This document shows positions 1 through 42,042 of a DNA stretch of 42,042 nt, in pieces. The notes beneath the pieces are model-generated. The model was given only the letters and a program-made list of their open reading frames with translations, ran no database searches and had not been told where the DNA came from. Each line of letters begins with the position of its first letter. Positions within the stretch are counted from its first letter, which is position 1. The translations under genes were made by a program, and so were the position numbers. This DNA comes from Escherichia phage Skarpretter, in the sequence record NC_048112.1. One strand, written 5' to 3'.

Positions 1-16
1 TAGCAAAAAGTGCTAT
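1..16 (-). promoter_or_regulatory. upstream half of the conserved promoter element (palindrome ATAGCAC-N4-TGCTA), truncated by window edge
   Basis: rc reads atagcactttttgcta, identical to the copy at 36884..36899; TATAGT half would lie beyond window start. Confidence 0.4.
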
Positions 17-42
17 CCAAAAAAAACGCCCCGGAGGGCGTT
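17..42 (-). terminator. rho-independent terminator after the 41..769 gene
   Basis: On minus strand: hairpin ACGCCC-tccgg-GGGCGT followed by T8; overlaps the stop codon of the 41..769 ORF. Confidence 0.7.
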
Positions 43-769
43 ATTTGTAGTTGGCGTCAAAGACGGCTTGCGCAAAGCCCCGTGGGGTGCAACTGCGTAT
101 GTTCTTTGTGCGTAGCGACTTGCCGCCGCAATGCTTCCAGCCGGGGTTGTGTTTCACACCGTCCACTGGCTTACGCTCCGGCATGGCAAAGCCACCGCCG
201 CACCAAATCCCGGTGAGTTTGTTGTAGCCGTCGCGGGGCGGGTAGACTTCGGGGTAAAGCGGGTGCGCGTCGTCCTCCGGCAAATAGCCGCCGTACTCGT
301 TCGGGTGGAATTTATGATCCGGGCGTCTCCACATCGTATTGAGTTTGGAGATCGCTGGGTTCTCAAGCATCCACGCGGGCATGGCGTTTGCTTTGAAACC
401 ATCCAGCCACCAGCAACGCCGGGCGACGCGGTAAACCAGTTTTGCGAGGTCTACGGCTTTCTCCTGGAATAGCGGATCAACCTTCGCTTTTGCAGGCCAC
501 CAGCGCGCCCCGGTGCAAGTAAGATCGGTACACTCGGCAAAGCTGGCGATAAACACAACGCCCTGGCCCACTGTCTTTGCGATCTCCGTCGCCTGGTACG
601 GATTGAACGGAGTAAACCAGGTGCCAACGCGCACCAGTAACGGGTTATGCTCGTCGCGGTGTACGCCTGGCGCGTGCTGCCCGTCGAATAACCAGCATTC
701 AACCCCGGCATTAAGCCAGGGTTGTGCCATTATTCCCGTGCGATCGAATAGGAATACGGCCTTTTTCAT
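41..769 (-). CDS. hypothetical protein; weak C5-cytosine-MTase-like resemblance, unconfirmed
   Basis: 242-aa ORF. N-terminus LFDRTGI...AGVECWLFD resembles C5-MTase motif I/II region and WMLENP resembles the ENV motif, but no PCQ motif (FNPYQ at the equivalent place). TAATG coupling with upstream ORF. Confidence 0.45.
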   Translation of the reverse strand: MKKAVFLFDRTGIMAQPWLNAGVECWLFDGQHAPGVHRDEHNPLLVRVGTWFTPFNPYQATEIAKTVGQGVVFIASFAECTDLTCTGARWWPAKAKVDPLFQEKAVDLAKLVYRVARRCWWLDGFKANAMPAWMLENPAISKLNTMWRRPDHKFHPNEYGGYLPEDDAHPLYPEVYPPRDGYNKLTGIWCGGGFAMPERKPVDGVKHNPGWKHCGGKSLRTKNIRSCTPRGFAQAVFDANYK

Positions 770-1005
770 TACGCCTTATCCTCTGCCTGATTGGTCGCTA
801 ATTCCTGCTCGCGCTCGGTGCCGGAGATAGTTACCCAGCCCATGATCCCCAGGTCTGCAAACTTGCGGATCTGGTTATCCCAAATCATATTGACGAGGAT
901 TTGATCCTCCCAGGTGGTGACGCTTTCGGCGGTTGCGTTTCCGCCTGCCTTTAGCTGGTTAAATTGGTCTACGGTAATGTCGCGGGTATTAATGGCGATT
1001 TTCAT
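769..1005 (-). CDS. hypothetical protein
   Basis: ORF with ATG at 1005 preceded by GTGAGG Shine-Dalgarno; stop overlaps the next start. Confidence 0.5.
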   Translation of the reverse strand: MKIAINTRDITVDQFNQLKAGGNATAESVTTWEDQILVNMIWDNQIRKFADLGIMGWVTISGTEREQELATNQAEDKA

Positions 1006-1237
1006 TTTTAGCCTCACTTAACTTTAATTCTACGTAGTCTTTTTCCAGCATCGCCGCCCATTCTGATTGCGGGCGCGGTTTATAATCCTGCTCGTAACTC
1101 ATATCTAATGAGTCGGCAAAATCTGCGGCATCTTCTACGCGTTTAAATTCACCTTTTGCCAGCATGAAGCCAACAACCATATATTTAAAGGTGAGCCATT
1201 GGACGTGCGCCCCGGTACTACGTTTAGCCGTTGCCAT
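989..1237 (-). CDS. hypothetical protein
   Basis: 82-aa ORF, ATG at 1237, same-strand operon context. Confidence 0.5.
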   Translation of the reverse strand: MATAKRSTGAHVQWLTFKYMVVGFMLAKGEFKRVEDAADFADSLDMSYEQDYKPRPQSEWAAMLEKDYVELKLSEAKNENRH

Positions 1238-1246
1238 TATTCCGCC

Positions 1247-1831
1247 TTATACACGAGCGGGCATTACGGCATATTCCGCAACGCCGTTTGTTGAATTGAT
1301 GGTAATAAACGCCGCGTCGGTTGCGTTTTGCAGCGTTATTTTAACGATACTGCTTTTCATTTTAAGCGCCTTGCAGATACGCGTTACCGTGGCGAAATAT
1401 TCCACGTTAAAGCCGATCTCCGTTACGCCTGCGCGGCCCTCTTTCGGCGTGATGAATACGCGGTTAAAGTCAGGGTAGCGCCCGTCTACAACGTCAACGG
1501 TGCCAACTGCAACGCGTGCGGCTTTCAGGTCTAACCCTTCCAGATCTTCGGCCTTGTCGTAAGGCATTGCCAGCCAGTACACGATCCCGGCGTCAGTGTC
1601 GATCGCCGCCGTCTCGATCCCGCGCATTGTTGGCACGGCGGAAAGTTTCAAAATGATCCCCTCGTCCGGCGCGTTGATCAGATCTTCGGTGATACGTAAA
1701 GCGCGGTGCCCGTCCGTTGCCTGCACCTGGTTTTTAATGAAGTGTAAGCCGTTCAGGTAGTAGCGCACGTCAAACTTAGCTTGCGCCAGCATAGCGGCTT
1801 TAATGGTTGCGGCCTTCGCATAAATCATCAT
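1247..1831 (-). CDS. DNA polymerase III beta sliding-clamp (DnaN) homolog, truncated: domains II-III only
   Basis: 194 aa; by-eye alignment to E. coli DnaN from ~residue 130 to the C-terminus: DVRYYLNG, ATDGHR, VDGRYPDF (DnaN VDGRFPDY), EIGFNV, AEYAVMPARV (DnaN AAYVVMPMRL). AGGAG SD 9 nt upstream of ATG. Confidence 0.7.
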   Translation of the reverse strand: MMIYAKAATIKAAMLAQAKFDVRYYLNGLHFIKNQVQATDGHRALRITEDLINAPDEGIILKLSAVPTMRGIETAAIDTDAGIVYWLAMPYDKAEDLEGLDLKAARVAVGTVDVVDGRYPDFNRVFITPKEGRAGVTEIGFNVEYFATVTRICKALKMKSSIVKITLQNATDAAFITINSTNGVAEYAVMPARV

Positions 1832-1877
1832 GGTTTTTACTCCTGCGTTTATTGCCCCGTTTCCGGGGCTTGTTGGT

Positions 1878-2549
1878 TTAAAACACGCTCGCTACTGCGT
1901 CGCGCATTTGCTGCTGGGTAATGTACTCGGTTTTAACGGCACCAGCCTTGCGGGGCCGGATTACAAACAAGGCGCTTGCCTTGCTGTTTTTGCTCGCTTC
2001 TGAGCCGTTGGCGGCGTTGACAAAAGCAACGCGCCCATTGAAAAACTTTGCTTCGCCTTTCTTGTCCGTGCCGTGGTAGCCCATAATGTTAACCACTTCA
2101 CTTGCGACGTTGATCAGCTCGTAAAACCATTCTGGCGAATGGTCATGATTCAGGAGCATAACCGTAGTGACGCCGTTTTGTTTTGCATTTCGTGCGGCGG
2201 CTTTTACCCACGGGAGCGGATCGGCGTAAGGAGGATTGCACCAGACAACATCCCCTTTCTTACCCCAAACCGTGTTGGGGTTTAACGCGTCTTGCTGTTC
2301 GTCGATAAACTCAACACAAAGGGCGTTGGCTTTCTCTGCCGCTACGTCACGCGCAAACGGCCCCCACTTCTGATCAGACCAATTAAAGAGCCATAACGGC
2401 GTGCGCCACTTCTGGCGGACTTTATCTGGCGTCTTACTGCCTGCAAAGCGACGGCCCGTTACGGCTGTATCTGCGGCGGCTGCTGCGTCCTCTGCGCCAG
2501 TGGTGCCGGACTCGTGATCAATGGTGGAGGTGTCGTTAGTGTCTTTCAT
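1878..2549 (-). CDS. DNA N6-adenine methyltransferase (phage Dam family)
   Basis: 223 aa with VVWCNPPYADP (NPPY motif IV of N6-adenine MTases). Confidence 0.8.
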   Translation of the reverse strand: MKDTNDTSTIDHESGTTGAEDAAAAADTAVTGRRFAGSKTPDKVRQKWRTPLWLFNWSDQKWGPFARDVAAEKANALCVEFIDEQQDALNPNTVWGKKGDVVWCNPPYADPLPWVKAAARNAKQNGVTTVMLLNHDHSPEWFYELINVASEVVNIMGYHGTDKKGEAKFFNGRVAFVNAANGSEASKNSKASALFVIRPRKAGAVKTEYITQQQMRDAVASVF

Positions 2550-2552
2550 GGT

Positions 2553-2996
2553 TTACGCCTTTTTGTTATCGGTTGAGCCAAAGCCGTTTGCGCCGCGTGC
2601 CGTTTTCTTTACGGTGTCAACTTCTGTTAACACTACGCGGGGCACTGGCACCAACATTGCCTGGGCTTGCGCTTTGGTGAGGTCGATCGGCGGATATTCG
2701 CCAGTAGGGCGATCGCATACCAGTTTGATCGCAACTTCTCCGGTGTAGTCTGAGTCAATGATCCCCACACAATTACTTAACCGGGTGTCGTTTTTGAAGC
2801 CCTGCCCGCTGCGGCTGTAAATCATCAGGGCGTAACCCTCCGGGATCTCGAAAACAAGCCCCGTTTCCAGGTAAATCGCGTTGTTGCGCTCGTCTGGCCT
2901 GGCGGCGATCGCGTAAATGTCGAAACATGCTGATCCCTCTGTTGCGTAGGTTGGCATTACTGCGTGGGGTGAGTTGCGCTTAACGTTTAACTGCAT
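2553..2996 (-). CDS. dut: dUTP diphosphatase (dUTPase)
   Basis: 147 aa; trimeric dUTPase motif GIIDSDYTGE, N-terminal PTYATEGSA; AGGAG SD. Confidence 0.85.
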   Translation of the reverse strand: MQLNVKRNSPHAVMPTYATEGSACFDIYAIAARPDERNNAIYLETGLVFEIPEGYALMIYSRSGQGFKNDTRLSNCVGIIDSDYTGEVAIKLVCDRPTGEYPPIDLTKAQAQAMLVPVPRVVLTEVDTVKKTARGANGFGSTDNKKA

Positions 2997-3011
2997 GGTT
3001 ATTTACTCCTG

Positions 3012-3036
3012 TTAAAAAGGGGGCCAAAGCCCCCAG
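3012..3036 (-). terminator. rho-independent terminator after SPFH gene
   Basis: Minus strand: GGGGGC-tttg-GCCCCC followed by TTTTT, between SPFH stop (3042) and dut start (2996). Confidence 0.7.
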
Positions 3037-3041
3037 GTTGT

Positions 3042-3893
3042 TTACTTAACGCTGATCATCGGGGTCGCTGCGCCGGGGATCATGGTTGCAGGTAATTTAC
3101 CATCCCACTTATCGGCTTTGGTGTATTCCACCAACTGCGGGTTAGCCTGCAACGCTTCGGATTTGGCTTTAATCGCTGCCGCTTCTGCGTCGCCTTTCAT
3201 CTTGATAGCGTCCGCCTCTGCCTGGGCGTTTGCACGTTTAGCATCGGCTGCGCCTTTTGCTTTGGTGCGGGCAATGTCTGCGCTGATCTGCTCTTTCTGC
3301 AAGTTCTGCTGTTGCGTGCGGATCTCGATCTCGGCTTTCATGTTCTCCTCGATCTTGTCGTTGTACTCTTTGGAGAATTGAACGTTTTCAATCTGCACGG
3401 AGTCGATCGTAAAGGCTTTGCTTACGCTGGCCTGCAAACCCTTCTGGAAGTCTGCCGCCAGGGCGTCACGCTTGATCACGCTGTCCGCTGCGGTGTACTT
3501 ACCAAAGGCCGATTGAAAACGGGCCGGAGCCTGGCGATCAATAATGCGCTCTACTGCGTTCTCCGCCGTGCGGTACTCGCTGTAAATGTAACCAACGCTC
3601 GCGGCTGGGATCGAGTAGGTCACGGAGTAACGCACCGTCGCGTGCTGCTGGTCGCGGCTGTTACCGTTGCCCTTTTCGAAAACGCGCGTATTCTGTTGCA
3701 CGCTGATTTTTTCCACGCTGTCCAGGAAAGGCGTTTTGAAGTGTAAGCCCGGCTCCGCCGTGCCAATCACCTTGCCGTTACGGAGGATTACGCCGCGCTC
3801 GCCCTGGTCGATAATGTACCAGCTACCCAGCGCCGCCATGAGGCCAATAATGATCAGGAGAATTAAACCGCCGCCAACAATCTTTAATTTCAT
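3042..3893 (-). CDS. SPFH/band-7 (HflC/HflK, prohibitin-like) membrane protein
   Basis: 283 aa; N-terminal TM helix (GGGLILLIIIGLMAALGSWYII), SPFH-like core, C-terminal Ala/Glu/Lys-rich coiled coil; own promoter element and own terminator. Confidence 0.75.
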   Translation of the reverse strand: MKLKIVGGGLILLIIIGLMAALGSWYIIDQGERGVILRNGKVIGTAEPGLHFKTPFLDSVEKISVQQNTRVFEKGNGNSRDQQHATVRYSVTYSIPAASVGYIYSEYRTAENAVERIIDRQAPARFQSAFGKYTAADSVIKRDALAADFQKGLQASVSKAFTIDSVQIENVQFSKEYNDKIEENMKAEIEIRTQQQNLQKEQISADIARTKAKGAADAKRANAQAEADAIKMKGDAEAAAIKAKSEALQANPQLVEYTKADKWDGKLPATMIPGAATPMISVK

Positions 3894-3937
3894 GGTGTTA
3901 CCCTTTTGTTTAATCCGGCACCGTTGCCGTGAGTTGA

Positions 3938-3982
3938 ACTATACACTTAAACGTGAATATCTGTTTTAGCAATTTGTGCTAT
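3938..3982 (-). promoter_or_regulatory. conserved promoter element driving SPFH gene
   Basis: Minus strand reads ATAGCACaaatTGCTAAA, 23 nt, TATAGT, tcaACTCAC, ~50 nt before ATG at 3893. Confidence 0.6.
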
Positions 3983-4035
3983 TTTATTAACTCCTGCATT
4001 TTTCTTTTGCGTTTACCTTAGCCAGCCAGCTAACA

Positions 4036-4066
4036 GCCGCCCCGTTTTGGACGCGGCTTTTTTTTA
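4036..4066 (+). terminator. possible rho-independent terminator (plus orientation)
   Basis: GCCGC-12 nt loop-GCGGC followed by T8; long loop, overlaps 3' end of the minus-strand primase gene. Confidence 0.35.
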
Positions 4067-4894
4067 CCCAAACGCCCCCACCAGATCCGCGCCAGCCATT
4101 ACCCGCCCGCAATCCCGGTATAAATAAACCTCGTCCGGGTCAAGCGCCACCATGCGGATCTCACGATCGCCAGTGTACCGCGCCGCAACCTCCCGGCAAT
4201 TCAGCGGAGTAAAGCCGATCCAGATCTCGCACCCCAGCGCCGGGCCTTTGTGCTCTGCCACTCGCACCGCCATTACCGGATCGCTGATAAGGTAGATTGG
4301 CCCATCTTCCAGCCCTTCGGCTGGGTGGATCATCGCAACCGCGCCCCAGGTGCGGAAACCTGCCGCAAACTTTACGGAGAAGTCAGGATCAACCCGCGCC
4401 AGATTGCAGAAGAAAGGCGACGCGCCAGCCTCGCCAACTTTCCGGCATGGTAGATAGGCTGATCCGGGCCTCCTCCCAGCGGTAGCCAGGTTTATTACGC
4501 GCTCGTGTGGGATCTCGGCACTGGCGGCACCCTGCTTTGATTTGGCAAGCGCTTTGGAGGCTTTGGCGATCTGATCCATCTTCGCCGGGGTCAGCCCGCC
4601 GATCCAATCCCCCAAATCATTTACCGCTTCGTTAAACTTCTGAGCGCGGGCACGCATAAACCAAAACATGCCGTCATGCGAGCCGCCGCAATCGCCGGAG
4701 CAATAGGCGAAACCCTCCTCACGCTGGCGCGGTTTCTTGTGCCCCCATCGGAAACGGTCAACGCCACCACATACCGGGCAAGCCTGGTGGTTGCCGTCAA
4801 ACGTCTTACGATCCCAGCCGCAAAGCTCCAATAAGGCTTGCTCCCAGCGGTTACGCATGGCGTTTAAAACTGTTTTCTTGTCGTGTATTGCCAT
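4064..4894 (-). CDS. DNA primase (zinc-ribbon plus TOPRIM-like)
   Basis: CPVCGG...CSGDCGG zinc-ribbon like primase Zn-binding domains; C-terminal acidic DPD motif (MVALDPDE) consistent with TOPRIM; likely ATG at 4894. Confidence 0.55.
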   Translation of the reverse strand: MAIHDKKTVLNAMRNRWEQALLELCGWDRKTFDGNHQACPVCGGVDRFRWGHKKPRQREEGFAYCSGDCGGSHDGMFWFMRARAQKFNEAVNDLGDWIGGLTPAKMDQIAKASKALAKSKQGAASAEIPHERVINLATAGRRPGSAYLPCRKVGEAGASPFFCNLARVDPDFSVKFAAGFRTWGAVAMIHPAEGLEDGPIYLISDPVMAVRVAEHKGPALGCEIWIGFTPLNCREVAARYTGDREIRMVALDPDEVYLYRDCGRVMAGADLVGAFG

Positions 4895-4916
4895 AATCAA
4901 CAAAGCCCGTTACTAT
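4888..4916 (+). promoter_or_regulatory. putative sigma70-type promoter for helicase operon
   Basis: TTGCCA-17 nt-TACTAT followed by a CTCAAAC element, ~40 nt upstream of helicase ATG. Confidence 0.35.
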
Positions 4917-4957
4917 TCACTCAAACGTGATTATGAATAAGCAGGAGACAAAACGCA

Positions 4958-6958
4958 ATGGTAATAACCCCCGTCAAGGAAACAAACTTTGCCTGGCAAC
5001 TCATGGAAACGATCGAGGAGCGCATAGCCCGCACGCCGATCGCGGAGTTAATGGCGAAATTTGGCCCAATGCCGCTTGATCCTTACCCGTACCAGTGGGC
5101 CGCTTATGAGGCGGTAGCGGAATGCCTGCGCAAGTACCCCGGCCCGATCATTGTCGAGGCCGCTGTAAGTGCTGGTAAAACGATCATGATCTCCATGCTG
5201 GCGCGGCGCATTGTCGAAATGAAACAACGGGCGCTGGTGATAAGCCGCCAGGCGGAGATCGTGGATCAGGACGCCACGGAGTTATGGAATTTTGACGTTA
5301 AAAACTCCGTGTTTTGCGCCGGGCTGAATAAGAAAAGCACGCATTACCCGGTGGTCTGCGGCTCGGAGAAAACCGTAGCCAACGCGATCGAGGGGAAGTT
5401 AAAAGACTTTGCCCCGCTCTTTCTGGTGATCGATGAATGCCACCAGGTAAACATTGACGATCTGATAGCCTCCGAAACTGCGGAGATCCTGGAGGTGATC
5501 GAGGAAAACGGCGAGCCTTACGAGCGCGTGCGCGTCGGGGAAACGCTGGAGGAAATGATCGCCAATAAGCGCAACTCCTACACGATAATCATTCGTGAAT
5601 TGCAAAGACGTTGCCAGGAGGTACACGGCACCCGCTTACGCGTGATCGGCTACACTGGCACGCCGTACCGGGGCACCGATTCGATCGTAAATGAGGACTA
5701 CGAAACGCCGGGTTTTTGGCGTAAGACGGTGATCCGCATTACAACGCCTTACCTGGTTAAAGTCGGCTCCGTTGTGCCAACGTTCTTTGGCTCCTCCGCG
5801 CTGGGTTACGATCTCTCTGAGTTTGACCAATTCAAGGAGGAGGGCTTAACGGACTTTAGCGACGAGCAATTAAAGGCCATGCAACGCAAGATAGCGCGTG
5901 AGAAGGATTTAACGCACGCAATCATGGCTGAGGTGTACGAGCTAACAAAACGCCGTAACGGCGTTCTGGTGACGTGCTCCGGCGTCGATCACTGCCACGA
6001 GGCCGCAAGCGCGTTACCGGAGGGCGTGACCTATGCGATCATCACGGAGAAAACCACAACCCGCGATCGAATGGACATTATCGCCGGGGCGAAATCCGGC
6101 GCGATAAAGTTTGTCTTTCAGGTCATGGCGCTTACAACTGGCGTTAACGTGCCACCCTGGGACACGTCCGTAATTCTGCGCCGTATCGGCTCGCTAACGC
6201 TGCTCGTGCAACTGCTGGGGCGCGGTATGCGCATTCTGAAAAAAGAGCATATAGCGGCGGGCATGGTGAAAAAAGATCACCTCGTTTTGGACTACTCCGG
6301 CACTATGGCGGCTATGGGTTCCCTGTTTGAAGATCCGATCCTGGAGGATTACACATACCAATCTGAGCAAGTGGGCGAGAAAACCAAAGAGTGCCCGGAC
6401 TGCTTAACGATGAATACAGAAAAGGCCCGCCGTTGCTCCGGGATCGTGAACGGTGAAAGGTGCTGGCATTTCTTCCAATCAAAGACCTGTGACGACGATG
6501 TAGACGGATCGACGGGTCGCATTCTCCGCCCAGGATGCGGGGCCGAAAATGACATAGTAGCCAAAAATTGCCGTTGCTGCGGTAAGCGGCTGATCGACTT
6601 TAACAAAAACCTGTCAGGCCAACATTACACGGAGGGGGATTATTGCAACGTGGTAGATTGGGAGCCGCAAGTAGGCCGGGGCGGCTCGTTTGCGATCCAG
6701 TACACGTTGGAGAAAGACGGGATCACGTTTAAGGCGTGGGAAATCCACTGGTTAACGTCCAACAATCCGGGCGCGTATCAGGTCTGGAAAACGTTTGTTA
6801 ATACCCACGTTTTCGACGAAACCGGACGTAAGACGCTGCGCAACTGCCGCACCCCGGAGGCGGTGTTAAAGAACGTGCATTACCTCATGAAGCCAAAGCG
6901 CGTTACGCACCGTAAGACGGGCGGCGGCAAAGATACCATTAACAAAAAGGTGTTTTGA
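4958..6958 (+). CDS. superfamily 2 DNA helicase (DEAH-type) with C-terminal Cys-rich zinc-binding region
   Basis: 666 aa; Walker A AVSAGKT, Walker B VIDECHQ, motif VI-like LLGRGMR; C-terminal CPDC...CRCCGK cluster. Confidence 0.8.
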   Translation: MVITPVKETNFAWQLMETIEERIARTPIAELMAKFGPMPLDPYPYQWAAYEAVAECLRKYPGPIIVEAAVSAGKTIMISMLARRIVEMKQRALVISRQAEIVDQDATELWNFDVKNSVFCAGLNKKSTHYPVVCGSEKTVANAIEGKLKDFAPLFLVIDECHQVNIDDLIASETAEILEVIEENGEPYERVRVGETLEEMIANKRNSYTIIIRELQRRCQEVHGTRLRVIGYTGTPYRGTDSIVNEDYETPGFWRKTVIRITTPYLVKVGSVVPTFFGSSALGYDLSEFDQFKEEGLTDFSDEQLKAMQRKIAREKDLTHAIMAEVYELTKRRNGVLVTCSGVDHCHEAASALPEGVTYAIITEKTTTRDRMDIIAGAKSGAIKFVFQVMALTTGVNVPPWDTSVILRRIGSLTLLVQLLGRGMRILKKEHIAAGMVKKDHLVLDYSGTMAAMGSLFEDPILEDYTYQSEQVGEKTKECPDCLTMNTEKARRCSGIVNGERCWHFFQSKTCDDDVDGSTGRILRPGCGAENDIVAKNCRCCGKRLIDFNKNLSGQHYTEGDYCNVVDWEPQVGRGGSFAIQYTLEKDGITFKAWEIHWLTSNNPGAYQVWKTFVNTHVFDETGRKTLRNCRTPEAVLKNVHYLMKPKRVTHRKTGGGKDTINKKVF

Positions 6959-7377
6959 TGAAAGTCACGGATAAGGGTTTATATCTGGAGTGGTACGCCG
7001 GGCCAACTGGCAAAAAGTCGCCGGAGGAAAAGGCGGATCAGAAAAGCACGGCGGGCTGGCTCCGCAAGTGGCACCCTGAAAAGCTCTTTTTTCATCCGGT
7101 CAATGAGTCGGGGAGCGGCGGGAGTAAACAGCGCGGCGCGGAGTTAAACGAAATGGGGCGCTTAACCGGGATCAGCGATTGGGTGATCCTGGAATCGTTC
7201 GGCGGGCACCCTTACGCGCTGATCGAGTTGAAGCGGGAGAACAAGGCGGACGCCTCGCCAGTGAGCGCGGAGCAAAAGGCCGTGTTTGAGAAAGCGCGGG
7301 CGCGTGGTGCATTTTGTGCGGTTTGCTACGGGCGGGAGGCTTTCAAGGCTTGCGCGTCGTATTACTTCACGTTATAG
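6958..7377 (+). CDS. VRR-NUC domain nuclease
   Basis: ~139 aa; PD-(D/E)xK-like GISDWVILE...ALIELKRE pattern typical of VRR-NUC; start overlaps helicase stop (TGATG). Confidence 0.6.
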   Translation: MKVTDKGLYLEWYAGPTGKKSPEEKADQKSTAGWLRKWHPEKLFFHPVNESGSGGSKQRGAELNEMGRLTGISDWVILESFGGHPYALIELKRENKADASPVSAEQKAVFEKARARGAFCAVCYGREAFKACASYYFTL

Positions 7378-7378
7378 T
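7350..7378 (+). promoter_or_regulatory. putative promoter for exonuclease-erf-ssb operon
   Basis: TTGCGC-17 nt-TATAGT-gaa-CATCAC, resembling the core of the conserved element. Confidence 0.3.
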
Positions 7379-7409
7379 GAACATCACGCAACAATGAGGA
7401 GTAAACGCA

Positions 7410-8414
7410 ATGAGTGATATTTACTGCCAGGTGTACCAGGCGGACGAGTTAACAAACGACGCCTATCACGAGGAAACGGATCACGTTTCCGGCTCCAGCC
7501 TGCATATGATGTTAAAAAACAGCATGGCGGGCTGGCGCTTCCAGAAGAAAAAAGACGAGGCCGAAAAAGCCAAAGAGAAGGAAAGCAACGGCGCGGCACA
7601 AAAGCCGCTGGCGTTCGGCACCACGGGCCATACGTGTATGCTTGAGCCGTCACGCTTTGAGGCTGAATTTTACCGGATGCCTGATCCTGCCGATTATCCA
7701 AAGGCTTTAACGTCCGTTGCTGCGGTCTGCTCATGGCTGAAAGAGAAAGGCGTAGGCGGTTACTCCGGTAAGAAAATGCCCGATCTTTATCCGCTCGTGG
7801 ATATGACCGGGGAAGATGTGATTATCTGGCAACGCCTTTGGGAGCAACACCAAAAGCTGGCGGGTGATCGTGAGCAAGTGCCAGCCAAAGACTACGATCG
7901 CGTCCTCATGATGCGTGAGGTGCTTTTAAACAACCACGATTACAGCCAGATCATTTATGACGGCGTGCCGGAGTTATCGATCTTCACTGAGATCGACGGC
8001 GTAAAAATCAAAGTGCGACTCGATCGCGTGACCAAAGACGCGGCATTAGTGGACTACAAAACCACGCAAAGCGCGGAGCCGGAGAAGTTCGGGCGGCTGG
8101 CGTTTGACAACGGCTACTGGTTAAAAATGGCGTTGCAACATGACGCTTTCGAAATCGCATACGGTCAAAAACCATCTTCCACCAACTTACTTGCCCAGGA
8201 AAAGGAGGAGCCTTATTTAGCGATGATGTACGCGCTAACCCCTGAGCAATTAATGGTGGGCCGGATGCAATATAAAACGGCGCTGCAAATGTATAAAGCG
8301 TGTCGTGATCTGGACGTTTGGCCCGGCTATGCTGGCGGCGTGGCGTCAATGAGTTTACCAACGCCCGGTTATATTCAGGCGCGTTACAAAGAATATTTTA
8401 AAGTTGAGGTTTGA
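7410..8414 (+). CDS. PD-(D/E)xK (RecB/YqaJ-like) recombination exonuclease
   Basis: 334 aa; LDRVTKD...VDYKTT nuclease motif; immediately upstream of erf and ssb. Confidence 0.65.
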   Translation: MSDIYCQVYQADELTNDAYHEETDHVSGSSLHMMLKNSMAGWRFQKKKDEAEKAKEKESNGAAQKPLAFGTTGHTCMLEPSRFEAEFYRMPDPADYPKALTSVAAVCSWLKEKGVGGYSGKKMPDLYPLVDMTGEDVIIWQRLWEQHQKLAGDREQVPAKDYDRVLMMREVLLNNHDYSQIIYDGVPELSIFTEIDGVKIKVRLDRVTKDAALVDYKTTQSAEPEKFGRLAFDNGYWLKMALQHDAFEIAYGQKPSSTNLLAQEKEEPYLAMMYALTPEQLMVGRMQYKTALQMYKACRDLDVWPGYAGGVASMSLPTPGYIQARYKEYFKVEV

Positions 8415-8416
8415 TC

Positions 8417-9097
8417 ATGGAAAACATTATTCATTTTTCGGAAACACGCGGCGCGTTTATGGCTGCATTCTTTGAAGCAAAAAAGAATATCGGCGTCATT
8501 GCAAAAAAGCGTGAAAATAAACACCTGAGTAGCAAATATGCAAACCTTACGGACTACCTGGACGCGATCGACTCCGCGATCGAGGATGCCGGGTTAATGG
8601 TTATCCAATCGCCGGGGAAATTCACGGCGGCGGGTGATCTGCCGATGGAAACGCGGATCGAGCATGTGGCAAGCGGTGAATTTATGGTTGCCCAAATGGA
8701 GATCCACGTAGACCGCAAAAACGCCCAGGGCGACGGCTCCGCGATCTCCTACGCTCGCCGCTACCATATCGGCGCATTGTTCGGCCTGTCTGCTGAGGAC
8801 GACGACGGCAACGGGGCCAAACGCAAGGCCAAAGACTACATGAAAGAGTTTGATCTGATCACCGATATCAAAGAGTTGAAAGACGAGGCACGCCGCGCCT
8901 TTATGGCTCTGCGGGGTAACGAGACGGAGCAAAACCTGATCCACACCTACGTGTCAAAACGTGAAGCTGATTTGACAATGAAGGGCGCAACCGGGTTTAA
9001 TCCGGCTCAACCGCGCAACGCTCGCCAGGCCCAAAAAGCGGAGCCAGCGCCAGCGCCAGCGGCGGAAGATAAACCAACACCCCCGGAGAAATTTTAA
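8417..9097 (+). CDS. erf: Erf-family single-strand annealing protein
   Basis: ISYARRY signature of the ERF family; likely ATG at 8417 with GAGGT SD; synteny exo-erf-ssb. Confidence 0.75.
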   Translation: MENIIHFSETRGAFMAAFFEAKKNIGVIAKKRENKHLSSKYANLTDYLDAIDSAIEDAGLMVIQSPGKFTAAGDLPMETRIEHVASGEFMVAQMEIHVDRKNAQGDGSAISYARRYHIGALFGLSAEDDDGNGAKRKAKDYMKEFDLITDIKELKDEARRAFMALRGNETEQNLIHTYVSKREADLTMKGATGFNPAQPRNARQAQKAEPAPAPAAEDKPTPPEKF

Positions 9098-9100
9098 TAT

Positions 9101-9637
9101 ATGGCTACTCGCGGAGTTAACAAAGTGATCCTCGTCGGTAACGTAGGGCAAGATCCAGAAATGCGTTACATGCCCAGCGGCGGGGCTGTCTGCAACCTTA
9201 CGATCGCCACCTCGGAAAGCTGGAACGATAAGCAAACCGGGGAGAAGAAAGAGCAAACCGAATGGCACCGGGTGGTGCTGTTTGGGAAAGTGGCGGAGGT
9301 TGCCGGGGAGTACGTCAAGAAAGGCACCCAGCTTTACATTGAGGGCCAATTACGCACGCGTAAGTGGACGGATCAAAGCGGCGTGGATCGTTACAGCACT
9401 GAGGTTGTTGTAAACGTTGGCGGCACAATGCAAATGCTCGGCGGCAATAAGCAAAGCGCGGCGGGTACTTCCTGGGGGGAGCCTCAACAACCTAGCGGCC
9501 CGGCTCAAAGTGGCGGTAATCGTCAGCGTGCGCCCCGTGGCGGCTCTAACGGCGGTCAGGGCGGTAATCGTCCATCTAATCAGGCTCAAGGCAATAACGA
9601 GCCTCCTATGGACTTTGACGATGACATCCCGTTTTAA
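9101..9637 (+). CDS. ssb: single-stranded DNA-binding protein
   Basis: 178 aa; OB-fold region, Gly/Gln-rich linker, canonical C-terminal tip MDFDDDIPF. Confidence 0.95.
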
Positions 9638-9692
9638 CTTTTAACCAGGTGCGGCCCTTCGGGGCCAATCCTCCCAGCCACGAGGCTTGCTA

Positions 9693-10079
9693 ATGAAAAC
9701 GTGCAAAAAATGTGGGGAATCAAAGCCGCTCGATCAATTCCATAACGACAAATCAAAGAAAGACGGCAAGCGGGCGAATTGTAAAGCCTGCCAGAATAAG
9801 CAAACGAAAGAGTATCAACACGGGGCGGGTAAGGATGTTGCCAACGCTTGCAAGGCGCGATACATGAAGAAACACGCCAAAAAGCGCCGGGCGCACATCA
9901 TGGTGAATAATGCGATCCGTGACGGCAAATTACAGCGCGGCCCCTGCGAGGTCTGCGGGGAGATCAAGGCGGTTGCCCATCACGACGATTACGATCACCC
10001 GCTGGTGATCCGCTGGCTCTGTGAGCCACATCATAAAGAATGGCATTGCGCCAACGGTGAAGCCCTCAACCCTGATTGA
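9693..10079 (+). CDS. HNH endonuclease-like protein
   Basis: CKKCG...CKAC and CEVCGE...HHDDY...WLCEPHHKEWH consistent with an HNH zinc-binding nuclease. Confidence 0.55.
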   Translation: MKTCKKCGESKPLDQFHNDKSKKDGKRANCKACQNKQTKEYQHGAGKDVANACKARYMKKHAKKRRAHIMVNNAIRDGKLQRGPCEVCGEIKAVAHHDDYDHPLVIRWLCEPHHKEWHCANGEALNPD

Positions 10080-10132
10080 CGGCGCAACCACTTTTAAGCC
10101 ATTATTAAGTGAATTGATTCGAGGGTGAAGTA

Positions 10133-10342
10133 ATGCAAATTATCATTTTGATCGCCAACGTGCGAAAAGACAAAGGCAAGAGCCAAAGCGACGTGGCAAC
10201 CGCAACTGGAATTGCGGAGCGCCAGTTAAGCCGATATGAAAACCAACACGAGATCCCGAAACTGCCAACACTGGCAAAAATCGCGGATTACCTGGGATGT
10301 ACGATCGAGGATCTTTACGAGGTCAAACAAGCCGGGGAATAA
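10133..10342 (+). CDS. XRE/Cro-like helix-turn-helix transcriptional regulator
   Basis: 69 aa; SQSDVATATGIAERQLSRYENQ HTH signature; followed by strong terminator. Confidence 0.7.
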   Translation: MQIIILIANVRKDKGKSQSDVATATGIAERQLSRYENQHEIPKLPTLAKIADYLGCTIEDLYEVKQAGE

Positions 10343-10346
10343 ATAA

Positions 10347-10372
10347 GGGGCCATAGCGGCCCCTTTTTTTTT
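10347..10372 (+). terminator. rho-independent terminator, likely bidirectional
   Basis: GGGGCC-atagc-GGCCCC followed by T9; lies between convergent HTH gene and tailspike gene. Confidence 0.8.
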
Positions 10373-12620
10373 ATGCCGGAGTAATGAAGGTGATCGGCTT
10401 GGTCGCGGCTAACTGAGTGCCCGCCGCCGTCGCCGTAGCGATAGGGTGAGCAATGTTAATGCGTACCGGGGAGGACGGCACGCCCTGCGAGGTGTTGTAA
10501 GGCCCACGCGTGATCCACGTCTGCAACGCTGCACCGCCAGCGCCAGCGCCCGGAATGGTGATACGGGTTCCCGGCGTTAACGGCTTGCCATACATCCACG
10601 GCGCGGAGGACTTGTTACCATCCCAATCTACGTTGCAATCAACGTAAGTGTTTCCCACGGTGGTTGCCTTGATCTGGAAATCAGCCGTTGCCGGAATGTA
10701 CGCCCCGGACACGGTGACACGGAAAAATTTTCCGTCCGCACGCTGCACCAGATCCCCGCGCTGAAACTCGCGCCCGGTAGGGAATGCGTTGCTGTCAAAG
10801 TTCGGGTAGTTCATTTCGTCCGGCGTCGGCATGGTGTAAATCTGGTTTACGTTCCCCACCTTCACACCGATCGAGCCGTCGATCCCGTTATACTGGCGCA
10901 TATCCGCGTACACGTTGGAGCCGATCGACGTGATGTTTGTATAGCTGCACTGGCTCCAGCCCTGATCCGCAAAGCCGTTTTCGTCGTAGAAATTCACGTT
11001 AATCATACGCAATACGGACTTACCACGGATAAAGCGCCCGTTTGACGTGGTGCCGCCTGCGGAGTCGTTGCCGATACAATCAAAAACGGTGCCCGTAATG
11101 TTGGACATGTTCAGCATTGACGCCACGCCAAAGAGCGTTAACTTGTAACAGCGGATATTTTCAAGGGTGTACGTGTTCGGCGTCACCATGATCCCGTTAC
11201 TGTCGGCGTTTGCTGCCACACCACAATAAACGCGGCCCTGTTTGGTGCTTACGTTGCGTACAACCATATCAAAGCACGGGTTAGACGGTGCGCCAGCGGT
11301 TACGCCCCACTCCAGCATAACAATACGCACATCATGAGGATCGGCGGTGGTTACTACTGGCTCGCCGTATACGCCGTCAATGGTGATCCGTTTGCAGCCG
11401 TAGGCGATCACGGTGGACATGGTAAGCCCGGTGCCGTTCGAAACGTTCTGGTTTGGGTCGCCGTGGATGTTCTCGATCGTACTGTCGCGGGTCACTTCCA
11501 GGTGTAGGATCTGGCGCACGCGGTTTGCAAAGACGTTGCGGATCGCAAAGTTTTTGGCGTATTGGCTGTCTGGAATATCCCAGCCGTAAGGCCCGGCCCC
11601 GGCGATACCGATCCCGATACCCCAGTTTGAGTTGGCGATCGGGGTTTGCCCGTTCACGTTCTCCATGTAGATCCCGTCAATGACGCAACCGTAATCAAAG
11701 TTGGCGTTAACTACGTTAAACTCCAGGCAATCGCCGCCCACATTGTAGAATGAAAGGTTACGGAATACGCCGCGCTGTACGTCGCCGCTACCCTGCATTA
11801 AGAAGCCGAACAAAGTATTTCGAAACTCGGTGTCGGTCAGTTCGAAAGAGTCGTTTGTAGTCGGTGAAGCCTGCGCCACGATCGAGCCTGCTTTAGACGC
11901 GGTTACTTCGCCGTCGATCAGGCAATCCCTGATCCGGTTGTTGCCACCCCAAAGCATGATGCGCAATTTATTGATGATCGCACCTTCTAACAGGATGTTG
12001 GTGATCCGCCAGTCTGCGGTGCCCTGCCAGGTGCCACCCTGGATCGTGATGCCGTCCGCCGTTACGGTGCTTTCAAGTGTGCCCGTCCAGCCATACGCAT
12101 AAACGATCTTTTTGTTGGCTTTGGCGTAATCAAACATGGCTTGAATTGCCGCGCTCGTGGTCGTGTACTCGTCGCGGCTGGTGAAATCCCACGGCGTAAC
12201 GAAACCTTGCAGGCGGGTTTTTAACGTGCCCTCGGTGGTGCCAACGTATTCCCAGCCCGTAGGGGATTGGATCACCTGCCACATTTGCGCCGCGTCGTAC
12301 TCTAACAGGTTGTCAAAGTAGTATTGCAACACGTTCTGGCGGTTATATACCGCCATGCTGCACCCGGTTTGAGTGACAAAGCGGCCTACGCTGCCCTGAT
12401 AAACAGGATAACCGGAGGCATTGATCTTGATCGGCTGCGGGATCGGGGTGAGGGTTAGATCCTCATTCTCCCAATACACTTGCACCTGGTTTGCTGGATC
12501 AACCGGGTTAGTGTCGGGCTTGCCGATATAAATATCACCGTCCGCAATAGCCGCGAATTTATCCACCTGGATAAACGGCGAGGACGGCATACGCACGGCG
12601 GCGTAAACGGTATCAACCAT
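10371..12620 (-). CDS. tailspike protein with P22-type head-binding N-terminal domain and beta-helix receptor-binding domain
   Basis: 749 aa; N-terminal ~110 aa aligns by eye with P22 gp9 head-binding domain (IYIGKPDTNPVDPANQVQVYWENED...SMAVYN vs P22 [25 protein letters not shown]...SMAIYD); remainder Gly/Asn/Thr-rich. Confidence 0.85.
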   Translation of the reverse strand: MVDTVYAAVRMPSSPFIQVDKFAAIADGDIYIGKPDTNPVDPANQVQVYWENEDLTLTPIPQPIKINASGYPVYQGSVGRFVTQTGCSMAVYNRQNVLQYYFDNLLEYDAAQMWQVIQSPTGWEYVGTTEGTLKTRLQGFVTPWDFTSRDEYTTTSAAIQAMFDYAKANKKIVYAYGWTGTLESTVTADGITIQGGTWQGTADWRITNILLEGAIINKLRIMLWGGNNRIRDCLIDGEVTASKAGSIVAQASPTTNDSFELTDTEFRNTLFGFLMQGSGDVQRGVFRNLSFYNVGGDCLEFNVVNANFDYGCVIDGIYMENVNGQTPIANSNWGIGIGIAGAGPYGWDIPDSQYAKNFAIRNVFANRVRQILHLEVTRDSTIENIHGDPNQNVSNGTGLTMSTVIAYGCKRITIDGVYGEPVVTTADPHDVRIVMLEWGVTAGAPSNPCFDMVVRNVSTKQGRVYCGVAANADSNGIMVTPNTYTLENIRCYKLTLFGVASMLNMSNITGTVFDCIGNDSAGGTTSNGRFIRGKSVLRMINVNFYDENGFADQGWSQCSYTNITSIGSNVYADMRQYNGIDGSIGVKVGNVNQIYTMPTPDEMNYPNFDSNAFPTGREFQRGDLVQRADGKFFRVTVSGAYIPATADFQIKATTVGNTYVDCNVDWDGNKSSAPWMYGKPLTPGTRITIPGAGAGGAALQTWITRGPYNTSQGVPSSPVRINIAHPIATATAAGTQLAATKPITFITPA

Positions 12621-12678
12621 TTTTAGTGCCTCATTAATGGGTTAGTGTCACGGGGTAGTGTATAGGCATTTGAGCCAC

Positions 12679-12699
12679 TAAAAAAGGGGCCGTAGCCCC
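12679..12699 (-). terminator. rho-independent terminator after ejection-protein gene
   Basis: Minus strand GGGGC-tacg-GCCCC followed by TTTTTT. Confidence 0.7.
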
Positions 12700-12704
12700 T
12701 TCGT

Positions 12705-15638
12705 TTACTGCTGCCCCTGCGGTTGGCTCTCCTGCGCCTCCTGCGCGTCCTCCTGAGCCGCCGCGCTTAATGGGGTGGCTAACCATCCCATAAGCCCAAC
12801 GCGTGCCACGTTGGCCCGCTGGCGCGGTGTGAGCGATTCGATAAACTCACGGGCCGTTGGTGATTGGCTTAACACTCGCTCGGCGTCTGCCGGGGTGCCA
12901 CCTCTCGCCACGATGCGCACCGCCTGATTTAGTGCGCCGCTGCTCATGAATCGATCCGCCACTTCTATTGCCGCTGGGCGTGCTGCGTAGGCCTGGCGGG
13001 CAACCTCTGCCATGATGTTACCAGCGCCACCCGGTAACATGGTTGCGGCACCCTGTAGCGCCAGCGTACCCAGGCGAGTATTAAACAGGCGATCAAGCGC
13101 CTTATTGCTGCCGCCGCCTAAACGCTTGTCAATATCCGCGATCTTGCCCGTGGCTTTGAAGCCCTCCGCCTCACGGCGTGCCGCTGCGGTGATCTTGGCA
13201 AAGTTGGTTAAACGCTTGTTCACGTCCTCCGGTAAATACCGGGTTAACTCGCCCAACTTGCCACTATTGCGGGCCTCATTGTACCAGCGGGCAAAGCCTG
13301 CAACGTCCAGATCTGCCCCGGTACGTTGACCGCCTTTAAACGCCGCGCCTAATGCCTGGCGGGCAACGTCGCCGCGTAGGCTTTTCGGCGTCTTGTCCAT
13401 CAGTTCGCGGAAGCCTTTAGGATCGCCGCCCGGTGTGCCCAGCTTGCGCACCTCGCCGTAAATGCGATTGGTAACAGATTTTGGACTATCAAGATCTTTG
13501 CCCAGCACTGCACGCATACGGGTTTGAGCCGCTACCCAAAGTTGATTAAGGCGCTTGGCCTGCTGCCAGCGATCCGCCACGCCAAATTGCGCCGCAACCT
13601 GCCCTTGATCGTCGGTGAGGCGGCTGTAAAGCTGGCCCAACAAACGGCGCTCGTTGCTGCCCGTCTGGTAGTTGCTCATGGCGTCACCAACTTTACGGCG
13701 GAGATCGTCGAGTCGGTTAAACGTCGCCCCGCCTACCTTGTCGGATGTAGGCTGCAAACGCTCTAACGCCTCTTTCTCAAGCGGTAGCATCCATTGCTGG
13801 CCTACCTCGTCCGCACGCTGCCAAAGGTGGTTAAGCGAGTTATCAACGCTAACGGGCGTTGCTGGGGGGATCTGTTTCAGCGATTCGCTATACGCTTTCT
13901 CTTTCGCCGCACCCAATCGATCGATCACGTTCTTCGACGTACTGTTAAACGTACTGTCAAAGGTCATATCGTCAACTTTGCCGCCCATATCATCGATCAC
14001 TTTCGCGGCCTGATCCTGCAAAGCGCGGTACTGTTTGCCGAAAGCCTCTTGTGACAAAGTGCCGTCTTTGCTTCGGATGTTCGCCAGCACGTCACGCACC
14101 GATTTATTTTGCATAAACAGGCCCGGCGTGAGGTCGTCCGTGATCCCTAACTCGTCGGCGGCGCGTACCAGATCGGGATCAACGTCCGCACGGCGTGCCA
14201 GGTCAACGGCTGCGGTTGGCGCGGTAATATCGTCAACGGTGGTTGTTGCTGCGCCGGGGCGCTGCGCTGCTCGTGCTGCGTCGCCTACGTCCTGCGCTGC
14301 GCTGTTAACGGCGGTTGCTGCGTCGTCGGCTGCTCCGCCTGCCGCTGGTGCCGGGCGGATTGAATCAACGATGTTACGCACTGCCGGGGCTGCTGCGCGG
14401 GCACCTGCTGCGGCGAGGTTTACGGCACCCTCTGCCACTGGCCCCAGCGCTACACCGATCGCGGCTTTGTCCTCGTCGCCCCCGGAGGCTGCGATCGCGC
14501 CAGGAGTCGCACGGGCTGCTGGTGCGGCGATCCGGTTCTCAACAAATCCACCCAGGCGGGAAAGAATGCTGGCAACTTCGGGGCTTGCAGTTCCGGCAAG
14601 CTCTGCAAGCTCGCGGGCAATGGCTGGGGCACGCGCTGCGGCACCCGATCCGCCTGCTGGCAACGTGGCAAAGCCTGAGATCAGATCAGCGCCCAGGCGT
14701 GCGCCCTCGCTCATATCCTGATCGCCAGTGATGCCCGGAATGCCGCCACGCGGGATCGGGGTGTAGGTGCCGTCACCGATCCCCAATTCGTTTGCGAGCC
14801 ATGCCACGCCGCTTTGGGTCATGTTGGCGAGGTCGATCGGGATGTTTAAAACGTTGGTGCCAGCGCGGGCAAATCCCTTGCCCATATCTGCGAGATCTTC
14901 CCCTAACGTTGTTGGGGGCTGATAGTCAGCATATGGCGACGATTCCGCCCCGGCTGGTTGTGCGGCTGTAGCTGGCTGATCTCCCGTAGCAGTTTGCGCG
15001 GGATCGGCTTGCTGCGGCTCTGCTGGGGCTGCGTTTTCCTCTGCTCGCGCTGGGCTGTAGTCGCCAAACTGATCAAATACGTTACCGCCTGTTTTTGCAG
15101 CGGTGGCGTACTGAGTAGGGTTAGCTGAGTCAGCGCCGTTAGCGCCGCCATTAGTCCACTGGTCGAAACGAGAATCAACATAGTTTGCCCCCTCCGGGCC
15201 GGGTGTATAGCGTCCTTGTAGCATAGCATCAGTGTTGCCTGGGCCATCGTGATATGCTTGTAAAGCGAGACGCCAATCACCATAACGGTTGTACATTTGG
15301 GATAAGTATTGCGCGGAGGCGTCCGCCTGCATAGCAGGATTATTCCGTAACTCGTCTACGTTGTAGCCCATACCCTGCGCCGTGGCGGGCATAACTTGCC
15401 CCAGCCCGATCGCCCCTTTGCTGGAAACTGCACCAGGCTTGCCGCCTGATTCTTTGGACATAAGCGCGGACATTAAGCCCTGGGGAATGCCCCAACGCTG
15501 CCCGGCCTCCTCCATGATTGAGCCGTGATCGCTGCCGTCCGTGGTTGCTGGCGCTGGCTGGTTTGGTAGGGCGCTTACGCGCCCGCCCGGTGCTGCCGCT
15601 GCCACGTCCTGATCAAACTGATCAAATACGTTAGCCAT
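12705..15638 (-). CDS. internal virion/ejection protein with N-terminal lytic transglycosylase (SLT) domain (P22 gp16 position)
   Basis: 977 aa; SLT motifs SKESGGKPGAVS, GLGQVMP, AYHDGPG in first ~180 aa; long Ala/Gly-rich region; last of the ejection-protein series before tailspike. Confidence 0.75.
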   Translation of the reverse strand: MANVFDQFDQDVAAAAPGGRVSALPNQPAPATTDGSDHGSIMEEAGQRWGIPQGLMSALMSKESGGKPGAVSSKGAIGLGQVMPATAQGMGYNVDELRNNPAMQADASAQYLSQMYNRYGDWRLALQAYHDGPGNTDAMLQGRYTPGPEGANYVDSRFDQWTNGGANGADSANPTQYATAAKTGGNVFDQFGDYSPARAEENAAPAEPQQADPAQTATGDQPATAAQPAGAESSPYADYQPPTTLGEDLADMGKGFARAGTNVLNIPIDLANMTQSGVAWLANELGIGDGTYTPIPRGGIPGITGDQDMSEGARLGADLISGFATLPAGGSGAAARAPAIARELAELAGTASPEVASILSRLGGFVENRIAAPAARATPGAIAASGGDEDKAAIGVALGPVAEGAVNLAAAGARAAAPAVRNIVDSIRPAPAAGGAADDAATAVNSAAQDVGDAARAAQRPGAATTTVDDITAPTAAVDLARRADVDPDLVRAADELGITDDLTPGLFMQNKSVRDVLANIRSKDGTLSQEAFGKQYRALQDQAAKVIDDMGGKVDDMTFDSTFNSTSKNVIDRLGAAKEKAYSESLKQIPPATPVSVDNSLNHLWQRADEVGQQWMLPLEKEALERLQPTSDKVGGATFNRLDDLRRKVGDAMSNYQTGSNERRLLGQLYSRLTDDQGQVAAQFGVADRWQQAKRLNQLWVAAQTRMRAVLGKDLDSPKSVTNRIYGEVRKLGTPGGDPKGFRELMDKTPKSLRGDVARQALGAAFKGGQRTGADLDVAGFARWYNEARNSGKLGELTRYLPEDVNKRLTNFAKITAAARREAEGFKATGKIADIDKRLGGGSNKALDRLFNTRLGTLALQGAATMLPGGAGNIMAEVARQAYAARPAAIEVADRFMSSGALNQAVRIVARGGTPADAERVLSQSPTAREFIESLTPRQRANVARVGLMGWLATPLSAAAQEDAQEAQESQPQGQQ
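15066..15085 (-). repeat. 20-bp direct repeat (copy 2), encodes NVFDQF downstream of SLT domain
   Basis: caaactgatcaaatacgtta identical to 15614..15633; coordinates +/-1. Confidence 0.7.
15614..15633 (-). repeat. 20-bp direct repeat (copy 1), encodes NVFDQF at protein N-terminus
   Basis: Identical 20-mer ~549 bp upstream (in gene orientation) of copy 2; the two repeats are in the same reading frame. Confidence 0.7.
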
Positions 15639-16882
15639 TAAATCCCCTCCGGTAAGTAACCGTATTTAGCGCGGAATTGCTCTTTCGTCGCATTGTCCGG
15701 GTTTTTGCGGAGGTAGTCCAGCGCCTGTTGTGGCACGCCACGATCCGCCGCTTCTACTTCGGCCTGATACTGTGCGGCGCGTCCGCCCTGCGAGGAGGTT
15801 AAACCCTGCTGGCGGTCTGCCAGGAATCGTTGCCAGTTCGTAACGGCTTTGCGGATCTGCGCCGGGCTGCTGTTTTCATCCAGCGCCAAAAACGCTTTTT
15901 GATACGCTTCGCCCTCTGCGTTGGAGATCGCGCCGCTGCCTTTGGTCTGCTGGACTGCCAGCAAACGCGCCTGGCCCTGCATCTGCTGCACATCGCGCCA
16001 AAAGTCTTTTTCCGGGTTATTGCCGGGTAGGTTGCGGGCAATCGTGCCGCTAACACCCGTTGCACCTTCTAAAAGCTCCTGGGGCACCTGTAACAGCTTT
16101 TGCGCGTCCTGCATGTACTGGTTAAGGTTCCCGGCCTGCTGGTTGTAGTTCTGGAGAAAGTCGCGCTTTGTGTTCAGGCTGTCGCTCTGCGCTTTCTGCT
16201 GCTGCTGGATCAACTGCTGGCGCTTAATATCGTTGGTTTCCTGCGCGATCTGCGTATTCAGACGATCGTTAACGATGCCCAAATAACGGAGGTTGCGATC
16301 GGCACCTTTCGCGGCGGCGTCGAGATCCTGGCCCCGGATCGTGGTGTTGTTTTTCATCACCTCTTGCGCGTAGCCTAACTGATCCTTTGACGTGTTCGCG
16401 GCAAGGCTCACGGCGTCTACGGTCTGCTTGAACGCGTCCGGGTTCTGCTGGTACTGCTGCCACGCGTCGTTGGGGTCGATCCCCAACTGCTGCAACGCCG
16501 GGGCGCTCTGTTGCAGGAATTGGCCTACCGCCTGCGGCCCCTGCGAAAGCGCGATGTTTGCAGCGTTGGCAACCTGCGCCATTTGACCGGATTTAATATC
16601 ATCCATCAGGCCCAAACGCTCTTTTAACTCCCCGATCATCTGCGGGTGTTTGTACGCCAGATCGGACAACTTCGCCGGGTCGCCTGCTGCCGCCTGCCAA
16701 TCCTGGTTAAACTGCTGGCGCTGCATCTGCGCGGCCTGCGCCGCTTCCAACTGGCGCTGGTTGTTCTGCGTGGTCTGCTCGGCCTGCACGTTTGATAAGG
16801 CGTTGTTATACATCTGCTGGCCCGCTAACACCTGAGCGTTAACGGGGGCCATTACTGAGCCAAAATCAAAGATCTGTGCCAT
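15638..16882 (-). CDS. ejection/internal virion protein (P22 gp20 position)
   Basis: 414 aa, Gln/Asn/Ala-rich; position in P22-like gene order. Confidence 0.55.
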   Translation of the reverse strand: MAQIFDFGSVMAPVNAQVLAGQQMYNNALSNVQAEQTTQNNQRQLEAAQAAQMQRQQFNQDWQAAAGDPAKLSDLAYKHPQMIGELKERLGLMDDIKSGQMAQVANAANIALSQGPQAVGQFLQQSAPALQQLGIDPNDAWQQYQQNPDAFKQTVDAVSLAANTSKDQLGYAQEVMKNNTTIRGQDLDAAAKGADRNLRYLGIVNDRLNTQIAQETNDIKRQQLIQQQQKAQSDSLNTKRDFLQNYNQQAGNLNQYMQDAQKLLQVPQELLEGATGVSGTIARNLPGNNPEKDFWRDVQQMQGQARLLAVQQTKGSGAISNAEGEAYQKAFLALDENSSPAQIRKAVTNWQRFLADRQQGLTSSQGGRAAQYQAEVEAADRGVPQQALDYLRKNPDNATKEQFRAKYGYLPEGI

Positions 16883-17514
16883 TAGACTTGCCCCCCGCCA
16901 AACATGCCCGCAACGCCGTTACCAACACTCATGATCGAGTTAGCGCCCGTCTGCCACGGCAACGCCGCTTTAGCCGCTTTAACCTGGCCCTGGTTGCCGT
17001 ATAGCGTCGCTAACTGCTGGCCCTGCCCGGTGGCATAGCCCGCTAACTGGTTGGACGCCTGCAAGCCCATATTTGCCAGCCCGTACTGGTTGTTAAATTG
17101 CTGCTGCTGCTGGTTGTACATATCCGCCAGATAGTTTTGGCCCAACTGCGCGGTAATCGATCCCAGGCGGTTTTGCATGGTGCTTGATCCCAGGGTGCCC
17201 GTTGCCTCGGCGGACGCTAACGCCTGGCGGTTGGCCTGGTTGCTCATGGTTTGATATTCCGCGCCGCCGTAGTAATCCTGCAAAAGCTGGTTACGATCAA
17301 GCGGGTTGTTTGCAATATCCTGAGCGGACGCAAGCGCGGCGGTGCCGCCCTGAGTGTAAGGCGTTAACAGCGTGGAGGCGGTGTTATAACCTTCTCGCAC
17401 CGCGTCCTTTTGCTGGTTGATCGCCTTTTCTTGCTGGTTCATCGCCTTGTTAGCGCCGATCGATCCGACGATCCCGCCAACTGCGTTTGTAACGCCGCTA
17501 ATTACGCTCCCCAT
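16882..17514 (-). CDS. ejection/internal virion protein (P22 gp7 position)
   Basis: 210 aa, Gly/Gln/Asn-rich low-complexity protein; synteny. Confidence 0.5.
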   Translation of the reverse strand: MGSVISGVTNAVGGIVGSIGANKAMNQQEKAINQQKDAVREGYNTASTLLTPYTQGGTAALASAQDIANNPLDRNQLLQDYYGGAEYQTMSNQANRQALASAEATGTLGSSTMQNRLGSITAQLGQNYLADMYNQQQQQFNNQYGLANMGLQASNQLAGYATGQGQQLATLYGNQGQVKAAKAALPWQTGANSIMSVGNGVAGMFGGGQV

Positions 17515-17893
17515 AAGGTAGCCTCCTCAAAAAAAACACGGTTGCGGTTGTGCCGTCGATTAAGGGCACCTCCTGCGGCTCCGATTCTACAAAGCCGCCC
17601 ATTTTAAGTACAACGTTTTTAACGTGGCGGCGGCTGATCTCAATCGGCACGCGGATCGGCAAGTGCCCCCACTTTTCGATAAATTCCCGGCACATCCTGC
17701 GGCTGTGATGCCGGAAGCCGGGAGCCATAGACATATGCCCATCGATCCCGCCCTCCTCGTTAGGATGCACGCAAAACACGCCCCGGCCCTCAAAGTGCCA
17801 GTATTCAGCGTCCGGCACATCTTCGGGCCATTCAGGAATGCCCCATTCCCGCATAAGTTGCGCCCCTAGCTGGGGGGAGATCCTAACCAACAT
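17498..17893 (-). CDS. hypothetical protein (P22 gp14 position)
   Basis: 131-aa ORF between needle and ejection genes; no recognisable motif. Confidence 0.45.
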   Translation of the reverse strand: MLVRISPQLGAQLMREWGIPEWPEDVPDAEYWHFEGRGVFCVHPNEEGGIDGHMSMAPGFRHHSRRMCREFIEKWGHLPIRVPIEISRRHVKNVVLKMGGFVESEPQEVPLIDGTTATVFFLRRLPYGERN

Positions 17894-17897
17894 TGCG

Positions 17898-18467
17898 TTA
17901 ACTCCCGATCAGGCCGTGGCTAAACAGCGCGTTAATCACGGCGGTTAACAACTGGCGGTTTTCTACTACCGCGTCCGCGATCGCCTGCATTTCTGCCTGG
18001 CTGTATGCCGCACCAACTGGCAAAGCCAGATCCCCGGAGCCGCCCTTTTTGGCTACTCCGGTGTTGTTCGTCCATCCGGGTTGCCGTGGCCCTACTACCT
18101 GCACGCCGTCGATCTGGAGTGGCCCGCCTAACCCCAGCGCACCCAGCAACGTTTGCAGCCCTGCATTACTGGTGCTTACGCTGTCGCTCTCCAGCGTCGT
18201 TACGCGCCCGCTGAGGTCGTTTACGCCCTCCTGTGCTGCGTTGGCGGTATCGTTGGCGGTGTTCGCGGTGTCCTGCGCTCCCGTCGCTGTCTCCTGCGCG
18301 GTGTTGGCGGTTCCCTCCGCCGTGTACGCCGTGCCCTGCGTGCCGTTGAGGGTGTCCAGCACGCGAAAGATAACGTCTTTAAATTCCTGCGGGGTGCCCG
18401 GTGGAAATGACCGGGCGTTTAATAAAAAGCGCGTAGGCTTTTTGGTGGTTGCTACTGGATCAGCCAT
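17898..18467 (-). CDS. tail needle protein (P22 gp26-like)
   Basis: 189 aa; MADP start, GRVTTLE, VVGPRQPGWTNNTGVAKKG (P22 VVGARQTGWTAATGTANKG), C-terminal SQAEMQAIADAV...HGLI (P22 TQTEIQAIANAL...HGLI). Confidence 0.8.
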   Translation of the reverse strand: MADPVATTKKPTRFLLNARSFPPGTPQEFKDVIFRVLDTLNGTQGTAYTAEGTANTAQETATGAQDTANTANDTANAAQEGVNDLSGRVTTLESDSVSTSNAGLQTLLGALGLGGPLQIDGVQVVGPRQPGWTNNTGVAKKGGSGDLALPVGAAYSQAEMQAIADAVVENRQLLTAVINALFSHGLIGS

Positions 18468-18476
18468 AGATCCCCC

Positions 18477-19940
18477 TTAACTTACGCGGGCACGCGCCAG
18501 CGCGATATTACACGGAGCCGCACCAACGGCACGAATACGGAAACCGATCCCGTAACGCACGCGGCCTACCTTCTGGATCAGTGAGCGTTTAAGCCACTGT
18601 TGCGGGCGGTTGTACTCGATCACCTTCTCGCCGTAATACGTCGCGCCGTCCTCGGTGGCGGCAATCCAAATGGTTTGCGCCTGGTTCAGCCCTGGCATGG
18701 TGCCGGGGTCGATCTCAAAGTCGTTTAGCATGGCGTCGCTGAGGTCTGCGATCTTCGTCCAGCACACGATCTCTTGCGGCTCGTCGTACTGGTTGGAGGT
18801 GGTCGGGTCGAGTACGCCCGCGATCGGGCTTTTACGATCGCCGCATGTGATTACGTTCCCCTCGTTGCAGAAGTCGATCGCCGTATATAGGCCATTCTGC
18901 AAACCGGATTTAAGCACGCTCCAAACGCGTTTGCCGTTCGCCGTGCTGGCGGTGTGATCGTAAACCAAAACACGATCAGGCAGGTGTACCAAAAGGAGTT
19001 GGTGATCTTCATAGCGTAGCTGCTCCAGTACAGCCGTTTTTAATTCGTCCTGCGTATAGCCGGAAAGGATGCGCCGGATCGTGTTACTGGCGAGATCCTC
19101 CCAGGATGCCCCGCCCGGATTCAGGTAGCCGATCGTGACAATTCCGCACGCCGGGGTGGTGATCATGGCGAAACTGTCCGCGTACTGGCAAACGGTGTGC
19201 GGGCCAAAGGTGCCAGCCTGCGTTGTGTAGGACTGCTGCACCTGGTAGATCTGGTCAGCGTCGCCAGTGAGCGCCCAATATTCAACCGTAGCGGTGCCAA
19301 AGGCGATCACGTAGTCGCGCCACGCCCTGATCGCTACAATGCCGTCCGGCATGGATTCAGCGCGGTATGCGGGGGCTACGGCGTCCGGCCTGCACTCGTT
19401 GAAAAGGTCGCTAACCCAAAACAGATCGCTATCTTTGGAGCAAAAAATATAACGTTGGCGGAGGTGGCAAACGTCCACAATATCGCCCCAATCAAAGCTG
19501 GTCGGATCTGCTGCCCCGCCGTTGTAGTCGTCGCTACTTTTCCAGTTCTGGAAAGCCTCGCGCCCGCCTGCGTATTTGTACATAACAAGCTGGTTTTCAT
19601 ACACAACCGCCTGGCTTGTGGTGCTGTGCGCCATAGGAGTACGATCCAGCCCGGCTACGCTGTCCACCACGTCGCGCCCCAGGTAAAGACTATTCCCCAT
19701 CACGCGATAAGGCTCATTCTTAACCGTATTCCAATGCACGCCACGCGATAAGCCGTCTACGTCCTGCTTTTGCGTCAGGCCGGGGAAGGTTCGCAGATAA
19801 CCGGACGATCCCCGAAAGCCAAACATGACCGCCAGGAGGTTTACGGGTAGGCGCTCAATATAAACGCCGTCTTTCGTGTCTACGCCGTCACCAAAGAGCA
19901 ACGGGAACTGGACATACTGCCCACGTTTGCCAACTGCCAT
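18477..19940 (-). CDS. tail hub protein (P22 gp10-like)
   Basis: 487 aa (P22 gp10 472 aa); position between gp4-like and needle genes. Confidence 0.55.
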   Translation of the reverse strand: MAVGKRGQYVQFPLLFGDGVDTKDGVYIERLPVNLLAVMFGFRGSSGYLRTFPGLTQKQDVDGLSRGVHWNTVKNEPYRVMGNSLYLGRDVVDSVAGLDRTPMAHSTTSQAVVYENQLVMYKYAGGREAFQNWKSSDDYNGGAADPTSFDWGDIVDVCHLRQRYIFCSKDSDLFWVSDLFNECRPDAVAPAYRAESMPDGIVAIRAWRDYVIAFGTATVEYWALTGDADQIYQVQQSYTTQAGTFGPHTVCQYADSFAMITTPACGIVTIGYLNPGGASWEDLASNTIRRILSGYTQDELKTAVLEQLRYEDHQLLLVHLPDRVLVYDHTASTANGKRVWSVLKSGLQNGLYTAIDFCNEGNVITCGDRKSPIAGVLDPTTSNQYDEPQEIVCWTKIADLSDAMLNDFEIDPGTMPGLNQAQTIWIAATEDGATYYGEKVIEYNRPQQWLKRSLIQKVGRVRYGIGFRIRAVGAAPCNIALARARVS

Positions 19941-20392
19941 TATTTATCGCTCCCGTCATAGTAAAAGCGGCCTGCCGGGTTCCAGGTCTTGTTGCCCTCG
20001 CCCGTGGGCATATCATTACGGCGTTTGAGGTCGGTTGGTTCCCAAAGCGCGGTTTTAAGCGCACGCATTGCCCGGCCTGCTCGCGCTGCAATGCCGTTGG
20101 GCACGTCGCGCTGGGCGTCGTCAATGATGCGGATCGCCAACTGATAACCGATCGCCGTTAAGTATTTTTCATCTAACCCGGAGTCGTCCGATCCGTCGAT
20201 CGCGTCGAGGTCAGCCGCAAAAATGTACGGGGTTTCCTTCACATCGTTGTGAAACTCCCGCATGTACAGATCCAGATCTTCCAACGCGTCCTGGATCTGC
20301 TGCGGCGTCGGCGGGCTTAACATGGTGTCGTCGCTAAACCCGGCCTTACGCAACCCGAAATTTACAAAAACGATCTTCTGTAAAGTCGCCAT
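19940..20392 (-). CDS. head-to-tail adaptor (P22 gp4-like)
   Basis: 150 aa; LRKAGFSDD and DMPTGEGN resemble P22 gp4 LRKLGVASD and RMPTGSGN. Confidence 0.6.
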   Translation of the reverse strand: MATLQKIVFVNFGLRKAGFSDDTMLSPPTPQQIQDALEDLDLYMREFHNDVKETPYIFAADLDAIDGSDDSGLDEKYLTAIGYQLAIRIIDDAQRDVPNGIAARAGRAMRALKTALWEPTDLKRRNDMPTGEGNKTWNPAGRFYYDGSDK

Positions 20393-20394
20393 GA

Positions 20395-20703
20395 TTATTT
20401 GCCTTTCTTGGCTGCTGGTTTCTTGGTTTTGGCTGGGGCTTTCTCTGTGGCGTCAGACGGCGCTTTAACAGCCTGGTAATGGGATTGCACCAGCGGGGCC
20501 GCTTCGTGCGATTCTGGCGCGGCTGGCTTAACATCCTGCGGCCTTACGTCGCCCGGTTGGGGTACTTCGGACGGGTGGCGATACCACTCGCCGGATTTGA
20601 GGGCTTTTTCTACGTCCTCGTCGGCAAAAACAGCACTTTTTGCAAAGTATTTATGCCAGTAATGTTTATTCTTACCTTCACGGTAAAGCACGGTATTAGA
20701 CAT
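20395..20703 (-). CDS. hypothetical protein with Pro/Lys-rich C-terminal tail
   Basis: Likely ATG at 20703 with GAGGT SD; C-terminus KAPAKTKKPAAKKGK; sits between coat terminator and gp4-like gene. Confidence 0.45.
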   Translation of the reverse strand: MSNTVLYREGKNKHYWHKYFAKSAVFADEDVEKALKSGEWYRHPSEVPQPGDVRPQDVKPAAPESHEAAPLVQSHYQAVKAPSDATEKAPAKTKKPAAKKGK

Positions 20704-20718
20704 GGTAATAACCTCATA

Positions 20719-20741
20719 TAAAAAAAGGGGCCGTAGCCCCT
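20719..20741 (-). terminator. rho-independent terminator after coat gene
   Basis: Minus strand GGGGC-tacg-GCCCC followed by T7. Confidence 0.75.
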
Positions 20742-20776
20742 TTATACACGAAACAATCAGGTTAATCACCTATGCC

Positions 20777-22051
20777 TTACGGCGTCGGCGCAACCTGGTT
20801 TGCGATCTCGATGCCTACATATTCCGGCACCAGGACGGACACGCCATACAGTGTAGTAAAGCGGGCCGTGGTTTTCCCGGTGATGTGGTTGAACGCGTAG
20901 GACATGATCAGGGTTGCGCCCTGCTTAGTCGTCGCGGTCATAACCTGCGGGCCTTGTCCGGTTGGGAATGCGAGTTTCCCGTACATCACCTCTACGGAGC
21001 CGTCAGCCCACAAAATGTTGGTGTTAGCTGCCACGGTGTTGATAACGGTCAGCGCTGCGCCGGAGGCCGGGTTAGCGGTTACGTTAGCATACGGGCGGCT
21101 CGGCTCGTCGGCGTTGTCCAGCGGGAGGATCTTCGGCGCAATGGTAATGGTGTTGCCACTAACTGCCAGCACGCGGAAAACCTGCTCTTTGTCGGTCGTC
21201 GCTTTGCCGATCAGGTGTACCATATCCACACCCTCGATCGTGAATGCGTCGCCCTGCTGCAAGCCGTGGGAGGCGGAAACCGTGATCGTGCCGTAGCGGT
21301 TATCTACTGGCATGTTGCTTACCGCGTCCATTGCTTCGACTTTGTGAGCCGGAGCCGCCGCCAGGGTGATCGCCGCTGCGGAGCCAGTAGGCACGCGCCC
21401 GGTTTGATCCACTTTGTAGGAGTCGAACGACGCCACGTTAGGGATCTGCGCACGTTCCCACGCGGCCTGGTTGATGCCGGAGGAGTAAGAGCGGCCCGCC
21501 AGTTCACCCGCCAGATCTTTATAATCGTAGGCGTTGAAGAAAGCGCGTTTAGTGATGCCCATCGGCACGCCGATCATGGTGAAATCGGCGTCAAGCTCTG
21601 CCGCACCATCCCAAAGATCTTTGCCTTTGGTGCCAGTGGAGTTATCGCCAACGGCTTTAACGTTGGTTGCCCAGCGGGAAGCCTCTACAACGGTGTCATA
21701 GTCGATCTTCGCTGCGAGGCGCTGGCCTGCTGCGCGGCCTGCGTCGGTTTTGTGCTCCGGGTCGCGCATTTCGCGGGCGTCCAGGGTGTACAGGATGTTT
21801 TGCGGCTCTTTAAAAGTCGCTGGCACCTGGCGCTGGACAAGCTCGGTTTGCGCTGCGGAGGTCAGATCCAGACCTTCCACAATATCCATGTGGTAGTGCT
21901 GCGGACGCCATACGGTATCGCCTGCACGCTGCATGGCGGTGTCGTCAGGTCGGAATTTCTTTGCCTGGCGTGATACTACGCAAGCGGCCTCAAAGCCTTC
22001 TACGTAGTTCTCGAACATAATTTCGAGGTCTTTCGTTAACTGGTTAGCCAT
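20777..22051 (-). CDS. major capsid (coat) protein, P22 gp5-like
   Basis: 424 aa; ITVSASHGLQQGDAFTIEGV (P22 [20 protein letters not shown]), PYANV, NILWADGSVEVM (P22 NVFWADDAIRIV). Confidence 0.85.
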   Translation of the reverse strand: MANQLTKDLEIMFENYVEGFEAACVVSRQAKKFRPDDTAMQRAGDTVWRPQHYHMDIVEGLDLTSAAQTELVQRQVPATFKEPQNILYTLDAREMRDPEHKTDAGRAAGQRLAAKIDYDTVVEASRWATNVKAVGDNSTGTKGKDLWDGAAELDADFTMIGVPMGITKRAFFNAYDYKDLAGELAGRSYSSGINQAAWERAQIPNVASFDSYKVDQTGRVPTGSAAAITLAAAPAHKVEAMDAVSNMPVDNRYGTITVSASHGLQQGDAFTIEGVDMVHLIGKATTDKEQVFRVLAVSGNTITIAPKILPLDNADEPSRPYANVTANPASGAALTVINTVAANTNILWADGSVEVMYGKLAFPTGQGPQVMTATTKQGATLIMSYAFNHITGKTTARFTTLYGVSVLVPEYVGIEIANQVAPTP

Positions 22052-22092
22052 TCTTTTAGCTCCCTAAAGCCGATGGACGAAACGCGGGTATG

Positions 22093-23046
22093 TTACCCGG
22101 CTTTCTTCGCCGCTTTCAACTTTTCTTTAAGTTGCATAACGGTTGTATAGTCGCCGGATTCGCGGGCTTTCTCTAATGCCGCCTCTAAACCGTGGATCGT
22201 GGTCTGCGTCGCGCCTGTTTTAACAGCCGGGGCACCCTTCGCCGTCGATTTAGCTTGCGGCCTAAAGCCTGCGCCTTTGTCAATTTCCGCTAACAGATAG
22301 CCCAGGGCTACCGGATCGCCGGAAACGTCTTGCAGTTGTTTACGCAAAGCGGCATTGCGGCCCAGGGCCAACACTGCACCAGCCGGGTTTTTGCTGTTCA
22401 TCAGCAAAGTAAGCTGGAGGTTTTGCGGGATCTCGGCGGCTACTACCTGCTCCGCACGTTCAAAGCCCGGCACCTTTAACACTTTGGCGCGTTCAGCGTT
22501 GTAATTCTGCGTGCGCTCGTTTAGCTTCGCCTGGAGTTTCTCGGCCTGCTGTGCTTTCGAGTGGTTGCGCTCCGTGATCGCGTCACGGGTCTTTAACCAT
22601 TCGGCGTGGGCGGCGTCGTACTTCTCTTGATCCCAATCGATCCCGGCGTCGCTCATTTTCGGAGCGGGTGGGATTTCTTCGGGCAAGTTCTGCGGCGCGG
22701 CCTGCTGCTGCTGGGCGGATTTTTCCTTAAACGCTGCTCGTTGCTCACGCAATTTACTACGCAAGTGTTTTACCAGGTCGGTGTCACCTTCCTGATCTTC
22801 GTCGTCGGCGGCTTGCGAGGCCAAAACTTCACCGTTAAAAGTAAACTCTAACGCTTCGTCGTCCGCTTCGGCGTTCTGCTGTCCGGGATCATCTTCCCCG
22901 TTGTCGTCGTCACCGTCGCCGCCGTCCTGGCCGTCGTCGTTGTCGTCGCGCTGGGTTTCCTGCTCCTGGTTCTGCATCTGCTCGTAAGCGCTCGCGCCTG
23001 CGTCGTCGTTTAAATCGGTGTTGTTCTCTGCATCATTTCCGAACAT
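22093..23046 (-). CDS. scaffolding protein
   Basis: 317 aa, very acidic Asp/Glu-rich N-terminus, coiled-coil, basic C-terminal helix KLKAAKKAG; immediately upstream of coat. Confidence 0.75.
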   Translation of the reverse strand: MFGNDAENNTDLNDDAGASAYEQMQNQEQETQRDDNDDGQDGGDGDDDNGEDDPGQQNAEADDEALEFTFNGEVLASQAADDEDQEGDTDLVKHLRSKLREQRAAFKEKSAQQQQAAPQNLPEEIPPAPKMSDAGIDWDQEKYDAAHAEWLKTRDAITERNHSKAQQAEKLQAKLNERTQNYNAERAKVLKVPGFERAEQVVAAEIPQNLQLTLLMNSKNPAGAVLALGRNAALRKQLQDVSGDPVALGYLLAEIDKGAGFRPQAKSTAKGAPAVKTGATQTTIHGLEAALEKARESGDYTTVMQLKEKLKAAKKAG

Positions 23047-23144
23047 GTTTTACTCTCCGTACAATACGCGATGTTTAGCCCCATCGGTGGGAACAAAACG
23101 GAGTGTAAAGCAAAGTTTGCGACATTGGCAAGGGGTGAATACAC

Positions 23145-23175
23145 GAAAAAATCCCCCCAGCACGGAGCCAGGGGG
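23145..23175 (-). terminator. rho-independent terminator ending the two-gene unit inserted between portal and scaffold
   Basis: Minus strand CCCCC-13 nt loop-GGGGG followed by ATTTTTTCG. Confidence 0.55.
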
Positions 23176-23188
23176 CAAGGGAGGTGGT

Positions 23189-23635
23189 TTATCTGTGGAA
23201 TATCCCAACGAATTTACCCAGGCGGACGATCTCCGGGGTTATCATTCCGGCGTTGGTTACAGCATCATGCGCGGCGTTGTTCATGCGGGTAAAGTAGCGG
23301 ATCATTTCGCGGGCTACTCTCTCCGGGTCGGTGCCCCAATCCTCCGGCACGCACGTTTTAACCTCGATCAAGCTGTCGGGATCATTCACGTCGCCCGGCC
23401 CCTCGATCACGTCCACGATCAGCGCCGTGTAAACGGTATCGGCTGGAGGGGTTGGCGCGTGCGCTGGTGATGCCCAGCCGCCCGTGCTGCTGGCGTCGTA
23501 TTTCCGGCGTGCTTCCATCCACTCGCTTACGGCTTTGTCGCTCGGCGGTAAACGAAACTCTTTTCCCATATCGCGGGGTAGTTGGTAGGTGCGCCCGTTA
23601 AGAGCGCCCCCGATCATTACGTAACGATATAACAT
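23189..23635 (-). CDS. hypothetical protein
   Basis: 148 aa, ATG at 23635 with GAGGA SD; second gene of promoter/terminator-bounded unit. Confidence 0.55.
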   Translation of the reverse strand: MLYRYVMIGGALNGRTYQLPRDMGKEFRLPPSDKAVSEWMEARRKYDASSTGGWASPAHAPTPPADTVYTALIVDVIEGPGDVNDPDSLIEVKTCVPEDWGTDPERVAREMIRYFTRMNNAAHDAVTNAGMITPEIVRLGKFVGIFHR

Positions 23636-23644
23636 GGCGTTTCC

Positions 23645-24100
23645 TCAAAATGGAATATCAAGATCAGGATCTTTCTTTGGTGCTGGCTCCACGATCTCCG
23701 CGTCCTCGGCGTCGATCTCCTGCTGTGGCTTGTCGTCTGCCGGGATGATCTCACTCTCAACCGGGCCTTTGTAGGCGATAGCCTTAAACCGGGCGATCTT
23801 GCCCTGCAACTGCGTTTCTGTCCGGTACGCGGCGGCACGGTGGCGGCTTAACTCGGTTTCGTACTTCTCGATCATATCCTTCGCTACGCTGTCGATCGGC
23901 GCTGGCTCGTATTCGATCTCAACGTCTTTAACGGCGAGTAGTGCCCAGGTGCCAAACATGCGGAGGCTGTCGGCGTTGCCGTTTGGGCCGTAGCTCTCGT
24001 GCTGCGGGTTGGTGAAAACTTCTACTTTGCCCTCGGTGCCCTGGTAGGTTCCGGCGTCAACGCACTGGCAAATGTAAAGGCGGGTCGTGATAGTCTGCAT
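23645..24100 (-). CDS. hypothetical protein with SSB-like C-terminal tip (..KKDPDLDIPF)
   Basis: ~151 aa from ATG at 24100 (GAGGAG SD); acidic disordered C-terminus ending DLDIPF, as in SSB. Confidence 0.6.
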   Translation of the reverse strand: MQTITTRLYICQCVDAGTYQGTEGKVEVFTNPQHESYGPNGNADSLRMFGTWALLAVKDVEIEYEPAPIDSVAKDMIEKYETELSRHRAAAYRTETQLQGKIARFKAIAYKGPVESEIIPADDKPQQEIDAEDAEIVEPAPKKDPDLDIPF

Positions 24101-24146
24101 GTTCTGATCTCCTCGGTTGGGTTCACGTTGTCGTGAATGTGAGGAG

Positions 24147-24191
24147 ACTATAGCCCCATCCGTGGGGCTTGTCTTTAGCAAAAAGTGCTAT
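24147..24191 (-). promoter_or_regulatory. conserved promoter element driving the 24100 unit
   Basis: Minus strand ATAGCACttttTGCTAAA, 23 nt, TATAGT, ctcCTCACAttcac. Confidence 0.6.
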
Positions 24192-26428
24192 TCCTGGTTT
24201 GCGCTCTGCGCCGCTGCATTCAGGAGGCGATCCGCGTTGCGCTCGTCGGCCTGCTGCTGGTCGCGGGTAAACTGCTGCATAAGCTGGATCACTTCCACCA
24301 GCTGATCGTGCTTAATGCCTGCGGTTTTGGCGATGGTTTCCAGCGTCTGCGCGTCGGTCAAGCGTCCATCTTTCGCGGCTTTCTCTGCGGTCACTTGCAG
24401 GTTAAGCGCTTTGATGTTCAGATCCTTATCTTTCAACGCCAGATCGGTTTGCTTGTTCTGCGCGTTCATCAGATCAGCCGTGGCTTTCTTGTCCTCTGCC
24501 ATTGCTGCAACCATCATTGGATCAGGCTGGTTCTGTTTCGCTTCCTGCGCCTGCTGCAACATCGCTTTTTCTTCGTCCGTTTCCGGCTGAATAATGCCGT
24601 TCATAATCATCTGATTACGGCTATATTCGCGGAAGTCCTGCAACCCTTCGCCGTCCATGTTCATCAGGATCAGGCTCATGACGATCGCCGCGTTAGGATC
24701 TTGCGGGTTCATGGATTGTAACAGGTTGGTGAGGTTGCGCACCGTCGCCTGGCGGCGGGTTTGGCTGCTCTCGCCTACGCTGCTCTCAACTTCGTATTTG
24801 CCTTTGGTCAGGTCGTTTAGCGCGATCTGCTGTTTGGTCTTACGGTCGATTACTGCGCCCTGTAACAACACCATATCGTCGCTGCCGTCCTCATTCACGA
24901 CGCGGACATAATCGACGGAGCCGTAAACCTCGCGGGCCATTTCGAGCCATACTTTGCCAGCGTGGCGCAAGGATTTTGCGAGGTTGTCCATATACAGCGC
25001 CCCTTGTCCGTCCATGCGGGCAAAGATTGCCTCCACGGTTTCGGTTGCAAGGTTCGACGGCATAGATTCAACCTGGCTTGCGCCTACGATCTGTTGAATG
25101 GTTCCGCCCGTGTACTGGAGGATCGCGGCAAGGTTCGCGTTTAGCGGCGCTGAGGGGGTATAACCCAGCACGCCACCCGGCGCAATGATATTGCCTTGAT
25201 CGTCGCGCAAGCTCTCAACCGGAAGGTAAGCCGGGCGCTCCTTGTTACGGTTGCCCCACGCGTTAGCCAGCGGGCCGGGCACCATGTTTACATCAAGGAT
25301 CGGGATATTGTCGCCGCCTGCCTGGGTGGCGTTGTCCGCCAGCATGGAAACGATCAGGTTTTCCAGGCGCTGCGCGTCGGTTGCCAGCGTGGCGTGCCCT
25401 GCGATCCTTTCCTGGTTGTCAACGAATGAGCGGCGAGCGTATACCGGGATCAGCGGAATGTAACACCCTGGGATGCGCTCCATTGGCTCCAGCCATTCGC
25501 CACCACTGAGGACGCCGCAATAGATACGAGGTTTTTTTACTTTGCGCTCTTTGCCCTTTTTAAACCCGGCGTCGCGTAACTCGTCCTCGATCTTGGCGAT
25601 CTGATCTTCCTCATAAACCGCCGTTTCTTGCGTCATGGGGTTTTGATAGCTGATCACGGTGACTTCCTCGATCCGCTTCTCATAGTAGCGGGCAAGGTAT
25701 ACCGCGTCCGGCGTACACCAATCAAATTGCTTGCCAGTGTCCAGCATTTCGAGGCTTTCCGGGGCCATAGCCGTTGGGTATTGCTCCTCGTATGCGTCCG
25801 GGTCAATGCTGAAAAGCTCCGTTGCCCACATAGCATCGCTGCGATCGTACTGCTTTGAGTTCTGATCAAAGAATACGCACGACGCCGGATCGTATACCGG
25901 GTGGAAAGTAATATGCCGCGCTTCGCTGTCCGGGTTGTACTCGTCCTCTAAACAGGTGTCCATGCGGAAGCAACCAAACCCGCCCGTTACCGCGTCGTCA
26001 AAGGCGTTATCGATCGCCTCGCACCCGCTGGACTCGTTGAAGTCGGCGCGAAATTTGCCGTTCAGCTTGTCGGCTAACTCCTCGGACGCTTCGCCGTCTT
26101 TCGGGCGATAGGTGACGTTTACGCGGTTTAGGCGGTAATCGGTGATAATGCGATCGACTTCACGCGCCAGCTTGTTAAGCTCAAAGCGCGGGTATTTTTT
26201 AAACCGATCGTCGTCCATGTTCCAGCCGGAGTTGGTCGATCCTTCCCATTGTGCGCCGGGCACGCGGACGAATCGCAACACCTCGATCATTTTCTTACGG
26301 CTGGTTTCCTCGTTCGCAAACTGCGTTGAGATACGTTTACGGGCGCGGGCGTGTTCCTTGTCCTCGCTCTTGCTCATTTTACGCGGGGTTTTCCCCTCGT
26401 TGGTTTCCAGGTCGTTACGGTCTGCCAT
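24188..26428 (-). CDS. portal protein (P22 gp1-like)
   Basis: ~746 aa; YRPKDGEASEELADKLNGKFRAD (P22 [22 protein letters not shown]), FFDQNSKQYDRSDAMW (P22 IWDSNSKLMDKSDARH); likely ATG at 26428 with AGGGGAG SD. Confidence 0.85.
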   Translation of the reverse strand: MADRNDLETNEGKTPRKMSKSEDKEHARARKRISTQFANEETSRKKMIEVLRFVRVPGAQWEGSTNSGWNMDDDRFKKYPRFELNKLAREVDRIITDYRLNRVNVTYRPKDGEASEELADKLNGKFRADFNESSGCEAIDNAFDDAVTGGFGCFRMDTCLEDEYNPDSEARHITFHPVYDPASCVFFDQNSKQYDRSDAMWATELFSIDPDAYEEQYPTAMAPESLEMLDTGKQFDWCTPDAVYLARYYEKRIEEVTVISYQNPMTQETAVYEEDQIAKIEDELRDAGFKKGKERKVKKPRIYCGVLSGGEWLEPMERIPGCYIPLIPVYARRSFVDNQERIAGHATLATDAQRLENLIVSMLADNATQAGGDNIPILDVNMVPGPLANAWGNRNKERPAYLPVESLRDDQGNIIAPGGVLGYTPSAPLNANLAAILQYTGGTIQQIVGASQVESMPSNLATETVEAIFARMDGQGALYMDNLAKSLRHAGKVWLEMAREVYGSVDYVRVVNEDGSDDMVLLQGAVIDRKTKQQIALNDLTKGKYEVESSVGESSQTRRQATVRNLTNLLQSMNPQDPNAAIVMSLILMNMDGEGLQDFREYSRNQMIMNGIIQPETDEEKAMLQQAQEAKQNQPDPMMVAAMAEDKKATADLMNAQNKQTDLALKDKDLNIKALNLQVTAEKAAKDGRLTDAQTLETIAKTAGIKHDQLVEVIQLMQQFTRDQQQADERNADRLLNAAAQSANQE

Positions 26429-26478
26429 TCTCGGCGCTCCCCTTGTTGATTCTGGCAAAGTCTAACATGATGCGAAAA

Positions 26479-26522
26479 ATAGCACGAATTGCTAAAGCAT
26501 TTCACGTTAAAGTGATTATAGT
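26479..26522 (+). promoter_or_regulatory. conserved promoter element driving the 3-gene cassette
   Basis: ATAGCACgaatTGCTAAA, 22 nt, TATAGT, aatCTCACAttcac, ~35 nt before ATG at 26557. Confidence 0.6.
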
Positions 26523-26556
26523 AATCTCACATTCACGAACAAATGAGGGCTTTAAA

Positions 26557-26763
26557 ATGTTAACTTTCGTAATCGTTGTTGCGGCGCTGTCCTGGATCGT
26601 CTGCTCATGGCTCGTTGGCGCGGCTGCTGGGCGGTACTTCGCCAGCCCGGTTTGCGCGTGGGTCTACCTGGGCGTTTCGCTGGTGCTGTCGCCGCTGGTG
26701 GGCCTGCTGGTGCTGTTTGGCTCTCACCTGCTGGACTACATCGAATCGCGGGGCCGCGCATGA
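26557..26763 (+). CDS. small membrane protein (two predicted TM helices)
   Basis: 68 aa, two hydrophobic helices; GAGGG SD; ATGA overlap with next ORF. Confidence 0.55.
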   Translation: MLTFVIVVAALSWIVCSWLVGAAAGRYFASPVCAWVYLGVSLVLSPLVGLLVLFGSHLLDYIESRGRA

Positions 26764-26933
26764 AACGTAAAGAGCGGTTAAGCCTGCTGGCAGTGCGCAA
26801 CCTCGCGGCGGGCTGTCCGCCGTCAAAGATCCCCGGCCCTGCGTCGCGCATGGACTGCGAGGAAATTATAACGGAGTTGGCCCAGCGTTACGTGCGGCTC
26901 CTGGATAAAGTCAACGCTATGAAATACAGGTGA
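26760..26933 (+). CDS. small hypothetical protein
   Basis: 57 aa, translationally coupled (ATGA); shares ELAQR motif with following ORF. Confidence 0.45.
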   Translation: MKRKERLSLLAVRNLAAGCPPSKIPGPASRMDCEEIITELAQRYVRLLDKVNAMKYR

Positions 26934-26937
26934 TAAG

Positions 26938-27123
26938 ATGGACGAAATAACGATAAGCATTATCGATCAGCTTGCGGACGGCGTGCCGTTTTACGATCTC
27001 CTCTCCGGGTACGATAGCGAATCGCTGATCCAGGAGTTGGCCCAACGCTTACGCGATGCCAACGACGAGATCGAAAGCCTGGGTTATGAGGTGATGGAAT
27101 TACAAGATCCGGGGAGTTCATGA
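26938..27123 (+). CDS. small acidic hypothetical protein
   Basis: 61 aa, AGGTGATAAG SD, followed by terminator. Confidence 0.5.
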   Translation: MDEITISIIDQLADGVPFYDLLSGYDSESLIQELAQRLRDANDEIESLGYEVMELQDPGSS

Positions 27124-27124
27124 A

Positions 27125-27152
27125 AACAGGGGCCATTGCGGCCCCTTTTGCG
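27125..27152 (+). terminator. rho-independent terminator (bidirectional position)
   Basis: GGGGCC-attgc-GGCCCC followed by TTTTG; between convergent cassette and terL 3' end. Confidence 0.7.
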
Positions 27153-28793
27153 TTAGTAGTTGCTCGGTACGTTGTACCCGGAGTAATCCGGCTTGATCAC
27201 CTTCTGCGGCGGCTGCATCGTCATGATCAGGCTATCCGCCATGCCCGGCGATTTGATTTTCAGCTTTGTACGCATCTGAGGCTTAGGCATGCGGGAAAAC
27301 TTGCCGTTTGCGTTGTAGATCCTCGGAATGCGGCAAAGCTCCGCACGTAGCTTGCTCATGTACTCCCCGATCCCGTCGCTGTCCAGGCTGATCAACTCGT
27401 CCGGGTTGATGTAAAGCGTTTCGCCTTTGTCCAGTGCTGCTATCACCTGGGCGGTTTTCTCAAAGCGTCGGCGTAACAGGTAAATATCTTGCGATCCACG
27501 GTTGGCGAATACGTCGCTATTGCTGCTCGCGTTCTTCCCTTCGGTTGGGTTGTTCAGCCACTTATCAAGCTCTACGGGGGCGTCCGGGAATTTCACGCCG
27601 TCGCCTGCGTTGTAGCCCTCAACCATTACCGGAGTGTTGGCGTAAGCGTCAGTAAGCTGGCGGCGCAAGCCTGCGCCCAAACCTGCCCTATCCCACATCA
27701 GCGCGTCAACGTGCGCGGCTTTGGACTCTGCGATCGCCACGTCTGCGGCGTCGTTCGCGTCACCCTCCAGCCAGGACAAACCACGAGTAACCACGGAGCC
27801 GTGCCGGACGATAAACGCTTTGTTATCCTCGCCAACGTCTGCCGGGTCGAGTGCGCCAATCTTCATGCCGGACGGCTTAAACCCGATCCGCTTGTGGGCG
27901 TCGATCGCTGCATCAAACCATTCAGCCGGGATAATCGCATCCGGCACGGAGTCATTGAAAGCGCCTTTCCAGATATGATCGAACAACGCACGGGAAAGCG
28001 TTTTAAAGTCGTATTCCATTTCAGCCCGGAGCGACGCCGGAAACCACGGGTTTTTGTCGTAGTTCACTTTGATCACGAGGTGTAGATCGTCCTCGTAGAT
28101 CCCGTCTTTGTCCAGGGCGTCCGTAAACGGCACGATGAAACGTTTACTAAATGGATCTTCACTGCTGCCGGGGTTGGCGGTGAAGATCATATAGCCCCCT
28201 TCCTCACGCATGGTTGGGGTCAGCTTGCGTAATGACTCCTCGGAAAAGGTCTGCGCCTCCTCACCCCAAAAGCGTTTAAACCCATAGGACGATTTCACGC
28301 CGTCCGGGTCGCGGGCCATACCTTTAAAGACGTGCAAGCCGCCGTTGACGTGGCGGATCTCGTCTTTCATCACTTCGAAACCGTCATACCCGGCACGCTC
28401 GATCATCTGCGAAAGTAGCGGGTGTACGGAGTATTTAATAGCGGTCTGAAACTCGCGGAGGTTCATCACCTTTACGGCGTCGTCGTTCACGTCACCGTTA
28501 AGGATCATCCCGGTTGAGTCGGATTTACCGGAGCCACGGCCCCCGATCACGATGTTAAAGCGTTTGGGGCGCGTTAAGAGCGGCTCCAGCACTTCGGGGA
28601 TCGTGACGTGGTGAGGCTTATCGGTTTCCACCCAGCGGTGGCCCTTTTTGGTGATGTTCTTTACGTGTTCCGGCAAGCCGTTTGCGCCGGGTCGGTAAAT
28701 GCCATAAACCGTGCGGGTGTAGGTGCTAATGTGTCGCGCTTTGGCCTCTGCTGTCGCCATGCGCTGCATGATCTGCTTTAGGTTACGCCCCAT
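27153..28793 (-). CDS. terL: terminase large subunit
   Basis: 546 aa; Walker A IVIGGRGSGKSDS, acidic nuclease-domain residues; directly upstream of portal. Confidence 0.85.
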   Translation of the reverse strand: MGRNLKQIMQRMATAEAKARHISTYTRTVYGIYRPGANGLPEHVKNITKKGHRWVETDKPHHVTIPEVLEPLLTRPKRFNIVIGGRGSGKSDSTGMILNGDVNDDAVKVMNLREFQTAIKYSVHPLLSQMIERAGYDGFEVMKDEIRHVNGGLHVFKGMARDPDGVKSSYGFKRFWGEEAQTFSEESLRKLTPTMREEGGYMIFTANPGSSEDPFSKRFIVPFTDALDKDGIYEDDLHLVIKVNYDKNPWFPASLRAEMEYDFKTLSRALFDHIWKGAFNDSVPDAIIPAEWFDAAIDAHKRIGFKPSGMKIGALDPADVGEDNKAFIVRHGSVVTRGLSWLEGDANDAADVAIAESKAAHVDALMWDRAGLGAGLRRQLTDAYANTPVMVEGYNAGDGVKFPDAPVELDKWLNNPTEGKNASSNSDVFANRGSQDIYLLRRRFEKTAQVIAALDKGETLYINPDELISLDSDGIGEYMSKLRAELCRIPRIYNANGKFSRMPKPQMRTKLKIKSPGMADSLIMTMQPPQKVIKPDYSGYNVPSNY

Positions 28794-29235
28794 CGAATAG
28801 CGCCCCCATTGCCTTAAAACCTTCTGTTGCTACCAGTTCAGTAAAATATGCCTGGTGCTCGTCGTTGTTGGTGTCCAGCCGCACGCCGTGGTGCTCAAAG
28901 GTCATGTTGACAATATGCACGGCCTCGTGAACAACGCGCCCGCAAAGCACGTTGGGATCGGGGTGGTGGTGGAAGCCCGCCAGGATCAGATAAAGATCAT
29001 CATCCGTGAAATATTCCGTAACCTTTGCGCCGCACGGCCCGCCCTCGGCTGGATCGTAGTCAATCCCGGCAACCTTTAACGGCTCCGGGTTGTCAATGTC
29101 ATACCACACAACGATCGTGCGGTAGGGCTGGCACGGCGTCCACTGTAACCGGGCCTTTTTCAGCCCGGCGAAAGTGTTAGCTTTGCGCTTCGTCGTCTGC
29201 ATTTGCTGCGGCTTTGTGCGCTTCGGCTTGTTCAT
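28783..29235 (-). CDS. hypothetical protein with HExxH motif (possible zinc metallopeptidase-like)
   Basis: ~150 aa from ATG at 29235; basic N-terminus, GFHHHPDPN...VVHEAVHIV...EHH; located between putative terS and terL. Confidence 0.5.
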   Translation of the reverse strand: MNKPKRTKPQQMQTTKRKANTFAGLKKARLQWTPCQPYRTIVVWYDIDNPEPLKVAGIDYDPAEGGPCGAKVTEYFTDDDLYLILAGFHHHPDPNVLCGRVVHEAVHIVNMTFEHHGVRLDTNNDEHQAYFTELVATEGFKAMGALFDGA

Positions 29236-29734
29236 CGATCCGGTTCTCCAGTTCTGCCAGGCGTTCAAGGATGCCGCTGATCTCCTGCACCTCTGCGCCT
29301 TTCTTGAAAATGTCGATCAGGGAGTGCGCCACGTCTACGGCGATCTCACCTGCTGCAACGGCTTTCATGATCGCGTCGATCCGCTCGTTCGGCGTCCAGT
29401 TCGGATCAAAGTCAAATTGCACTTGCGGCATGGTGGGGCGGGAGTACGGGATCAGGCGTGCCAAAATATCCCGGTACATGCTCGGATCGCGCATCGCCAT
29501 TTCGATCCCGCGTTGGATAAATGCGGCCTCGGTTAAGGTCTGCTCTTTGCGCTCGCCTGTCTCCGGGTCGGTGGTCTGGTATTTGACCGTTTTCAACGCC
29601 TCAAGTAACAGGGTGCGGAATTGTGGCCCGCGTGGTGCGCGTCCGGTTGGCTTGTTGTCAGGGCCAAAGGGCTTGCCTTTGCCGCGTCCTGCTTTGCCGC
29701 CCTCGATCAGCGGGTCTTTATCGTGCTGGCTCAT
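29177..29734 (-). CDS. putative terminase small subunit
   Basis: 185 aa; Gly/Lys/Pro-rich basic N-terminus, coiled-coil C-terminus; position upstream of terL; no diagnostic motif. Confidence 0.45.
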   Translation of the reverse strand: MSQHDKDPLIEGGKAGRGKGKPFGPDNKPTGRAPRGPQFRTLLLEALKTVKYQTTDPETGERKEQTLTEAAFIQRGIEMAMRDPSMYRDILARLIPYSRPTMPQVQFDFDPNWTPNERIDAIMKAVAAGEIAVDVAHSLIDIFKKGAEVQEISGILERLAELENRIDEQAEAHKAAANADDEAQS

Positions 29735-29797
29735 GGTTGATTCACTCTCTCATGATTACATGGTTAACGCGGATTATCAGCCATGAGCCGTGCAAAA

Positions 29798-30109
29798 TCA
29801 ATGGCGAGCGCCTACCGGGCCAACGGTGCCCGTGCTGAGGTCGCGGGCCAACTCCTCCGGCGTGAAGTCGCGCAACGGTGCGCCACGGTGGTTAAACGCC
29901 AGGGGATCGGCGCTCTTGGCCTTGTAGCCGTTTTTGGCCTTGCCTTTGCCGATAGCGTTACGGCTGCACACCACGCAACGCCCGCTGGCAGTATAGCGCC
30001 CCTCGTTGTGCCCCATCTCGCACCCGCGCCCGTCATTGTATCGGGGCAATCCTCTTAACCTCGCCTCGGCTTTCGTCCTGGGCATGATTGCGATCGGGTT
30101 GTCCGCCAT
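29798..30109 (-). CDS. hypothetical small protein, possible zinc ribbon
   Basis: 103 aa with GCEMGH...CVVC. Confidence 0.4.
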   Translation of the reverse strand: MADNPIAIMPRTKAEARLRGLPRYNDGRGCEMGHNEGRYTASGRCVVCSRNAIGKGKAKNGYKAKSADPLAFNHRGAPLRDFTPEELARDLSTGTVGPVGARH

Positions 30110-30211
30110 TGTCGTTTGTCTCCTCGTTGATTACTGTAAACTCGCCGTCGATCGTGATCCCGTCCTGAATGCGGGAATGCCGGGGCGTGCCCGGCTTAAT
30201 GATTGCGCCCA

Positions 30212-30751
30212 TTACTTGCGCTGCTTGCGCCGCTGGTCGTGGCGGTGCTTGTTCGGTGTAACCTGCTTGCCGTTCTCGCCTATCACCTGCCCGATCACCG
30301 TGTCGCCGTTGTAGATCTGCGCGTCTTTGTTTGGTTCGAACAACCAACGGCCTGATCCACCTTTGGAGATCGGGTCATAAACGATCTGACCAATCACGGC
30401 TGGGCTTTCGGTAATGCGTGGCCCCTTGTACGCTTTGGCGTTCTGGATCTCCTGCTCGATCGCCTGGACGTTGCAGGCCGGGAGAATGTACGGCGTTTGA
30501 TAGCCCGTTTGGTTGGCGATCCGCTGGTACGCGTCCAGCAAGTCGATCCGGCGCTCTGCGTCGCGTAAGTCGCGCTCGCTATTGGCAAGGCTGTTTGACT
30601 TGGCGAGGATCTCCGCTACGTAGATCTCATTGAGTGCGCGGGCCTCTGCTGCCTGGCGCTGCCAGTAGGCGAGGATCTCCGCCGTCAGCTTTGCCGGGTC
30701 GCTGTGCTCTGCCACGAGGCGATCGTAGCGCTCTTTGTCCGGGTTTCTCAT
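30212..30751 (-). CDS. hypothetical protein
   Basis: 179-aa ORF; ends basic HRHDQRRKQRK. Confidence 0.5.
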   Translation of the reverse strand: MRNPDKERYDRLVAEHSDPAKLTAEILAYWQRQAAEARALNEIYVAEILAKSNSLANSERDLRDAERRIDLLDAYQRIANQTGYQTPYILPACNVQAIEQEIQNAKAYKGPRITESPAVIGQIVYDPISKGGSGRWLFEPNKDAQIYNGDTVIGQVIGENGKQVTPNKHRHDQRRKQRK

Positions 30752-31053
30752 GCTTTAGCGTCCTGTTTTGCGAGGTGGTAGGAGCGGCGGGCGACTTTCT
30801 CCGCCTGCTTGCGGGTGAGGCCCATCGACATTAAGCGGACTGTGCCGCGTGCAATTAGTCGGGCTTTGCGCTCGCGCTCTGTCTCCTCGGCCTGGGCGTA
30901 CCCGGTCAGGCTGCGTTGCATGGCTGCGCGGTTGCCAGTGATCCCGGCGTCGCGTGCCATGATCTTACGGACTTCACCAGCCACGGCTGGATCGTATGGC
31001 TCGGCGGGTAAGCTGCTGCGGATCGCCGCTGCAAGTGGTGTGGTGCTGGTCAT
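30748..31053 (-). CDS. hypothetical protein
   Basis: 101-aa ORF, coupled to downstream ORF. Confidence 0.45.
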   Translation of the reverse strand: MTSTTPLAAAIRSSLPAEPYDPAVAGEVRKIMARDAGITGNRAAMQRSLTGYAQAEETERERKARLIARGTVRLMSMGLTRKQAEKVARRSYHLAKQDAKA

Positions 31054-31090
31054 GTTGTAGCCTCATGCTCAAGTGATTTCATGGTGTAGT

Positions 31091-31120
31091 GTATAACAAG
31101 GGGCCGCATTTGCAAGCCCC
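31091..31120 (-). terminator. possible terminator or stem-loop
   Basis: GGGGC-11 nt loop-GCCCC; weak U-tract. Confidence 0.3.
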
Positions 31121-31142
31121 ATCCTCCCAGCGTGCCGGGCTT

Positions 31143-32117
31143 TTATTCGCTCGGCTGGCTGTGCTCAATGTATCGGCGCTCGCTGGCGATCAGGTCGTCA
31201 GTAACCCAAATCATGCCGCGATGGTATGCGGCTGTAAACGCCTCGGATAGCTCGTAACCGTTCTCAACGGCTTTCGTGATTACGTCCAGGTCTGCGCGTC
31301 GCTGGGCTTGATTCTCGCGCACCTTTGCCATGAGTTGATAAGCGATATGGATCGGGTTTGGCCCGGTTGGTGCTGGCGGTAGCGTCACGGTGCGCACTGG
31401 CCCGCCGTCATACTCGATCGCGCTCTCGATCTCCGCCTCAACTGTGGTTGTGCCCTCGATCGGGATCTGGCGCTCGTCTGCCTGCACGCCACCAGCGCCC
31501 GCCAGCTTGCGGAGGTCTTGCGCCAGTTCAGCGCCCCATGCCTCCCACTCGTCCGGCAATCCGTTTGCGCTGCCCTCGATATGCACCGCCAGCTTATACG
31601 CTGCCTCGCGCATGTTGCTTACCTGCTCGCGCCAGGTGTCGTTGTCGGTCTGGATCTGCGTGCGGATCTCCTCAACCTCGGCGCGTAGCTCTTTGATCAC
31701 GGTGTCACGCTGCCCGCAACGAATGCGCATAGCTTCGCGGTCGTCGTTGGCCTGGTTAAGCGATTTCAGGTAGCGTTGCGCCTCGGCGTGCTCCTGGGTG
31801 ATCTGCTTGTTGGCTGATCGCAATTGGGCTTTGGTGTACTCGTGCGCTTTCTCCTCGGCCTTAATGCACGCTTGCGCGTCCTGCATACGGTCGTACACGT
31901 CGCGGCGGTCTGCTAACCAATCTTGCTTGTTGTGGAGGTTGATCAGGTTAAACACCGTGAAGCCCACAACGGAGGAAAACACCAGCGCAAAGAATACCAG
32001 CCAGCCAGCCGCGCCAGTGAGCCAGGTTAAGCCGCCCGCCAGCATACAGACCAGGCACAACACAAACGCCGCGCCACCAGCGATCGCAGACCATTTCAAG
32101 CCGTTATTATTAAACAT
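31143..32117 (-). CDS. membrane protein with N-terminal TM helices and long coiled-coil domain
   Basis: 324 aa; two hydrophobic segments then Gln/Glu/Arg-rich heptad-like region; AGGAG SD; preceded by hairpin terminator and TATAAT box. Confidence 0.6.
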   Translation of the reverse strand: MFNNNGLKWSAIAGGAAFVLCLVCMLAGGLTWLTGAAGWLVFFALVFSSVVGFTVFNLINLHNKQDWLADRRDVYDRMQDAQACIKAEEKAHEYTKAQLRSANKQITQEHAEAQRYLKSLNQANDDREAMRIRCGQRDTVIKELRAEVEEIRTQIQTDNDTWREQVSNMREAAYKLAVHIEGSANGLPDEWEAWGAELAQDLRKLAGAGGVQADERQIPIEGTTTVEAEIESAIEYDGGPVRTVTLPPAPTGPNPIHIAYQLMAKVRENQAQRRADLDVITKAVENGYELSEAFTAAYHRGMIWVTDDLIASERRYIEHSQPSE

Positions 32118-32204
32118 GTTAATTATTCTCCTGCTTATTATATCGAAAGCTGGCAGACGTAAAGCCAGCTATACACTTTAGCGTCATGCTGTACATGATC
32201 GCCG

Positions 32205-32238
32205 TACATAACAATAAACCGGGCATCAAAACCCGGTT
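32205..32238 (-). terminator. rho-independent terminator
   Basis: Minus strand AACCGGG-8 nt loop-CCCGGTT followed by TTATTGTTATG. Confidence 0.5.
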
Positions 32239-32314
32239 AGGCAAAAAGTGCTATATGTTCATCAGCAACGCGATCCACAAAAACCAAAGAAGCATTAACG
32301 TTGATCCGTCCATC

Positions 32315-32482
32315 TTAAAAGCTCCTCGTGACCAGCCACGATCCCAGCCACGACAACAAAAACGACGCCAGCGCCAGGAATGGGATCACCGTCCATTCAT
32401 TCAGCCCATACGCCGCAACCAATCCGCCAGCCACCAGGGCAACGGCAATCACTCCGGCAATAACGCAAGATTCAACACCCAT
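32315..32482 (-). CDS. small membrane protein
   Basis: ~55 aa from ATG at 32482 (AGGAGG SD); hydrophobic. Confidence 0.45.
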   Translation of the reverse strand: MGVESCVIAGVIAVALVAGGLVAAYGLNEWTVIPFLALASFLLSWLGSWLVTRSF

Positions 32483-32588
32483 CGTAAAACCTCCTGTAAC
32501 GCGCTCTAAGCGCCTCAAACGAAAAAGGCAGGCAATCACCTTACCCGCCCCCAAATTCCCGCGCATACGTGAGGACACGCGGCGACGT

Positions 32589-32774
32589 TTACGCCTCGCT
32601 CCTGTCCGTTTGCTTTTGCGCTGCTTTTCGGAAGATGTGCGACGAAATGACGCCGCCTATCACATCCACGCTTATTGCCAGCGCTGCGGCGCTCCACCAG
32701 TCGAACGAGTAGCGGATCAGTGCTGCCAGTACGACAAAGCGGATAAGCCAGTAAGGCCAAAACCGTTTGATCAT
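32589..32774 (-). CDS. small membrane protein
   Basis: ~61 aa from ATG at 32774; one TM helix, basic C-terminus. Confidence 0.45.
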   Translation of the reverse strand: MIKRFWPYWLIRFVVLAALIRYSFDWWSAAALAISVDVIGGVISSHIFRKAAQKQTDRSEA

Positions 32775-32877
32775 CGTTTCCCCCTTTTGCGTTCTGAGTC
32801 GATCAGGGCTTTGGCAAATAGCGTTAAACCAATGCCAGCCACCAGCCCCAACACGAACATAACAAACAAGCCTGCGA

Positions 32878-33093
32878 TCATAAGATACCCTCCAGATTAA
32901 GCGCCACCAGTGCGCCCCATATACCCAGCGTTGCGCCACCTCCGACAACGCACCAGACGATCATTAAGCAATTCCACAACCCGTACTTTTCGATCCAGTA
33001 GTCGCGCCACTCGGTGAAACGGTTTGTTTTCTTCTCCGGCGTTGGTGGTGTGCCACGATGATCCGGGAAATTGCCTGCGATAACGTTACTCAT
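32878..33093 (-). CDS. small membrane protein
   Basis: 71 aa, GAGGAG SD, C-terminal hydrophobic helix. Confidence 0.5.
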   Translation of the reverse strand: MSNVIAGNFPDHRGTPPTPEKKTNRFTEWRDYWIEKYGLWNCLMIVWCVVGGGATLGIWGALVALNLEGIL

Positions 33094-33401
33094 ACTTTAT
33101 TCACTCCTCAATGAATGTACAACATCGCACAAAAGTTGTTTTGTCTTTTCGTGCTGTCGGCCTTTACCGCTTCCGGCAATCGCTAACATCGCCAACGCAC
33201 AATAAGCCCGCAAGGGCGTTTGGGTGCGGTGGTGTGCGTAGCGAGTGGCGAGCGTAGCGAGTTAACACGATAGTGTTTTATATATATAAGGGCGCACTCT
33301 TGTTGTTGTGCATATTAAACCCTTGATTTATATAGCCTTTTCACCACTCCCGCACAATAATAAGTTTTGTGCGGGTTATGTTATTGAAATACAAAGAAAA
33401 A

Positions 33402-34973
33402 TCAGCGTTCAGCCAGCGGCGGCGGCGATGCGTCGTTAGCCGTCAAAATCTCCTCGCCGTCATTGTTGATAAACGAGCGGATCAGCTGCTTTTTGATCGC
33501 GTTCTCGATCGAGCGCTTGATCTGGTATGGCGTTTTCGCGGTGCGCTCCGCCATTTGGTTTGTGGTGTCCATGCGTTCATGCTGCCCGCCGCGTGCCATG
33601 AGGAAATCGATCACGTCCTGCTCGCTGTTGCTCGGCCTGGTGAGTCTCGGATCTGGCTTGTTCTTCGACTCGCCGCGCTGCGCTTTCTTCTGCTCCTCCT
33701 GCTGCGCTACCAGTTCAGCGGCTAACGTCGCCTCGTCCACCAGTTCGCACGCGTTCAGGTAGCCACCACAAAACAGCGGGTCAATCGGGTTAAGTCCTTT
33801 CAGCGGCTGCGCTGGGCGGATCGAATCCTCAAACTCTGCGAGATATTCCGCCCGGTGCGCTTCTGCTTCGTCGTCCGGGAAGATCTGCATTGTCCGTTTA
33901 GTCAGGCGCAAGAGTTGGGCGATCCCCCCACCACGGCGCTTGCCTGCTGCCATGATGATTTTATCCGGCTGGGTTTTGTCCTGCGTGAGCGAAAACGTTT
34001 TCCAAACCGCACCCTTTGCCGCGCCACCTCCGCGTGACTCCAGCACGAGATAAGGCGATCGCTCGGCCTCCTTGCTTACGTGGGGAATGAAGATCCCGCA
34101 CGCTCCCAGCGCCAGGGCAAAGCGATAACCGCAAAACGTAATGTACTGCTGATCGTCGTTGCTGTTTTCGTCCAGGGGTTTACCGTTGCGCTCGGCGCTG
34201 GATAGGTGAAAACTCTTTGAGTCATAAACAACCATGCACACCTGGCGATCCCCGGCAAAGTCTTTGATCTGGCGGATCTGGCGTAATGCGTTCTCACCCC
34301 ATACCGGGCGATCGAGTTGTACGACGCGCTCAACCTCGCGCCCGTCCGGGCCGATCTCTTTCACGGTCTTAACTTTGGTTGTGTCGGTCAGCGCTGCGGG
34401 GTGCTCGCAGATCAGGACGTGATCCAGGATGTTTTCGCCCCACTCCAGTTGCCAGGCGGAAAGGCAGTTAGTGACGGTTTCGGCGTCCTCGGTAAAAAAC
34501 ACGCTGATCCCTTTCTTCACCATGAAAGCATCCAGGAAAGGTCTACCCGTTGCCACGCACGCCGCCAGCATGGACAAGAGCGTAGTTTTGCCCACGCCTG
34601 GCCCGGCGTTGATCTCGTTGATCGTGTTCATGTTAAACAGGTATTGCACAAACGGCTTTGGGATCTTCGGTTTCGGGTTCTCAATGAATACGGAGGCGGG
34701 CTTACGCTCCGGCTTTGGCTGCTGCGGGCCTGCGTCCTCGTTGTCCGGCTCGTCCACCTGCTCGGAGTGATCGGCAAGGCGTGCTAACTCCGCGTCGCTA
34801 TAGTCGGGAGCCTGCGCCGCTAACCACTCCTCCGGCATGTCCGGCACGGTGTCGCCCAACTCTCCCCAGGTCTGCATGTCCTCGTAATCCGGCTCGAATT
34901 GCTCCGGCTCCGGGGTTGGCTCCTGCTGCTGTAAAGAGCCGTTGCCACGGTGTTTTGTGGGGTCGAATTTCAT
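33402..34973 (-). CDS. P-loop NTPase (RecA/DnaB-like Walker A), possible replicative ATPase/helicase
   Basis: 523 aa; acidic disordered N-terminus, Walker A NAGPGVGKTTL, Walker B-like VCMVVYDS; first gene of leftward operon. Confidence 0.65.
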   Translation of the reverse strand: MKFDPTKHRGNGSLQQQEPTPEPEQFEPDYEDMQTWGELGDTVPDMPEEWLAAQAPDYSDAELARLADHSEQVDEPDNEDAGPQQPKPERKPASVFIENPKPKIPKPFVQYLFNMNTINEINAGPGVGKTTLLSMLAACVATGRPFLDAFMVKKGISVFFTEDAETVTNCLSAWQLEWGENILDHVLICEHPAALTDTTKVKTVKEIGPDGREVERVVQLDRPVWGENALRQIRQIKDFAGDRQVCMVVYDSKSFHLSSAERNGKPLDENSNDDQQYITFCGYRFALALGACGIFIPHVSKEAERSPYLVLESRGGGAAKGAVWKTFSLTQDKTQPDKIIMAAGKRRGGGIAQLLRLTKRTMQIFPDDEAEAHRAEYLAEFEDSIRPAQPLKGLNPIDPLFCGGYLNACELVDEATLAAELVAQQEEQKKAQRGESKNKPDPRLTRPSNSEQDVIDFLMARGGQHERMDTTNQMAERTAKTPYQIKRSIENAIKKQLIRSFINNDGEEILTANDASPPPLAER

Positions 34974-35007
34974 CGTTTTTACTCCTGCGGGTTATCATTG
35001 CCAAATG

Positions 35008-35036
35008 AATATACGCTAACGGGATGTATTACACAA
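35008..35036 (-). promoter_or_regulatory. putative sigma70-type leftward promoter (TTGTGT-17-TATATT) for ATPase operon
   Basis: Minus strand TTGTGT, 17 nt spacer, TATATT, ~30 nt upstream of ATG at 34973; -35 overlaps a 9-bp inverted repeat. Confidence 0.45.
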
Positions 35037-35061
35037 CAAAACTTTAAAACTATTGTTGTGT
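35031..35061. repeat. perfect 9-bp inverted repeat ACACAACAA-N13-TTGTTGTGT (candidate operator)
   Basis: In divergent control region between ATPase operon and plus-strand early island; overlaps -35 of leftward promoter. Confidence 0.6.
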
Positions 35062-35074
35062 AAGTTTTGTGTGA

Positions 35075-35118
35075 ATAGCACGAATTGCTAAAACAGCTTT
35101 ATGAATACTATGTATAGT
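35075..35118 (+). promoter_or_regulatory. conserved promoter element driving plus-strand island
   Basis: ATAGCACgaatTGCTAAA, 22 nt, TATAGT, tatCTCACAccaac, 32 nt before ATG at 35151. Confidence 0.6.
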
Positions 35119-35150
35119 TATCTCACACCAACGAATTGAGGCAAAACAAA

Positions 35151-35696
35151 ATGACTACAGCAATCACAATGAAAGTAACCCTCGGCGCACTGGCTGGCCT
35201 GATCTCCTACTGCGAAAACAAAAAAATGAAAATGGCAAAGATTCAGGCGCACGTTTCTAACATCGCCTTTATCGAACTGAATCACCCGGCCTTTGCTTAC
35301 GCTAAAGACCTGCTCAACGAGGCCGCTGATAAGCGCCGCACCTTCTCCGGCGTTGCTAACTGCATCCAGGCGGCGATTACTGAGATCAACCGCGTGATCG
35401 ACGCTGCGCACGCTGAGGCCCTGGAAATGGACGCGGTAGTAAATGATTGCGTAACCCGTTTCAAATACTGCATCGATCACTATCAGGCTGAATGCAACGT
35501 TAAAAACGAGATCCACGGCCTCGTGATTGCGAAAGGCTACGCGCTCGGCTGGACGGCTCGCATGATGGTTAAAATGGTGGCTAACGTGTGGCGTTTGGGT
35601 GAGGCGGCGGCAAAGGCACACCGCGCACATACTGCGGCAATGCTGGCGGCGGCTCCGGCTAATGGCTCAATCCCTGATTATGATCTCCCGTTTTAA
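35151..35696 (+). CDS. hypothetical protein with SSB-like C-terminal tip (..SIPDYDLPF)
   Basis: ~181 aa from ATG at 35151 (GAGG SD); C-terminus IPDYDLPF. Confidence 0.6.
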   Translation: MTTAITMKVTLGALAGLISYCENKKMKMAKIQAHVSNIAFIELNHPAFAYAKDLLNEAADKRRTFSGVANCIQAAITEINRVIDAAHAEALEMDAVVNDCVTRFKYCIDHYQAECNVKNEIHGLVIAKGYALGWTARMMVKMVANVWRLGEAAAKAHRAHTAAMLAAAPANGSIPDYDLPF

Positions 35697-35710
35697 CTCC
35701 GGGGCGGCGA

Positions 35711-35754
35711 ATAGCACGAATTGCTAAACGCCGCGTCTAAATACTATGTATAGT
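35711..35754 (+). promoter_or_regulatory. conserved promoter element
   Basis: ATAGCACgaatTGCTAAA, 22 nt, TATAGT, tatCTCACAccaac, before ATG 35788. Confidence 0.6.
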
Positions 35755-35787
35755 TATCTCACACCAACAAACAACGGAGTAAACGAA

Positions 35788-36102
35788 ATGAAAACTTTAA
35801 CAATCGCTCAACATGCTTCACTGGCTCGTGTATGCACCGCGTTACGCCTGGCAATCAGTAAAGGTAACATCACCGTAAGCAACGCGATCCGCCTGCTGTC
35901 CGGTGACGCAACAACCGCCGCTGGCGAGTTGGGCTTAACCCTCACCCGCCGCCAGGGGTCAACAACTCATGACCTGGACACGGTGGAGGTTGTGGAGTAC
36001 GCCTTAATGGCGCTGGCGTCCGGCTTTAAGCGTGACGTGCTGGAAGCGCTGAAAGAGTTACGCGCCGATAGTCACGCCGCTATTGACCGCGCCAAAATCT
36101 AA
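35788..36102 (+). CDS. hypothetical protein
   Basis: ~105 aa from ATG at 35788 (GGAG SD). Confidence 0.55.
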   Translation: MKTLTIAQHASLARVCTALRLAISKGNITVSNAIRLLSGDATTAAGELGLTLTRRQGSTTHDLDTVEVVEYALMALASGFKRDVLEALKELRADSHAAIDRAKI

Positions 36103-36144
36103 CCAGCCCGGCCCCTGCGGGGGCCATAACCCGGAGTAATTACC

Positions 36145-36426
36145 ATGCGTTACAATGAAGAAAAAGCCCTCTACTTTGCGGATCAGGATAAAGGTTTACA
36201 CGTCGCGCCGGACGAGGCAACGCGCAAAACTGATCTGCACATCCTGGTAACTCGCGCCCTGGACAAAGGGCACATTAAACAGGTTGCGTCCGATGATTCC
36301 GGGGTGTACTACCGGACAACGCCCGCTGGCGTCCGCCGCCTGCTGAATCTGCAAATCTCATGGCGTGAGAAAAACGGCAAAGACTGCGACGCGCACCGCG
36401 CCCGCCTGGCTCAATTGACGGAGTAA
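36145..36426 (+). CDS. hypothetical protein
   Basis: 93 aa, GGAG SD. Confidence 0.55.
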   Translation: MRYNEEKALYFADQDKGLHVAPDEATRKTDLHILVTRALDKGHIKQVASDDSGVYYRTTPAGVRRLLNLQISWREKNGKDCDAHRARLAQLTE

Positions 36427-36431
36427 GACCG

Positions 36432-36887
36432 ATGAAACCACAAGAGATCAAAAAGGCGGGCATCTTCTCAAAGGATGATATTCACTGCTTCACTGACTGC
36501 GGCTACAACTGCAAGGCAAAGGTAAGGGCTGATCTTGAGGCGCATTACGCGCCAATCGCTGCGGCGCTGGGTAACGGCTGGCGCGTTAACATCTGGCACA
36601 ACGGCGGCTGGCACGCTAACCTGGCGCATGATGAATCACAATTTTACCTGAGCGATCGAGCGGTGCGCGGCGGTATCAGTGCAATGAAGGTGGACGCCGA
36701 TCGGTTTGAGGACAACGTAAACCGCTTTGAGGTGTTCAATTACGAATACCCGGAGGGCACCAGCCAGGTTTGGGTGTACGGTAACGATCCGAAAGACGCG
36801 ATCCGCAACGCCTTTAACGCCGTGTCGGAGCGGGTAGTAGCCTACATGGTGCAACAACAAAAGATCCTGGACGCTTTCCCCGGATAG
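36432..36887 (+). CDS. hypothetical protein
   Basis: 151 aa, Trp/Asn/Gly-rich; stop codon lies inside next promoter palindrome. Confidence 0.55.
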   Translation: MKPQEIKKAGIFSKDDIHCFTDCGYNCKAKVRADLEAHYAPIAAALGNGWRVNIWHNGGWHANLAHDESQFYLSDRAVRGGISAMKVDADRFEDNVNRFEVFNYEYPEGTSQVWVYGNDPKDAIRNAFNAVSERVVAYMVQQQKILDAFPG

Positions 36888-36927
36888 CACTTTTTGCTAA
36901 ACGCTCCTCGTAAATACTTGGTATAGT
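36884..36927 (+). promoter_or_regulatory. conserved promoter element
   Basis: ATAGCACttttTGCTAAA, 22 nt, TATAGT, tctTTCACAccaac, before ATG 36959. Confidence 0.6.
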
Positions 36928-36958
36928 TCTTTCACACCAACACGAGGAGCGAAACAAA

Positions 36959-37180
36959 ATGGCTAAATCAACAATCCGCGTTACCAACGATAAAGGCTTT
37001 GGCGGTTACTACGGCAACCTCCGCAAGTGGGAAGGTCTGAAACGTAAAGACCTGGCCTGGAAAGACGAGGATTTAACCGGAGAAAGCGCGGCGCACGATC
37101 CCGACTTCTGGATCGACGAGTACACCACGCAAGCGGAAATTGACTACCGCAACCGCGCACACCGCGCAAAGTTTGACTAA
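36959..37180 (+). CDS. hypothetical protein
   Basis: 73 aa, GAGGAG SD. Confidence 0.55.
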   Translation: MAKSTIRVTNDKGFGGYYGNLRKWEGLKRKDLAWKDEDLTGESAAHDPDFWIDEYTTQAEIDYRNRAHRAKFD

Positions 37181-37222
37181 CGGCCCCACGGGGCCAAATC
37201 CACCCAGCACGAGGGGCATTTT

Positions 37223-37579
37223 ATGACCGACAAGAAAGTAACCGTTATCACCCGCTGGCCTACGGCGGAGGATGCACACCAGGACGCGGAGCGCGTGGCG
37301 CTCATGCTGAAATTTCCGGGCACCGTGAAGATCGAAACGTTCACCCGTGAGGAAAAATACGGCGGCGGCTTTGGCTACACCATCGCGGACGGCGGGAGGA
37401 TCTCCGTTTCATGCTTGGGGATCACCCGTTACAAGGCGCGTTATCATGGCATTGACGGGCACGATCGGGAGGTTGACGGCCTCACGGCTGAGGATGCGAT
37501 CACCACGCTTAAAAACGAGTTGGCGGAGCATTGCAACGCCATGATCGAGGGTTTCAGGACTTTACAGGGCGGTGAATAA
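37223..37579 (+). CDS. hypothetical protein
   Basis: 118 aa, GAGGGG SD. Confidence 0.55.
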   Translation: MTDKKVTVITRWPTAEDAHQDAERVALMLKFPGTVKIETFTREEKYGGGFGYTIADGGRISVSCLGITRYKARYHGIDGHDREVDGLTAEDAITTLKNELAEHCNAMIEGFRTLQGGE

Positions 37580-37839
37580 TGCACCAGGTTAAGCAAGTTG
37601 GTTGGGCTGGCCCGAAAAAAAATAAAGCCGTTTACTCTGTCGTCCTCGGCGGACGCCTGCCGGAGTATTTTTATTGCGCCGGGCAAATGCACTACATCAA
37701 AGAGCGCCGGAATAATCGCGGGGCGATCGTTCGCCGTCCACTCCCGGTTGTGTCCAGCGTCACCCGAAAGCTGATCGAGGACGCCGTAAGGGCGTACCAG
37801 GTCGAGGAGATCAAGGCCAATGAGAAAGCCGGGGATTGA
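37579..37839 (+). CDS. hypothetical protein
   Basis: 86 aa, start overlaps previous stop (TAATG). Confidence 0.5.
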   Translation: MHQVKQVGWAGPKKNKAVYSVVLGGRLPEYFYCAGQMHYIKERRNNRGAIVRRPLPVVSSVTRKLIEDAVRAYQVEEIKANEKAGD

Positions 37840-38071
37840 TTACAGTAAACGCGTGCCCCGTATGTGGTTAAACGATATGGGGCCTGGTGGGCGCGTATTC
37901 TGCCGCGTGCGGAGCGCGTCAAAGGAGGCGTTGATCAAGTGGAGCAAAGAGCGCCGTTTGTTCTCGCTGTCCGGGTTGTACCTGCTGAATATTAACCGCC
38001 TGCCGCTGAAACGCTACCGGGCGGAGATCGCGGCGGGATCTTTGTTTGTTCACACTGGCTATAAAAGGTAA
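37820..38071 (+). CDS. hypothetical protein
   Basis: 83 aa, basic; GAGGAG SD; 20-nt overlap with previous ORF. Confidence 0.4.
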   Translation: MRKPGIDYSKRVPRMWLNDMGPGGRVFCRVRSASKEALIKWSKERRLFSLSGLYLLNINRLPLKRYRAEIAAGSLFVHTGYKR

Positions 38072-38076
38072 ATATC

Positions 38077-38379
38077 ATGGAAAATCAAAAGGCTGTAACC
38101 GTTGAAAAATTCGCCCGTTTGTATGAGGTACACGGGCGGCAATTCCTGGTTAAGAAGGGTAAAGACTCGGACGACAACCCGAAATTATCCATCATTACCC
38201 AAATTGACGGCGCGGAAGTTGATTTTGGTTTCTGCTTCCCGGACAACGATCAGGGCTGGGAAGGTCTGGATCATGCTTTCGCCAAAGAGCCGGAGATCCT
38301 GGAGGTTGTCAACGGATTTGGTGAGAAGATTAAAGACTGCAAAACCGCAATAGAAGTGATGTTTGCTTTAAGGTCGTAA
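38077..38379 (+). CDS. hypothetical protein
   Basis: 100 aa, acidic; last gene before terminator. Confidence 0.5.
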   Translation: MENQKAVTVEKFARLYEVHGRQFLVKKGKDSDDNPKLSIITQIDGAEVDFGFCFPDNDQGWEGLDHAFAKEPEILEVVNGFGEKIKDCKTAIEVMFALRS

Positions 38380-38400
38380 GTTAAAATTATGTTTCAACAT

Positions 38401-38430
38401 TAACCGCCCTTTGTGGCGGTTTTCTTTTTG
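38401..38430 (+). terminator. rho-independent terminator ending the early island
   Basis: AACCGCC-ctttgt-GGCGGTT followed by TTCTTTTTG. Confidence 0.7.
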
Positions 38431-38462
38431 GTGTTATATTCCCCTCGTTCACTAATCTTGCA

Positions 38463-38822
38463 ATGAGGGATCTCCGAATGTCAGACACGCCGCTAACCCT
38501 GCATCAGTTATTCATGATGTATCGAACTGAGTTAGGGTATTCATTCATCGCCGCCGTTGTGGCGGTCTTTCGTCACTGGCAATTGCGGCACCCTTTCCGG
38601 GATATGGTAACGAGCGCCGTTATCTGCGCCGCTTTTGCTTTCGGTATGAAATCAATTTTAGAATTTTTCAAAATCGACGGCGGGTTATGGGGTTATCTGG
38701 CCTCGGTCATGCTGGGCTATATGGGTGTCGAAACCCTGTTAGACTACGCCAGCGAAAAGATCCCATTCCTGCGCCGTTCCCCCCGTAAAACTGAGGAGTT
38801 AAACGACAATGGCAAAGCGTGA
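38463..38822 (+). CDS. S: holin, lambda S-like, with dual-start motif
   Basis: 119 aa; begins MRDLRM (two Met separated by charged residues, like lambda S107/S105); TM segments; LGYMGVETLLDYASEKI resembles lambda S IGYIGTDSIGSLIKRF. Confidence 0.7.
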   Translation: MRDLRMSDTPLTLHQLFMMYRTELGYSFIAAVVAVFRHWQLRHPFRDMVTSAVICAAFAFGMKSILEFFKIDGGLWGYLASVMLGYMGVETLLDYASEKIPFLRRSPRKTEELNDNGKA

Positions 38823-39282
38823 AGTCACACCACAACGCAAGGCGTTTTTGGACGCGATCGCCGTGGGCGAGGGCACCGATAATGGACGCCAGCAAACCGC
38901 CAATCATGGCTATGACGTGATTGTAGGCGGTAGCCTGTTTACTGACTACAGCGATCACCCGCGTAAGCTGGTGGTGCTCAATCCCAAACTGAAAAGCACG
39001 GCGGCGGGCCGCTATCAGCTTTTGAGCCGCTATTACGATTCGTATAAAAAATCCCTGGGCCTGCCGGACTTCTCGCCGGAAAGCCAGGATCAGATCGCCC
39101 TCCAGCAAATCGCGGAGCGCGGGGCGCTGGCGGACGTGGACGCGGGCCGGATCAAAGACGCCGTGAAGAAATGCCGCACTATTTGGGCCTCCATGCCGGG
39201 ATCGCCATACGGGCAACGCACGGAGACTATGGCGGACTTTCTGGAATACTTCACCGCTGCGGGCGGTAAGGTAGCCGCGTAA
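38809..39282 (+). CDS. R: endolysin, lambda R-like lytic transglycosylase
   Basis: 157 aa, near-colinear with lambda R: QRKAFLD, EGTDNGRQ, NHGYDVIVGG, LFTDYSDHPRKLV, LNPKLKST, AGRYQLLSR. Confidence 0.9.
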   Translation: MAKREVTPQRKAFLDAIAVGEGTDNGRQQTANHGYDVIVGGSLFTDYSDHPRKLVVLNPKLKSTAAGRYQLLSRYYDSYKKSLGLPDFSPESQDQIALQQIAERGALADVDAGRIKDAVKKCRTIWASMPGSPYGQRTETMADFLEYFTAAGGKVAA

Positions 39283-39833
39283 TGTGGGGCGCGATCCTGG
39301 CCCTCCTGCGCCGATACTGGAAGCCGATCGCCGTAATCCTCCTCGTGCTGCTGGCGCTGGGGGGATCTTACCTTAAAGGCTCGGCTGATAAGGATCAGGA
39401 ATGGCAAGCGCGATGGACACAACGCGATCTGGACGATTCCACCCAGAAAGGGATCGATAATGTAGCCGCCCGGATAATTGAACAAGGCCGGGCCATTGAA
39501 CGCCAGGAGGCGATCGAGGATGCACAAAAACGGGAAGCCGCCGCGCTGGCTGCTGCTGATCGGTTGCGTGGTACTGTTGACGGCCTGCAACAACTCGCCA
39601 ACAAATACGCGGCCCAACTGGACGCCCAGCGGGCAACCACTGATCTTGCCGCTGCCGTCGCAAGCAAAACAAAAGCCCAGGGGGCCGGAGTGCTCGCCGT
39701 CATGCTCGGAAGCGTTGCAAAGGAAGCTGAATATTATGCTAAACGATCTGACGAAAGCTACGACGCCGGGCTAACCTGCGAGCGGCTTTACGAGTCGGTG
39801 AGGGTGACGCAAGAAAAAGTCAAGGGGCCATAA
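39282..39833 (+). CDS. Rz: i-spanin (Rz-like)
   Basis: 183 aa; N-terminal TM helix, periplasmic coiled-coil; TAATG coupling with R. Confidence 0.7.
   Translation: MWGAILALLRRYWKPIAVILLVLLALGGSYLKGSADKDQEWQARWTQRDLDDSTQKGIDNVAARIIEQGRAIERQEAIEDAQKREAAALAAADRLRGTVDGLQQLANKYAAQLDAQRATTDLAAAVASKTKAQGAGVLAVMLGSVAKEAEYYAKRSDESYDAGLTCERLYESVRVTQEKVKGP
39520..39774 (+). CDS. Rz1: o-spanin (Rz1-like) lipoprotein embedded in +1 frame of Rz
   Basis: ~84 aa from internal ATG; signal peptide with lipobox (LIGC / LTAC), Pro-rich mature region. Confidence 0.55.
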   Translation: MHKNGKPPRWLLLIGCVVLLTACNNSPTNTRPNWTPSGQPLILPLPSQAKQKPRGPECSPSCSEALQRKLNIMLNDLTKATTPG

Positions 39834-39848
39834 CGGCCCCTTTTTTTA
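39822..39848 (+). terminator. rho-independent terminator (bidirectional position)
   Basis: GGGGCC-ataac-GGCCCC followed by T7; between Rz and convergent Ig-like gene. Confidence 0.8.
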
Positions 39849-40583
39849 TGCTGCTGGGTTGACGGTTAACACGCAATTGGTGCTTTGCGCCGTCTTGTTG
39901 TTGGCGTCTTTGACGATAACATAATACGTGCCAGCATCACCCGCAACGGCTGCGGCCTTGCTGTACGTTGCGGAGGTTGCGCCGGAGATCGCGGCCCCGT
40001 CTTTGTACCACTGATAAGTGCGGGCGGGTTTGCTGGTGGTTGCTGCCGCTGCCACGATCGAGATCGCCGCCCCGGTGTCAACTGCCAGCGTTGCGGGCGG
40101 CTGCGTGCTAAAGCTCGGCAAGCGGTAGGAGGTGACGGGCATCACGTTAGACGTGATCGCGGTTCCTTCTGCGTCCGTTACCACGCATGACCAGTTATAG
40201 GTGCCGTTGCTTGGGAAAACATCATCAACGTTGCTTGGGCCAAATGTCGGTGAGTTCGATCCCACGTTGGACGCGCTGCGCTTCCACTGGTAAGTGTAAG
40301 GGGCAACGCCGCCAGTAACGGCAACCGTGAGCGGGCCGAATGTTTCCCCGTTGCTTAGGTACACGTCGGCGTGACTTGTGGCAATGTTGGTGGTAAACGC
40401 CAGCGGCTTAACCAGGCGCGGATCAAGCTCAATATAAAACATCCCGGTAGGGTCGAGATCTGCCGGGTCGGTATCAAGCCAGATAATATCTTTTTGCGGG
40501 GTGTGCCCGCTCGCTGGATCTTCGATGCGGGTTACTTTCCACCCTAACAGATCCTTGCGGTAGTATCGGTGCCAAAAGCCCAT
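39846..40583 (-). CDS. protein with two predicted Ig-like domains
   Basis: 245 aa; two repeats with Ig-like signature (YTYQWKRS...GTYNWSCVVTD and YQWYKDGAAISGATSATY...GTYYVIVKD...CVLTV); AAGAGG SD. Confidence 0.6.
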   Translation of the reverse strand: MGFWHRYYRKDLLGWKVTRIEDPASGHTPQKDIIWLDTDPADLDPTGMFYIELDPRLVKPLAFTTNIATSHADVYLSNGETFGPLTVAVTGGVAPYTYQWKRSASNVGSNSPTFGPSNVDDVFPSNGTYNWSCVVTDAEGTAITSNVMPVTSYRLPSFSTQPPATLAVDTGAAISIVAAAATTSKPARTYQWYKDGAAISGATSATYSKAAAVAGDAGTYYVIVKDANNKTAQSTNCVLTVNPAA

Positions 40584-40635
40584 GATTTTTGCCTCTTTGT
40601 TGATTGCAATCGGGAGGATGATAAACCAACACCCC

Positions 40636-40664
40636 GTTAAACGAAAGGAGCCGCGTTTTGCGGC
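40636..40664 (-). terminator. rho-independent terminator
   Basis: Minus strand GCCGC-aaaac-GCGGC followed by TCCTTTCGTTT. Confidence 0.5.
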
Positions 40665-40674
40665 CCCTTCTCGG

Positions 40675-41007
40675 TTACTGCGTTATCTTGCCAGCCTTAA
40701 CCCATTTAACGCGCCTGTTAGCCACTGAGGCAAGCGGACGCTCTAAACGTGCGGCAATCTCTTTGGTTGTTACGCCCTCGTTTGCCAACTCGATCAACGC
40801 CTGATCCTCCGTGCTTTTCCAGTATTCGAAAGATCGGGCCGCTTTCATGTCGAGGCCCAAATAGCGCCCCCGATTCTGGATCGAGTTGAGCGGACGGCCC
40901 AACTTGTGCGCAAGCTGTTTGGCGGTTAAGCGCTCCTCTTTCGGCAATGCCGCGTTACTGATCAGCGCCTGATCCTCTGCTGCGGTGTACTGTTTCCCGT
41001 TTGGCAT
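40675..41007 (-). CDS. DNA-binding protein with two tandem Myb/SANT-like HTH repeats
   Basis: 110 aa; repeats AEDQALIS...TAKQLAHKLGRPLNSIQNR and TEDQALIEL...TTKEIAARLERPLASVANRR resemble the Myb repeat W-x-EDQ-x-IEL...IA..L...R. Confidence 0.5.
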   Translation of the reverse strand: MPNGKQYTAAEDQALISNAALPKEERLTAKQLAHKLGRPLNSIQNRGRYLGLDMKAARSFEYWKSTEDQALIELANEGVTTKEIAARLERPLASVANRRVKWVKAGKITQ

Positions 41008-41009
41008 TA

Positions 41010-41162
41010 TTCATCCTCCGCAAAGCGCAAAGCCTTTTGGCGGGTGATCTCTTTCGCCAGCGTTTTGATCAGGTCTGCCCAATCGAACGTGCCACGGATC
41101 ACGCTCTCCGGGTTCGCGCCTTTGGCGAGCGCCTGGATCTGCTTGTGGGTTAATTTCTTCAT
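41010..41162 (-). CDS. small hypothetical ORF (50 aa), translationally coupled
   Basis: Not in supplied ORF track; ATG overlaps upstream stop (ATGA), stop overlaps downstream ATG; supported only by coupling. Confidence 0.3.
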
Positions 41163-41419
41163 AAGCCTTTAAGCCTCTTTGGGTTGTGGTTGGTTTTAAT
41201 GGCGGCTTTAAACTCCGCCTTTGTCTGCTGCGTGCCGGGAACGATCCGCACGTAACGCTGGGGTTTATTGTGTAAGAAGGTGCAAACCCCGTCTTTGATT
41301 ACTGCAATGTCGGCTATGTCGCCGTCAAACGCGGCGGAGATCCGCTTTATGTCCTCCGCCATGCCTGCGGCTTTCACCGCCTCCCATACCTCCGCCTTAC
41401 TGCCGTTTTTGTAATGCAC
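41159..41419 (-). CDS. hypothetical protein
   Basis: 86-aa ORF in coupled operon. Confidence 0.5.
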   Translation of the reverse strand: MHYKNGSKAEVWEAVKAAGMAEDIKRISAAFDGDIADIAVIKDGVCTFLHNKPQRYVRIVPGTQQTKAEFKAAIKTNHNPKRLKGL

Positions 41420-41795
41420 GGGTTAACGCCTCCGCGTGCCGGACAACCCGATCGCACGTCTCCACATCAAACAACCCTATGTGGCATTGCGATTTGGGGA
41501 TCTCCAGGAGTTTAGCGAGCCACGCGTAAGCCTGACTCCGTTTCTTCCATCCGTTGCGCCAGATAGGATCAAAGGCCGCATGAGCCTTGTTACGGGCGCG
41601 TTTTGTCGCTTTGTCCGCCGTATTCCCCAGCGGGCGATCGGTGTCTTTGTGGCAACCCACGCTGGCACCGCACGGGCAAATGTAGCATTTCAGGTGATGC
41701 AAATCCGGGCGTTTTGGGTAAAGCGCTGCGGCACTGCTCAAAACTGCGGAGGCAACGCCCCCGCAAATTGCACAATCAATGGCTTTATTTTCCAT
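41397..41795 (-). CDS. zinc-finger (Cys-rich) hypothetical protein
   Basis: ~133 aa from ATG at 41795; CAICGG...CYICPCG...CH Cys clusters. Confidence 0.5.
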   Translation of the reverse strand: MENKAIDCAICGGVASAVLSSAAALYPKRPDLHHLKCYICPCGASVGCHKDTDRPLGNTADKATKRARNKAHAAFDPIWRNGWKKRSQAYAWLAKLLEIPKSQCHIGLFDVETCDRVVRHAEALTRALQKRQ

Positions 41796-42000
41796 ATGCA
41801 CCCCGCAAAGCGTCGCGGGCGTTTTCTTCGGCCTGGGCCGCTTCACGTTTCAGGGCGGCAACTGCTGCCGGGCCTGCATGGTACATTTTCAGGCGGTTAC
41901 GGAGACGGCAAGCCAGATCCGCCAGCACATGAGCCTGAGCCAGTAACAGCGGGGAAACGATCTGCGCTTTGTTGCTTTTGGTGATTAGTAAAGTTTGCAT
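41785..42000 (-). CDS. hypothetical protein
   Basis: ~71 aa from ATG at 42000 with GAGGAG SD, directly downstream of promoter element at window edge. Confidence 0.45.
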   Translation of the reverse strand: MQTLLITKSNKAQIVSPLLLAQAHVLADLACRLRNRLKMYHAGPAAVAALKREAAQAEENARDALRGAYGK

Positions 42001-42013
42001 CGTTGTTGCTCCT

Positions 42014-42042
42014 CTTGTTGGTGTGAGGTCACTATACAAAGT
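42014..42042 (-). promoter_or_regulatory. downstream half of conserved promoter element (TATAGT-N3-CTCACACCAAC), truncated by window edge
   Basis: Minus strand reads tatagtgacCTCACAccaac then GAGGAG SD and ATG at 42000. Confidence 0.5.

Follow-up and report, generated by a model that had tools for sequence, protein, structure and literature searches.

Over-representation of GATC in the genome of Escherichia phage Skarpretter and its relatives, and a possible link to methylation-dependent protection

Enteric phages are the textbook example of GATC depletion, the motif being reportedly counter-selected in enterobacteriophages, as McClelland (1985), Sharp (1986) and Deschavanne and Radman (1991) are said to have found. 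A preliminary description of the genome of Escherichia phage Skarpretter (NC_048112.1, 42,042 bp, the whole of which is called here the window) claimed the reverse from a few sampled stretches, namely a strong excess of GATC next to a phage-encoded adenine methyltransferase, and supposed that the motif is functionally used. The question is therefore whether the excess is real, and what could produce and keep it.

1..42042, no strand assigned: 512 GATC sites, evenly spread genome-wide at 7-19 per kb, with 12.6 per kb in coding DNA

Exact counting over the whole window gave 512 GATC, or 1 per 82 bp. Base composition predicts 158.7 sites (observed over expected, O/E, 3.23), and dinucleotide-preserving shuffles contained 124.0 +/- 10.6, with none out of 100 reaching 512. 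The comparison with a Markov expectation, suggested in the preliminary description, upheld the excess: the second-order model expects 320 sites (O/E 1.60), and the z-score of GATC is the highest of all 256 tetramers. When synonymous codons were permuted per gene, so that amino-acid sequence and codon usage were held constant, coding DNA contained 244 +/- 11 GATC, against 484 observed (z = 22, ratio 1.99). GC-rich codon usage thus makes up about half of the 3.2-fold figure, and no codon model explains the remaining ~2-fold; codon usage as the whole explanation is ruled out by this shuffle. GATC over-representation is confirmed, at about 2-fold beyond amino-acid sequence and codon usage. The sampled counts behind the initial claim fared unequally: the 12 GATC of segment 5041-5580 were exact, segment 11401-11700 holds 7 sites rather than 5, and terL (27153-28793) contains 21 GATC in 1641 bp, or ~4.6 per 360 bp, where 6 had been given. 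A literature search retrieved no report of GATC enrichment in Skarpretter-clade phages.

The excess arises through context-dependent synonymous choice, GAT being chosen ahead of C, and G-ending codons ahead of ATC. Asp is encoded by GAT in 73% of cases when C follows and in 17-48% in other contexts, and Ile by ATC in 86% when G precedes; the effect was absent from the control codons for His, Asn and Tyr. It is alike in genes of both strands, as is GATC density (12.2 per kb for + strand genes, 12.7 for − strand genes). Non-coding DNA has an O/E of 2.0, which is not a clean codon-free proof of enrichment, as the GATC-bearing "intergenic" segments probably contain small unannotated ORFs; no GATC occurs in the short, AT-rich regulatory spacers. 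The idea of a longer motif, be it the CGATC considered initially or SGATCS, was dismissed: the bias of the flanks is weak (C occupies position −1 in 39% of sites, for a base frequency of 28%), NGATCN hexamers fit the fourth-order expectation, GGATCC excepted, and enrichment is 1.25-2.5-fold in nearly all NNGA contexts.

Gaps between sites are Poisson-like (CV 0.99), and the distance spectrum shows 3-nt periodicity alone, with no 10-11 bp (helical) phasing. The densest intervals hold 6, 7 and 10 GATC per 100, 160 and 300 bp, the mean maxima under the null being 6.4, 7.9 and 10.9. Across the window, no origin- or pac-like cluster and no SeqA phasing were found, which speaks against the SeqA/MutH interplay or packaging control evoked in the preliminary description. 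In E. coli oriC and in P1 pac and oriL, GATC is also the motif that Dam and SeqA read, and 5-11 copies are clustered there within 100-250 bp; unlike these, no cluster in Skarpretter exceeds what random placement would give at the density of this genome.

The methyltransferase could be placed in a known family.

1878..2549, − strand: Dam-family N6-adenine DNA methyltransferase, 223 aa, with an NPPY motif (PF05869, TIGR01712)

This assignment, made at first from the letters, was supported by PF05869 (E = 4.8e-41, 140.7 bits for a cutoff of 28.1), by the TIGR01712 equivalog (104 bits for a cutoff of 97.05) and by the protein sequence itself, in which the (D/N)PPY amino-methyltransferase catalytic motif is present as NPPY at residues 105-108, within a WCNPPYAD stretch (103-110) invariant in six aligned homologs. 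The gene sits in the replication module, where it adjoins the primase and dUTPase genes. Each of the clade genomes examined encodes an ortholog. Identity to the orthologs from four annotated ones is 50-70%, while identity to T1 Dam is 33%. This last value, together with the sequence statistics, suggests that GATC is the probable target. No match was obtained when viral contigs were searched with this Dam as the single protein query.

Skarpretter belongs to a podovirus clade (Skarprettervirus, Hungariovirus, Sortsnevirus and Murrayvirus), all sequenced members of which are enriched and encode a Dam ortholog. The clade-wide O/E is 3.06-3.48, all five sequenced relatives included, compared with 0.38 for P22, 0.61 for lambda, 1.26 for T1 and 0.98 for the E. 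coli host. For the same motif and the same hosts, P22 and lambda thus reproduce here the depletion described for enterobacteriophages, whereas the clade shows the opposite sign, a 3-fold enrichment. The codon-aware ratio ranges from 1.57 (Sortsne) to 1.99 (the window, the highest value) in 17 clade loci, and does not exceed 1.46 in 108 other loci; it is 0.32 for P22, 0.59 for lambda and 1.05 for T1. Dam by itself does not account for the enrichment. Phages of the T1-like group encode a homologous Dam within the same helicase-primase-ExoVIII-Erf-Dam module yet show little enrichment (codon-aware ratio 1.05-1.46), and strong GATC depletion was seen in some Dam-encoding contigs. That this Dam always comes with enrichment was ruled out by 80 Dam-encoding IMG/VR loci.

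The genome is heavily moulded by restriction pressure. Short palindromes lie far below expectation for many specificities: 31 of the 64 palindromic hexamers are absent from the window and 37 are at 25% of expectation or less, while 27-30 are absent from the relatives, 2-11 from the comparators and 3 from the host sample. CTAG occurs twice, for 35-159 expected. Moreover, several asymmetric words, known Type III recognition sites among them, are found in a single orientation, independently of gene orientation. On the two strands of the window, the counts are 0 versus 75 for CAGCAG and 0 versus 33 for CAGAG, and GCAG is missing from the + strand, + strand gene blocks included. CAGCAG is likewise split 0 versus 50-72 in four relatives, and 23 versus 80 in IME_EC2. 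One-orientation Type III sites have reportedly been described for T7 with EcoP15I (Meisel, 1992; Krueger, 1995). Avoidance of palindromic restriction sites is likewise known from phage genomes (PMC6286503). The window shows both features in an extreme form. Avoidance, however, removes words, whereas GATC is in Skarpretter a multiplied word, which avoidance explains only in part.

A more specific relation between GATC and restriction sites was seen with ATCGAT.

5429..39458, no strand assigned: 16 ATCGAT (ClaI-type) sites, each within GATCGAT or ATCGATC

ClaI-type ATCGAT is blocked by overlapping Dam methylation, and BclI-type TGATCA is Dam-blocked as well. Since all 16 ATCGAT overlap GATC, each of them would bear Dam methylation. 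Over six clade genomes, the overlap holds at 99 of 99 sites (66 distinct loci), where 17.4 "naked" sites were expected. TGATCA is never avoided, though about half of the palindromic hexamers are missing, while the Dam-insensitive GGATCC or CGATCG were lost in particular lineages. CTCGAT is extended to GATC in 184 of 204 cases, versus 121 expected. The picture is not uniform: TCCGGA, TCGCGA and TCTAGA, which are potentially shieldable, are fully absent, and CGATCG and AGATCT are tolerated in the window although Dam methylation leaves both unblocked. Host Dam could also yield the same ATCGAT and TGATCA signatures as the phage enzyme. Among the uses of GATC proposed initially, methylation-dependent protection therefore gained support, from ATCGAT and TGATCA, and the CGATC superset, SeqA/MutH and packaging did not. 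Shielding of a few specific overlapping sites is nevertheless not the entire story: with enrichment in nearly all NNGA contexts, it cannot cover most of the excess.

The GATC excess is currently maintained by purifying selection. Between two relatives that are 93% identical, silent changes inside GATC amount to 7.1%, against 10.7% at comparable silent positions (p = 0.007), a ~1.5-fold slower rate; GAT changed in 7.0% of cases before C and in 16.1% before another base (p = 0.013). At deep divergence, GATC positions are conserved no better than other synonymous states. The share due to avoidance of other words was estimated with a constrained synonymous MCMC, which gave 268 GATC without constraint and 308-385 when depleted words (191-286 depleted 4-6-mers) were forbidden, for 512 observed. 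Avoidance of other words covers ~18-48% of the context-level excess.

The explanation that we put forward, with a confidence about evenly divided, combines methylation-dependent protection and direct selection for GATC density, a by-product of avoidance supplying part of the excess. In Dam+ enterobacterial hosts, and with the phage's own Dam keeping up with rapid replication, GATC would be the sole short palindrome with constant N6-methylation, and hence safe. Methylated GATC may imitate cognate methylation for restriction enzymes whose target adenine can fall within GATC. Because of this mimicry, we propose, ClaI-type sites would be tolerated only where they overlap GATC, and CTCGA/TCGA words would be preferentially extended to ...GATC. 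The passive share of the surplus would correspond to hundreds of forbidden words funnelling synonymous choices into GATC. The remainder would reflect direct selection for many Dam-methylated sites, the genome having become a denser substrate for its own methyltransferase; if every GATC were modified, ~5.5% of adenines would be methylated. A bolder version, which we offer tentatively and consider rather doubtful, is sequence-encoded hypermethylation: the clade would have multiplied, in its own sequence, the sites for a strictly GATC-specific methyltransferase rather than use a promiscuous enzyme or an exotic base, and m6A density would be the selected trait, a broad anti-defence armour or a self-mark against systems yet to be identified. 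We know of no defence system documented as blocked by m6A density as such.

GATC could instead be a pure by-product, a neutral refuge word of no positive value once many words are forbidden in a GC-rich coding genome. We judge this unlikely. GC-rich codon usage alone yields an O/E of ~1.7, the forbidden words raise equilibrium GATC as described above, and still other constraints (from bipartite Type I sites, 7-8-mers or words under mild depletion) could raise it further. At least 127 sites are still unexplained, however, a shortfall exceeding 10 sd of the chain, and the strongest contributors are words with GAT or ATC in them, which may be depleted as a result of the GATC excess itself. The window, depleted for GATG/CATC, does have a higher codon-aware ratio than Sortsne, where GATG is not depleted, but Sortsne, IME279 and IME_EC2 all hold O/E values of 3.0-3.5 without GATG depletion, so that compensation for GATG/CATC depletion is not a general cause. 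The slower change of silent positions within GATC also goes against a pure by-product. The inherited signature of a former, GC-richer host, in which GATC was common via codon usage, seems barely credible. The GC content of the clade (55-60%) does exceed that of E. coli (about 49-51%), and unrelated viral contigs of 57-62% GC attain an O/E of 2.0-2.5; their second-order Markov ratio is nevertheless ~1.05 and their codon-aware ratio 1.0-1.3, versus 1.34-1.60 and 1.57-1.99 in the clade, and the signal spans genera growing on E. coli, Klebsiella and Kosakonia, under present-day constraint.

Another possible role for dense GATC and the phage Dam lies in the use of host factors. Together they might attract or titrate SeqA, MutH or host Dam, or the hemi- or fully methylated state might set the timing of replication, of late transcription or of packaging. 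SeqA and MutH bind or cleave at GATC, and the Dam gene lies within the replication module. MutH also figures in the explanation classically given for the depletion of GATC in coliphages that lack Dam (reportedly that of Deschavanne and Radman, 1991), a balance that would shift once a Dam is acquired. Such a use appears improbable in view of the Poisson-like, unphased spacing, of the lack of any 100-300 bp interval above random density or of anything resembling oriC or P1 pac, of the GATC-free regulatory spacers, and of the low enrichment of the T1-like phages that share the module. Mutation without selection is very improbable in our opinion. In a methylation-biased repair ratchet, as proposed by Elhai for the cyanobacterial HIP1 palindrome, or under another context mutation bias, GATC would be made faster than it is lost. 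HIP1 provides the precedent of a hyper-abundant, GATC-containing palindrome with orphan methyltransferases, spread by point substitutions; if the phage Dam is over-expressed, nascent strands could become methylated early, and slower change within GATC is also compatible with mutation bias. But MutH cleaves only the strand that itself bears GATC, and a new half-site therefore cannot redirect repair, a difficulty conceded in the HIP1 literature; the host and T1-like Dam phages, moreover, use the same repair and are not enriched. Deamination of m5C in GACC was rejected as a source: GACC/GGTC, the only C-to-T precursor, is depleted in the window and not in the equally enriched Sortsne-type relatives, its depletion being confined to some lineages.

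Phage orphan Dams (PF05869/TIGR01712, with T1 Dam and HP1/VT-2 Dam, and functionally T2/T4 Dam and P1 Dmt) are likewise small N6-adenine methyltransferases with NPPY, encoded in a DNA-metabolism module of virulent coliphages. They are generally interpreted as self-protection of phage DNA, and to our knowledge the phages that carry them have not been reported to enrich their genomes for GATC. Unlike in T1 (O/E 1.26, codon-aware 1.05), the unusual part in Skarpretter is the genomic target density, not the enzyme. HIP1, the highly iterated palindrome of cyanobacteria (GCGATCGC), is an octamer of bacterial chromosomes, 15-300-fold over-represented and quasi-periodic, with orphan methyltransferases for GATC and CGATCG (PMC4390886, PMC5861425). 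Both cases would share a methylated GATC-containing palindrome, methylation being predicted for Skarpretter, a frequency above composition, orphan methyltransferases, an origin by point substitutions and a debated function. The window does have over-representation beyond oligomer and codon expectation (1.60 and 1.99) with an orphan methyltransferase in the genome, at a magnitude far below HIP1, and neither an 8-mer consensus nor quasi-periodic spacing was found in it: the Skarpretter motif is a bare, viral tetramer with weak flanks, 2-3-fold enriched and randomly spaced.

A whole clade thus reverses the trend of enteric phages, under demonstrable selection, and its strongly restriction-purged 42 kb genome suggests that a phage can tune its own methylation-target density as counter-defence. 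If this is true, motif enrichment would reveal the modifications by which a phage is protected, which would be of relevance for selecting or engineering therapeutic phages against restriction-rich clinical Enterobacteriaceae. Skarpretter grows on E. coli K-12, for which mutants in dam, mutH and seqA and defined R-M plasmids exist, and this makes the question readily testable.

A second enzyme may be encoded near the start of the window.

41..769, − strand: putative second DNA methyltransferase, 242 aa, clade-conserved (phrog_757, E = 3e-65)

No Pfam, NCBIfam or PDB sequence match was obtained for this product. A second methyltransferase specific for GATC flanks could have accounted for the disappearance of GGATCC or CGATCG from particular lineages; as a candidate for that role the product was set aside, alignment and fold search having given no handle on specificity. 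Its homologs carry the name "Dcm methylase" in the sources, its AF2 model has a pLDDT of 93.4, and the best, weak fold match of the model is the prophage DNA methyltransferase 3g7u (E = 1.3e-3, TM 0.38).

The preliminary description had claimed a strong over-representation of GATC, and this held under every null that we applied. An exact count gave 512 GATC in the window, one per 82 bp. Base composition predicts 159 (observed/expected ratio, O/E, 3.23), and dinucleotide-preserving shuffles gave 124 ± 10.6, with none of 100 shuffles attaining 512. A second-order Markov model predicts 320 (O/E 1.60); this null errs on the cautious side, since it takes in the inflated counts of GAT and ATC. By z-score under this model, GATC ranked top of all 256 tetramers. 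The earlier counts by eye were close: the stretch with 12 sites was right, the one reported with 5 holds 7, and terL carries about 4.6 per 360 bp rather than 6.

A null for codon usage was obtained by permuting synonymous codons within each of the 53 genes, keeping the protein and the per-gene codon usage. It gave 244 ± 11 GATC, against 484 observed in coding DNA (z = 22), so that codon usage does not fully explain the excess. About half of the 3.2-fold figure is thus an ordinary effect of GC-rich codons, and a 2-fold excess is left. The preference was visible in codon choice. Asp was encoded by GAT in 160 of 218 cases (73%) before C, and in 17–48% before other bases; no such shift was found for His, Asn or Tyr. 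Ile was encoded by ATC in 302 of 350 cases (86%) after a G-ending codon, and in 35–62% otherwise. ATC codons were preceded by G in 69% of cases, G-ending codons amounting to 31% overall. Neither the strand of a gene nor its early or late class made a difference to the effect. Non-coding DNA had an apparent 2-fold excess, located in long segments which probably hold small ORFs; the short AT-rich spacers carried none.

The window is 42,042 bp long with a GC content of 55.8%. The closest entries of the phage collection, at 72–77% identity over parts of the genome only, are Escherichia phage C130_2, ‘Stutzerimonas’ phage STP9, Klebsiella phage IME279, and Escherichia phages Sortsne and IME_EC2. 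Gene order is that of the annotated relatives, combining P22-like structural and T1-like replication/recombination modules. GC content is higher than in the E. coli host (48.9% in a 45-kb sample; 55–60% in the relatives), contrary to what is usual between phage and host. A table in Olsen et al. 2020 gives E. coli K-12 MG1655 as the isolation host of Escherichia phage Skarpretter (MK105855) and C130_2 as its closest relative. The STP9 record (OR754315.1, labelled Stutzerimonas phage vB_SstS_STP9, UNVERIFIED_ORG) is unannotated. Its host label looks doubtful, since it is 92% identical to Escherichia phage C130_2 across 39 kb and has its word statistics in common with it.

The five relatives contain 470–522 GATC (O/E 3.06–3.48). 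The classical literature on enteric phages describes the opposite trend, and the comparison phages gave the following values.

GATC count and O/E in three comparison phages
P22: 62 GATC, O/E 0.38
lambda: 116 GATC, O/E 0.61
T1: 235 GATC, O/E 1.26

The ratio of observed GATC to the codon-permutation null (codon-aware ratio) was computed for 125 loci, of which 17 belong to the clade and the rest lie outside it. Clade loci had values of 1.57–1.99, with the window top; no other locus exceeded 1.46, and T1-like contigs ranged over 1.05–1.46. Unrelated GC-rich contigs had a composition O/E of 2.0–2.5, with a Markov ratio of about 1.05 and a codon-aware ratio of 1.0–1.3. A 30-kb viral contig, IMGVR_UViG_3300013307_000041, whose terL and Dam are 67% and 48% identical to those of the window, showed an intermediate excess (O/E 2.16, codon-aware ratio 1.31–1.33). 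This lineage may mark the onset of the trait.

Two genes of the window bear on methylation:

41–769, minus strand: putative DNA/Dcm methylase, 242 aa, conserved in the clade, so named by PHROGs and NCBI
1878–2549, minus strand: Dam-family methyltransferase, 223 aa, with an NPPY motif (PF05869, E = 4.8e-41; NCBIfam equivalog TIGR01712 above cutoff)

Dam shares 50–70% identity with its orthologs from four annotated genomes of the clade, and 33% with T1 Dam; its presumed specificity is GATC. Among 80 viral contigs with a Dam homolog, O/E exceeded 2 in the nearest relatives only. Five such contigs (L059, L062, L070, L073 and L075, 40–48 kb, 34–35% identity) had codon-aware ratios of 0.31–0.43. Possession of Dam is therefore insufficient for GATC excess, and the family is found alongside both enrichment and depletion of its presumed target. 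The 41–769 protein had no sequence match in Pfam, NCBIfam or PDB; its AF2 model (pLDDT 93.4) weakly resembles the fold of the prophage DNA methyltransferase 3g7u. Alignment and fold search gave no link between this protein and GATC. It lacks the canonical FxGxG loop, and its roughly 700 homologs lie chiefly on phage-like contigs of 40–50 kb.

Other words are heavily avoided. As many as 31 of the 64 palindromic hexamers, each expected 8–20 times, are absent from the window, and 37 do not exceed 25% of their expected count. The number absent was 27–30 in the relatives, 6 in P22, 11 in T1, 2 in lambda and 3 in the host sample. CTAG occurs twice. Palindromes of the form S....S are nearly all gone, with CGATCG (68) and GTTAAC (23) as exceptions. 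Several words are confined to one strand whatever the gene orientation: CAGCAG (0 versus 75), CAGAG (0 versus 33), CCGAG (0 versus 55), CGAAG (0 versus 51) and CGACC (0 versus 47). The plus strand has 28 GCAG versus 451 CTGC, and no GCAG within the two blocks of plus strand genes. Nine 5-mers have no occurrence on one strand and at least 20 on the other, compared to 4–5 in the relatives and none in P22, T1 and lambda. CAGCAG and CAGAG are the Type III sites of EcoP15I and StyLTI. Type III enzymes require inversely oriented sites, T7 being the classical case, and the asymmetry fits evasion of these and similar enzymes. It recalls the one-orientation EcoP15I sites of T7, on a well larger scale. 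We conclude that restriction pressure has left an unusually strong mark on the window, and that the GATC-enriched genomes are Dam-encoding genomes from which restriction sites have otherwise been purged.

Several patterns indicate that GATC is treated as a methylated word that protects. Some avoided words persist where they overlap GATC. All 16 ATCGAT of the window and all 83 in the five relatives do so (99 sites, 66 distinct loci), while 17.4 non-overlapping sites were expected across the six genomes, GATC excess allowed for. In P22, T1, lambda and the host sample, the majority of ATCGAT sites are without overlapping GATC. ClaI-type enzymes are blocked where Dam methylation overlaps their site (supplier tables). 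Likewise, TCGA without GATC overlap stands at 0.36 of its composition expectation in the window, and CTCGAT is extended to CTCGATC in 184 of 204 cases across the clade, versus 121 expected. By these signatures, words that are otherwise forbidden are rescued by GATC overlap. Among hexamers containing GATC, TGATCA (BclI type, blocked by Dam) is never avoided. The Dam-insensitive GGATCC is absent from the window and Sortsne (21–25 expected) and occurs 36–43 times in the other relatives; CGATCG, also Dam-insensitive, is absent from C130_2 and STP9 (30–33 expected) and occurs 57–68 times in the others. These lineage-specific losses suggest recent, differing restriction exposure, or a differing specificity of the second methyltransferase.

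Avoidance of other words could raise GATC passively. We ran a Markov chain of synonymous swaps from the real genome, with codon usage fixed and strongly depleted 4–6-mers capped at their observed count.

Equilibrium GATC count, whole genome
No constraints: about 268
191–247 depleted words without GAT or ATC forbidden: 308–333
All 226–286 depleted words forbidden: 370–385
Observed: 512

Avoidance thus explains about 18–48% of the context-level surplus, the upper figure being partly circular because depletion of words with GAT or ATC can itself follow from GATC excess. Moreover, 15 of 16 NNGA contexts are enriched, by 1.25–2.5-fold, so that a few shielded words cannot be the entire cause. C130_2 and STP9 diverge by 6.9%. 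Silent third positions differed between them in 43 of 603 cases (7.1%) within GATC versus 368 of 3428 (10.7%) at matched positions outside (p = 0.007), and GAT before C was altered in 7.0% of cases versus 16.1% for other GAT (p = 0.013). GATC was 14th in conservation among 228 tetramers. That the excess is a pure by-product is thus unlikely. At 53–62% protein identity, sharing of GATC positions did not exceed that of other synonymous states (odds ratio 3–5 in either case), which argues that density is favoured over fixed positions. The excess is therefore real, clade-wide and selectively maintained, at the nucleotide level.

The reading to which we give about an even chance is composite. Host and phage Dam would fully methylate GATC, which would make the word safe and let it protect its surroundings; a refuge effect would account for part of the excess, and the rest would come from selection acting directly for densely spaced methylated sites. 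That this density is itself an anti-defence trait is possible but rather doubtful. The preliminary description had also suggested SeqA interplay or packaging control. Gaps between GATC are geometric (CV 0.99; largest 512 bp versus 558 expected), their distance spectrum holds a 3-nt codon period and nothing else, and counts per kb are mildly under-dispersed (variance/mean 0.64). No window of 100–300 bp was denser than random placement at the genome's density. Gap, phasing and cluster tests thus gave no support for arrays of SeqA sites, for a P1-type pac or for anything resembling an origin, and manipulation of a host factor is improbable. Cyanobacterial HIP1 is the closest analogue of the excess; a repair or mutation ratchet, as proposed for HIP1, seems more improbable still. 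In the 45-kb MG1655 chromosome sample, GATC O/E was 0.98 and the codon-aware ratio 0.92: the excess is a property of the clade, not of the host. An ancestral host signature is very hard to credit. There is precedent for phage Dam enzymes, for the avoidance of restriction sites and for orientation bias of Type III sites. The literature searched, including the papers describing these phages, mentions the methyltransferases and not GATC frequency.

Three further genes deserve mention. The replication module contains, between dUTPase and primase, an SPFH/Band-7 (HflC-like) gene (3042–3893, minus strand), called unusual in a phage by the authors describing it. It has 12.9 GATC per kb, the genome-wide density; if bacterial in origin, it has since adjusted to phage composition. 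The 130-aa product of 9687–10079 (plus strand) is endonuclease VII/HNH-like. Its zinc ribbon, at the N-terminus, has a second match, to a PHROG annotated as Lar-like restriction alleviation protein, and the protein may serve a further anti-restriction function. Finally, the N-terminus of the RusA-like resolvase (phrog_3007; 1247–1831, minus strand) weakly matches DNA polymerase III beta/sliding-clamp families (PF02767, E = 0.003, below cutoff; phrog_947) and could be a clamp-binding segment.

Follow-up and report, generated by a model that had tools for sequence, protein, structure and literature searches.

The bacterial beta sliding clamp (DnaN) is the hub that gives the replicase, the clamp loader, Hda, mismatch repair and the translesion polymerases access to DNA, and its hydrophobic pocket holds the QLxLF-type motifs of client proteins that include Pol III alpha, delta, Hda, MutL and Pol II/IV/V. 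Each clamp domain consists of two pseudo-symmetric beta-alpha-beta-beta-beta halves. The herpesvirus processivity factors UL42, UL44, BMRF1 and PF-8 are not known to close into rings; a peptide of the polymerase sits in their equivalent groove, and a basic face makes the contact with DNA. With reference to the literature, the pocket of E. coli beta is composed of 18 residues, which fall into subsite I (R152, L155, T172, G174, H175, R176, L177, P242, R246, V247, V360 and M362) and subsite II (H175, N320, Y323, V344, M362, P363, M364 and R365), and the same review names I78, R103, F106, I272, L273, E298 and E304 as residues of the dimer interface (PMC11139829). Phage factors that act on the clamp have also been described. 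MuC of phage Mu is reported to enlist the host clamp, with over-initiation among its reported effects (PMC12867686), Gp168 of phage Twort has been solved in complex with the host clamp (PDB 7evp), and the lambda sRNA PreS/LPR1 raises dnaN translation (bioRxiv 10.1101/2024.10.31.621285).

In this study, a short DnaN-like gene of Escherichia phage Skarpretter was investigated within a window that comprises the whole 42,042-nt stretch of DNA analysed (NC_048112.1). The ORF call returned the gene on the minus strand exactly where the sequence-only reading had placed it (Table 1), and its product, here referred to as the mini-clamp, has a mass of ~21 kDa. All five motifs that had been quoted for it were located in the translation, namely DVRYYLNG at residues 21-28, ATDGHR at 38-43, VDGRYPDF at 115-122, EIGFNV at 138-143 and YAVMPARV at 187-194.

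Table 1. Positions of the mini-clamp gene, its parts and its neighbours in the window
Feature	Position	Strand	Remarks
Mini-clamp CDS	1247..1831	(-)	194 aa; stop codon 1247-1249
Shine-Dalgarno AGGAG	1840..1844	(-)	Read from sequence; 8 nt ahead of ATG 1831-1829
Residues 1-48, N-terminal beta-alpha-beta-beta-beta half of domain II	1688..1831	(-)	~DnaN 130-181; hmmalign to E. coli DnaN
Pocket motif DVRYYLNG	1748-1771	(-)	In the part formed by residues 1-48
Pocket motif ATDGHR	1703-1720	(-)	In the part formed by residues 1-48
Residues 49-115, C-terminal half of domain II	1487..1687	(-)	~DnaN 182-237; mapping and column occupancy
18-aa insertion, residues 88-105	1517-1570	(-)	In only ~13% of the family (column occupancy)
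Residues 116-136, domain II-III connector	1424..1486	(-)	Alignment to DnaN
Pocket motif (V)DGRYPDFNRV	1457-1489	(-)	~DnaN 237-247; with the domain II-III connector
Residues 137-194, one beta-alpha-beta-beta-beta unit (III-C half)	1250..1423	(-)	~DnaN 315-366; sub-profile and phmmer
Motif EIGFNVEY	1397-1420	(-)	In the unit formed by residues 137-194
C-terminal motif YAVMPARV	1250-1273	(-)	In the unit formed by residues 137-194
82-aa gene, phrog_2676	989..1237	(-)	Starts 10 nt past the mini-clamp stop
dam, Dam-type N6-adenine methyltransferase	1878..2549	(-)	Pfam PF05869, E=5e-41; PHROG 111; upstream, same operon
dut, dUTPase	2553..2996	(-)	PHROG 135, E=2e-43; same leftward operon
SPFH protein	3042-3893		Leftward operon; Pfam Band_7
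Primase	4064-4903		Leftward operon; Pfam Zn_Ribbon_Prim

Homology to DnaN and distribution of the family

The profile search that the sequence-only reading had proposed as a check gave a divided outcome. The curated models stayed below their cut-offs, as Pfam PF02767 matched the mini-clamp at E=0.0034 with 18.1 bits (cut-off 27) and NCBIfam TIGR00663 scored 23.8 bits (cut-off 137.65), and no match to the mini-clamp was obtained with Pfam PF00712 and PF02768. On the other side, DnaN homology was recovered by the family HMM, phmmer and Foldseek. A family HMM built from 166 members scored 99.9 bits on E. coli DnaN, and phmmer matched 29 beta-clamp sequences in the PDB, the best at E=8e-7. Identity between the mini-clamp and E. 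coli beta amounted to 31% over 154 aligned positions. The AF2 monomer, predicted with a pLDDT of 85.9 from 23 sequences, reached a pLDDT of 95.0 and a pTM of 0.90 from 63 sequences, with the secondary structure unchanged. Foldseek matched E. coli beta at E ~1e-7, and these alignments extended over ~272 columns for the 194-residue query, with ~75 gap columns in total. The mini-clamp displays the processivity (DNA clamp) fold, and its strong structural matches were clamps without exception. Taken in combination, this evidence identifies the mini-clamp unambiguously as a DnaN homologue. Its nearest full-length relatives are gammaproteobacterial DnaNs, and derivation from a gammaproteobacterial DnaN is the best explanation of its origin.

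We observed that the mini-clamp is not peculiar to one phage, as it belongs to a widespread family for which the GenBank label 'DNA polymerase III beta subunit' was already present. Relatives are encoded in 225 of the 50,697 GenBank phage records (tblastn), and among the carriers are Hungariovirus, Segzyvirus, Dhillonvirus, Gorganvirus, Klebsiella siphoviruses such as ZCKp20p, and Serratia phage Eta. Additionally, 398 IMG/VR contigs encode relatives, among them the phage's own entry, IMGVR_UViG_2974511094_000001. When grouped at 50% identity, the members fall into at least 150 clusters, and their length is uniformly ~165-215 aa. When 1.84 billion representatives were searched exhaustively with the profile, 10,486 matched at E<=1e-3, full-length DnaN counted in, and the best 150 of these 10,486 were 110-236 aa long, all but five being at least 165 aa. 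In a second profile search, the short members scored 95-189 bits, compared with 75-94 bits for full-length gammaproteobacterial DnaNs. Since the short length is uniform, the spread wide and the scores above those of full-length DnaNs, the family appears to be under selection. No domain fusion was present among the 120 profile matches listed. Members of ~245 aa had been considered as true two-domain forms and were rejected as such, as they display the same architecture followed by disordered C-terminal tails. Many short viral 'Pol III beta' proteins of the same fold were also found in BFVD.

The mini-clamp matched PHROG 3007 at E=2e-39 over residues 1-194, and it has the length of that group together with its DVRYYLNG / TxGH / DGxYPD / IGFNxxY / MPxR motifs. 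GenBank records name members either 'DNA polymerase III beta subunit' or 'RusA-like Holliday junction resolvase', or list them as 'hypothetical'. Among named phages, Escherichia phage C130_2 (Hungariovirus) is the nearest, and its homologue, 'gp7', carries a hypothetical annotation. The DnaN homology of the family is thus not new, and the Skarpretter gene is one more member of it. Our literature searches returned no paper on the truncated 1.5-domain architecture, on the loss of the ring interface or on selective retention of the pocket, and no functional test of the short family was found in them.

Architecture, ring interface and clamp-binding pocket

The sequence-only reading had aligned the protein with DnaN from residue ~130 as far as the C-terminus and described it as domains II and III. 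In this study, the alignment proved to be discontinuous, and the two-domain description was not borne out. Residues 7-129 align to DnaN 136-251, that is, domain II and the connector, and overall residues 1-129 correspond to ~DnaN 130-251 and residues 136-194 to ~DnaN 314-366; no counterpart of DnaN 254-314, the first half of domain III, was found in the mini-clamp by phmmer, the family HMM or hmmalign. The C-terminal sub-profile of the family scored 34.1 bits on DnaN 310-366 versus 5.1 bits on DnaN 249-314, and did not exceed ~0 on the three further half-domains for which a score was given, which assigns the C-terminal unit to III-C and not to III-N. Within domain II, DSSP analysis of the AF2 models gave strands and a helix at E2-6, H7-14, E29-32, E35-39 and E43-48 for residues 1-48. 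The second helix of the domain (~DnaN 197-208) is replaced in both AF2 models by a Pro-containing loop at residues 64-73, and no helix is predicted by DSSP in either model between E59-63 and E74-78. The mini-clamp is therefore a protein of ~1.5 clamp domains, consisting of domain II without its second helix and the III-C half.

This architecture differs from that of DnaN, in which three clamp domains are joined in a chain of ~366 aa, and the head-to-tail dimer interface is likewise lost. The loss of domain I and III-N removes both head-to-tail dimer faces and one DNA-facing helix, and all seven of the dimer-interface positions named in the review fall in segments that are absent from the mini-clamp. 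Because every one of these residues is missing, a normal beta dimer cannot be formed, in agreement with the earlier description of a DnaN homologue that lacks domain I and is incapable of such a dimer. The absence of domain I itself was upheld: tblastn with DnaN 1-125 and 254-314 across the window gave nothing (all E>1), and there is no upstream source for domain I because the dam gene ends only 46 nt away. A trimer in the manner of PCNA or gp45 had also been suggested. Such proteins have two complete domains and an interdomain connecting loop, whereas the mini-clamp has three half-domain units instead of four, and since DnaN 254-314 is absent, a trimer of two-domain protomers loses its basis.

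In comparison, the client-binding pocket is well preserved, and both subsites I and II appear to be retained at the sequence level. Identity to E. coli beta was observed at 14 of the 18 pocket residues versus 33 of the 136 other aligned positions (Fisher p=1.5e-5). Mean column conservation, computed over 148 members at <60% identity, was 0.73 in the pocket versus 0.38 elsewhere (Mann-Whitney p=3e-6), though this enrichment partly reflects homology detection, as the pocket is also the best conserved part of full-length DnaN. Of the 16 columns that the family conserves most strongly, ten belong to the pocket (R152, L155, T172, G174, H175, P242, Y323, M362, P363 and R365), and in 138 of the 158 short members the C-terminus lies no more than four residues from MPxR, as it does in beta. 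Even so, the sequences present a clear contrast, in which the pocket is retained and the ring-forming elements are lost. Among the three options that had been put forward earlier (a trimeric ring, capping of host beta and a decoy for clamp-binding partners), the decoy fits best, since no part of the family is conserved more strongly than the pocket for clients.

Gene contexts and putative function

In the leftward operon, the mini-clamp gene follows those for the primase, the SPFH protein, the dUTPase and Dam, in that order, and is itself followed by two small ORFs and a second gene of methyltransferase type, so that the adjacency to dam and dut noticed earlier holds. The divergent operon encodes a helicase, a VRR-NUC protein, a RecE-like exonuclease, Erf, SSB and endonuclease VII. 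No ORF of the window is long enough for a DNA polymerase and none carries a polymerase domain; the phage therefore relies on host Pol III. PADLOC defence models gave no match for the mini-clamp or its neighbours. In other lineages the surroundings differ. The order in Serratia phage Eta is SSB, ParB-like, mini-clamp and helicase, and in 23 lambdoid metagenomic phages the gene lies between cII and an O-like initiator with DnaB. In Dhillonvirus, which encodes its own DNA polymerase, it adjoins Nmad5, in either gene order, within the structural genes. The methyltransferase-like ORF of the window at 41-769 was considered as a homologue of the Dhillonvirus Nmad5 and rejected (E=0.32). Across lineages, the contexts are usually early or replication-associated, without a fixed phage partner.

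The reading we prefer, with a probability of roughly 0.55, is that the mini-clamp is a non-ring, pocket-only protein that binds clients of the beta clamp as a decoy or an adaptor. We infer that it is monomeric and binds peptides, and the ligand and physiological role given here are proposed on the same footing. The protein would not encircle DNA, and would serve, free in solution or tethered locally, to receive clamp-binding motifs in the early replication phase of infection. As a decoy, it would compete with host beta for at least one client and so take over or neutralise host functions; as an adaptor, it would link phage replication proteins to a client of the host, for example Pol III or the clamp loader. 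The ligand is more likely to be a host client, since the pocket hardly differs from the one in the host clamp whereas the neighbouring phage genes change; Pol III alpha or epsilon, delta, Hda, MutL/MutS and Pol II/IV/V are the candidates. The clamp loader is a plausible target since delta binds monomeric beta ~50-fold tighter than the dimer (PMC11139829).

Between the two versions, the adaptor is favoured by the location in replication modules and by the absence of a polymerase from the phage, whereas the separate cassette in the polymerase-encoding Dhillonvirus favours a general takeover or anti-host role. A role restricted to the recruitment of host Pol III cannot be general, because Dhillonvirus has a polymerase of its own. 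It also speaks against the decoy that sequestering Pol III alpha or delta would harm phages that need the host replisome.

The search for a phage-encoded ligand counts against the preferred reading as a whole, as neither the strict nor the relaxed motif scan of the window proteins revealed one. A strict QLxLF or QLxLxF/L motif was found in 0 of 61 window ORFs, and the relaxed clamp-binding motif gave 3 matches in window proteins versus 3.8 +/- 2.0 expected by chance. Moreover, the surface of the protein could point to direct DNA binding instead. The family has a median pI of 8.1 versus 5.25 for beta, and K/R residues are kept on both long helices (K11, K19, R151 and K154, at 0.66-0.80). Because the family is more basic and these helix residues are conserved, a direct, non-encircling contact with DNA, by analogy with UL42, is possible.

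In an alternative that we regard as unlikely, though worth weighing, the pocket would bind a phage-specific or non-canonical partner (the ParB-like protein, Nmad5, Dam or an O-type initiator) or single-stranded or primed DNA, and the mini-clamp would be a subunit of a DNA-modification or replication-initiation complex. A ParB-like gene (phrog_1033) recurs 1-3 genes upstream of the mini-clamp in 34 loci, for example in Segzyvirus LPSTLL and Klebsiella phage ZCKp20p, and the adjacency of Nmad5 in Dhillonvirus and of Dam in Skarpretter is in line with such a partnership. The equivalents of Y153 and Y154, which are off the pocket list, are conserved at 0.76 and 0.97 in the family, and these two residues of beta touch DNA in the beta-DNA structure. 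Nevertheless, the neighbours vary by lineage while the pocket stays near-identical to that of host beta, and a common host ligand fits this pattern better. Nmad5 had no clamp-binding motif even with the relaxed pattern, and Dam had none in the strict and relaxed scans of the window proteins. In a motif scan of neighbour families over 86 loci, the 'QMHLSL' of the ParB-like proteins (32 of 34) was rejected as a ligand motif and kept as a weak lead only, as it lies inside the folded HTH_ParB domain and comes from near-identical phages.

The possibility of a clamp that still encircles or embraces DNA with a new stoichiometry was also weighed, and we consider it improbable. In such an assembly the orphan III halves of two protomers would pair across a two-fold axis and rebuild a full domain to give a dimeric half-ring, or perhaps a D2 tetramer of 12 beta-alpha-beta-beta-beta units. 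The count of three half-units in each of four chains equals the 12 units of a ring, which is a geometric argument only, and the basic residues on both helices, the basic character of the family and the location in replication modules are compatible with it. On the other hand, the AF2 monomer is compact and very confident (pTM 0.90) with no partner needed, one of its three units has no channel-lining helix, and all native interface residues are absent. The would-be edge strand accommodates the 18-aa insertion in the subgroup of the mini-clamp, a clamp-loader gene is absent, and the pockets would lie on both sides of the ring, unlike in any known clamp. Its fuller form, in which host Pol III would use a rebuilt-domain half-ring or D2 tetrameric ring, with pockets on both faces, on phage DNA, we find hardly probable.

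Capping or poisoning of the host clamp, in which the mini-clamp would join a host beta protomer and block ring closure, is very improbable. The clamp fold and the exposed edge strands of the mini-clamp speak for such an association; however, both native interface halves are absent (domain I with I78/R103/F106, and DnaN 254-314 with I272/L273/E298/E304), so that the capping suggested by the sequence-only reading is unlikely through the native interface, and the phage, having no polymerase gene, itself needs the host Pol III holoenzyme. Finally, we give next to no credence to the view that the gene is a phage dnaN of once full length in decay, or that it encodes a resolvase of RusA type. Phages with a full-length DnaN are indeed known, and the 'RusA-like Holliday junction resolvase' label stands on PHROG 3007 and many GenBank records, yet length is uniform and motifs are conserved over at least 150 clusters at 50% identity in several phage lineages, Pfam gave no RusA signal (PF05866), and the RusA fold was not among the strong Foldseek matches, all of which are clamps.

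Significance and comparison with known systems

This study corrects the propagated mis-annotation of these genes as a 'RusA-like Holliday junction resolvase', as well as the assumption that such genes encode a processivity subunit. If the preferred reading of a pocket-only client-binding protein is true, a phage family that copies only the docking pocket of the hub would represent a new form of host takeover by interaction-site mimicry. The mini-clamp would then also offer, in a minimal natural form, the pocket of beta that antibiotics target, which could help structural and inhibitor work.

Compared with E. coli beta, the mini-clamp shares 14 of the 18 pocket residues and the MPxR-hydrophobic C-terminal end, and it differs in having 194 aa and ~1.5 domains, against 366 aa and three domains in a dimeric ring. 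PCNA and the gp45 of T4 and RB69 have two complete domains with an interdomain connecting loop and trimerise, whereas the mini-clamp is built of three half-domains and has DnaN-like sequence. Full-length phage DnaNs, such as gp28 of Burkholderia phage KL1 (386 aa) and entries in BFVD, share their GenBank label with the mini-clamp family, but their lengths of 345-400 aa fit a three-domain clamp, and the gene for KL1 gp28 directly adjoins a phage DNA polymerase gene. The herpesvirus processivity factors may be a functional analogue for the adaptor version; they differ in having two full domains, unrelated sequence and a virus-encoded polymerase partner, and Skarpretter encodes no polymerase. The likeness to Gp168, MuC and PreS is that phages target the beta-clamp hub or its supply. 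These three act on the clamp or on its level, whereas the mini-clamp, as judged from its residues, would instead mimic the site at which the clients bind.

Database label and longer members of the mini-clamp family

The family of the mini-clamp, the shortened DnaN homologue of the window, is commonly labelled 'RusA-like Holliday junction resolvase' in PHROG 3007 and in GenBank records. A RusA identity was ruled out, since the Pfam search of the mini-clamp gave no RusA signal and its strong structural matches were clamps in every case; the label looks like an annotation error passed between records. It was also observed that a small subgroup of longer members (about 215-250 aa; P0187, P0190, P0199, P0215 and P0256) harbor a C-terminal tail extending 15-55 aa beyond the MPxR pocket motif, in which a P-[DEA]-[FW]-[VL] motif recurs (IPDFVNF, IPDWLVRL, VPEFVKH, PADFVNH, LPAWLATA). 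This tail, which the window mini-clamp lacks, could be a self-ligand of the pocket or a partner-binding tail.

Features of the window phage and of related phage loci (L-numbers)
Feature	Sequence	Coordinates	Strand	Remarks
Putative methyltransferase, 242 aa	window	41-769	-	PHROG 757 ('DNA methyltransferase'), E=3e-65
SPFH/Band 7 membrane-scaffold protein	window	3042-3893	-	Pfam E=5e-33; between primase and dUTPase genes
P22-type portal	window	10371-12620	-	E=1e-159
Tailspike with P22 head-binding domain	window	24188-26458	-	
AAA_25 ATPase, 523 aa	window	33402-34973	-	weak PHROG matches to helicase-primase families
Mini-clamp family, example of RusA-like label	L004	4941-5477		
Mini-clamp family, example of RusA-like label	L006	4941-5480		
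Lambdoid mini-clamp region	L025	5500-7600		example of L021-L039 group
ParB-like neighbour (phrog_1033)	L002	5609-6424		QMHLSL
ParB-like neighbour (phrog_1033)	L004	3693-4553		QMHLSL
Adjacent mini-clamp and Nmad5 (PF18757) genes	L003	6120-7456		
Adjacent mini-clamp and Nmad5 (PF18757) genes	L010	2705-4064		

Neighbouring genes in other phage lineages

The mini-clamp of 23 lambdoid phages from metagenomes is flanked by a lambda-like cII on one side and by an O-like initiator with DnaB helicase on the other, in a known variable slot of the early right operon. No nucleotide match to the mini-clamp gene itself was found in complete E. coli genomes. The ParB-like neighbours (the two tabulated and those of 30 similar loci) display QMHLSL, which agrees with the hexameric clamp-binding consensus. 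The agreement is probably coincidental, because the hexamer falls within the HTH_ParB domain and the phages that carry it are nearly identical to one another. In Dhillonvirus-like phages the Nmad5 gene always adjoins the mini-clamp, and the order of the two genes is reversed between L003 and L010, which suggests their functional coupling. Mutations escaping the Tmn defence system have been reported in nmad5 (PMC11846954).

Morphogenesis, replication and operon genes of the window phage

Given its P22-type portal and a tailspike that bears a P22 head-binding domain, the window phage is podovirus-like in morphogenesis. Its genes for replication and recombination (Dam, primase, helicase, RecE-like, Erf, SSB), on the other hand, presumably form a T1-like set. 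The AAA_25 ATPase gene is distant from the main replication cluster. The Dam operon holds a second putative methyltransferase, the 242-aa protein, for which no Pfam family match was obtained. In C130_2, the closest named relative, the primase-dUTPase interval has no annotated ORF; the window phage harbors the SPFH/Band 7 gene there.

Follow-up and report, generated by a model that had tools for sequence, protein, structure and literature searches.

SPFH proteins build membrane cages whose structures have been solved in rapid succession (HflKC, prohibitin, erlin, stomatin, flotillin and QmcA); the physiological roles of the bacterial members remain vague. The HflKC cage encloses the periplasmic domains of the protease FtsH (PMC12048511), and in Pseudomonas aeruginosa deletion of SPFH paralogs gave no detectable phenotype (PMC13086221). 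SPFH genes are already annotated in many phages. At least 62 phage genomes on deposit contain a member of the family, from N4-like, jumbo and T7-like phages to the podophage group considered here. An ORF with the Band_7 domain has been described in the Vi01-like phage PhiSH19 (PMC3220722), and Band_7 ORFs in T4-like phages were reported in a separate paper. The reason for the presence of SPFH genes in phage genomes "remains unclear", according to a 2026 paper (PMC13239085).

Here we report an analysis of one such gene in Escherichia phage Skarpretter (NC_048112.1; the window, that is, the whole stretch of 42,042 nucleotides (nt) analysed). The gene (3042–3893, minus strand, from the ORF list) starts with ATG, encodes 283 residues and is preceded by the ribosome-binding site (RBS) AAGGG, 8–9 nt 5′ of the start codon. 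Three plus-strand ORFs lie antisense within or across it (3082–3381, 3312–3746 and 3667–3969), and we regard them as shadows of its reading frame. The original prediction placed the gene in the replication arm, and its neighbours bear this out: upstream lies a Zn-ribbon primase-like gene (4064–4903, minus strand; Pfam Zn_Ribbon_Prim, PF08273, E = 3.9e-6, and synteny), which is the left neighbour of the SPFH cassette in all relatives, and downstream lie dUTPase and Dam genes, of which the dUTPase gene (2553–2996, minus strand; ORF list and annotation in relatives) comes directly next. The Skarpretter gene, new in sequence, was correctly recognized as one of a known type and does not constitute a new system.

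A profile search confirmed the predicted SPFH/Band_7 domain. Pfam Band_7 (PF01145) matched residues 27–201 with E = 5.2e-33 and a score of 115 bits (cut-off, 23.6), and the match covers profile positions 2–175/176, that is, a full-length domain; residues 2–282 matched phrog_200 with E = 1.5e-56 in a PHROG profile search. The protein consists of an N-terminal transmembrane helix (about residues 3–25), the SPFH domain (residues 27–173), a coiled-coil helix (residues 175–250) and a C-terminal tail with the motif W-x-G-x-x-P-x-T (residues 263–278). An AlphaFold2 (AF2) monomer model with a mean pLDDT of 80.8 contains a helix at residues 3–22, strands and helices at residues 24–173 and a helix at residues 175–250, so that, by AF2 and Foldseek, the architecture of a cage subunit is present: an anchor, then the alpha/beta SPFH domain, then a long helix that spans some 75 residues. 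The alignment of 30 homologs has 66 invariant columns, among them W263, G265, P268, T270 and P278 of the tail. The tail is invariant and yet modelled with low pLDDT in the monomer, which fits a fold that depends on oligomerization. Together with dN/dS values of 0.10–0.30 in 15 pairwise comparisons, these data show that the gene is under purifying selection and encodes a genuine full-length SPFH protein. PHROG 200 carries the label lipoprotein, which we rejected here, as the 283-residue translation has no cysteine and hence no lipobox; the N-terminus is therefore an uncleaved anchor rather than a lipoprotein signal. Two lysines (K2 and K4) precede the N-terminal helix, the net charge after it is 0, and the transmembrane segment with the adjoining GERG junction aligns residue for residue with residues 5–40 of HflC, suggesting the same periplasm-facing topology.

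We compared the protein with HflK and HflC, which it had been predicted to resemble. At the level of the superfamily the likeness holds: E. coli HflK/HflC (PDB 7VHP, 7WI3 and 9CZ1) share its build of transmembrane segment, SPFH domain, coiled coil and C-terminal cap. Orthology, however, does not hold. The protein scored 52.8 bits against a cut-off of 159.4 for HflK (TIGR01933; 39.7 against 660 for PRK10930) and 48.6 bits against 134.4 for HflC (TIGR01932; 48.6 against 427 for PRK11029). Given scores so far below the NCBIfam cut-offs and a single gene with no partner, we rejected assignment as an HflK or HflC orthologue; unlike HflK/HflC, the phage protein lacks a heterodimeric partner as well as the N-terminal domain of HflK and the insertion of HflC, and its identity to them is about 20%. 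The best sequence matches in the PDB are weak (HflC, 5e-11; HflK, 4e-10; QmcA, 5.5e-7; prohibitin, 6e-6). Foldseek returned a probability of 1.0 over about 250–300 aligned columns for cage subunits of HflC, PHB1, erlin, HflK, QmcA, stomatin and flotillin; the top match was HflC (7vhq_G, 3.6e-15), but the search does not separate HflC, PHB1, erlin, QmcA and stomatin, all at about 20% identity. PHB1/PHB2 and the erlins (PDB 8RRH, 9O9Z and 9VVG) match over the whole chain with Foldseek E values of 5e-15 to 1e-13 and have a similar size (about 270–300 residues) and an N-terminal anchor, but they form organellar hetero-oligomers and are only about 19–21% identical to the phage protein. The gene pair of stomatin/QmcA–NfeD operons is not found at the locus either, where the neighbours are the PF08273 primase-like gene and dUTPase/Dam and no NfeD gene adjoins the SPFH gene. 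HflK Arg191 is quoted, from Qiao et al., as contacting FtsH (PMC12048511). The aligned PDB sequence of HflK has arginines at 185 and 193, with a four-residue alignment gap at this place, and the query positions nearest to the contact arginine, R125 and Q127, are not conserved in the family of the phage protein, in an alignment that is unreliable here.

The closest relatives of the protein are found elsewhere. Among 2,122 homologs at E ≤ 1e-10, proteins named "prohibitin family protein" by NCBI are 46–53% identical over 92–100% of the length, and by sequence the phage protein belongs to this bacterial stand-alone group together with PHROG 200. The bacterial proteins (Shewanella, Cellvibrio, Dokdonella, Arenimonas and Brucella; about 293 residues) share its GERGV, SRDQQ and C-terminal W-[DN]-G-x-L-P-x-T motifs; they differ in a cytoplasmic N-terminal extension that is 10–20 residues longer and in being chromosomal housekeeping genes, unlike the accessory phage copy. 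They are single genes with no NfeD, HflK/HflC or FtsH gene as neighbour and no fixed partner. A single-sequence scan of representative bacterial genomes found no close relative, and an alignment-based scan found relatives at no more than 52% identity, with no Enterobacteriaceae among the best 80 species matches; the phage thus seems to bring an SPFH type that its likely hosts lack.

Among phages, the PHROG 200 proteins of Kosakonia phage Kc166B (QQV88665, annotated "membrane protease family protein"), Rhizobium phage Pasto (gp11, annotated "SPFH-domain membrane protein", with N4 gp20 also cited), RHEph10 (gp165), GAP32 (GAP32_025) and CBB (CBB_29) are of the same family and architecture, with about 280–290 residues and one N-terminal transmembrane segment. 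QQV88665 is 65% identical to the Skarpretter protein, the highest value among deposited phages, and its gene has the identical genome position between primase and dUTPase; the others are 40–48% identical. Metagenome assemblies contain matches at 99% and 87%. Unlike these phage relatives, the Skarpretter gene lies behind a lineage-specific promoter-like element. Phage homologs fall on separate deep branches among bacterial sequences, the phages that carry them belonging to unrelated families, and they lie in early or replication regions of unrelated phages that mostly have no annotated lysogeny genes (GAP32, RHEph10, AD45-P1 and N4-like phages); in Pasto the SPFH gene stands beside an annotated tyrosine integrase. 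No conserved partner gene was found across unrelated phages; next to the SPFH gene they have nucleotide-metabolism genes and small ORFs that are hypothetical or encode membrane proteins.

The 5′ region of the gene contains one copy (P1; 3924–3985, minus strand) of a promoter-like element of about 62 nt, ATAGCAC-N4-TTGCTA-N22/23-TATAGT-N7-TCAC. In P1 these motifs lie at 3982–3976, 3972–3967, 3943–3938 and about 3933–3930, and the copy carries the palindrome TAGCA-N5-TGCTA; position 3982, the upper limit of the originally predicted unit, is the first base of ATAGCAC. The element occurs in six copies, of which five lie inside the window and one is divided between its two ends (four matches were obtained with a 20-mer, against 0 expected in 100 shuffles), and in every copy an RBS and an ATG in the same orientation follow 36–50 nt past TATAGT. 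A generic scan found no consensus sigma-70 promoter on the minus strand upstream of the gene at its thresholds. We dropped a plain −35/−10 reading of P1, since the spacing of 22–23 nt between TTGCTA and TATAGT, measured by eye, is too long for a canonical pair; a predicted promoter comprising a regulator site and a −10 element fits the sequence better.

Comparison with Hungariovirus C130_2, which lacks the SPFH gene, indicates to which genes this element belongs. There it precedes the dUTPase gene, and the intergenic region upstream of the Skarpretter SPFH gene is homologous to the primase–dUTPase intergenic region of C130_2, so that the element belongs to the dUTPase–Dam operon and the SPFH gene was slotted in behind it. 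The 5′ untranslated region (UTR) also forms a GC hairpin, CGGCA-ACGG-TGCCG (3915–3932, minus strand; RNAfold, −8.7 kcal/mol for the UTR), which is found in SPFH-bearing relatives only and is probably where the inserted cassette has its upstream border. L011, L017, L013, L015 and Kc166B have hairpins of differing sequence at the equivalent position; covariation is weak, with one compensatory change among four pairs in a hairpin that is too short and misaligned. An Rfam scan of 2800–5100 returned a sole match, a sub-threshold GcvB hit on the plus strand (3886–4065; E = 0.1), which at 20.6 bits lies below the gathering score of 42 and was treated as chance.

The 3′ end of the gene is followed by a terminator-like hairpin with five Ts (3012–3034, minus strand, from a terminator scan; stem GGGGGC-TTTG-GCCCCC at 3034–3019, T-run at 3018–3014), for which RNAfold gives −14.1 kcal/mol (GGGGGCTTTGGCCCCC followed by TTTTT); the lower limit of the originally predicted unit, 3012, is just beyond the T-run. 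The hairpin is kept in position in six relatives and the T-run is confined to the lineage of the window, being absent from the Kc166B-type relatives. The dUTPase RBS (AGGAG, 3010–3006; ATG at 2996) begins 3 nt past the T-run, which leaves no room for a further promoter and means that the downstream genes need read-through of the hairpin. A promoter scan found no promoter-like match on the minus strand between 3042 and 2996 or in the 3′ end of the SPFH gene. The capsid gene in the window has a similar layout of hairpin and then RBS downstream. A further hairpin directly follows the primase stop codon (4036–4065, plus strand, with a T8 run; −11.7 kcal/mol on the plus and −15.7 kcal/mol on the minus strand). 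An intrinsic terminator of this polarity would face opposite to the genes, the gene strand reading A8-hairpin-UGUUAG; A7–8 and the hairpin are conserved in eight of eight relatives compared, even in Kc166B, where they overlap the primase coding sequence.

These features revise the view of the gene as a self-contained, monocistronic unit. The gene does have a promoter-like element on its 5′ side and a terminator-like hairpin on its 3′ side, but the element is resident in the operon rather than the gene's own, as C130_2 shows, and the homologous promoter region of that phage, the dUTPase RBS 3 nt past the T-run and the missing T-run in Kc166B-type relatives make the unit doubtful; by its sequence context, the gene is probably not monocistronic.

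Morons are accessory units of promoter, gene and terminator, as defined for HK97/HK022-type phages. Like them, the SPFH gene is an accessory gene between two conserved genes, polymorphic among relatives and furnished with a hairpin terminator of its own. Unlike a moron, which acquires its promoter with the gene and insulates its neighbours with a terminator, it uses the resident promoter-like element, the genes downstream depend on read-through and the T-run is absent in the Kc166B type. Within the phage group two lineages carry the cassette and two others lack it, and all SPFH-bearing relatives have a single SPFH gene with no SPFH partner. Between the two SPFH-bearing lineages the flanking core genes are 30–54% identical and the SPFH gene 65–68%. 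A megablast search of 2900–4100 against phages matched only 40 nt of the dUTPase gene and found no close deposited relative. From these comparisons of sequence and synteny, the SPFH gene forms an accessory cassette that heads a nucleotide-metabolism operon; the cassette comprises the 5′-UTR hairpin, the gene and the GC hairpin and is set between the phage-specific promoter-like element and the dUTPase RBS.

The phage group appears lytic. The annotation of the relative C130_2 includes neither an integrase nor a CII-like or lysogeny module, and no integrase was found among ten window ORFs tested. A lambda CII-type role for the SPFH protein is thus unlikely, which weakens the predicted rationale of CII control through FtsH; and, since Skarpretter appears virulent, the gene is not a prophage-expressed lysogenic-conversion gene of the moron kind. 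The suggested link to defence operons also found no support, as PADLOC-DB models matched 0 families at E ≤ 0.01.

We propose that the SPFH gene is an accessory phage copy of a bacterial stand-alone prohibitin-family protein that acts as a cage or scaffold on a host inner-membrane client, a reading that we consider about evenly balanced. P1 would drive early or middle transcription of the leftward dUTPase–Dam operon, with the SPFH gene in first place, and the hairpin with its five Ts would act as a partial terminator or a 3′-end stabilizer; partial termination would yield SPFH mRNA in excess over the downstream genes, which would need read-through. The protein would insert N-in/C-out, like HflC, because K2 and K4 precede the helix, the net charge after it is 0 and the helix–GERG junction aligns with HflC. 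By analogy with solved cages its copies may then assemble with one another, as a homo-oligomeric ring or cage, on the periplasmic side of the inner membrane of the infected cell, fencing off a membrane patch with one or more client proteins and so limiting or rearranging access to the host client during lytic infection. Besides the domain and fold, the invariant tail, the predicted topology, purifying selection and the cassette layout, this reading draws on the recurrence of homologs in unrelated phages, on the apparent lack of this SPFH type in the likely hosts and on the expression of a homolog, CBB_29, detected with eight unique peptides (PMC5259590). Oligomerization, topology and client are here predicted by homology, at about 20% identity to the solved cages. 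As deletions in P. aeruginosa are silent, the effects of the phage protein may be subtle. The leading candidate for the client, by analogy with HflKC, is FtsH, an assignment to which we give a low probability overall.

FtsH is a known phage target, as lambda CIII illustrates. A homomeric phage cage could mimic or compete with HflKC, capturing FtsH hexamers or displacing HflKC and altering degradation, for example by shielding membrane proteins such as the phage holin and spanin. By sequence, the top matches in the PDB are HflC and HflK, HflC 7vhq_G is the best by Foldseek, the predicted type II topology agrees with HflC, and HflKC itself encloses the FtsH periplasmic domains (PMC12048511). The HflK and HflC equivalog cut-offs are widely missed, however; the gene is single rather than one of a pair; alignment gaps show neither the HflK N-terminal extension nor the HflC insertion; prohibitin, erlin and QmcA are about equal as structural matches; C130_2 has no annotated CII-like or lysogeny module; and the bacterial orthologues are unlinked to ftsH. 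We therefore judge this mimicry unlikely. Superinfection exclusion, in which an early periplasm-facing scaffold would alter or occlude inner-membrane parts used by incoming phage DNA, would agree with the accessory character of the gene, namely its presence/absence polymorphism and its promoter-proximal, moron-like layout with a terminator. The PhiSH19 gene adjoins an annotated superinfection-exclusion gene (PMC3220722), the SPFH genes of Pasto and GAP32 stand among early genes for small membrane proteins, and a role in adsorption or DNA entry has been speculated on (PMC13239085). About 50% full-length identity to housekeeping bacterial orthologues, however, points to an activity conserved in cells and not to a blocker peculiar to phages, and PADLOC models were unmatched. 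To our knowledge, moreover, no superinfection-exclusion protein is an SPFH protein, and exclusion is in our estimate quite improbable.

We assign a similarly low probability to a role in membrane integrity or lysis timing, in which the scaffold would stabilize the energized inner membrane or organize holin or respiratory complexes, preventing premature lysis and maximizing the burst. SPFH proteins are general membrane organizers, effects of HflKC on aerobic respiration and on tolerance of aminoglycoside or oxidative stress have been reported (PMC12005517 and PMC10434171), and in RHEph10 a distance of 1.5 kb separates the SPFH gene from rIIA, whose annotation is "protector from prophage-induced early lysis"; but this proximity is anecdotal, coming from one phage, and in the window the lysis cassette lies away from the SPFH gene. 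That the protein is virion-associated, whether structural or ejected, is very unlikely: its 40% identical relative CBB_29, annotated "structural protein", was detected in purified CBB particles by ESI-MS/MS (eight unique peptides, 29.6% coverage; PMC5259590), but the Skarpretter gene lies in the replication arm rather than with head and tail genes, and the protein has a membrane anchor and housekeeping bacterial orthologues and is absent in close relatives. Megadalton SPFH cages or membrane vesicles could, besides, co-purify with virions. Equally, we see hardly any probability that the gene is a neutral hitch-hiker that was taken from a host not long ago and plays no part in infection. Related phages dispense with it and Pseudomonas SPFH deletions are phenotypically silent (PMC13086221), but it is intact in two lineages and there more similar (65–68%) than the flanking core genes (30–54%), its dN/dS of 0.10–0.30 speaks against neutrality, and homologs, which branch deeply and separately among the bacterial sequences, occur in phage families that are unrelated.

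The proposed scaffold on a host inner-membrane client, taken further, would describe a new class of host takeover or exclusion: phage-built, periplasm-facing homomeric SPFH cages that commandeer or isolate an essential machine of the inner membrane, be it FtsH or some other client. In this phage group the gene would move as a compact cassette of 5′-UTR hairpin, gene and hairpin, inserted precisely between a regulator-dependent promoter and the first gene of an operon. This wider generalization we hold only tentatively, as an unlikely one. Were the client FtsH, this would constitute a new phage route to the control of host proteolysis. The phage group offers a tractable system, with a 42-kb genome, natural variants with and without the SPFH gene, a defined promoter-like element and enterobacterial hosts reported for relatives, and it lends itself to the study of how a virus benefits from an SPFH scaffold and of the host client involved.

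The sole long open reading frame (ORF) of the region is a 283-residue coding sequence on the minus strand (3042..3893), with an ATG start and a Shine–Dalgarno AAGGG 8–9 nt upstream; three plus-strand ORFs within it were read as a shadow of its frame. A profile search confirmed the SPFH assignment of the original prediction: residues 27–201 match the Pfam Band_7/SPFH profile almost entirely (positions 2–175 of 176; E = 5.2e-33; 115 bits against a cut-off of 23.6), and the protein also matches PHROG 200 (E = 1.5e-56). The PHROG 'lipoprotein' label is wrong for this protein, which contains no cysteine. The proposed HflC/HflK-like identity went too far, as both NCBIfam equivalog models score below their cut-offs (HflK, 52.8 bits against 159.4; HflC, 48.6 against 134.4) and sequence matches in the PDB are weak (HflC, 5e-11; HflK, 4e-10; QmcA, 5e-7; prohibitin, 6e-6); judged by its sequence, the protein is classed as neither. 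At a threshold of E ≤ 1e-10 it has 2122 homologues, the closest from a handful of ~41–42-kb phage-like contigs (62–99% identity), followed by chromosomal proteins labelled 'prohibitin family' or 'SPFH domain-containing' (46–53% identity over the full length) from Shewanella, Cellvibrio, Dokdonella, Arenimonas, Pseudomonas and Brucella. None of the best 80 species matches belongs to the Enterobacteriaceae, and the genes of the bacterial relatives stand alone, with no adjacent NfeD, HflK/C or FtsH. Across 30 sequences, 66 columns are invariant, including a C-terminal tail, W263-x-G265-x-x-P268-x-T270...P278.

An AlphaFold2 model built from the 30-sequence alignment (mean pLDDT 80.8, with low confidence for the last 30 C-terminal residues) comprises a membrane helix (residues 3–22), an SPFH α/β domain (residues 24–173) and a single long helix (residues 175–250). 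In a Foldseek search of the PDB, it matched, with a probability of 1.0 and ~20% identity, subunits from SPFH rings and cages of solved structure (HflC, 3.6e-15; PHB1, 4.6e-15; also erlin, HflK, QmcA, stomatin and flotillin). The modelled fold is thus that of the cage-forming SPFH class and singles out no subfamily, whereas the sequence points to the bacterial 'prohibitin family' group. Two lysines, Lys2 and Lys4, stand ahead of the hydrophobic helix, the 15-residue stretch behind it has a net charge of zero, and the helix and the GERG motif that follows it pair one-to-one with residues 5–40 of HflC. HflC has an N-in topology with a periplasmic SPFH domain. Given these features, the SPFH domain of the phage protein is expected to face the periplasm. 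The cage formed by HflK/C has been described (PMC12048511).

The order primase, SPFH, dUTPase, Dam is identical in Kosakonia phage Kc166B and six metagenomic relatives, and the primase is followed directly by dUTPase in the SPFH-less Hungariovirus C130_2, phage STP9, loci L020 and L021 and Sortsne-like phages (Dam in three loci). Alignment of the intergenic regions of the window and its relatives revealed that ~170 nt upstream of the SPFH gene are homologous to the primase–dUTPase spacer of C130_2, including an A8-hairpin, GTTAGCTGGCTGGCTAA and an ATAGCAC...TTGCTA...TATAGT element (P1; 3985..3924, minus strand). The homology stops just past the TCAC after TATAGT, and beyond it lie a short GC hairpin (3932..3915, minus strand), the ribosome-binding site (RBS), the SPFH gene, a GC hairpin with T5 and the dUTPase RBS. 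Because the upstream stretch is shared with a phage that lacks the gene, P1 appears to be the resident operon promoter, behind which SPFH was inserted. The 'own promoter' of the original prediction therefore survives as a promoter-like element, but not as one belonging to the gene; the predicted limits, 3982 and 3012, match real features, namely the first base of ATAGCAC and a point just past the downstream T-run.

The ~62-nt element has the form ATAGCAC-N4-TTGCTA-N22/23-TATAGT-N7-TCAC or, described at greater length, a palindrome TAGCA-N5-TGCTA, 22–23 nt, TATAGT and TCAC(A)CCAAC. Besides P1, copies lie on the plus strand at 26476–26537, 35072–35133, 35708–35769 and 36881–36942, and a sixth is split over the window ends (18..1 joined to 42042..42002, minus strand); a 20-mer from the element had four matches against none expected (100 shuffles). 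Since an RBS and ATG trail all six copies in the same orientation, 36–50 nt after TATAGT, the element behaves as a predicted class of phage promoters. A canonical −35 is excluded by the 22–23-nt spacing, and the element looks like a dimeric-regulator site centred near −42 plus a good −10. It also occurs in C130_2.

Downstream of SPFH, a terminator scan identified the hairpin GGGGGCTTTGGCCCCC followed by TTTTT (stem 3034..3019, minus strand; −14.1 kcal/mol), with 3012 just beyond its T-run. The dUTPase RBS AGGAG (3010..3006, minus strand) begins 3 nt past the T-run, and the dUTPase ATG is at 2996. Neither a copy of the element, of which only six exist, nor a sigma-70-like match was found for dUTPase, Dam or the genes beyond them; transcription must therefore pass the hairpin. 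Its position is kept in all six SPFH-bearing relatives with differing stem sequences; a T5 run is confined to the window and locus L011, whereas L013 and L017 have a weak T-run and Kc166B and L015 have none. The same layout of hairpin, T-run and next-gene RBS follows ORF 20777..22051, within a stretch matching the capsid, scaffold and portal genes of C130_2, where read-through is obviously required. The promoterless downstream genes, the RBS spacing and this recurrence leave the predicted monocistronic unit unsupported, and we infer instead a partial terminator or 3′-stabiliser that enriches SPFH mRNA.

Near-identical GC hairpin and T-run terminators (GGGGCC-N4-GGCCCC) form two small families in the window, on the minus (20721–20742 and 12680–12701) and plus strands (10345–10370, 27127–27152 and 39822–39847). 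Those after ORF 20777..22051 and after a 977-residue gene are intra-operon, directly ahead of the next gene, which suggests that the phage relies systematically on attenuating terminators to fix the ratios of its mRNAs. Just past the primase stop lies another hairpin (4036–4065, plus strand) whose T8 run (4058–4065) is opposite to the gene strand; the A7–8 and hairpin are kept in 8/8 relatives compared, including Kc166B, where the primase coding sequence is overlapped. As an intrinsic terminator, it would halt antisense (plus-strand) transcription entering the primase gene; no plus-strand promoter was found. A sub-threshold Rfam match to the GcvB sRNA (3886–4065, plus strand; 20.6 bits against a gathering score of 42; E = 0.1) spans the SPFH upstream region in antisense, up to the T8 terminator. 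Chance probably explains the match, although it coincides with an antisense-oriented terminator.

In a neighbour-joining tree, the SPFH genes of the window and Kc166B lineages are mutual closest relatives. Identity between these lineages is 65–68% for SPFH, 30% for primase, 40–43% for dUTPase, 46–48% for Dam and 50–54% for helicase, and SPFH is missing from the C130_2 and Sortsne lineages, which are intermediate. As SPFH is less diverged than its flanks and not found in the intermediates, the pattern reflects either strong constraint with repeated loss or lateral cassette exchange. Measured against L011, the closest relative of the window, SPFH has changed more (dS 0.585, dN 0.094) than its neighbour dUTPase (dS 0.116, dN 0.012), suggesting mosaicism or recombination local to the cassette. 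The slot downstream of the primase holds SPFH and dUTPase, dUTPase alone or neither (primase then Dam), as in the IMG/VR relatives L022, L023 and L025 and Sortsne L004/L024, and the position behind P1 seems to be a hotspot of accessory-gene gain and loss.

In a tblastn search, SPFH homologues turned up in at least 62 deposited phage records, among them jumbo phages of the Mimasvirus type and phages of Rhizobium, Agrobacterium (N4-like) and Alteromonas, and SPFH/Band_7 ORFs have been reported in the T4-like phages 44RR, Aeh1 and RB43 (PMC1524935) and in Vi01-like phages (PMC3220722). The SPFH genes of Pasto, GAP32/CBB, RHEph10 and AD45-P1 form separate deep branches amid bacterial sequences in the same neighbour-joining tree, which has no bootstrap support; this is only suggestive of several independent captures. 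The typical setting of the phage homologues is an early or replication region, often with nucleotide-metabolism genes for neighbours, and that of GAP32 precedes an annotated terminator. SPFH lies amid thymidylate synthase, dUTPase and thymidylate kinase in RHEph10, lies between ThyX and ligase in AD45-P1, and adjoins dUTPase in the window (2553–3893); this recurrence is notable, and a shared early/middle module alone may explain it. The gene is a new member of an annotated, functionally uncharacterised phage family, whose presence in a phage genome, according to a 2026 paper, 'remains unclear' in its reason (PMC13239085).

The window represents a ~42-kb phage of about 55% GC with no close DNA-level relative found among deposited phages. 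It shares with Kc166B, C130_2 and Sortsnevirus a gene order in which a divergent primase and helicase-VRR-NUC-ExoVIII-Erf-SSB replication arm is followed by the tail, head and terminase genes. Because neither the C130_2 annotation nor ten further window ORFs contained an integrase or CI-type repressor, the group looks virulent. The split element copy, which lacks ~16 nt of the usual TTGCTA–TATAGT spacer at the junction (1–18/42002–42042), makes the window look like a nearly complete, circularly permuted or end-trimmed genome; C130_2 has 284-bp terminal repeats. Early or accessory regions encode a 523-residue AAA_25-domain protein (33402–34973, minus strand; E = 1.9e-9) and a DUF3268 zinc-finger protein (41397–41846, minus strand; E = 3.5e-33); a DUF3268 protein is also listed for PhiSH19, a Vi01-like phage with an SPFH/Band_7 ORF (PMC3220722).

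In the best-supported model, which we hold with about equal belief and doubt, SPFH would head a leftward operon transcribed from P1, and its product would insert N-in/C-out, form a homo-oligomeric ring or cage at the inner membrane, on its periplasmic side, and corral a host membrane client during lytic growth. By analogy with HflKC, FtsH leads the candidate clients, at a rather low overall likelihood. A λ CII-type purpose, part of the original rationale, is an over-reach and unlikely in a group without lysogeny genes, and the suggested defence-operon link gained nothing from PADLOC, which returned no match for the protein.

Two other roles, in superinfection exclusion and in membrane integrity or lysis timing, are improbable to the same degree, each being much less likely than corralling by a cage. 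Our literature search on phage-encoded, anti-phage or superinfection SPFH proteins found no functional study. Its sole experimental datum was the mass-spectrometric detection of CBB_29 (40% identical; 8 peptides) in purified CBB particles (PMC5259590), which shows that this homologue is expressed and would favour a virion protein, but true association is doubtful for a membrane-anchored scaffold and we consider that role very unlikely. A neutral passenger is just as hard to credit, as dN/dS is 0.10–0.30 in 15/15 pairs, a range indicating a functional gene. The SPFH annotation holds, the cis-elements are genuine, and this phage group provides a small natural plus/minus system for the role of phage SPFH scaffolds.

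Follow-up and report, generated by a model that had tools for sequence, protein, structure and literature searches.

A conserved pair of NxFDQF motifs, a candidate docking signal, frames the lytic transglycosylase domain in the gp16-position ejection protein of phage Skarpretter

The gene for the largest ejection protein of Escherichia phage Skarpretter (NC_048112.1; the whole stretch of 42,042 nucleotides that was analysed is here called the window) contains two exact 20-bp direct repeats, one on either side of the sequence encoding a lytic transglycosylase (SLT) domain. It is probable, at roughly 0.6, that these repeats reflect a paired short linear docking motif, with the SLT domain carried as cargo in the spacer between the copies and the identity of the copies at the DNA level being incidental. 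The repeat would then be the nucleotide footprint of an obligatorily paired peptide, N-x-F-(D/A)-Q-(F/Y), that appears to mark the third (gp16-position) ejection protein near its N-terminus in many short-tailed phages. A preliminary description of this DNA had proposed a recombination device; that the pair is instead a conserved peptide motif is very likely.

There are two exact matches to CAAACTGATCAAATACGTTA in the window, at 15065-15084 and 15614-15633 on the plus strand; allowing three mismatches adds no further match, and none of 100 dinucleotide shuffles of the window yielded one. On the coding strand both copies read xxT AAC GTA TTT GAT CAG TTT G and encode NVFDQF in frame, at residues 3-8 and 186-191 of a 977-aa ORF, with a repeat-to-repeat spacing of 549 bp or 183 codons. 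The identity covers exactly 20 nt and ends at both sides, the 23 nt that flank the repeats being loosely alike (74% over 43 nt). The pair is the sole exact coding repeat of at least 20 nt in the window, where the remaining long repeats are hairpins between genes and elements that resemble promoters. The two matches, the ORF and a Pfam match to residues 42-143 thus bear out the preliminary description in placing exact, in-frame copies around an SLT domain; the start that it gave as 15066 is one base off, the copy beginning at 15065. The features concerned are as follows.

12705-15638, minus strand: gene for the gp16-position ejection (DNA-transfer) protein, 977 aa long with the SLT domain at its N-terminus, from the ORF and homology
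15614-15633 (codons 15615-15632), minus strand: DNA repeat copy 1, motif N3-V-F-D-Q-F8, from sequence matching
15609-15626, minus strand: 9-bp tandem of two CTGATCAAA units (coding strand, two TTTGATCAG units, FDQFDQ) that overlaps copy 1, from the sequence
15144-15527, minus strand: SLT lytic transglycosylase domain, residues ~38-165, from Pfam, AF2 and Foldseek
15065-15084 (codons 15066-15083), minus strand: DNA repeat copy 2, motif N186-V-F-D-Q-F191, from sequence matching
14202-15065, minus strand: low-complexity A/P/Q/G-rich region, residues 192 to ~479, mostly predicted with low confidence by AF2
12729-14201, minus strand: helical gp16-like body, residues ~480-970, from AF2 and gp16 homology
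15638-16882, minus strand: gp20-like ejection protein (Inj_translocase), from Pfam and PHROG
16882-17514, minus strand: gp7-like ejection protein, from Pfam P22_gp7 and phrog_598 ('DNA ejection')

Judged from gene order and from homology of its body, the 977-aa protein is the P22-like gp16-position ejection protein. The genes run in the order tail needle, gp7, gp20, gp16, tailspike, which is identical in sister contigs, and those nearby also include a gp10-like gene and a tailspike gene with a P22 head-binding domain (Pfam, PHROG); given the gp7-like, gp20-like, gp10-like and tailspike neighbours, the label of ejection protein is correct. The gp20-like and SLT-gp16 genes overlap stop to start (TAATG), and the last gp20-like codons, CCG GAG GGG (plus strand 15644-15652), provide a GGAGG Shine-Dalgarno sequence for SLT-gp16. 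The P22-type gp16 proteins (phrog_770; P22, epsilon34, CUS-3 and HK620) occupy the same slot, after the gp7-like and gp20-like genes and before the tailspike, and have a helical C-terminal body homologous to that of the Skarpretter protein, but their small N-terminal domain is a different one (MKVTANGKTFTFPDG...), without SLT and without the NxFDQF pair. In tblastn searches, the body matches gp16 of epsilon34, CUS-3 and SEN22 (E 4e-9 to 2e-8, residues 492-853), and P22-like gp16 proteins match query residues 491-955; with phmmer, it matches a protein with a P22-type N-terminus (P0122) at an E value of 4.9e-59. The gp16 of epsilon34 begins MMKVTANGKTFTFPDG and gives no SLT match, consistent with the earlier statement that P22-type gp16 lacks this domain. 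The full-length protein matches phrog_6704, and searches of solved structures and Pfam matched the SLT domain alone and found nothing for the body, for which AF2 predictions have block-mean pLDDT values mostly of 64-93 (residues ~481-830) and of ~52-85 (residues 881-970); values fall below 50 at residues 166-271 and 296-483. No nucleotide-level match to the SLT-gp16 gene was found in the phage collection; elsewhere in the genome, similarity to C130_2 and STP9, at ~74% identity, is limited to the head genes.

The sequence and the predicted structure together identify the SLT domain (PF01464, 75.8 bits against a cutoff of 21.3) as a family-1 lytic transglycosylase with a goose-lysozyme-like fold that looks active. 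Catalytic-type motifs are present as E63-S64, GLGQV and AYHDGPG (S64 and the full GLGQV being read from the sequence); E63 does not vary among 57 homologs, and neither of the alignments made, A1 and A2, shows any variation at G78 or A128-Y-H-D-G-P133, which includes Y129 and H130. The fold is predicted with confidence (AF2 pLDDT ~86-96 through most of residues 41-160) and the Foldseek matches to the model include Slt, MltE, MltF and T7 gp16-N (7k5c_B), with the N-terminal ~200 residues superposing over 207 columns on T7 gp16-N of the ejectosome tunnel complex. In T7 gp16-N, residues 1-156 form the LT domain and residues 157-228 a 'molecular tape' that binds gp15 (PMC8954989). The arrangement in T7 gp16, also the largest ejection protein, is alike in having an LT domain at the N-terminus and then an extended segment that binds a partner, although sequence homology is undetectable outside the LT fold. 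Fusions of SLT with a gp16-like body and two motifs are likewise encoded by the annotated P22-like phages Sf101, IME10, IME_EC2, Lumpael, Sortsne and C130_2, at 29-51% identity to the Skarpretter protein, the Sf101/IME10 type having its motifs after the SLT; the annotations fetched for these fusions ('transglycosylase' or 'DNA transfer protein') do not mention the motif pair.

The null hypothesis set out in the preliminary description, a coincidental duplication absent from homologs, is contradicted by conservation of the pair, as homologs at ~31-95% identity to the Skarpretter protein retain N-x-F-(D/A)-Q-(F/Y) at both positions. N186 is invariant and F5 at least 90% conserved in alignment A1, conservation in A2 reaches 90% or more at N186, F188 and Q190, and the linkers around the motifs vary freely. 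FDQFDQ, encoded by the 9-bp tandem, is also kept as a peptide in Murrayvirus and Sortsnevirus homologs. Of the 61 distinct proteins with the motif at the start, every one has another copy within 320 residues, for which the chance expectation is ~4% each, and the spacing is bimodal, with 18 of the 61 having copies separated by 60 residues or fewer and no SLT, and 43 having copies at least 150 residues apart with an SLT between them. In related loci totalling 680 kb, no gene but SLT-gp16 has the strict motif, with exactly two copies at 38 of the 39 loci, and there is no instance elsewhere in the window, the gp7-like and gp20-like proteins included. The gp20-like protein has an N-terminus, MAQIFDFG, with a weak likeness to the motif. 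A 41-aa query of a set of 5.8 billion proteins returned one candidate only, too little to gauge how widely the motif is spread, and searching the open-access literature for the motif strings returned no relevant paper. The two copies also vary together, with variants that match within each protein (NFFDQF/NFFDQF, NPFAQF/NPFAQF, NMFAEF/NMFAEF, NMFAKY/NMFGQY, MFKGL/MFAGN), copies 1 and 2 of the same genome being closer to each other than pairs drawn from different genomes (permutation p ~0.005).

In the AF2 model, both motifs sit in disordered linkers beside the confidently predicted SLT fold. Motif 1 is within a low-pLDDT N-terminal tail, with a predicted helix at residues 3-14, and motif 2 has a pLDDT of ~30 and a short predicted helix at residues 187-190; pLDDT values are below 50 for residues 1-7, 12-34 and 166-271, and AF2 assigns no confident conformation to either motif. 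A short island of conservation in disordered sequence, portable between different neighbours and spacings, is the hallmark of a short linear motif, and on the sequences and the model this is what the pair appears to be.

Relatives differ in where the SLT is located, which may be between the motif copies, ahead of both, or missing. In the SLT-less protein of locus L080 both copies are present, as MANVFDQFD and GNLFDQFDD separated by 20 residues, and IMG/VR proteins of 418 to >1212 residues, with differing bodies, begin with MANVFDQFD, followed by a spacer of 4-39 residues and N(V/I/L/P)FDQFD. A subset of these short-spacer proteins is assigned to PHROG families for 'DNA transfer' or 'DNA ejection'. 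Where flanks were examined, the short-spacer gene is always the last in a run of consecutive, tightly abutting genes, which in L080, L083 and L100 include gp7-like and gp20-like genes, and in several of the short-spacer loci a fibre- or spike-like gene comes next. In the Sf101/IME10-type layout, the SLT is followed by a tandem of two NPFAQ(I/L)E sequences. The interval between the copies can be as short as a 4-residue spacer or as long as a 177-residue enzyme-bearing segment. Two candidates from Kosakonia phages were set aside as evidence for separable modules: an apparent natural gene split in Kc237 is due to a mis-called start, the ORF being 1044 aa in full and beginning GTG-ANVFDQFEQ, and Kc166B appears to be a frameshift.

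These layouts bear on two other origins for the pair. As the repeats lie on either side of the SLT module, with copy 1 directly next to the start codon, the repeat might have arisen as a target or junction duplication when the SLT entered an ancestral gp16 gene, but SLT-less proteins already have two copies, 4-39 residues apart, and in the Sf101 type both copies are on one side of the SLT. These observations make such a scar very improbable and, together, imply that the motif pair predates the SLT insertion and does not depend on it. The motifs also flank an enzymatic domain in linkers that are exposed and disordered in the AF2 model, as would be expected of cleavage or recognition sites at which the SLT is released during maturation or after ejection; the pair is, however, also present with a short spacer, where there is nothing to release, and P22-like phages are not known to have a maturation protease, so that processing is an improbable function. 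We favour an ancestral layout consisting of two copies of the docking motif and a short disordered spacer, within which the SLT would have been placed as cargo in Skarpretter and its relatives.

The preliminary description had regarded the 20-bp repeats as a substrate for recombination that would excise the SLT precisely, so that this module would be phase-variable or easily swapped. The arithmetic is correct: the repeats are exact and in frame, 549 bp is 183 codons, and a crossover would give an in-frame product of 794 aa that begins MANVFDQFGDYSPA. Phage and host recombination systems can generate low-frequency deletions between short direct repeats, the SLT is dispensable in some relatives, and the same repeat DNA is common to most of the clade (L064, L065, L066 and L068). 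In other clades, however, the DNA identity is lost, with 2-5 of 18 bases differing between the copies, while the peptide pair is kept, and all 61 motif-initiated proteins have two copies. No single-copy deletion product was present among 266 related proteins or these 61, and the comparison with SLT-less homologs that had been suggested as a check revealed a tandem two-copy motif, never the one copy expected after a crossover. A junction-capable search pattern, ATGGCTAACGTATTTGATCARTTTG, had 0 matches in the assemblies of metagenome and genome collections, and the one viral match to it is not a deletion product, so that none of three DNA collections contains the junction. Nucleotide identity to sister genomes is 0.8-0.9 across both repeats and falls only near residue 400; a mosaic breakpoint after motif 2, hinted at by a coarse comparison, was removed by a sliding-window comparison, in which this level of identity continues to ~residue 400. 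Deletion between direct repeats would, moreover, be irreversible and so would not constitute phase variation. The SLT is a module in the evolutionary sense, as its varied placement in relatives attests, but with two copies always retained there is no sign of a phase switch, and a deletion substrate is a most unlikely explanation for the repeats.

Whether the copies exchange sequence without crossing over is a more serious question. Their DNA is the same in the window, L064, L065, L066 and L068 and one base apart in L067, which amounts to identity in four of the five distinct genomes of the clade examined (L064 and L065 have the same allele), whereas from codon usage the chance that two independent NVFDQF copies agree at all six codons is ~0.02. 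Concerted evolution by non-crossover gene conversion, with or without a shared binding partner, would account both for this identity and for the co-variation of the copies. Synonymous codon identity is 0.58 within genomes and 0.46 between them (p = 0.003), and in several genomes the Gln codons are CAA/CAA or CAG/CAG. An excess of this kind within genomes is, however, expected from shared GC content and codon bias, and the copy identity in the sister genomes, which have local nucleotide identities of 0.87-0.94, can have been inherited from one ancestor. Most genomes also have fixed synonymous differences, Asn outside the clade of the window being usually encoded by AAC in copy 1 but by AAT in copy 2, with Phe, Asp and Val codons differing as well, and this argues against frequent conversion. 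As the copies differ at synonymous sites outside this clade, conservation is at the peptide level. Gene conversion was rejected as the main cause and retained as a secondary possibility at most, the permutation tests being nominally significant but confounded by genome codon bias and the fixed AAC/AAT difference; as a general explanation for the pair we consider concerted evolution unlikely, with perhaps one chance in a few. The exact DNA identity within the clade is best read as incidental, the result of shared codon preference and chance, or of an old conversion event.

In the paired docking motif that we favour, each copy would form a short amphipathic helix, aromatic on one face, on a flexible linker, and we infer that it docks to some partner. 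The two copies would most plausibly act jointly, in bivalent docking to a single oligomeric partner, a role to which we assign a little under an even chance. One candidate partner, suggested by the T7 gp16 'molecular tape', is the gp20-like tunnel through the periplasm in the assembled ejectosome, which would give motif 2 a tape-like role; the other is the scaffold or portal inside the procapsid, while the ejection proteins are loaded. In phage T4, a capsid targeting sequence of ~10 N-terminal residues, aromatic and acidic in character, is present on internal proteins that are packed and then injected, and tolerates a variety of cargo. The T4 tag is single and is cut off by the prohead protease, whereas the NxFDQF motif is paired, can be internal and implicates no protease. 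Other gp16-like proteins have pairs with different sequences (GPWEKYQ twice, LP(E/A)GFVLD twice, DPF... twice, NLFEGE/NLFAGE), likewise short, aromatic and acidic and located in a disordered N-terminus with or without an SLT. More tentatively, and with some doubt, the pair may be a portable bivalent signal, previously unrecognised, that in a wide range of short-tailed phages recruits the largest ejection protein, and any cargo domain located between the copies or next to them, such as the SLT, to the procapsid or the trans-envelope ejectosome; its copies would co-evolve because the sites that they occupy on a single oligomeric partner are equivalent. Their co-variation could, against this, stem from gene conversion instead of a shared binding site, and the DNA-level identity in the clade, given how rarely it would occur by chance, may reflect some process at the level of DNA.

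For the recombination switch originally proposed the outcome is negative, with no evidence of a switch in the data examined. According to a recent review, the ejection proteins of P22-like phages are without transglycosylase activity (PMC8954989), a statement that the SLT domain predicted here from sequence on P22-like ejection proteins would correct. How the three proteins of P22-like phages are loaded into the head and then reassembled into a conduit across the envelope is still poorly understood, and ejection proteins are invisible in virion reconstructions (bioRxiv 10.1101/2025.06.11.659172). A strictly paired and highly specific motif offers a handle on this process for mutagenesis, pull-downs and the modelling of complexes and, should it prove to be a targeting or assembly signal, could serve to bring foreign cargo into phage heads.

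Across the 42,042 bases of the window, the 20-mer CAAACTGATCAAATACGTTA has two exact matches (15065-15084 and 15614-15633), and the two identical in-frame repeats around a lytic transglycosylase (SLT) domain reported in the preliminary description were borne out by exact search, ORF translation and Pfam, with the start coordinate corrected by one base. No third copy is present in the window with up to 3 mismatches allowed, the 20-mer occurred in 0 of 100 dinucleotide shuffles of the window, and no second pair of coding sequences in the window repeats exactly and in frame over 20 nt. The identity is exact over 20 nt and stops abruptly at either end, and the copies are offset by 549 bp (183 codons).

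12705..15638, minus strand: ORF of 977 aa (SLT-gp16) with both repeat copies
10371-12620: tailspike gene, with a P22 head-binding domain

The coding strand of each copy reads xxT AAC GTA TTT GAT CAG TTT G and encodes NVFDQF, at residues 3-8 (copy 1) and 186-191 (copy 2), with the SLT domain between them at residues 42-143 (75.8 bits in Pfam versus a cutoff of 21.3). From its neighbours, which are P22 gp7-like, gp20-like and gp10-like genes and the tailspike gene, the 977-aa product is identified as the ejection protein at the gp16 position in a P22-like podophage. No close relative of the phage has been sequenced; this gene has no nucleotide-level match in the phage collection, and in the rest of the genome similarity to C130_2 and STP9 is confined to the head genes, at ~74% identity.

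Every full-length homolog with an N-terminal extension ahead of SLT, among 120 homologs collected, has the motif at both positions. Both copies are kept at 52-95% identity in the window's clade, at ~35-39% in the Murrayvirus, Sortsnevirus, Lumpael and IME_EC2 group, and at ~31-35% in remoter proteins. N186 is invariant in one alignment (A1), conservation is at least 90% for F5 in A1 and for N186, F188 and Q190 in a second (A2), and the linkers around these residues vary freely in both. The copies co-vary within one protein (NVFDQF/NVFDQF, NFFDQF/NFFDQF, NPFAQF/NPFAQF, NMFAEF/NMFAEF, NMFAKY/NMFGQY, NMFAQY/NLFAEY, MFKGL/MFAGN, FNFAATF/NKFASQF). In Sf101/IME10-type proteins, SLT is at the very start and two tandem copies lie behind it (DPNNPFAQLE, ~14-15 aa, DPNNPFAQIE). 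Judged from these alignments, the 20-bp repeat is an ancient peptide motif. We put at about 90% the probability that it is a peptide motif conserved as a pair and does not serve as a device for recombination. Two homologous genes have irregular annotations:

L073 450-3584: Kosakonia phage Kc237 gene, an intact 1044-aa ORF beginning GTG-ANVFDQFEQ
L075 399-3549: Kc166B gene, two CDSs

The deposited annotation of Kc237 places the gene start ~300 codons too late, and the split in Kc166B looks like a frameshift past ~residue 300.

As DNA, copy 1 and copy 2 are the same in the window and in the clade members L064, L065, L066 and L068; L067 has a single mismatch between them, and in L069 they are divergent. 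In other clades they differ at 2-5 of 18 bases, most genomes using AAC for Asn in copy 1 and AAT for it in copy 2, and so it is the peptide that is conserved. At the codon usage of this genome, all six codons would coincide between two independent NVFDQF copies with a probability of ~0.02, which makes the exact identity seen here mildly unusual. Codon identity between copies is higher within than between genomes (0.58 versus 0.46, p = 0.003; 0.55 versus 0.45, p = 0.01, with the window's clade left out), as expected were gene conversion contributing to the DNA identity, but differences among the genomes in GC content and codon bias make this weak evidence. At either repeat, the window and the sister genomes have a local nucleotide identity of 0.87-0.94, and their identical copies can therefore come from one ancestor. 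A contribution from gene conversion to the DNA identity is judged unlikely.

Recombination between the repeats had been proposed to delete SLT in frame, making it a swappable or phase-variable module. An impression from a coarse comparison, that similarity breaks just past motif copy 2, was ruled out by sliding-window identity, which is 0.8-0.9 to L066-L068 over both repeats and drops only near residue 400. An exhaustive phmmer search of 1.84 billion representative proteins with the body (residues 186-977) returned 551 relatives, many without SLT, whose N-termini include the P22-type MKVTANGKTFTFPDG, paired GPWEKYQ and paired LPxGFVLD; the predicted deletion product, MANVFDQFG..., is absent among them. 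A DNA pattern that fits a wild-type start or a deletion junction alike had 0 matches in metagenome and genome collections and one in IMG/VR, locus L079/L080. Its 677-aa protein, with a body matching phrog_770 'DNA transfer protein' (E 1e-68), lacks SLT but has MANVFDQFD, 20 aa and then GNLFDQFDD, and so keeps both copies where deletion predicts one. With neither breakpoint, deletion product nor junction in the databases searched, a deletion switch is very improbable; SLT is modular on an evolutionary timescale, without evidence of repeat-mediated deletion or phase variation.

With L079 as bait, IMG/VR yielded at least 20 proteins, from 418 to more than 1212 aa long, that start MANVFDQFD and differ in their bodies, some being PHROG 'DNA ejection' or 'DNA transfer' proteins. 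A second copy, N(V/I/L/P)FDQFD, lies 11-46 residues downstream of the first (spacer 4-39 aa). In every locus with flanks examined, the tag gene closes a series of successive genes packed tightly end to end; the two genes ahead of it are gp7-like and gp20-like in size in L080, L083 and L100, and a fibre- or spike-like gene follows in several loci. All 61 distinct motif-initiated proteins have a second copy within 320 aa (chance ~4% each), and the spacing is bimodal, at most 60 aa in 18 proteins without SLT and at least 150 aa in 43 with SLT between. Six-frame translation of 680 kb of related loci confined the strict motif to this gene, exactly twice in 38 of 39 loci, and it is found nowhere else in the window. 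On this distribution, the pair appears as a widespread, specific N-terminal tag. In the simplest history, the tandem pair would be ancestral, with SLT later inserted into its spacer in this lineage and put upstream of it in the Sf101 type; that the repeat is instead a scar made by SLT insertion has very little probability.

Other gp16-like proteins (P0129-P0257; L078 1790-2500) have different paired N-terminal aromatic/acidic motifs (GPWEKYQ x2, LP(E/A)GFVLD x2, IDPFDT x3, WWEE x2, NLFEGE/NLFAGE), some with SLT behind them, and having short motifs in pairs appears to be a general feature of the N-terminus in this family. A third FDQ(W), in RFDQWT (window 15156-15167, aa 158-161), lies in the conserved last SLT helix; R157 and F158 do not vary, a BLAST alignment sets it against the first motif copy of SLT-less L080, and it could be a coincidence or an old copy absorbed into the SLT domain.

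An AlphaFold2 model built on a 57-sequence alignment is confident for SLT (pLDDT ~86-96 over most of residues 41-160) and largely so for the helical body (block means mostly 64-93 at ~481-830 and ~52-85 at 881-970). Residues 1-7, 12-34, 166-271 and most of the stretch up to 483 fall below 50, with short helices predicted at 3-14 and 187-190. The motifs are therefore predicted to be conserved islands in disordered linkers, undocked within the same chain, as is characteristic of short linear interaction motifs. In Foldseek, the SLT domain matches Slt, MltE and MltF, and 207 columns align with T7 gp16-N from the structure of the ejectosome tunnel complex (7k5c_B). Catalytic-type motifs (E63-S64, GLGQV, AYHDGPG) are present and E63, G78 and A128-P133 are invariant in the alignments; the enzyme is probably active. 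In T7 gp16, residues 157-228, behind the LT domain, are the 'molecular tape' that binds gp15 (PMC8954989).

Several further elements were located around this gene and elsewhere in the window:

15636-15652: end of the gp20-like gene and start of SLT-gp16 (...KYGYLPEGI*, the stop overlapping the next start, TAATG)
26478-26539, 35074-35135, 35710-35771, 36913-36944: ~60-bp element (AATAGCACGAATTGCTAAAGCA ... AATACTATGTATAGTTATCTCACACCAACGAA)
12680-12701, 20721-20742, also 10345-10370, 27127-27152, 39822-39847: GC-rich hairpins with A or T runs (AAAAAAGGGGCCGTAGCCCCTT; AAGGGGCCATAGCGGCCCCTTTTTTT)

The last codons of the gp20-like gene, CCG GAG GGG, form the GGAGG ribosome-binding site of SLT-gp16, and even very distant phages (Kc237, L079) keep KYG(Y/F)(L/I)PEG at the C-terminus of the gp20-like protein, perhaps owing to this dual use. 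The gp20-like protein (15638-16882) starts MA(Q/E)(I/L)FDFG in the window's clade (L064, L066-L068), with a faint likeness to NVFDQFG; gp20-like N-termini of other clades are unrelated. The homologous tailspike gene of sister contigs has a WcaM (colanic-acid-related) domain, and L068 has a GDSL-lipase-type tailspike in its place, which suggests receptor-module swapping within the clade. The ~60-bp element is present in three to four copies that are 78-97% identical and looks like a repeated promoter or operator. The hairpins, identical or near-identical in sequence, are probably intrinsic terminators, possibly bidirectional; one sits between the SLT-gp16 and tailspike genes.

The fusion of SLT to gp16 is in itself known, being annotated in Sf101, IME10, IME_EC2, Lumpael, Sortsne and C130_2. 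The paired motif was found neither in the open-access literature nor in the record annotations of the relatives fetched, and appears to be undescribed so far. It is strictly paired, co-varying, portable and conserved as a peptide, is placed by the model in disordered linkers of gp16-position ejection proteins, and has SLT as cargo within its spacer. That the motifs are processing sites freeing SLT is quite improbable. The two copies may instead be bivalent docking sites for one oligomeric partner, a tentative reading to which we give slightly less than even odds. Candidate partners would be the gp20-like periplasmic tunnel once ejection has taken place, as the T7 case suggests by analogy, or the inside of the procapsid while it is being loaded, for which capsid-targeting tags may offer a parallel. 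The interest of this ejection protein lies in its conserved motif pair, not in the deletion originally claimed.

Follow-up and report, generated by a model that had tools for sequence, protein, structure and literature searches.

The DNA analysed here, referred to as the window, comprises the whole 42,042-bp genome of Escherichia phage Skarpretter. This phage, a lytic podovirus, is the sole species of Skarprettervirus (PMC7552041). The morphogenesis genes are all on the minus strand, and follow the same order and orientation as the head genes of P22 (terminase, portal gp1, scaffold gp8, coat gp5). However, in P22 the portal gene ends at position 3879 and the scaffold gene starts at position 3893, 13 nt apart, whereas the corresponding gap in Skarpretter is 1,141 nt and holds a cassette of two small genes, here called A and B, together with three regulatory elements (Table 1). 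The first-pass annotation of this DNA, which placed the two genes between a portal and a scaffold gene that are adjacent in P22, was thus correct on position. A second small block, on the opposite strand, lies between the Skarpretter terminase and portal genes and is also a difference from P22.

The ATG of gene A is found 7 nt past GAGGAG, and comparison with relatives revealed coding-type evolution of both A and B (dN/dS 0.25-0.47). The GC contents of A and B are 56.8 and 57.9 %, compared with 56.0-58.4 % in the neighbouring genes, and GC3 matches too. Recent foreign acquisition of the cassette was rejected on this basis. No match was found when the region 22900-24400 was used to search Rfam.

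Table 1. Features of the Skarpretter portal-scaffold interval, its flanking genes and two further genes referred to in the text
Feature	Position	Strand	Remarks
Large terminase	27153-28793	-	Morphogenesis gene
Portal	24188-26458	-	PF16510, E = 1e-159
Upstream promoter element, ATAGCACTTTTTGCTAAA (putative)	24174..24191	-	Overlaps portal stop TAG at 24188-24190
GC-rich hairpin, AGCCCCA-CGGA-TGGGGCT	24152..24169	-	Inside promoter spacer
-10 hexamer, TATAGT (putative)	24147..24152	-	23 nt beyond ATAGCACTTTTTGCTAAA; invariant in six copies
Leader region	24107..24148	-	GUCUCCUC (24141-24148) can pair with Shine-Dalgarno GAGGAGAU (24107-24114)
Gene A	23645-24100	-	151 aa; Skarpretter gp28; 100 % identity to hypothetical protein HOU67_gp28
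Codons for tip DPDLDIPF (SSB-Ct-like motif)	23648..23671	-	End of gene A
Gene B	23189-23635	-	148 aa; start 9 nt past gene A
Intrinsic terminator, CCCCCUGG-CUCCG-UGCUGGGGGG then AUUUUUU	about 23143..23175	-	Downstream of gene B
Scaffold/coat sigma70-like promoter, TTGCCA-N18-TACACT	23102..23131	-	Downstream boundary of the cassette
Scaffold	22093-23046	-	phrog_648
Coat	20777-22051	-	PF11651
Phage's own SSB	9101-9637		Canonical SSB
Second tip-bearing protein, unrelated to A	35151-35696		181 aa, ends DYDLPF; after 35075 class copy

The element upstream of gene A is one of six exact copies of ATAGCAC-N3-TTGCTAAA in the window, located at 3965-, 24174-, 26479+, 35075+, 35711+ and 36884+. When up to three mismatches were allowed, the 18-mer pattern had eight matches, compared with 0.74 expected, and none of 100 shuffled sequences reached eight. 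TATAGT is found 22-23 nt after TTGCTA in all six copies and a CTCACA-like start region is next in the aligned copies, giving the class layout ATAGCAC-N3-TTGCTAAA, 22-23 nt, TATAGT, CTCACA. A ribosome site and start codon in the same orientation follow 34-47 nt further on (6/6 copies). Because of the CTCACA-like stretch, a purine start was placed 7 nt past the -10, and this usual distance would put the start of the gene A transcript at the A at about 24140.

The -35 region of this class is poor, and TTGCTA cannot act as a -35 because the spacer is 22-23 nt. The element at 24174..24191 holds the palindrome TAGCA-N5-TGCTA, centred at about -42, and the region near -42 is where class II activators bind. 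The poor -35 and the position of the palindrome suggest that promoters of this class probably depend on, or are controlled by, a dimeric regulator. Two other promoter types were considered and rejected. A sigma54 (-24/-12) promoter (TGGCAC-N5-TTGC, with the invariant GG and GC 10 nt apart) does not fit on spacing or sequence, as TAGCAC-N3-TTGC has AG not GG, has a spacer 2 nt shorter, and is followed by a conserved sigma70-type -10. The T4 MotA-box type, judged by its consensus spacing, does not seem to fit.

None of the six copies in the window is in front of a canonical structural gene. The genes that follow them are membrane/lipoprotein-like genes, small unknown genes, a block ending in lysis genes and a dUTPase/methylase block. 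The same element is directly upstream of A in Skarpretter, C130_2, STP9, IME_EC2, sortsyn and KMB41, and 6-7 copies of the class occur in C130_2, at sites homologous to the Skarpretter ones. The element is absent upstream of A in sortkaff and IME279 (Sortsnevirus) and in Kc166B.

The ATAGCAC...TATAGT element might alternatively be an operator, a terminator or a recombination joint and not a promoter, in which case the only transcript of the cassette would be that of the late operon from portal to coat. The absence of a canonical -35 at 17 bp and the terminator-like hairpin within the element are consistent with this. However, each of the six copies faces a gene start at the distance given above from an invariant TATAGT, two of them (26479+ and 35075+) are at divergent junctions, where some promoter is required, and the pattern is kept across genera and in a lineage of ~50-kb viral contigs (see below), where variant -10 sequences keep the spacing. 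We consider it unlikely that the element is not a promoter.

The GC-rich hairpin inside the spacer probably terminates the portal transcript weakly, or attenuates it. C130_2 and STP9 carry GCCCGCTTCGGCGGGC at the equivalent place with a T-richer tail next to it, so the stem has been preserved despite changes on both sides. The promoter hairpin shares 16 nt with the scaffold 5'UTR (CCCAC[CG]GATGGGGCTA), but this identity was not significant alone, as 27 of 100 shuffles gave at least two matches with up to three mismatches.

At the other end of the cassette, the intrinsic terminator has a 9-bp stem with 7 G-C pairs and a 5-nt loop followed by ATTTTTT, and folds at -20 kcal/mol (z = -2.8). It is unchanged in seven Skarpretter-like contigs, and the C130_2 variant is CCCAGCCCCGTTGCTGGGTGG then ATTTTTT. 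The scaffold promoter just beyond it is kept in five related lineages, as TTTACA or TTGCAT, N18, TACACT or TAAACT. The promoter element (24147..24191) and hairpin (23145..23175) listed in the first-pass annotation are therefore both present. Its description of A and B as an autonomous unit holds in so far as the promoter-class element and the terminator bracket the two genes and are conserved in relatives, but does not extend to Sortsnevirus and Kc166B, which lack a dedicated promoter of this kind before A.

The leader of gene A may also contribute to separate expression. GUCUCCUC is upstream of the predicted transcript start, and a small hairpin (UUCACG-ACAA-CGUGAA) lies between GUCUCCUC and GAGGAGAU. 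Read-through RNA arriving from the portal gene would therefore carry an anti-Shine-Dalgarno segment that could mask the ribosome site of gene A. The read-through form of the leader folds at -16.2 kcal/mol (z = -3.7; 0/200 shuffles equally stable), whereas the form initiated at the promoter (from +1 at about 24140) is without GUCUCCUC, folds at -6.5 kcal/mol and has the Shine-Dalgarno sequence free. The C130_2 leader has other bases but the same logic, with AUUCUUUGCCC pairing with GGGUUAAGAAU and values of -11.2 versus -3.5 kcal/mol. If this masking holds, most of protein A would be translated from the gene's own transcript. We present translational insulation of gene A as a hypothesis, because it draws on a predicted start site and on two sequence types.

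A tblastn search of 50,697 phage records detected homologues of gene A in 11, with no P22-type Lederbergvirus among these. The 11 include C130_2 (Hungariovirus), STP9, sortkaff and IME279 (Sortsnevirus), IME_EC2, sortsyn and KMB41 (Murrayvirus), and Kc166B, and in every such record A is between portal and scaffold. Homologues at this position in most P22-like phages, which the earlier annotation had named as evidence that would count against its reading, were thus not seen. Its claim of an insertion is right relative to P22. However, it does not apply to this genome, where GC and GC3 are like those of the neighbours and A occupies a slot that is used clade-wide; Skarpretter-, Hungario-, Murray- and Sortsne-viruses all have A at this place, as does Kc166B, which indicates that A is ancestral to the clade.

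Gene B has a narrower distribution. It is clear in C130_2, STP9 and 21 metagenomic proteins, and a diverged copy is present in Kc166B. In the Murray- and Sortsne-viruses there are one to three extra small genes between portal and A, and an 88-aa gene after A. Using hhalign, homology of B with the 88-aa genes, or with the gene after the A-like gene in locus L016, was not supported, and we therefore do not claim a universal A-B pair.

Seven Skarpretter-like metagenomic contigs show which parts of the locus vary. The promoter, leader, terminator and scaffold promoter are kept nearly base-for-base, and identity to Skarpretter is 90-96 % for portal, 84-96 % for coat and 76-95 % for scaffold, but only 57-84 % for B and 26-51 % for A. 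Several of these contigs have a C130_2- or Kc166B-type A allele within Skarpretter-type flanks. In one locus (L014), dS is 1.44 for A and 0.77 for B versus 0.20-0.30 for portal, scaffold and coat, so the history of the cassette differs from that of its flanks, which points to allele exchange. These comparisons indicate that alleles are swapped inside a conserved expression slot, and that it is the content that moves. Divergence of this kind is unusual for structural genes of one particle and is usually typical of host-facing genes.

The locus can be compared with the morons of lambdoid phages (the HK97/lambda concept), which are promoter-gene-terminator units between late genes. Like morons, the Skarpretter cassette is compact, has its own promoter-like element and a factor-independent terminator directly downstream, lies between genes that directly follow each other in the related head module of P22, and has variable content that is exchanged among relatives. 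Unlike morons, it carries two genes, its slot is conserved in at least five lineages, and its promoter would belong to a phage-wide, probably regulated class and not be a stray sigma70 promoter. The presence/absence pattern of morons is also lacking, because the cassette is absent in P22 but A fills the slot in all members of its clade that were examined, and variation there is limited to the alleles and to extra genes. As Skarpretter is lytic, there is no prophage expression.

Protein A is predicted to consist of a beta-rich domain (residues 1-64), a helix of about 40 residues (69-109) and a disordered acidic tail (114-151, pLDDT below 50), and is a small, probably oligomeric, beta-plus-coiled-helix protein. 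Protein B is alpha/beta with a good model (pLDDT 83.8), and neither the model nor the sequence matched known proteins. Searches of Pfam, PHROGs, NCBIfam and PADLOC returned nothing for A or B apart from a weak match of A to phrog_2932, 'head scaffolding protein' (E = 6e-4), which covers only the coiled helix. A was rejected as a paralogue of the Skarpretter scaffold (BLASTP E = 0.53), and beyond the phrog_2932 match no similarity of A to scaffolding proteins was found. When inspected by eye, B resembles the short downstream genes in its N-terminal and 'V-I-P' motifs.

When 1.84 billion representative proteins were searched exhaustively with an HMM, only 15 clusters were recovered for A. One distant member (P0050, locus L017) is in the portal-scaffold slot of another ~42-kb phage. 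Four others are in ~50-kb viral contigs, among small unknown genes ~3 kb upstream of endolysin/spanin, and neither portal nor scaffold was found among the annotated neighbours within 5-6 kb of these four genes. In the ~50-kb lineage a terminator and then an ATAGCAC-N3-TTGCTAAA element precede the A-like gene, with a -10 (TATTAT or TATAAT) at the same spacing, and the class recurs at 3-4 copies per 11 kb. A is thus linked to this promoter class independently of the head module. No relatives of the distant subgroup (alignment A7) were found in representative bacterial genomes, and several distant A members were not found in IMG/VR.

These data bear on whether A and B could be head-assembly or virion proteins (a scaffold accessory, decoration or packaged internal protein) that are expressed late, with the tip of A described below being incidental or capsid-targeting. 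The portal-scaffold position in every Skarpretter-group phage examined, the phrog_2932 match and the lack of a separate promoter before A in Sortsnevirus and Kc166B are consistent with such a role, and if it were correct the locus would be an ordinary clade-specific pair of head-module genes. However, A and B have diverged much more rapidly than the portal, scaffold and coat genes of the same genomes, A is unlike the phage's own scaffold, and the PHROG match is limited to the coiled helix. The promoter class is one that is common to non-structural genes only, and distant homologues of A are outside head modules. A structural role for the pair is improbable on this evidence.

The protein encoded by gene A ends in KKDPDLDIPF, and the last 20 residues have a net charge of -5. 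The bacterial SSB C-terminal peptide, SSB-Ct (MDFDDDIPF in E. coli), serves to recruit 17 or more partner proteins; its last two residues, Pro-Phe, fit into a hydrophobic pocket on the partner, and its Asp residues contact Arg residues (PMC7145534). The SSB-Ct rule (PMC7145534), namely a Pro-Phe end, a hydrophobic residue at -3 and acidic residues at -4 to -8, describes the end of A, as does the arrangement of a disordered linker followed by an acidic PF-COOH tip that is found in SSB. The mimic of the SSB tip that had been noted on the first gene proved to be a conserved feature of the family, as 33 of 42 A-family members, including distant homologues outside head modules, end in [I/V/F]-P-F-COOH. 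When the tips were right-aligned, entropy was 0 at -1 and -2, 1.0 at -3 (I/V/F) and 1.3 at -4 (mostly D), and was 1.9-3.0 upstream of this, where the linker is free to vary. D predominates at -4, -7 and -8, and the tails are net acidic.

Endings in the family include DLDIPF, DPDIPF, PLDIPF, DKDGIPF, FNVPF, DLDFPF and DFDDVPF, and those in the distant clusters include DDFPF, LDVPF, HHIPF, NDIPF, DDIPF, LEIPF, NEVPF and KDSPF. Variants such as DFDDVPF and DFDPDIPF come close to MDFDDDIPF of SSB. The pattern across the family is that of a peptide docking through its C-terminus and, judged by residue conservation, the tip of A fits the SSB rule. The tip was lost in five members, all of the Murrayvirus EC2 type, but the gene was retained, which indicates that the body of A has a function that is independent of the tip.

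The resemblance to SSB is confined to the tail. As in SSB-Ct, the tail of A is disordered and acidic and ends D-I-P-F-COOH, with conservation confined to the last 3-5 residues. Unlike in SSB, the tip is on a non-OB, hypervariable beta-plus-helix protein, some alleles are tipless, and the linker is about 35 residues compared with 56 in SSB. The phage SSBs (T7 gp2.5, T4 gp32 and Skarpretter's own SSB, which carries the E. coli tip) likewise have an acidic C-terminal tail, through which they make protein-protein contacts in DNA metabolism, a role that is predicted for the tail of A. However, they are OB-fold ssDNA binders located in replication modules and A is neither.

The order of parts in A, which runs from a folded N-terminal region through an acidic, disordered linker to DIPF at the tip, is like that of SSB, and A could accordingly be imagined as a genuine but structurally atypical second SSB that binds ssDNA and uses its tip to recruit partners. 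This is quite improbable. No OB fold or match to the SSB family (PF00436) was found for protein A, so A is not an SSB by that measure, a canonical SSB is already encoded by the phage, and A is hypervariable while SSB cores are not. The folded part of A contains about 13 K/R versus 15 D/E (counted from the sequence) and is therefore not basic. It is less probable still that the tip is some other short linear motif, either a protease/degradation tag or a mimic of the FtsZ C-terminal peptide (DYLDIPAFLRKQ; bound by ZipA, FtsA, MinC and SlmA), because, although PDLDIPF of A resembles PDYLDIPAF of E. coli FtsZ, the FtsZ peptide requires residues past the Phe, the invariant part of the A tips is P-F at the carboxyl end after I/V/F and D, as in SSB-Ct, and variants such as DFDDVPF and DDFPF are SSB-like, not FtsZ-like.

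The interpretation we favour, and consider slightly more probable than improbable, is that the locus is an autonomous, non-structural accessory cassette in which A, serving as a decoy or an adaptor, binds the pockets that receive the SSB tip. Transcription would start at the dedicated promoter of the ATAGCAC-N3-TTGCTAAA/TATAGT class, and stop at the intrinsic terminator just before the scaffold promoter. A would present a flexible acidic tail ending D-[I/V]-P-F-COOH, as SSB does for chi, PriA, RecQ, RecO and ExoI among others, and would fill SSB-tip pockets, either those of host enzymes or those of recombination proteins encoded by the phage itself. It could be an adaptor, or a competitive decoy that shields phage DNA intermediates from host enzymes, and in consequence phage DNA metabolism would be favoured or the host response blunted. 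Protein B would be a co-expressed partner of A.

The replication and recombination genes of Skarpretter are relevant to this interpretation. The phage encodes SSB, Erf, a RecE-like exonuclease, a helicase and a primase. A polymerase gene was not found in the window, and this combination implies dependence on SSB-centred host machinery. Phage annealing proteins have been reported to contact SSB-Ct themselves (PMC13490951). Within limited coverage of the literature, functional data on this phage group, whether on expression, on timing or on binding, were not found, and neither was a described non-SSB phage protein family with an SSB tip.

The SSB tip is a hub that organises bacterial replication restart, recombination and repair, and it has been pursued as an antibiotic target. 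If the interpretation of A is correct, a tip-bearing non-SSB phage family would represent a natural, evolvable inhibitor or adaptor of the SSB hub, and phages would be using the SSB motif as a portable docking peptide. The locus would also be a model of how a lytic phage places a separately regulated, fast-evolving host-interaction module in a late operon, the design of the module including the promoter class, the terminator and possibly translational insulation.

A broader proposal is made tentatively, as something possible more than probable. There may be an undescribed class of phage proteins in which the SSB docking peptide is joined to scaffolds that do not bind DNA, so that they hijack or jam the host SSB interactome, and the slot may be a recombination-driven diversity hotspot for host-interaction or counter-defence genes that is served by a regulated, phage-wide promoter class and insulated at translation from late read-through by anti-Shine-Dalgarno pairing. 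The second tip-bearing protein in Table 1 would be included in this class. Among 301 long reading frames in the window only four end in PF, namely SSB, A, a non-gene frame and the 35151-35696 protein, and the DYDLPF ending on this protein means that tip mimicry is seen twice in Skarpretter. From its position, the 35151-35696 protein would be expressed from the 35075 promoter of the same class as that preceding A. The body of its Kc166B homologue is 76 % identical, and the tail is different and ends SELPF.

The predicted promoter class with a copy upstream of gene A (the gene between the portal and scaffold genes, the product of which ends in the tip DIPF, resembling the C-terminal docking peptide of bacterial SSB) follows the consensus ATAGCAC-N3-TTGCTAAA, then 22-23 nt, TATAGT and CTCACA. 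It lacks a usable -35 and includes a palindrome centred near -42. Despite its resemblance to a sigma54 -24/-12 element and to a T4 MotA box, the motif belongs to neither type. Copies are retained at homologous sites in the Hungariovirus C130_2, and a separate lineage of phages of approximately 50 kb from IMG/VR (L016 and L023-L026) reuses the class, with 3-4 occurrences per 11 kb. The exact copies in Skarpretter are listed in the table.

Features in Skarpretter and, for gene A alleles, in Murrayvirus loci
Feature	Position	Strand	Remarks
Promoter-class copy	3965-3982	-	Exact motif
Phage SSB	9101-9637	+	Tip identical to E. coli SSB tip
Replication genes	4064-10079
Scaffold 5'UTR element	23063-23091	-	CC(A/G)CCGATGGG(G/C)...ACATCGCGTAT; between scaffold promoter and scaffold start
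Promoter-class copy	24174-24191	-	Exact motif
Portal, longest ORF	24188-26458	-	TTG start at 26458
Promoter-class copy	26479-26496	+	Exact motif
Small membrane-protein genes	about 26560-27123	+	Terminase-portal interval
Bidirectional terminator	27128-27146	both	End of small membrane-protein block
Promoter-class copy	35075-35092	+	Exact motif
181-aa orphan protein	35151-35696	+	C-terminus ...GSIPDYDLPF
Promoter-class copy	35711-35728	+	Exact motif
Promoter-class copy	36884-36901	+	Exact motif
Gene A, EC2-type allele	L005 (IME_EC2) 3983-4408		Stops at ...DAEIV
Gene A, EC2-type allele	L008 (sortsyn) 3959-4429		Stops at ...DAEIV

Judged by sequence, the 35075 copy would serve the gene for the 181-aa protein, which is the third protein in this genome with an SSB-like C-terminal tip and has no family match in Pfam or PHROG. 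The body of its homologue in the related phage Kc166B (QQV88648.1) is 76 % identical; the tail differs, yet the C-terminus is ...KDSELPF. In the EC2-type alleles of gene A found in Murrayvirus, the tip is absent and the stop codon is overlapped by the next gene (ATGA), while the sister phage KMB41 retains it (...DKPLDIPF). The EC2-type gene is a natural tip-deletion variant that could serve experiments.

A second break in the late region, on the opposite strand, was observed at 26479-27146, where the membrane-protein genes have their own predicted promoter (the 26479 copy); C130_2 has the same arrangement. No portal promoter was recognisable between the portal gene and this divergent promoter. 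GGGGAG precedes the ATG at 26428 (MADRNDLE...), the likely real start of the portal gene.

The sequence of the scaffold 5'UTR element is conserved across Skarpretter-, Hungario-, Murray- and Sortsne-viruses, and CGAUG/CAUCG pairing is possible within it. The P22 scaffold is autoregulated, and scaffold synthesis in these phages may be controlled post-transcriptionally at this element.

Skarpretter encodes a primase, a helicase, a RecE-like exonuclease, Erf and an HNH/EndoVII-like protein. However, no DNA polymerase gene was found in the genome, which implies that replication relies on host Pol III.

Near-identical terminator hairpins are repeated at several genome sites. The hairpin AAGGGGCCATA(A/G)CGGCCCCTTTTTTT is present at 10345-10370, 27127-27152 and 39822-39847, and AAAAAAGGGGCCGTAGCCCCTT is identical at 12680-12701 and 20721-20742.

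Follow-up and report, generated by a model that had tools for sequence, protein, structure and literature searches.

The nine-residue tip of SSB is the organising element of replication, repair and recombination in bacteria, and it is an antibiotic target approached through synthetic mimetics. What would such a tip do at the end of a phage protein unrelated to SSB? The question is raised by gp28 of Escherichia phage Skarpretter (NC_048112.1), whose translation ends in EDAEIVEPAPKKDPDLDIPF. The window referred to below is the whole stretch of DNA that was analysed (42,042 nucleotides). From the comparison of sequences, gp28 probably plugs into or hijacks the SSB docking system, and most likely acts off DNA as a mimic of the SSB tip, as a decoy or as an adaptor. 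The features on which the argument is built are collected in Table 1.

Table 1. Coordinates of the gp28 cassette and of the other tip-bearing genes in the window
Feature	Position	Strand	Remarks
gp28 CDS (HOU67_gp28)	23645..24100	minus	151 aa + stop; ATG at 24100, stop codon 23645-23647
gp28 folded body	23771..24100	minus	residues 1-110; strands 2-15, 26-29 and 51-64; helix 69-109 (predicted)
gp28 disordered acidic tail	23648..23770	minus	residues 111-151; from pLDDT, charge and alignments
gp28 C-terminal tip KDPDLDIPF	23648..23674	minus	6/9 identical to E. coli SSB-Ct MDFDDDIPF
gp28 Shine-Dalgarno GAGGAG	24109..24114	minus	8 nt 5' of ATG; read from sequence
-10-like hexamer TATAGT	24147..24152	minus	23 nt downstream of palindrome; promoter scan
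7-bp G+C-rich hairpin AGCCCCA-CGGA-TGGGGCT (minus)	24152..24169		in promoter spacer, just past portal gene
Weak -35-like AAGACA	24170-24175	minus	promoter scan
Promoter-class palindrome TAGCACTTTTTGCTA (TAGCA-N5-TGCTA)	24176..24190	minus	overlaps portal stop codon 24188-24190
gp27 partner gene	23189..23635	minus	148 aa; conserved directly downstream of gp28; family unassigned
Intrinsic terminator	23143..23175	minus	9-bp stem, 7 G-C pairs, then ATTTTTT; closes cassette
Phage canonical SSB (OB fold)	9101..9637	+	ends MDFDDDIPF; reference tip, outside gp28 cassette
Second tip-bearing unit	35076..35696	+	palindrome 35076-35090, TATAGT 35113-35118, then 181-aa gene 35151..35696

An SSB-type tip on a protein unrelated to SSB

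The first-pass annotation had described gp28 as a non-SSB protein with an SSB-like ending, and had given DDDIPF as the end of the phage's own SSB; both descriptions held. The phage SSB matched the Pfam SSB family (PF00436, 1.1e-40) and its tip was identical to that of the host (E. coli) SSB. The gp28 tip resembles this reference (Table 1), and the tip of its homologue in C130_2 (ADFDPDIPF) shares seven of the nine residues with it. gp28 is otherwise unrelated to SSB, because BLASTP against the phage SSB aligned only the last few residues (E=9.6) and gp28 had no Pfam match (E<=1). Neither Pfam, nor BLASTP against the phage SSB, nor a profile search against the PDB found an OB-fold ssDNA-binding core, and no five-stranded beta-barrel fold was found in gp28. 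That gp28 might be an SSB in disguise was rejected, as the OB fold is missing and the body is acidic. Likewise, the tail was rejected as a recent copy of the 3' end of ssb, as the codons differ and there is no nucleotide copy.

In the predicted structure, the body of gp28 is confidently folded and the tail is disordered (pLDDT). The body, which carries a CxC motif (C11, C13), has a novel fold made of a three-stranded sheet and a long amphipathic helix of 40 residues (69-109), and this helix probably mediates oligomerisation. The net charge of the body is -2 (range -1 to -7 across the close family, P0001-P0029) and the pI of the whole protein is approximately 4.5. As the modelled body is net acidic and non-OB, it is unlikely to bind DNA. 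The last 40 residues have a net charge of -10. Secondary structure is absent beyond residue 109 and pLDDT is below 50 in residues 114-143, which gives gp28 the disordered linker of an SSB-Ct-type docking motif. In the alignments, the tail keeps the conserved motifs YKGP-x-E and DAEIV around a variable linker. NCBIfam and PADLOC searches of gp28 returned no match, and neither did the profile search against the PDB. gp28 is one of an uncharacterised family of accessory proteins of phages, small and acidic, which are built on this plan of a folded body followed by a disordered acidic tail.

The first-pass annotation had made its proposal depend on conservation of the motif in homologues, and the motif proved to be conserved. 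Thirty of the 39 family members end in Pro-Phe, including relatives found by profile search only (E 1.8e-5 to 2.5e-4), which end in HHIPF, KDSPF, NDIPF, DDIPF, LEIPF and NEVPF. Among the 26 distinct tails of the family, entropy was 0 at P(-2) and F(-1), 1.1 bits at -3, 1.4 bits at -4 and 2.1-3.0 bits at -6 to -12. Position -3 was I, V or F in 25 of these tails, and position -4 was D or E in 20, mostly Asp. Position -5, where SSB has Asp, was Leu in 14 tails; the family consensus has Leu or Pro at -5 and -7, where SSB has Asp or Phe. The tip codons vary synonymously (ATT/ATA/ATC, CCA/CCT, TTT/TTC), and the tip is kept across many differing linkers, which are shuffled between lineages. Comparison of the tails shows the tip to be under purifying selection. 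Moreover, gp28 has the Pro-Phe at the extreme C-terminus, the hydrophobic residue at -3 and the acidic residues upstream that define an SSB-Ct-type docking motif, and the alignment shows that conservation falls on the positions read by known SSB-Ct pockets (Phe at -1, Pro at -2, Ile or Val at -3 and mostly Asp at -4). In RecO and ExoI, a hydrophobic pocket takes up the Pro and Phe of SSB-Ct and the binding sites are basic (PMC7145534), and the F177C change abolished DinG binding (PMC11981726).

The ending of gp28 is more than chance. Only three of the 851 open reading frames in the window (stop-to-stop, at least 30 aa) end in [ILVFM]-P-F, and all three, namely SSB, gp28 and a 181-aa protein, are real genes in which acidic residues directly precede this ending. 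The tip is absent in one lineage (Murrayvirus EC2 type, 5 clusters), where a clean deletion of 13 codons left the body in place, and three short relatives lack any tail. The body was kept where the tip or the tail is missing and therefore has a function of its own; by the same token, the tip is dispensable in some settings.

The 181-aa protein ends in PDYDLPF, is unrelated to gp28, has a promoter of the same class as gp28 (see below) and is transcribed divergently from the adjoining gene of the AAA_25 helicase (replicative helicase). Fourteen homologues covered at least 98% of the query, and 13 of them end in Y-[DE]-[IL]-P-F, SELPF or NEIPF; the exception (P0056) has a different N-terminal part. 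The 181-aa protein had no Pfam, PHROG, NCBIfam or PADLOC match. In viral contigs, a scan for the exact pattern DDDIPF also found it at the ends of six SF2 helicase ORFs, one AAA_25 helicase and one Cas4-domain exonuclease. A 176-aa protein in L011 carries an SSB-type tip too. Judging from these endings, the SSB tip may serve phages as a portable module that is grafted onto unrelated proteins.

The two-gene cassette and its promoter class

A longer gp28 reading frame, starting from a TTG at 24181, is unlikely because every homologue starts at the ATG position. The first-pass annotation had placed the gene in an autonomous promoter/terminator unit. The unit is real, as a conserved cassette predicted to run from a promoter to an intrinsic terminator; the amendment concerns its content, which is two genes (gp28 and the next gene, gp27), and its promoter, which is of the phage's non-structural class. 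The Shine-Dalgarno sequence of gp27 (GAGGAA) overlaps the gp28 stop codon. gp27 is 54% identical to gp24 of C130_2 and has weaker but significant links to the gene that directly follows the family member in Kc166B, L010, L014, sortkaff, KMB41 and IME_EC2, while Pfam, NCBIfam, PADLOC and PHROG gave no match. A hairpin and T-run similar to the terminator are present in C130_2.

The centre of the promoter-class palindrome lies at about -43 relative to the predicted start site. The motif of the class (TAGCAC-N5-GCTA) has seven exact copies in the window, compared to 0.65 expected, and each of them lies approximately 75 nt upstream of an ATG in an identical layout. All promoters of the class have TATAGT, TATTAT or TATATT at a constant distance. 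The motif was also found 5' of the family gene in C130_2, STP9, KMB41, IME_EC2, sortsyn, L009, L011 and L013. This promoter class is common to non-structural genes and was not found before the terminase, portal, scaffold and coat genes; from the class, early timing of gp28 would be expected. The motif bears a superficial likeness to a sigma-54 promoter, but this reading was rejected, as its GG/GC elements stand two nucleotides too close together and an A replaces the first G; TTGCTA was rejected as a -35 hexamer, as the spacer to the -10 element would be 22-23 nt. In C130_2 and STP9, the place of the G+C-rich hairpin in the promoter spacer is taken by a different one.

The cassette sits inside the head-gene cluster, between the portal gene and the true scaffold gene (22093..23046, phrog_648 match at 1.5e-58). 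This position of the family gene recurs in about ten phage lineages, and the other genes of the slot vary in number and identity between phages. Remote relatives of gp28 lie outside head modules, where small genes of early type are clustered. Morons are autonomous insertions in the late operons of phages, each with a promoter, gene and terminator. The cassette is like them in its own promoter upstream and intrinsic terminator downstream (both predicted), in its portal-scaffold insertion and in the variable content of the slot in related phages, but it differs in having two genes and a promoter of the phage's TAGCAC-N5-GCTA class instead of a generic sigma-70 promoter.

What the tail may do

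The reading we lean towards, while giving it somewhat less than an even chance, is that gp28 is an off-DNA decoy for a host SSB-interacting enzyme. The tail would dock into one or more SSB-interacting proteins at the pocket that receives SSB-Ct and would pull the enzyme off SSB-coated phage ssDNA intermediates, perhaps jointly with gp27. Candidate targets are the ssDNA exonuclease ExoI (SbcB), RecQ, RecJ or a tip-dependent defence component. With a body unlikely to bind DNA, gp28 would work off DNA. The phage's own SSB speaks against this reading: it has a canonical tip, so indiscriminate competition would harm the phage too. The Leu present at -5 in about half of the distinct tails suggests selectivity for a subset of partners and not blanket competition with the phage's own SSB. 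It is more doubtful whether the whole gp28 family can be regarded as natural inhibitors of the SSB interactome, that is, multivalent non-DNA-binding decoys that are co-expressed with non-structural genes. To the same doubtful degree, such an SSB-Ct mimic would titrate a specific host enzyme (ExoI, RecQ or RecJ) or a tip-dependent defence component off SSB-coated ssDNA.

The choice between decoy and adaptor was made on one feature, the acidic, non-OB body.

That gp28 is an adaptor is rather unlikely. The body, possibly together with gp27, would bind a target and the tail would recruit an SSB-interacting enzyme to it; equally unlikely, the recruit would be a helicase, primase, polymerase subunit or nuclease, with the tip as a positive handle like that on SSB. 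The body is conserved and is kept where the tip was deleted, which points to binding or some other role proper to the body; directly downstream is a conserved partner gene. In viral contigs, exact DDDIPF endings occur on enzymes suited to recruitment (the SF2 and AAA_25 helicases and the Cas4-domain exonuclease), and in T7 the tails of gp4 and gp2.5, which end in Phe, bind one polymerase site (PMC12339929). However, the body has no fold or family match from which a target could be proposed, and gp28 has no enzymatic or DNA-binding domain that recruitment could serve.

Less probable again is a private phage code, in which the reader of the tip is encoded by the phage and SSB, gp28 and the 181-aa protein are clients of one hub. 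With the same low probability, the reader would be the SF2 helicase (4958..6958), the Erf annealase, the PDDEXK exonuclease or the AAA_25 helicase. The ending is on three proteins of one genome, two of them behind one promoter class, and the 181-aa gene adjoins the replicative helicase gene. A helicase-exonuclease-Erf-SSB module is present in all examined sequenced phages carrying the gp28 family, and in HK620, Sak4 depends on the hexapeptide NDYPPF that ends its cognate SSB (PMC5928155). By contrast, the identity between the phage and host SSB tips points to host partners, and no phage tip reader was identified in the present analysis.

The beta-clamp-binding hexapeptide has the form Q-L-x-L-x-L/F, for example QLSLPL in Hda, and the conserved C-terminal peptide of FtsZ is DYLDIPAFLR. 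Imitation of one of these host peptides, with the clamp or ZipA/FtsA and division as the target, is very unlikely. The commonest tails of the gp28 family ([DP]-L-D-I-P-F) fit x-L-x-[IL]-x-F and contain LDIP like FtsZ, and the D-Y-D-I-P-F of the 181-aa protein family recalls the DYLDIPAF of FtsZ. However, just 14 of the 26 tails have Leu at -5 and none has the hallmark Gln of the clamp peptide, while the FtsZ peptide requires an extra Ala and a following Leu and is not at the chain end. Moreover, the invariant Pro at -2 and the strictly terminal Phe are features of SSB-Ct (alpha-carboxylate recognition) that the clamp and FtsZ peptides lack.

Least probable of all, and close to negligible, is a role of gp28 in head assembly or as a packaged protein (scaffold-like, decoration or injected), with a tail for assembly: it would suit the recurrent portal-scaffold position and a PHROG match to the scaffold family phrog_2932, but this match is marginal (E=6e-4) and not full-length (residues 73-136, the long helix only), the cassette has its own terminator and a promoter of the non-structural class, the slot varies in gene number and identity, and the remote relatives are outside head modules.

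If gp28 is indeed an SSB-tip decoy, this encoded and evolutionarily tuned mimic, carried on a scaffold that does not bind DNA, would reveal ways in which phages rewire or silence the SSB hub, and it could account for the escape of phage recombination intermediates from the ssDNA exonucleases of the host. The natural variants of the tip (Leu at -5, Gly at -4) would report on partner selectivity.

Comparison with known systems

The closest model is the E. coli SSB-Ct. Both are disordered acidic tails that end in a hydrophobic residue followed by Pro-Phe-COOH, and the invariant residues of the gp28 family are those that enter the hydrophobic pocket of the partner. The difference lies in the bearer, as the gp28 tip, for which binding is only predicted, is on a net-acidic, non-OB body of novel fold and not on an ssDNA-binding core.

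In T7, both the gp4 helicase-primase and the gp2.5 SSB bind the T7 DNA polymerase through a shared acidic C-terminal tail whose last residue is Phe (PMC12339929). As with gp28, a non-SSB phage protein carries an SSB-type tail, and there both proteins address one binding site. However, in T7 the non-SSB tail is borne by a replication enzyme and read by the phage polymerase, whereas gp28 has no enzymatic domain and ends in a host-type IPF tip.

A literature search found no non-OB phage protein with an SSB tip, and the nearest case was Bas52_0087, an SSB-like phage protein with a conserved FDDDIPF tip which triggers DRT10 defence and which its authors propose to compete with or displace ExoI (SbcB) (bioRxiv 10.64898/2026.04.29.721553). 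Like gp28, it is encoded by a phage, bears the SSB tip and is not a canonical SSB; unlike gp28, which has no OB fold and probably does not bind DNA, it has two predicted OB folds. The proposed mimicry by gp28 connects with recent evidence for defence systems that keep watch on ExoI and on SSB-like proteins of phages. The SSB/Sak4 pair of HK620 (PMC5928155) resembles the present case in that phage proteins can read an SSB-type tail (NDYPPF), but that tail is on a genuine SSB.

Finally, synthetic SSB-Ct peptides and mimetics inhibit the interactions between SSB and its partners (PMC10143822, PMC5872125). They correspond to the decoy proposed here in that an off-DNA tip competes with SSB for partners. 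The synthetic compounds are man-made, whereas gp28 would be a natural, encoded competitor that presents the tip on a probably multivalent scaffold.

The ending of gp28 and its conservation

By best protein match the window is the complete 42,042-bp Escherichia phage Skarpretter genome, in which the product HOU67_gp28 (hereafter gp28) is annotated as hypothetical and nothing more. Its gene lies upstream of the coat gene, between the portal and scaffold genes. The last nine residues match the E. coli SSB tip, MDFDDDIPF (PMC7145534), at 6/9 positions, and BLASTP found no sequence common to gp28 and the phage's own SSB beyond the tip; the first-pass annotation had described accurately both the SSB-like acidic tip and the lack of relationship to SSB. 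An [ILVFM]-P-F ending was present in 3 of the 851 stop-to-stop ORFs of the whole window, each of them a real gene in which acidic residues precede it. The ending of gp28 is not due to chance.

Homologues with approximately 30% identity were detected by tblastn in phage genomes (Sortsnevirus, Hungariovirus, Murrayvirus, Kosakonia phage Kc166B and Stutzerimonas phage STP9). A profile-seeded search gave 27 clusters of relatives, and an exhaustive HMM search of 1.84 billion representatives returned only 15 proteins, the very distant ones at E values of 1.8e-5 to 2.5e-4. The earlier proposal had depended on conservation of the motif in homologues, and Pro-Phe was kept at the end of 30/39 family members, distant ones included (HHIPF, KDSPF, NDIPF, DDIPF, LEIPF, NEVPF, DDFPF and LDVPF). 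Among 26 distinct 16-residue tails, Phe(-1) and Pro(-2) were invariant (26/26), position -3 was I, V or F in 25 and position -4 was D or E in 20, while entropy at positions -6 to -12 was 2.1-3.0 bits. A rise in conservation of this kind toward the free C-terminus marks a C-terminal short linear motif. The Pro and Phe of the SSB C-terminal end (SSB-Ct) enter a hydrophobic pocket of RecO and ExoI, two proteins with basic binding sites (PMC7145534), and these are the two residues invariant in the gp28 family.

Synonymous codon differences were found at conserved tip residues. An origin of the gp28 tail by nucleotide copying from the 3' end of ssb was rejected, as the codons differ. The linker-plus-tip VVVDTRKDDPLDIPF is identical in family members P0004 and P0017, and WDIDKDGIPF is identical in P0003, P0015 and P0016, in each case on bodies from different lineages; tails have therefore been exchanged, always with the ending unchanged. 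In the Murrayvirus EC2-type lineage (five clusters) the protein stops, tip-less, at a conserved DAEIV, following a clean deletion of 13 tail codons (approximately 45 nt; 4380-4410 in locus L007 and 4400-4430 in L008) that places a new stop codon across the next gene's ATG (GTATGA). The body is also all that is present in three short, distant relatives of 96-107 aa and in three BFVD structural neighbours of approximately 100 aa. Together with the EC2 lineage they indicate an independent role for the body, with the tip as an add-on which most members keep. EC2-type phages thus offer natural tip-less variants for comparison.

The body (residues 1-110) was predicted confidently by AlphaFold2 from a 25-sequence alignment (pLDDT 80-96 as 10-residue block means), with strands at 2-15, 26-29 and 51-64 and a helix at 69-109, and the tail was disordered (pLDDT <50, residues 114-143). 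The consensus helix of the family alignment has a 3-4 hydrophobic repeat, and oligomerisation through it is plausible but unproven. No match to gp28 was obtained in Pfam, PDB profiles, NCBIfam or PADLOC; a marginal PHROG match, to a scaffold family, covered the long helix only. The pI is approximately 4.5, and net charge in members P0001-P0029 ranges from -1 to -7 in the body and from -4 to -11 in the last 40 residues. Given this anatomy and charge, gp28 is not a disguised SSB, and DNA binding is unlikely.

A two-gene cassette and its promoter class

The 87-nt gap past the portal stop codon contains the palindrome TAGCACTTTTTGCTA, a 23-nt spacer and TATAGT. Its core, TAGCA-N5-TGCTA, occurs in seven exact copies in the genome (0.65 expected). 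Six sites (the seventh is cut by the window end) have a common layout: ATAGCAC-N5-GCTAAA, 22-23 nt, TATAGT, a CTCACA-type leader, a ribosome-binding site and an ATG approximately 75 nt downstream. The palindrome was rejected as a -35 hexamer (too distant from the -10 element) and as a sigma-54 promoter (wrong spacing), and so resembles a binding site for a dimeric activator. The predicted promoters at 3981 (leftward) and at 26480, 35076, 35712 and 36885 (rightward) lie upstream of small or replication-side genes, and the terminase, portal, scaffold and coat genes have no such site in front of them. The family gene has the motif immediately before it in C130_2, STP9, KMB41, IME_EC2 and sortsyn. 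The same is true of three distant metagenomic contigs (L009, L011 and L013), in which many small genes are likewise preceded by it; the motif is further shared by Kc166B, Murrayvirus phages and distant metagenomic phages. Judged by promoter class, the gp28 unit probably groups with non-structural genes despite its site inside the head cluster, and we infer its expression timing from that class.

The gp28 gene is followed after 9 nt by the gene for gp27, whose ribosome-binding site overlaps the gp28 stop codon. A homologous, divergent gene directly follows the family gene in Skarpretter, C130_2, Kc166B, L010, L014, sortkaff, KMB41 and IME_EC2, which suggests that the two proteins form a functional pair; gp27 itself gave no family in Pfam, NCBIfam, PADLOC or PHROGs. 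The autonomous unit proposed earlier does have its own promoter-class motif and terminator, but owing to the conserved downstream homologue it is a conserved two-gene cassette and not a single gene. The hairpin in the promoter spacer could attenuate read-through from the portal gene or stabilise the RNA. A different hairpin occupies the same position in C130_2 and STP9.

The remaining genes in the portal-scaffold slot differ between phages, and remote family members are found outside head modules, in runs of small early-type genes beside AraC-type regulators. An Acb2/Tad1-type anti-defence gene is present near the terminase gene in related phages, so accessory anti-defence genes cluster around the packaging/head module in this group. 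In P22-like carriers of the family, two small genes separate the Acb2/Tad1-type gene from the large-terminase gene, which is approximately 700 bp downstream of it. The promoter class, the variable slot, the settings of remote members and the anti-defence gene point to an accessory, host-directed rather than structural function of gp28.

Two further observations concern small genes. In distant relatives a gene of approximately 77 codons (MS-x-K-[LV]-[KR]-x-R-[FYL]-[VI]...), absent from Skarpretter, lies directly upstream of the family gene, before the promoter motif. On the strand opposite to the portal and terminase genes, in the interval between the two, is a hydrophobic membrane-like ORF whose promoter points away from the portal; this region looks like a further inserted accessory unit. 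C130_2 has small genes at the matching position.

Features of the gp28 locus, promoter-class sites, tip carriers and related loci
Feature	Position	Strand	Details
gp28	23645..24100	-	ATG at 24100; 151 residues; C-terminal end EIDAEDAEIVEPAPKKDPDLDIPF
gp28 ribosome-binding site	8 nt upstream of ATG 24100	-	GAGGAG
gp27	23189..23635	-	148 aa
Intrinsic terminator	23175-23143	-	strong; 9-bp stem and T-run; closes gp28/gp27 unit
Portal gene	24188..26458		phrog_156, 7e-161; one flank of gp28
Scaffold gene	22093..23046		phrog_648, 1.5e-58; other flank of gp28
Hairpin	24152-24169		G+C-rich, 7 bp; gp28 promoter spacer, directly past portal stop codon
Phage SSB	9101..9637		canonical OB-fold; Pfam PF00436, 1.1e-40; C-terminal MDFDDDIPF
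TAGCA-N5-TGCTA	1-15, 3967-3981, 24176-24190, 26480-26494, 35076-35090, 35712-35726, 36885-36899		exact motif
Membrane-like ORF	starts near 26557	+	68 aa, MLTFVIVVAALSW...; same-class promoter at 26480; region 26480-26763
Second non-SSB tip carrier	35151..35696	+	181 aa; C-terminal PDYDLPF
Tip carrier in viral contigs	L011 3745-4275 (also L012 610-1140)		176 aa; C-terminal QMRDDIPF; family unassigned
Conserved ~77-aa gene	L009 5649-5882; L011 4292-4522; L013 526-762		
Acb2/Tad1-hairpin gene	L010 1-97; L014 334-630; L015 and L016 342-641		anti-CBASS/Thoeris sponge

The tip on other proteins

The proposed search for other phage proteins with such an ending was productive both in the window and in IMG/VR. 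In the window, a further same-class promoter is followed first by the gene for a 181-aa protein, which is transcribed divergently from an AAA_25 helicase gene (33402-34973). The protein has HAEALEM-type motifs, repeated in longer relatives, and no match in Pfam, PHROG, NCBIfam or PADLOC. Thirteen of its 14 homologues (coverage >=98% of the query, bodies 58-93% identical) end in Y-[DE]-[IL]-P-F, SELPF or NEIPF; relatives with only its N-terminal half are without the ending. In L011 a 176-aa protein is a third unrelated tip carrier within one small gene cluster; its gene stands two upstream of that for P0031, a distant gp28 relative.

IMG/VR was scanned, as a sample and not a census, for DDDIPF followed by a stop codon (L020-L139), and at least 121 such ORFs were found. 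Among the matches listed, 68/121 had a canonical SSB core (iterative HMM search) and 43 others of at least 60 aa formed 25 clusters. Several of these clusters are alternative SSB families (phrog_7364, 743, 14578, 9002 and T7-type SSB); the matches listed also include six SF2 helicase ORFs (ResIII and Helicase_C; e.g. L119, L098, L055), one AAA_25 helicase (L024), one Cas4-domain exonuclease (L068), phrog_2544 and phrog_4477 (function unassigned) and about 15 orphans. Phages therefore graft the tip on unrelated proteins fairly often. Being small, acidic and devoid of a nucleic-acid-handling domain, gp28 is an unusual carrier.

Possible function and relation to known systems

gp28 combines a selected, strictly C-terminal SSB-Ct-like motif, a flexible acidic tail and a non-OB acidic body, and its cassette has a non-structural promoter class and a conserved partner gene. 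Judging from its sequence, the tail would occupy the SSB-Ct pocket of one or more partners. We tentatively favour gp28 as an off-DNA decoy, because its body is unlikely to be on DNA; such a decoy would draw a host SSB-interacting enzyme off SSB-coated phage ssDNA, which the phage makes with its exonuclease/Erf/SSB module. Leu is frequent at -5 and may steer the tip to only some partners, sparing the phage's own SSB functions.

That gp28 acts instead as an adaptor is somewhat unlikely, and that its tip is read by a phage-encoded protein is rather improbable. Both remain serious alternatives. HK620 Sak4 is an example of a phage reader of an SSB tail (PMC5928155), and T7 gp4 and gp2.5 have a common tail that addresses the phage polymerase (PMC12339929). 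Mimicry of a clamp-binding or FtsZ peptide, which fits the commonest tails superficially, is very doubtful against the family-wide pattern of no Gln, a variable -5 and Pro-Phe invariant at the chain end. A structural role, its sole basis being the gene position and the marginal helix-only PHROG match, is extremely improbable.

The SSB-Ct docking system itself is textbook. The partners that the SSB-Ct recruits number at least 17 (PMC7145534), and inhibitors in the form of synthetic SSB-Ct mimetics are under development (PMC10143822, PMC5872125). Our literature search found no report of a non-OB phage protein with an SSB tip, of the gp28 family or of the promoter motif, and gp28 is therefore best described as a known motif on a new, uncharacterised carrier family, for which inhibitory or adaptor use is plausible. 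The nearest natural precedent found is a BASEL-phage protein with the tip FDDDIPF, a trigger of DRT10 defence that its authors suggest competes with ExoI (bioRxiv 10.64898/2026.04.29.721553); that protein has two predicted OB folds, whereas gp28 is non-OB.
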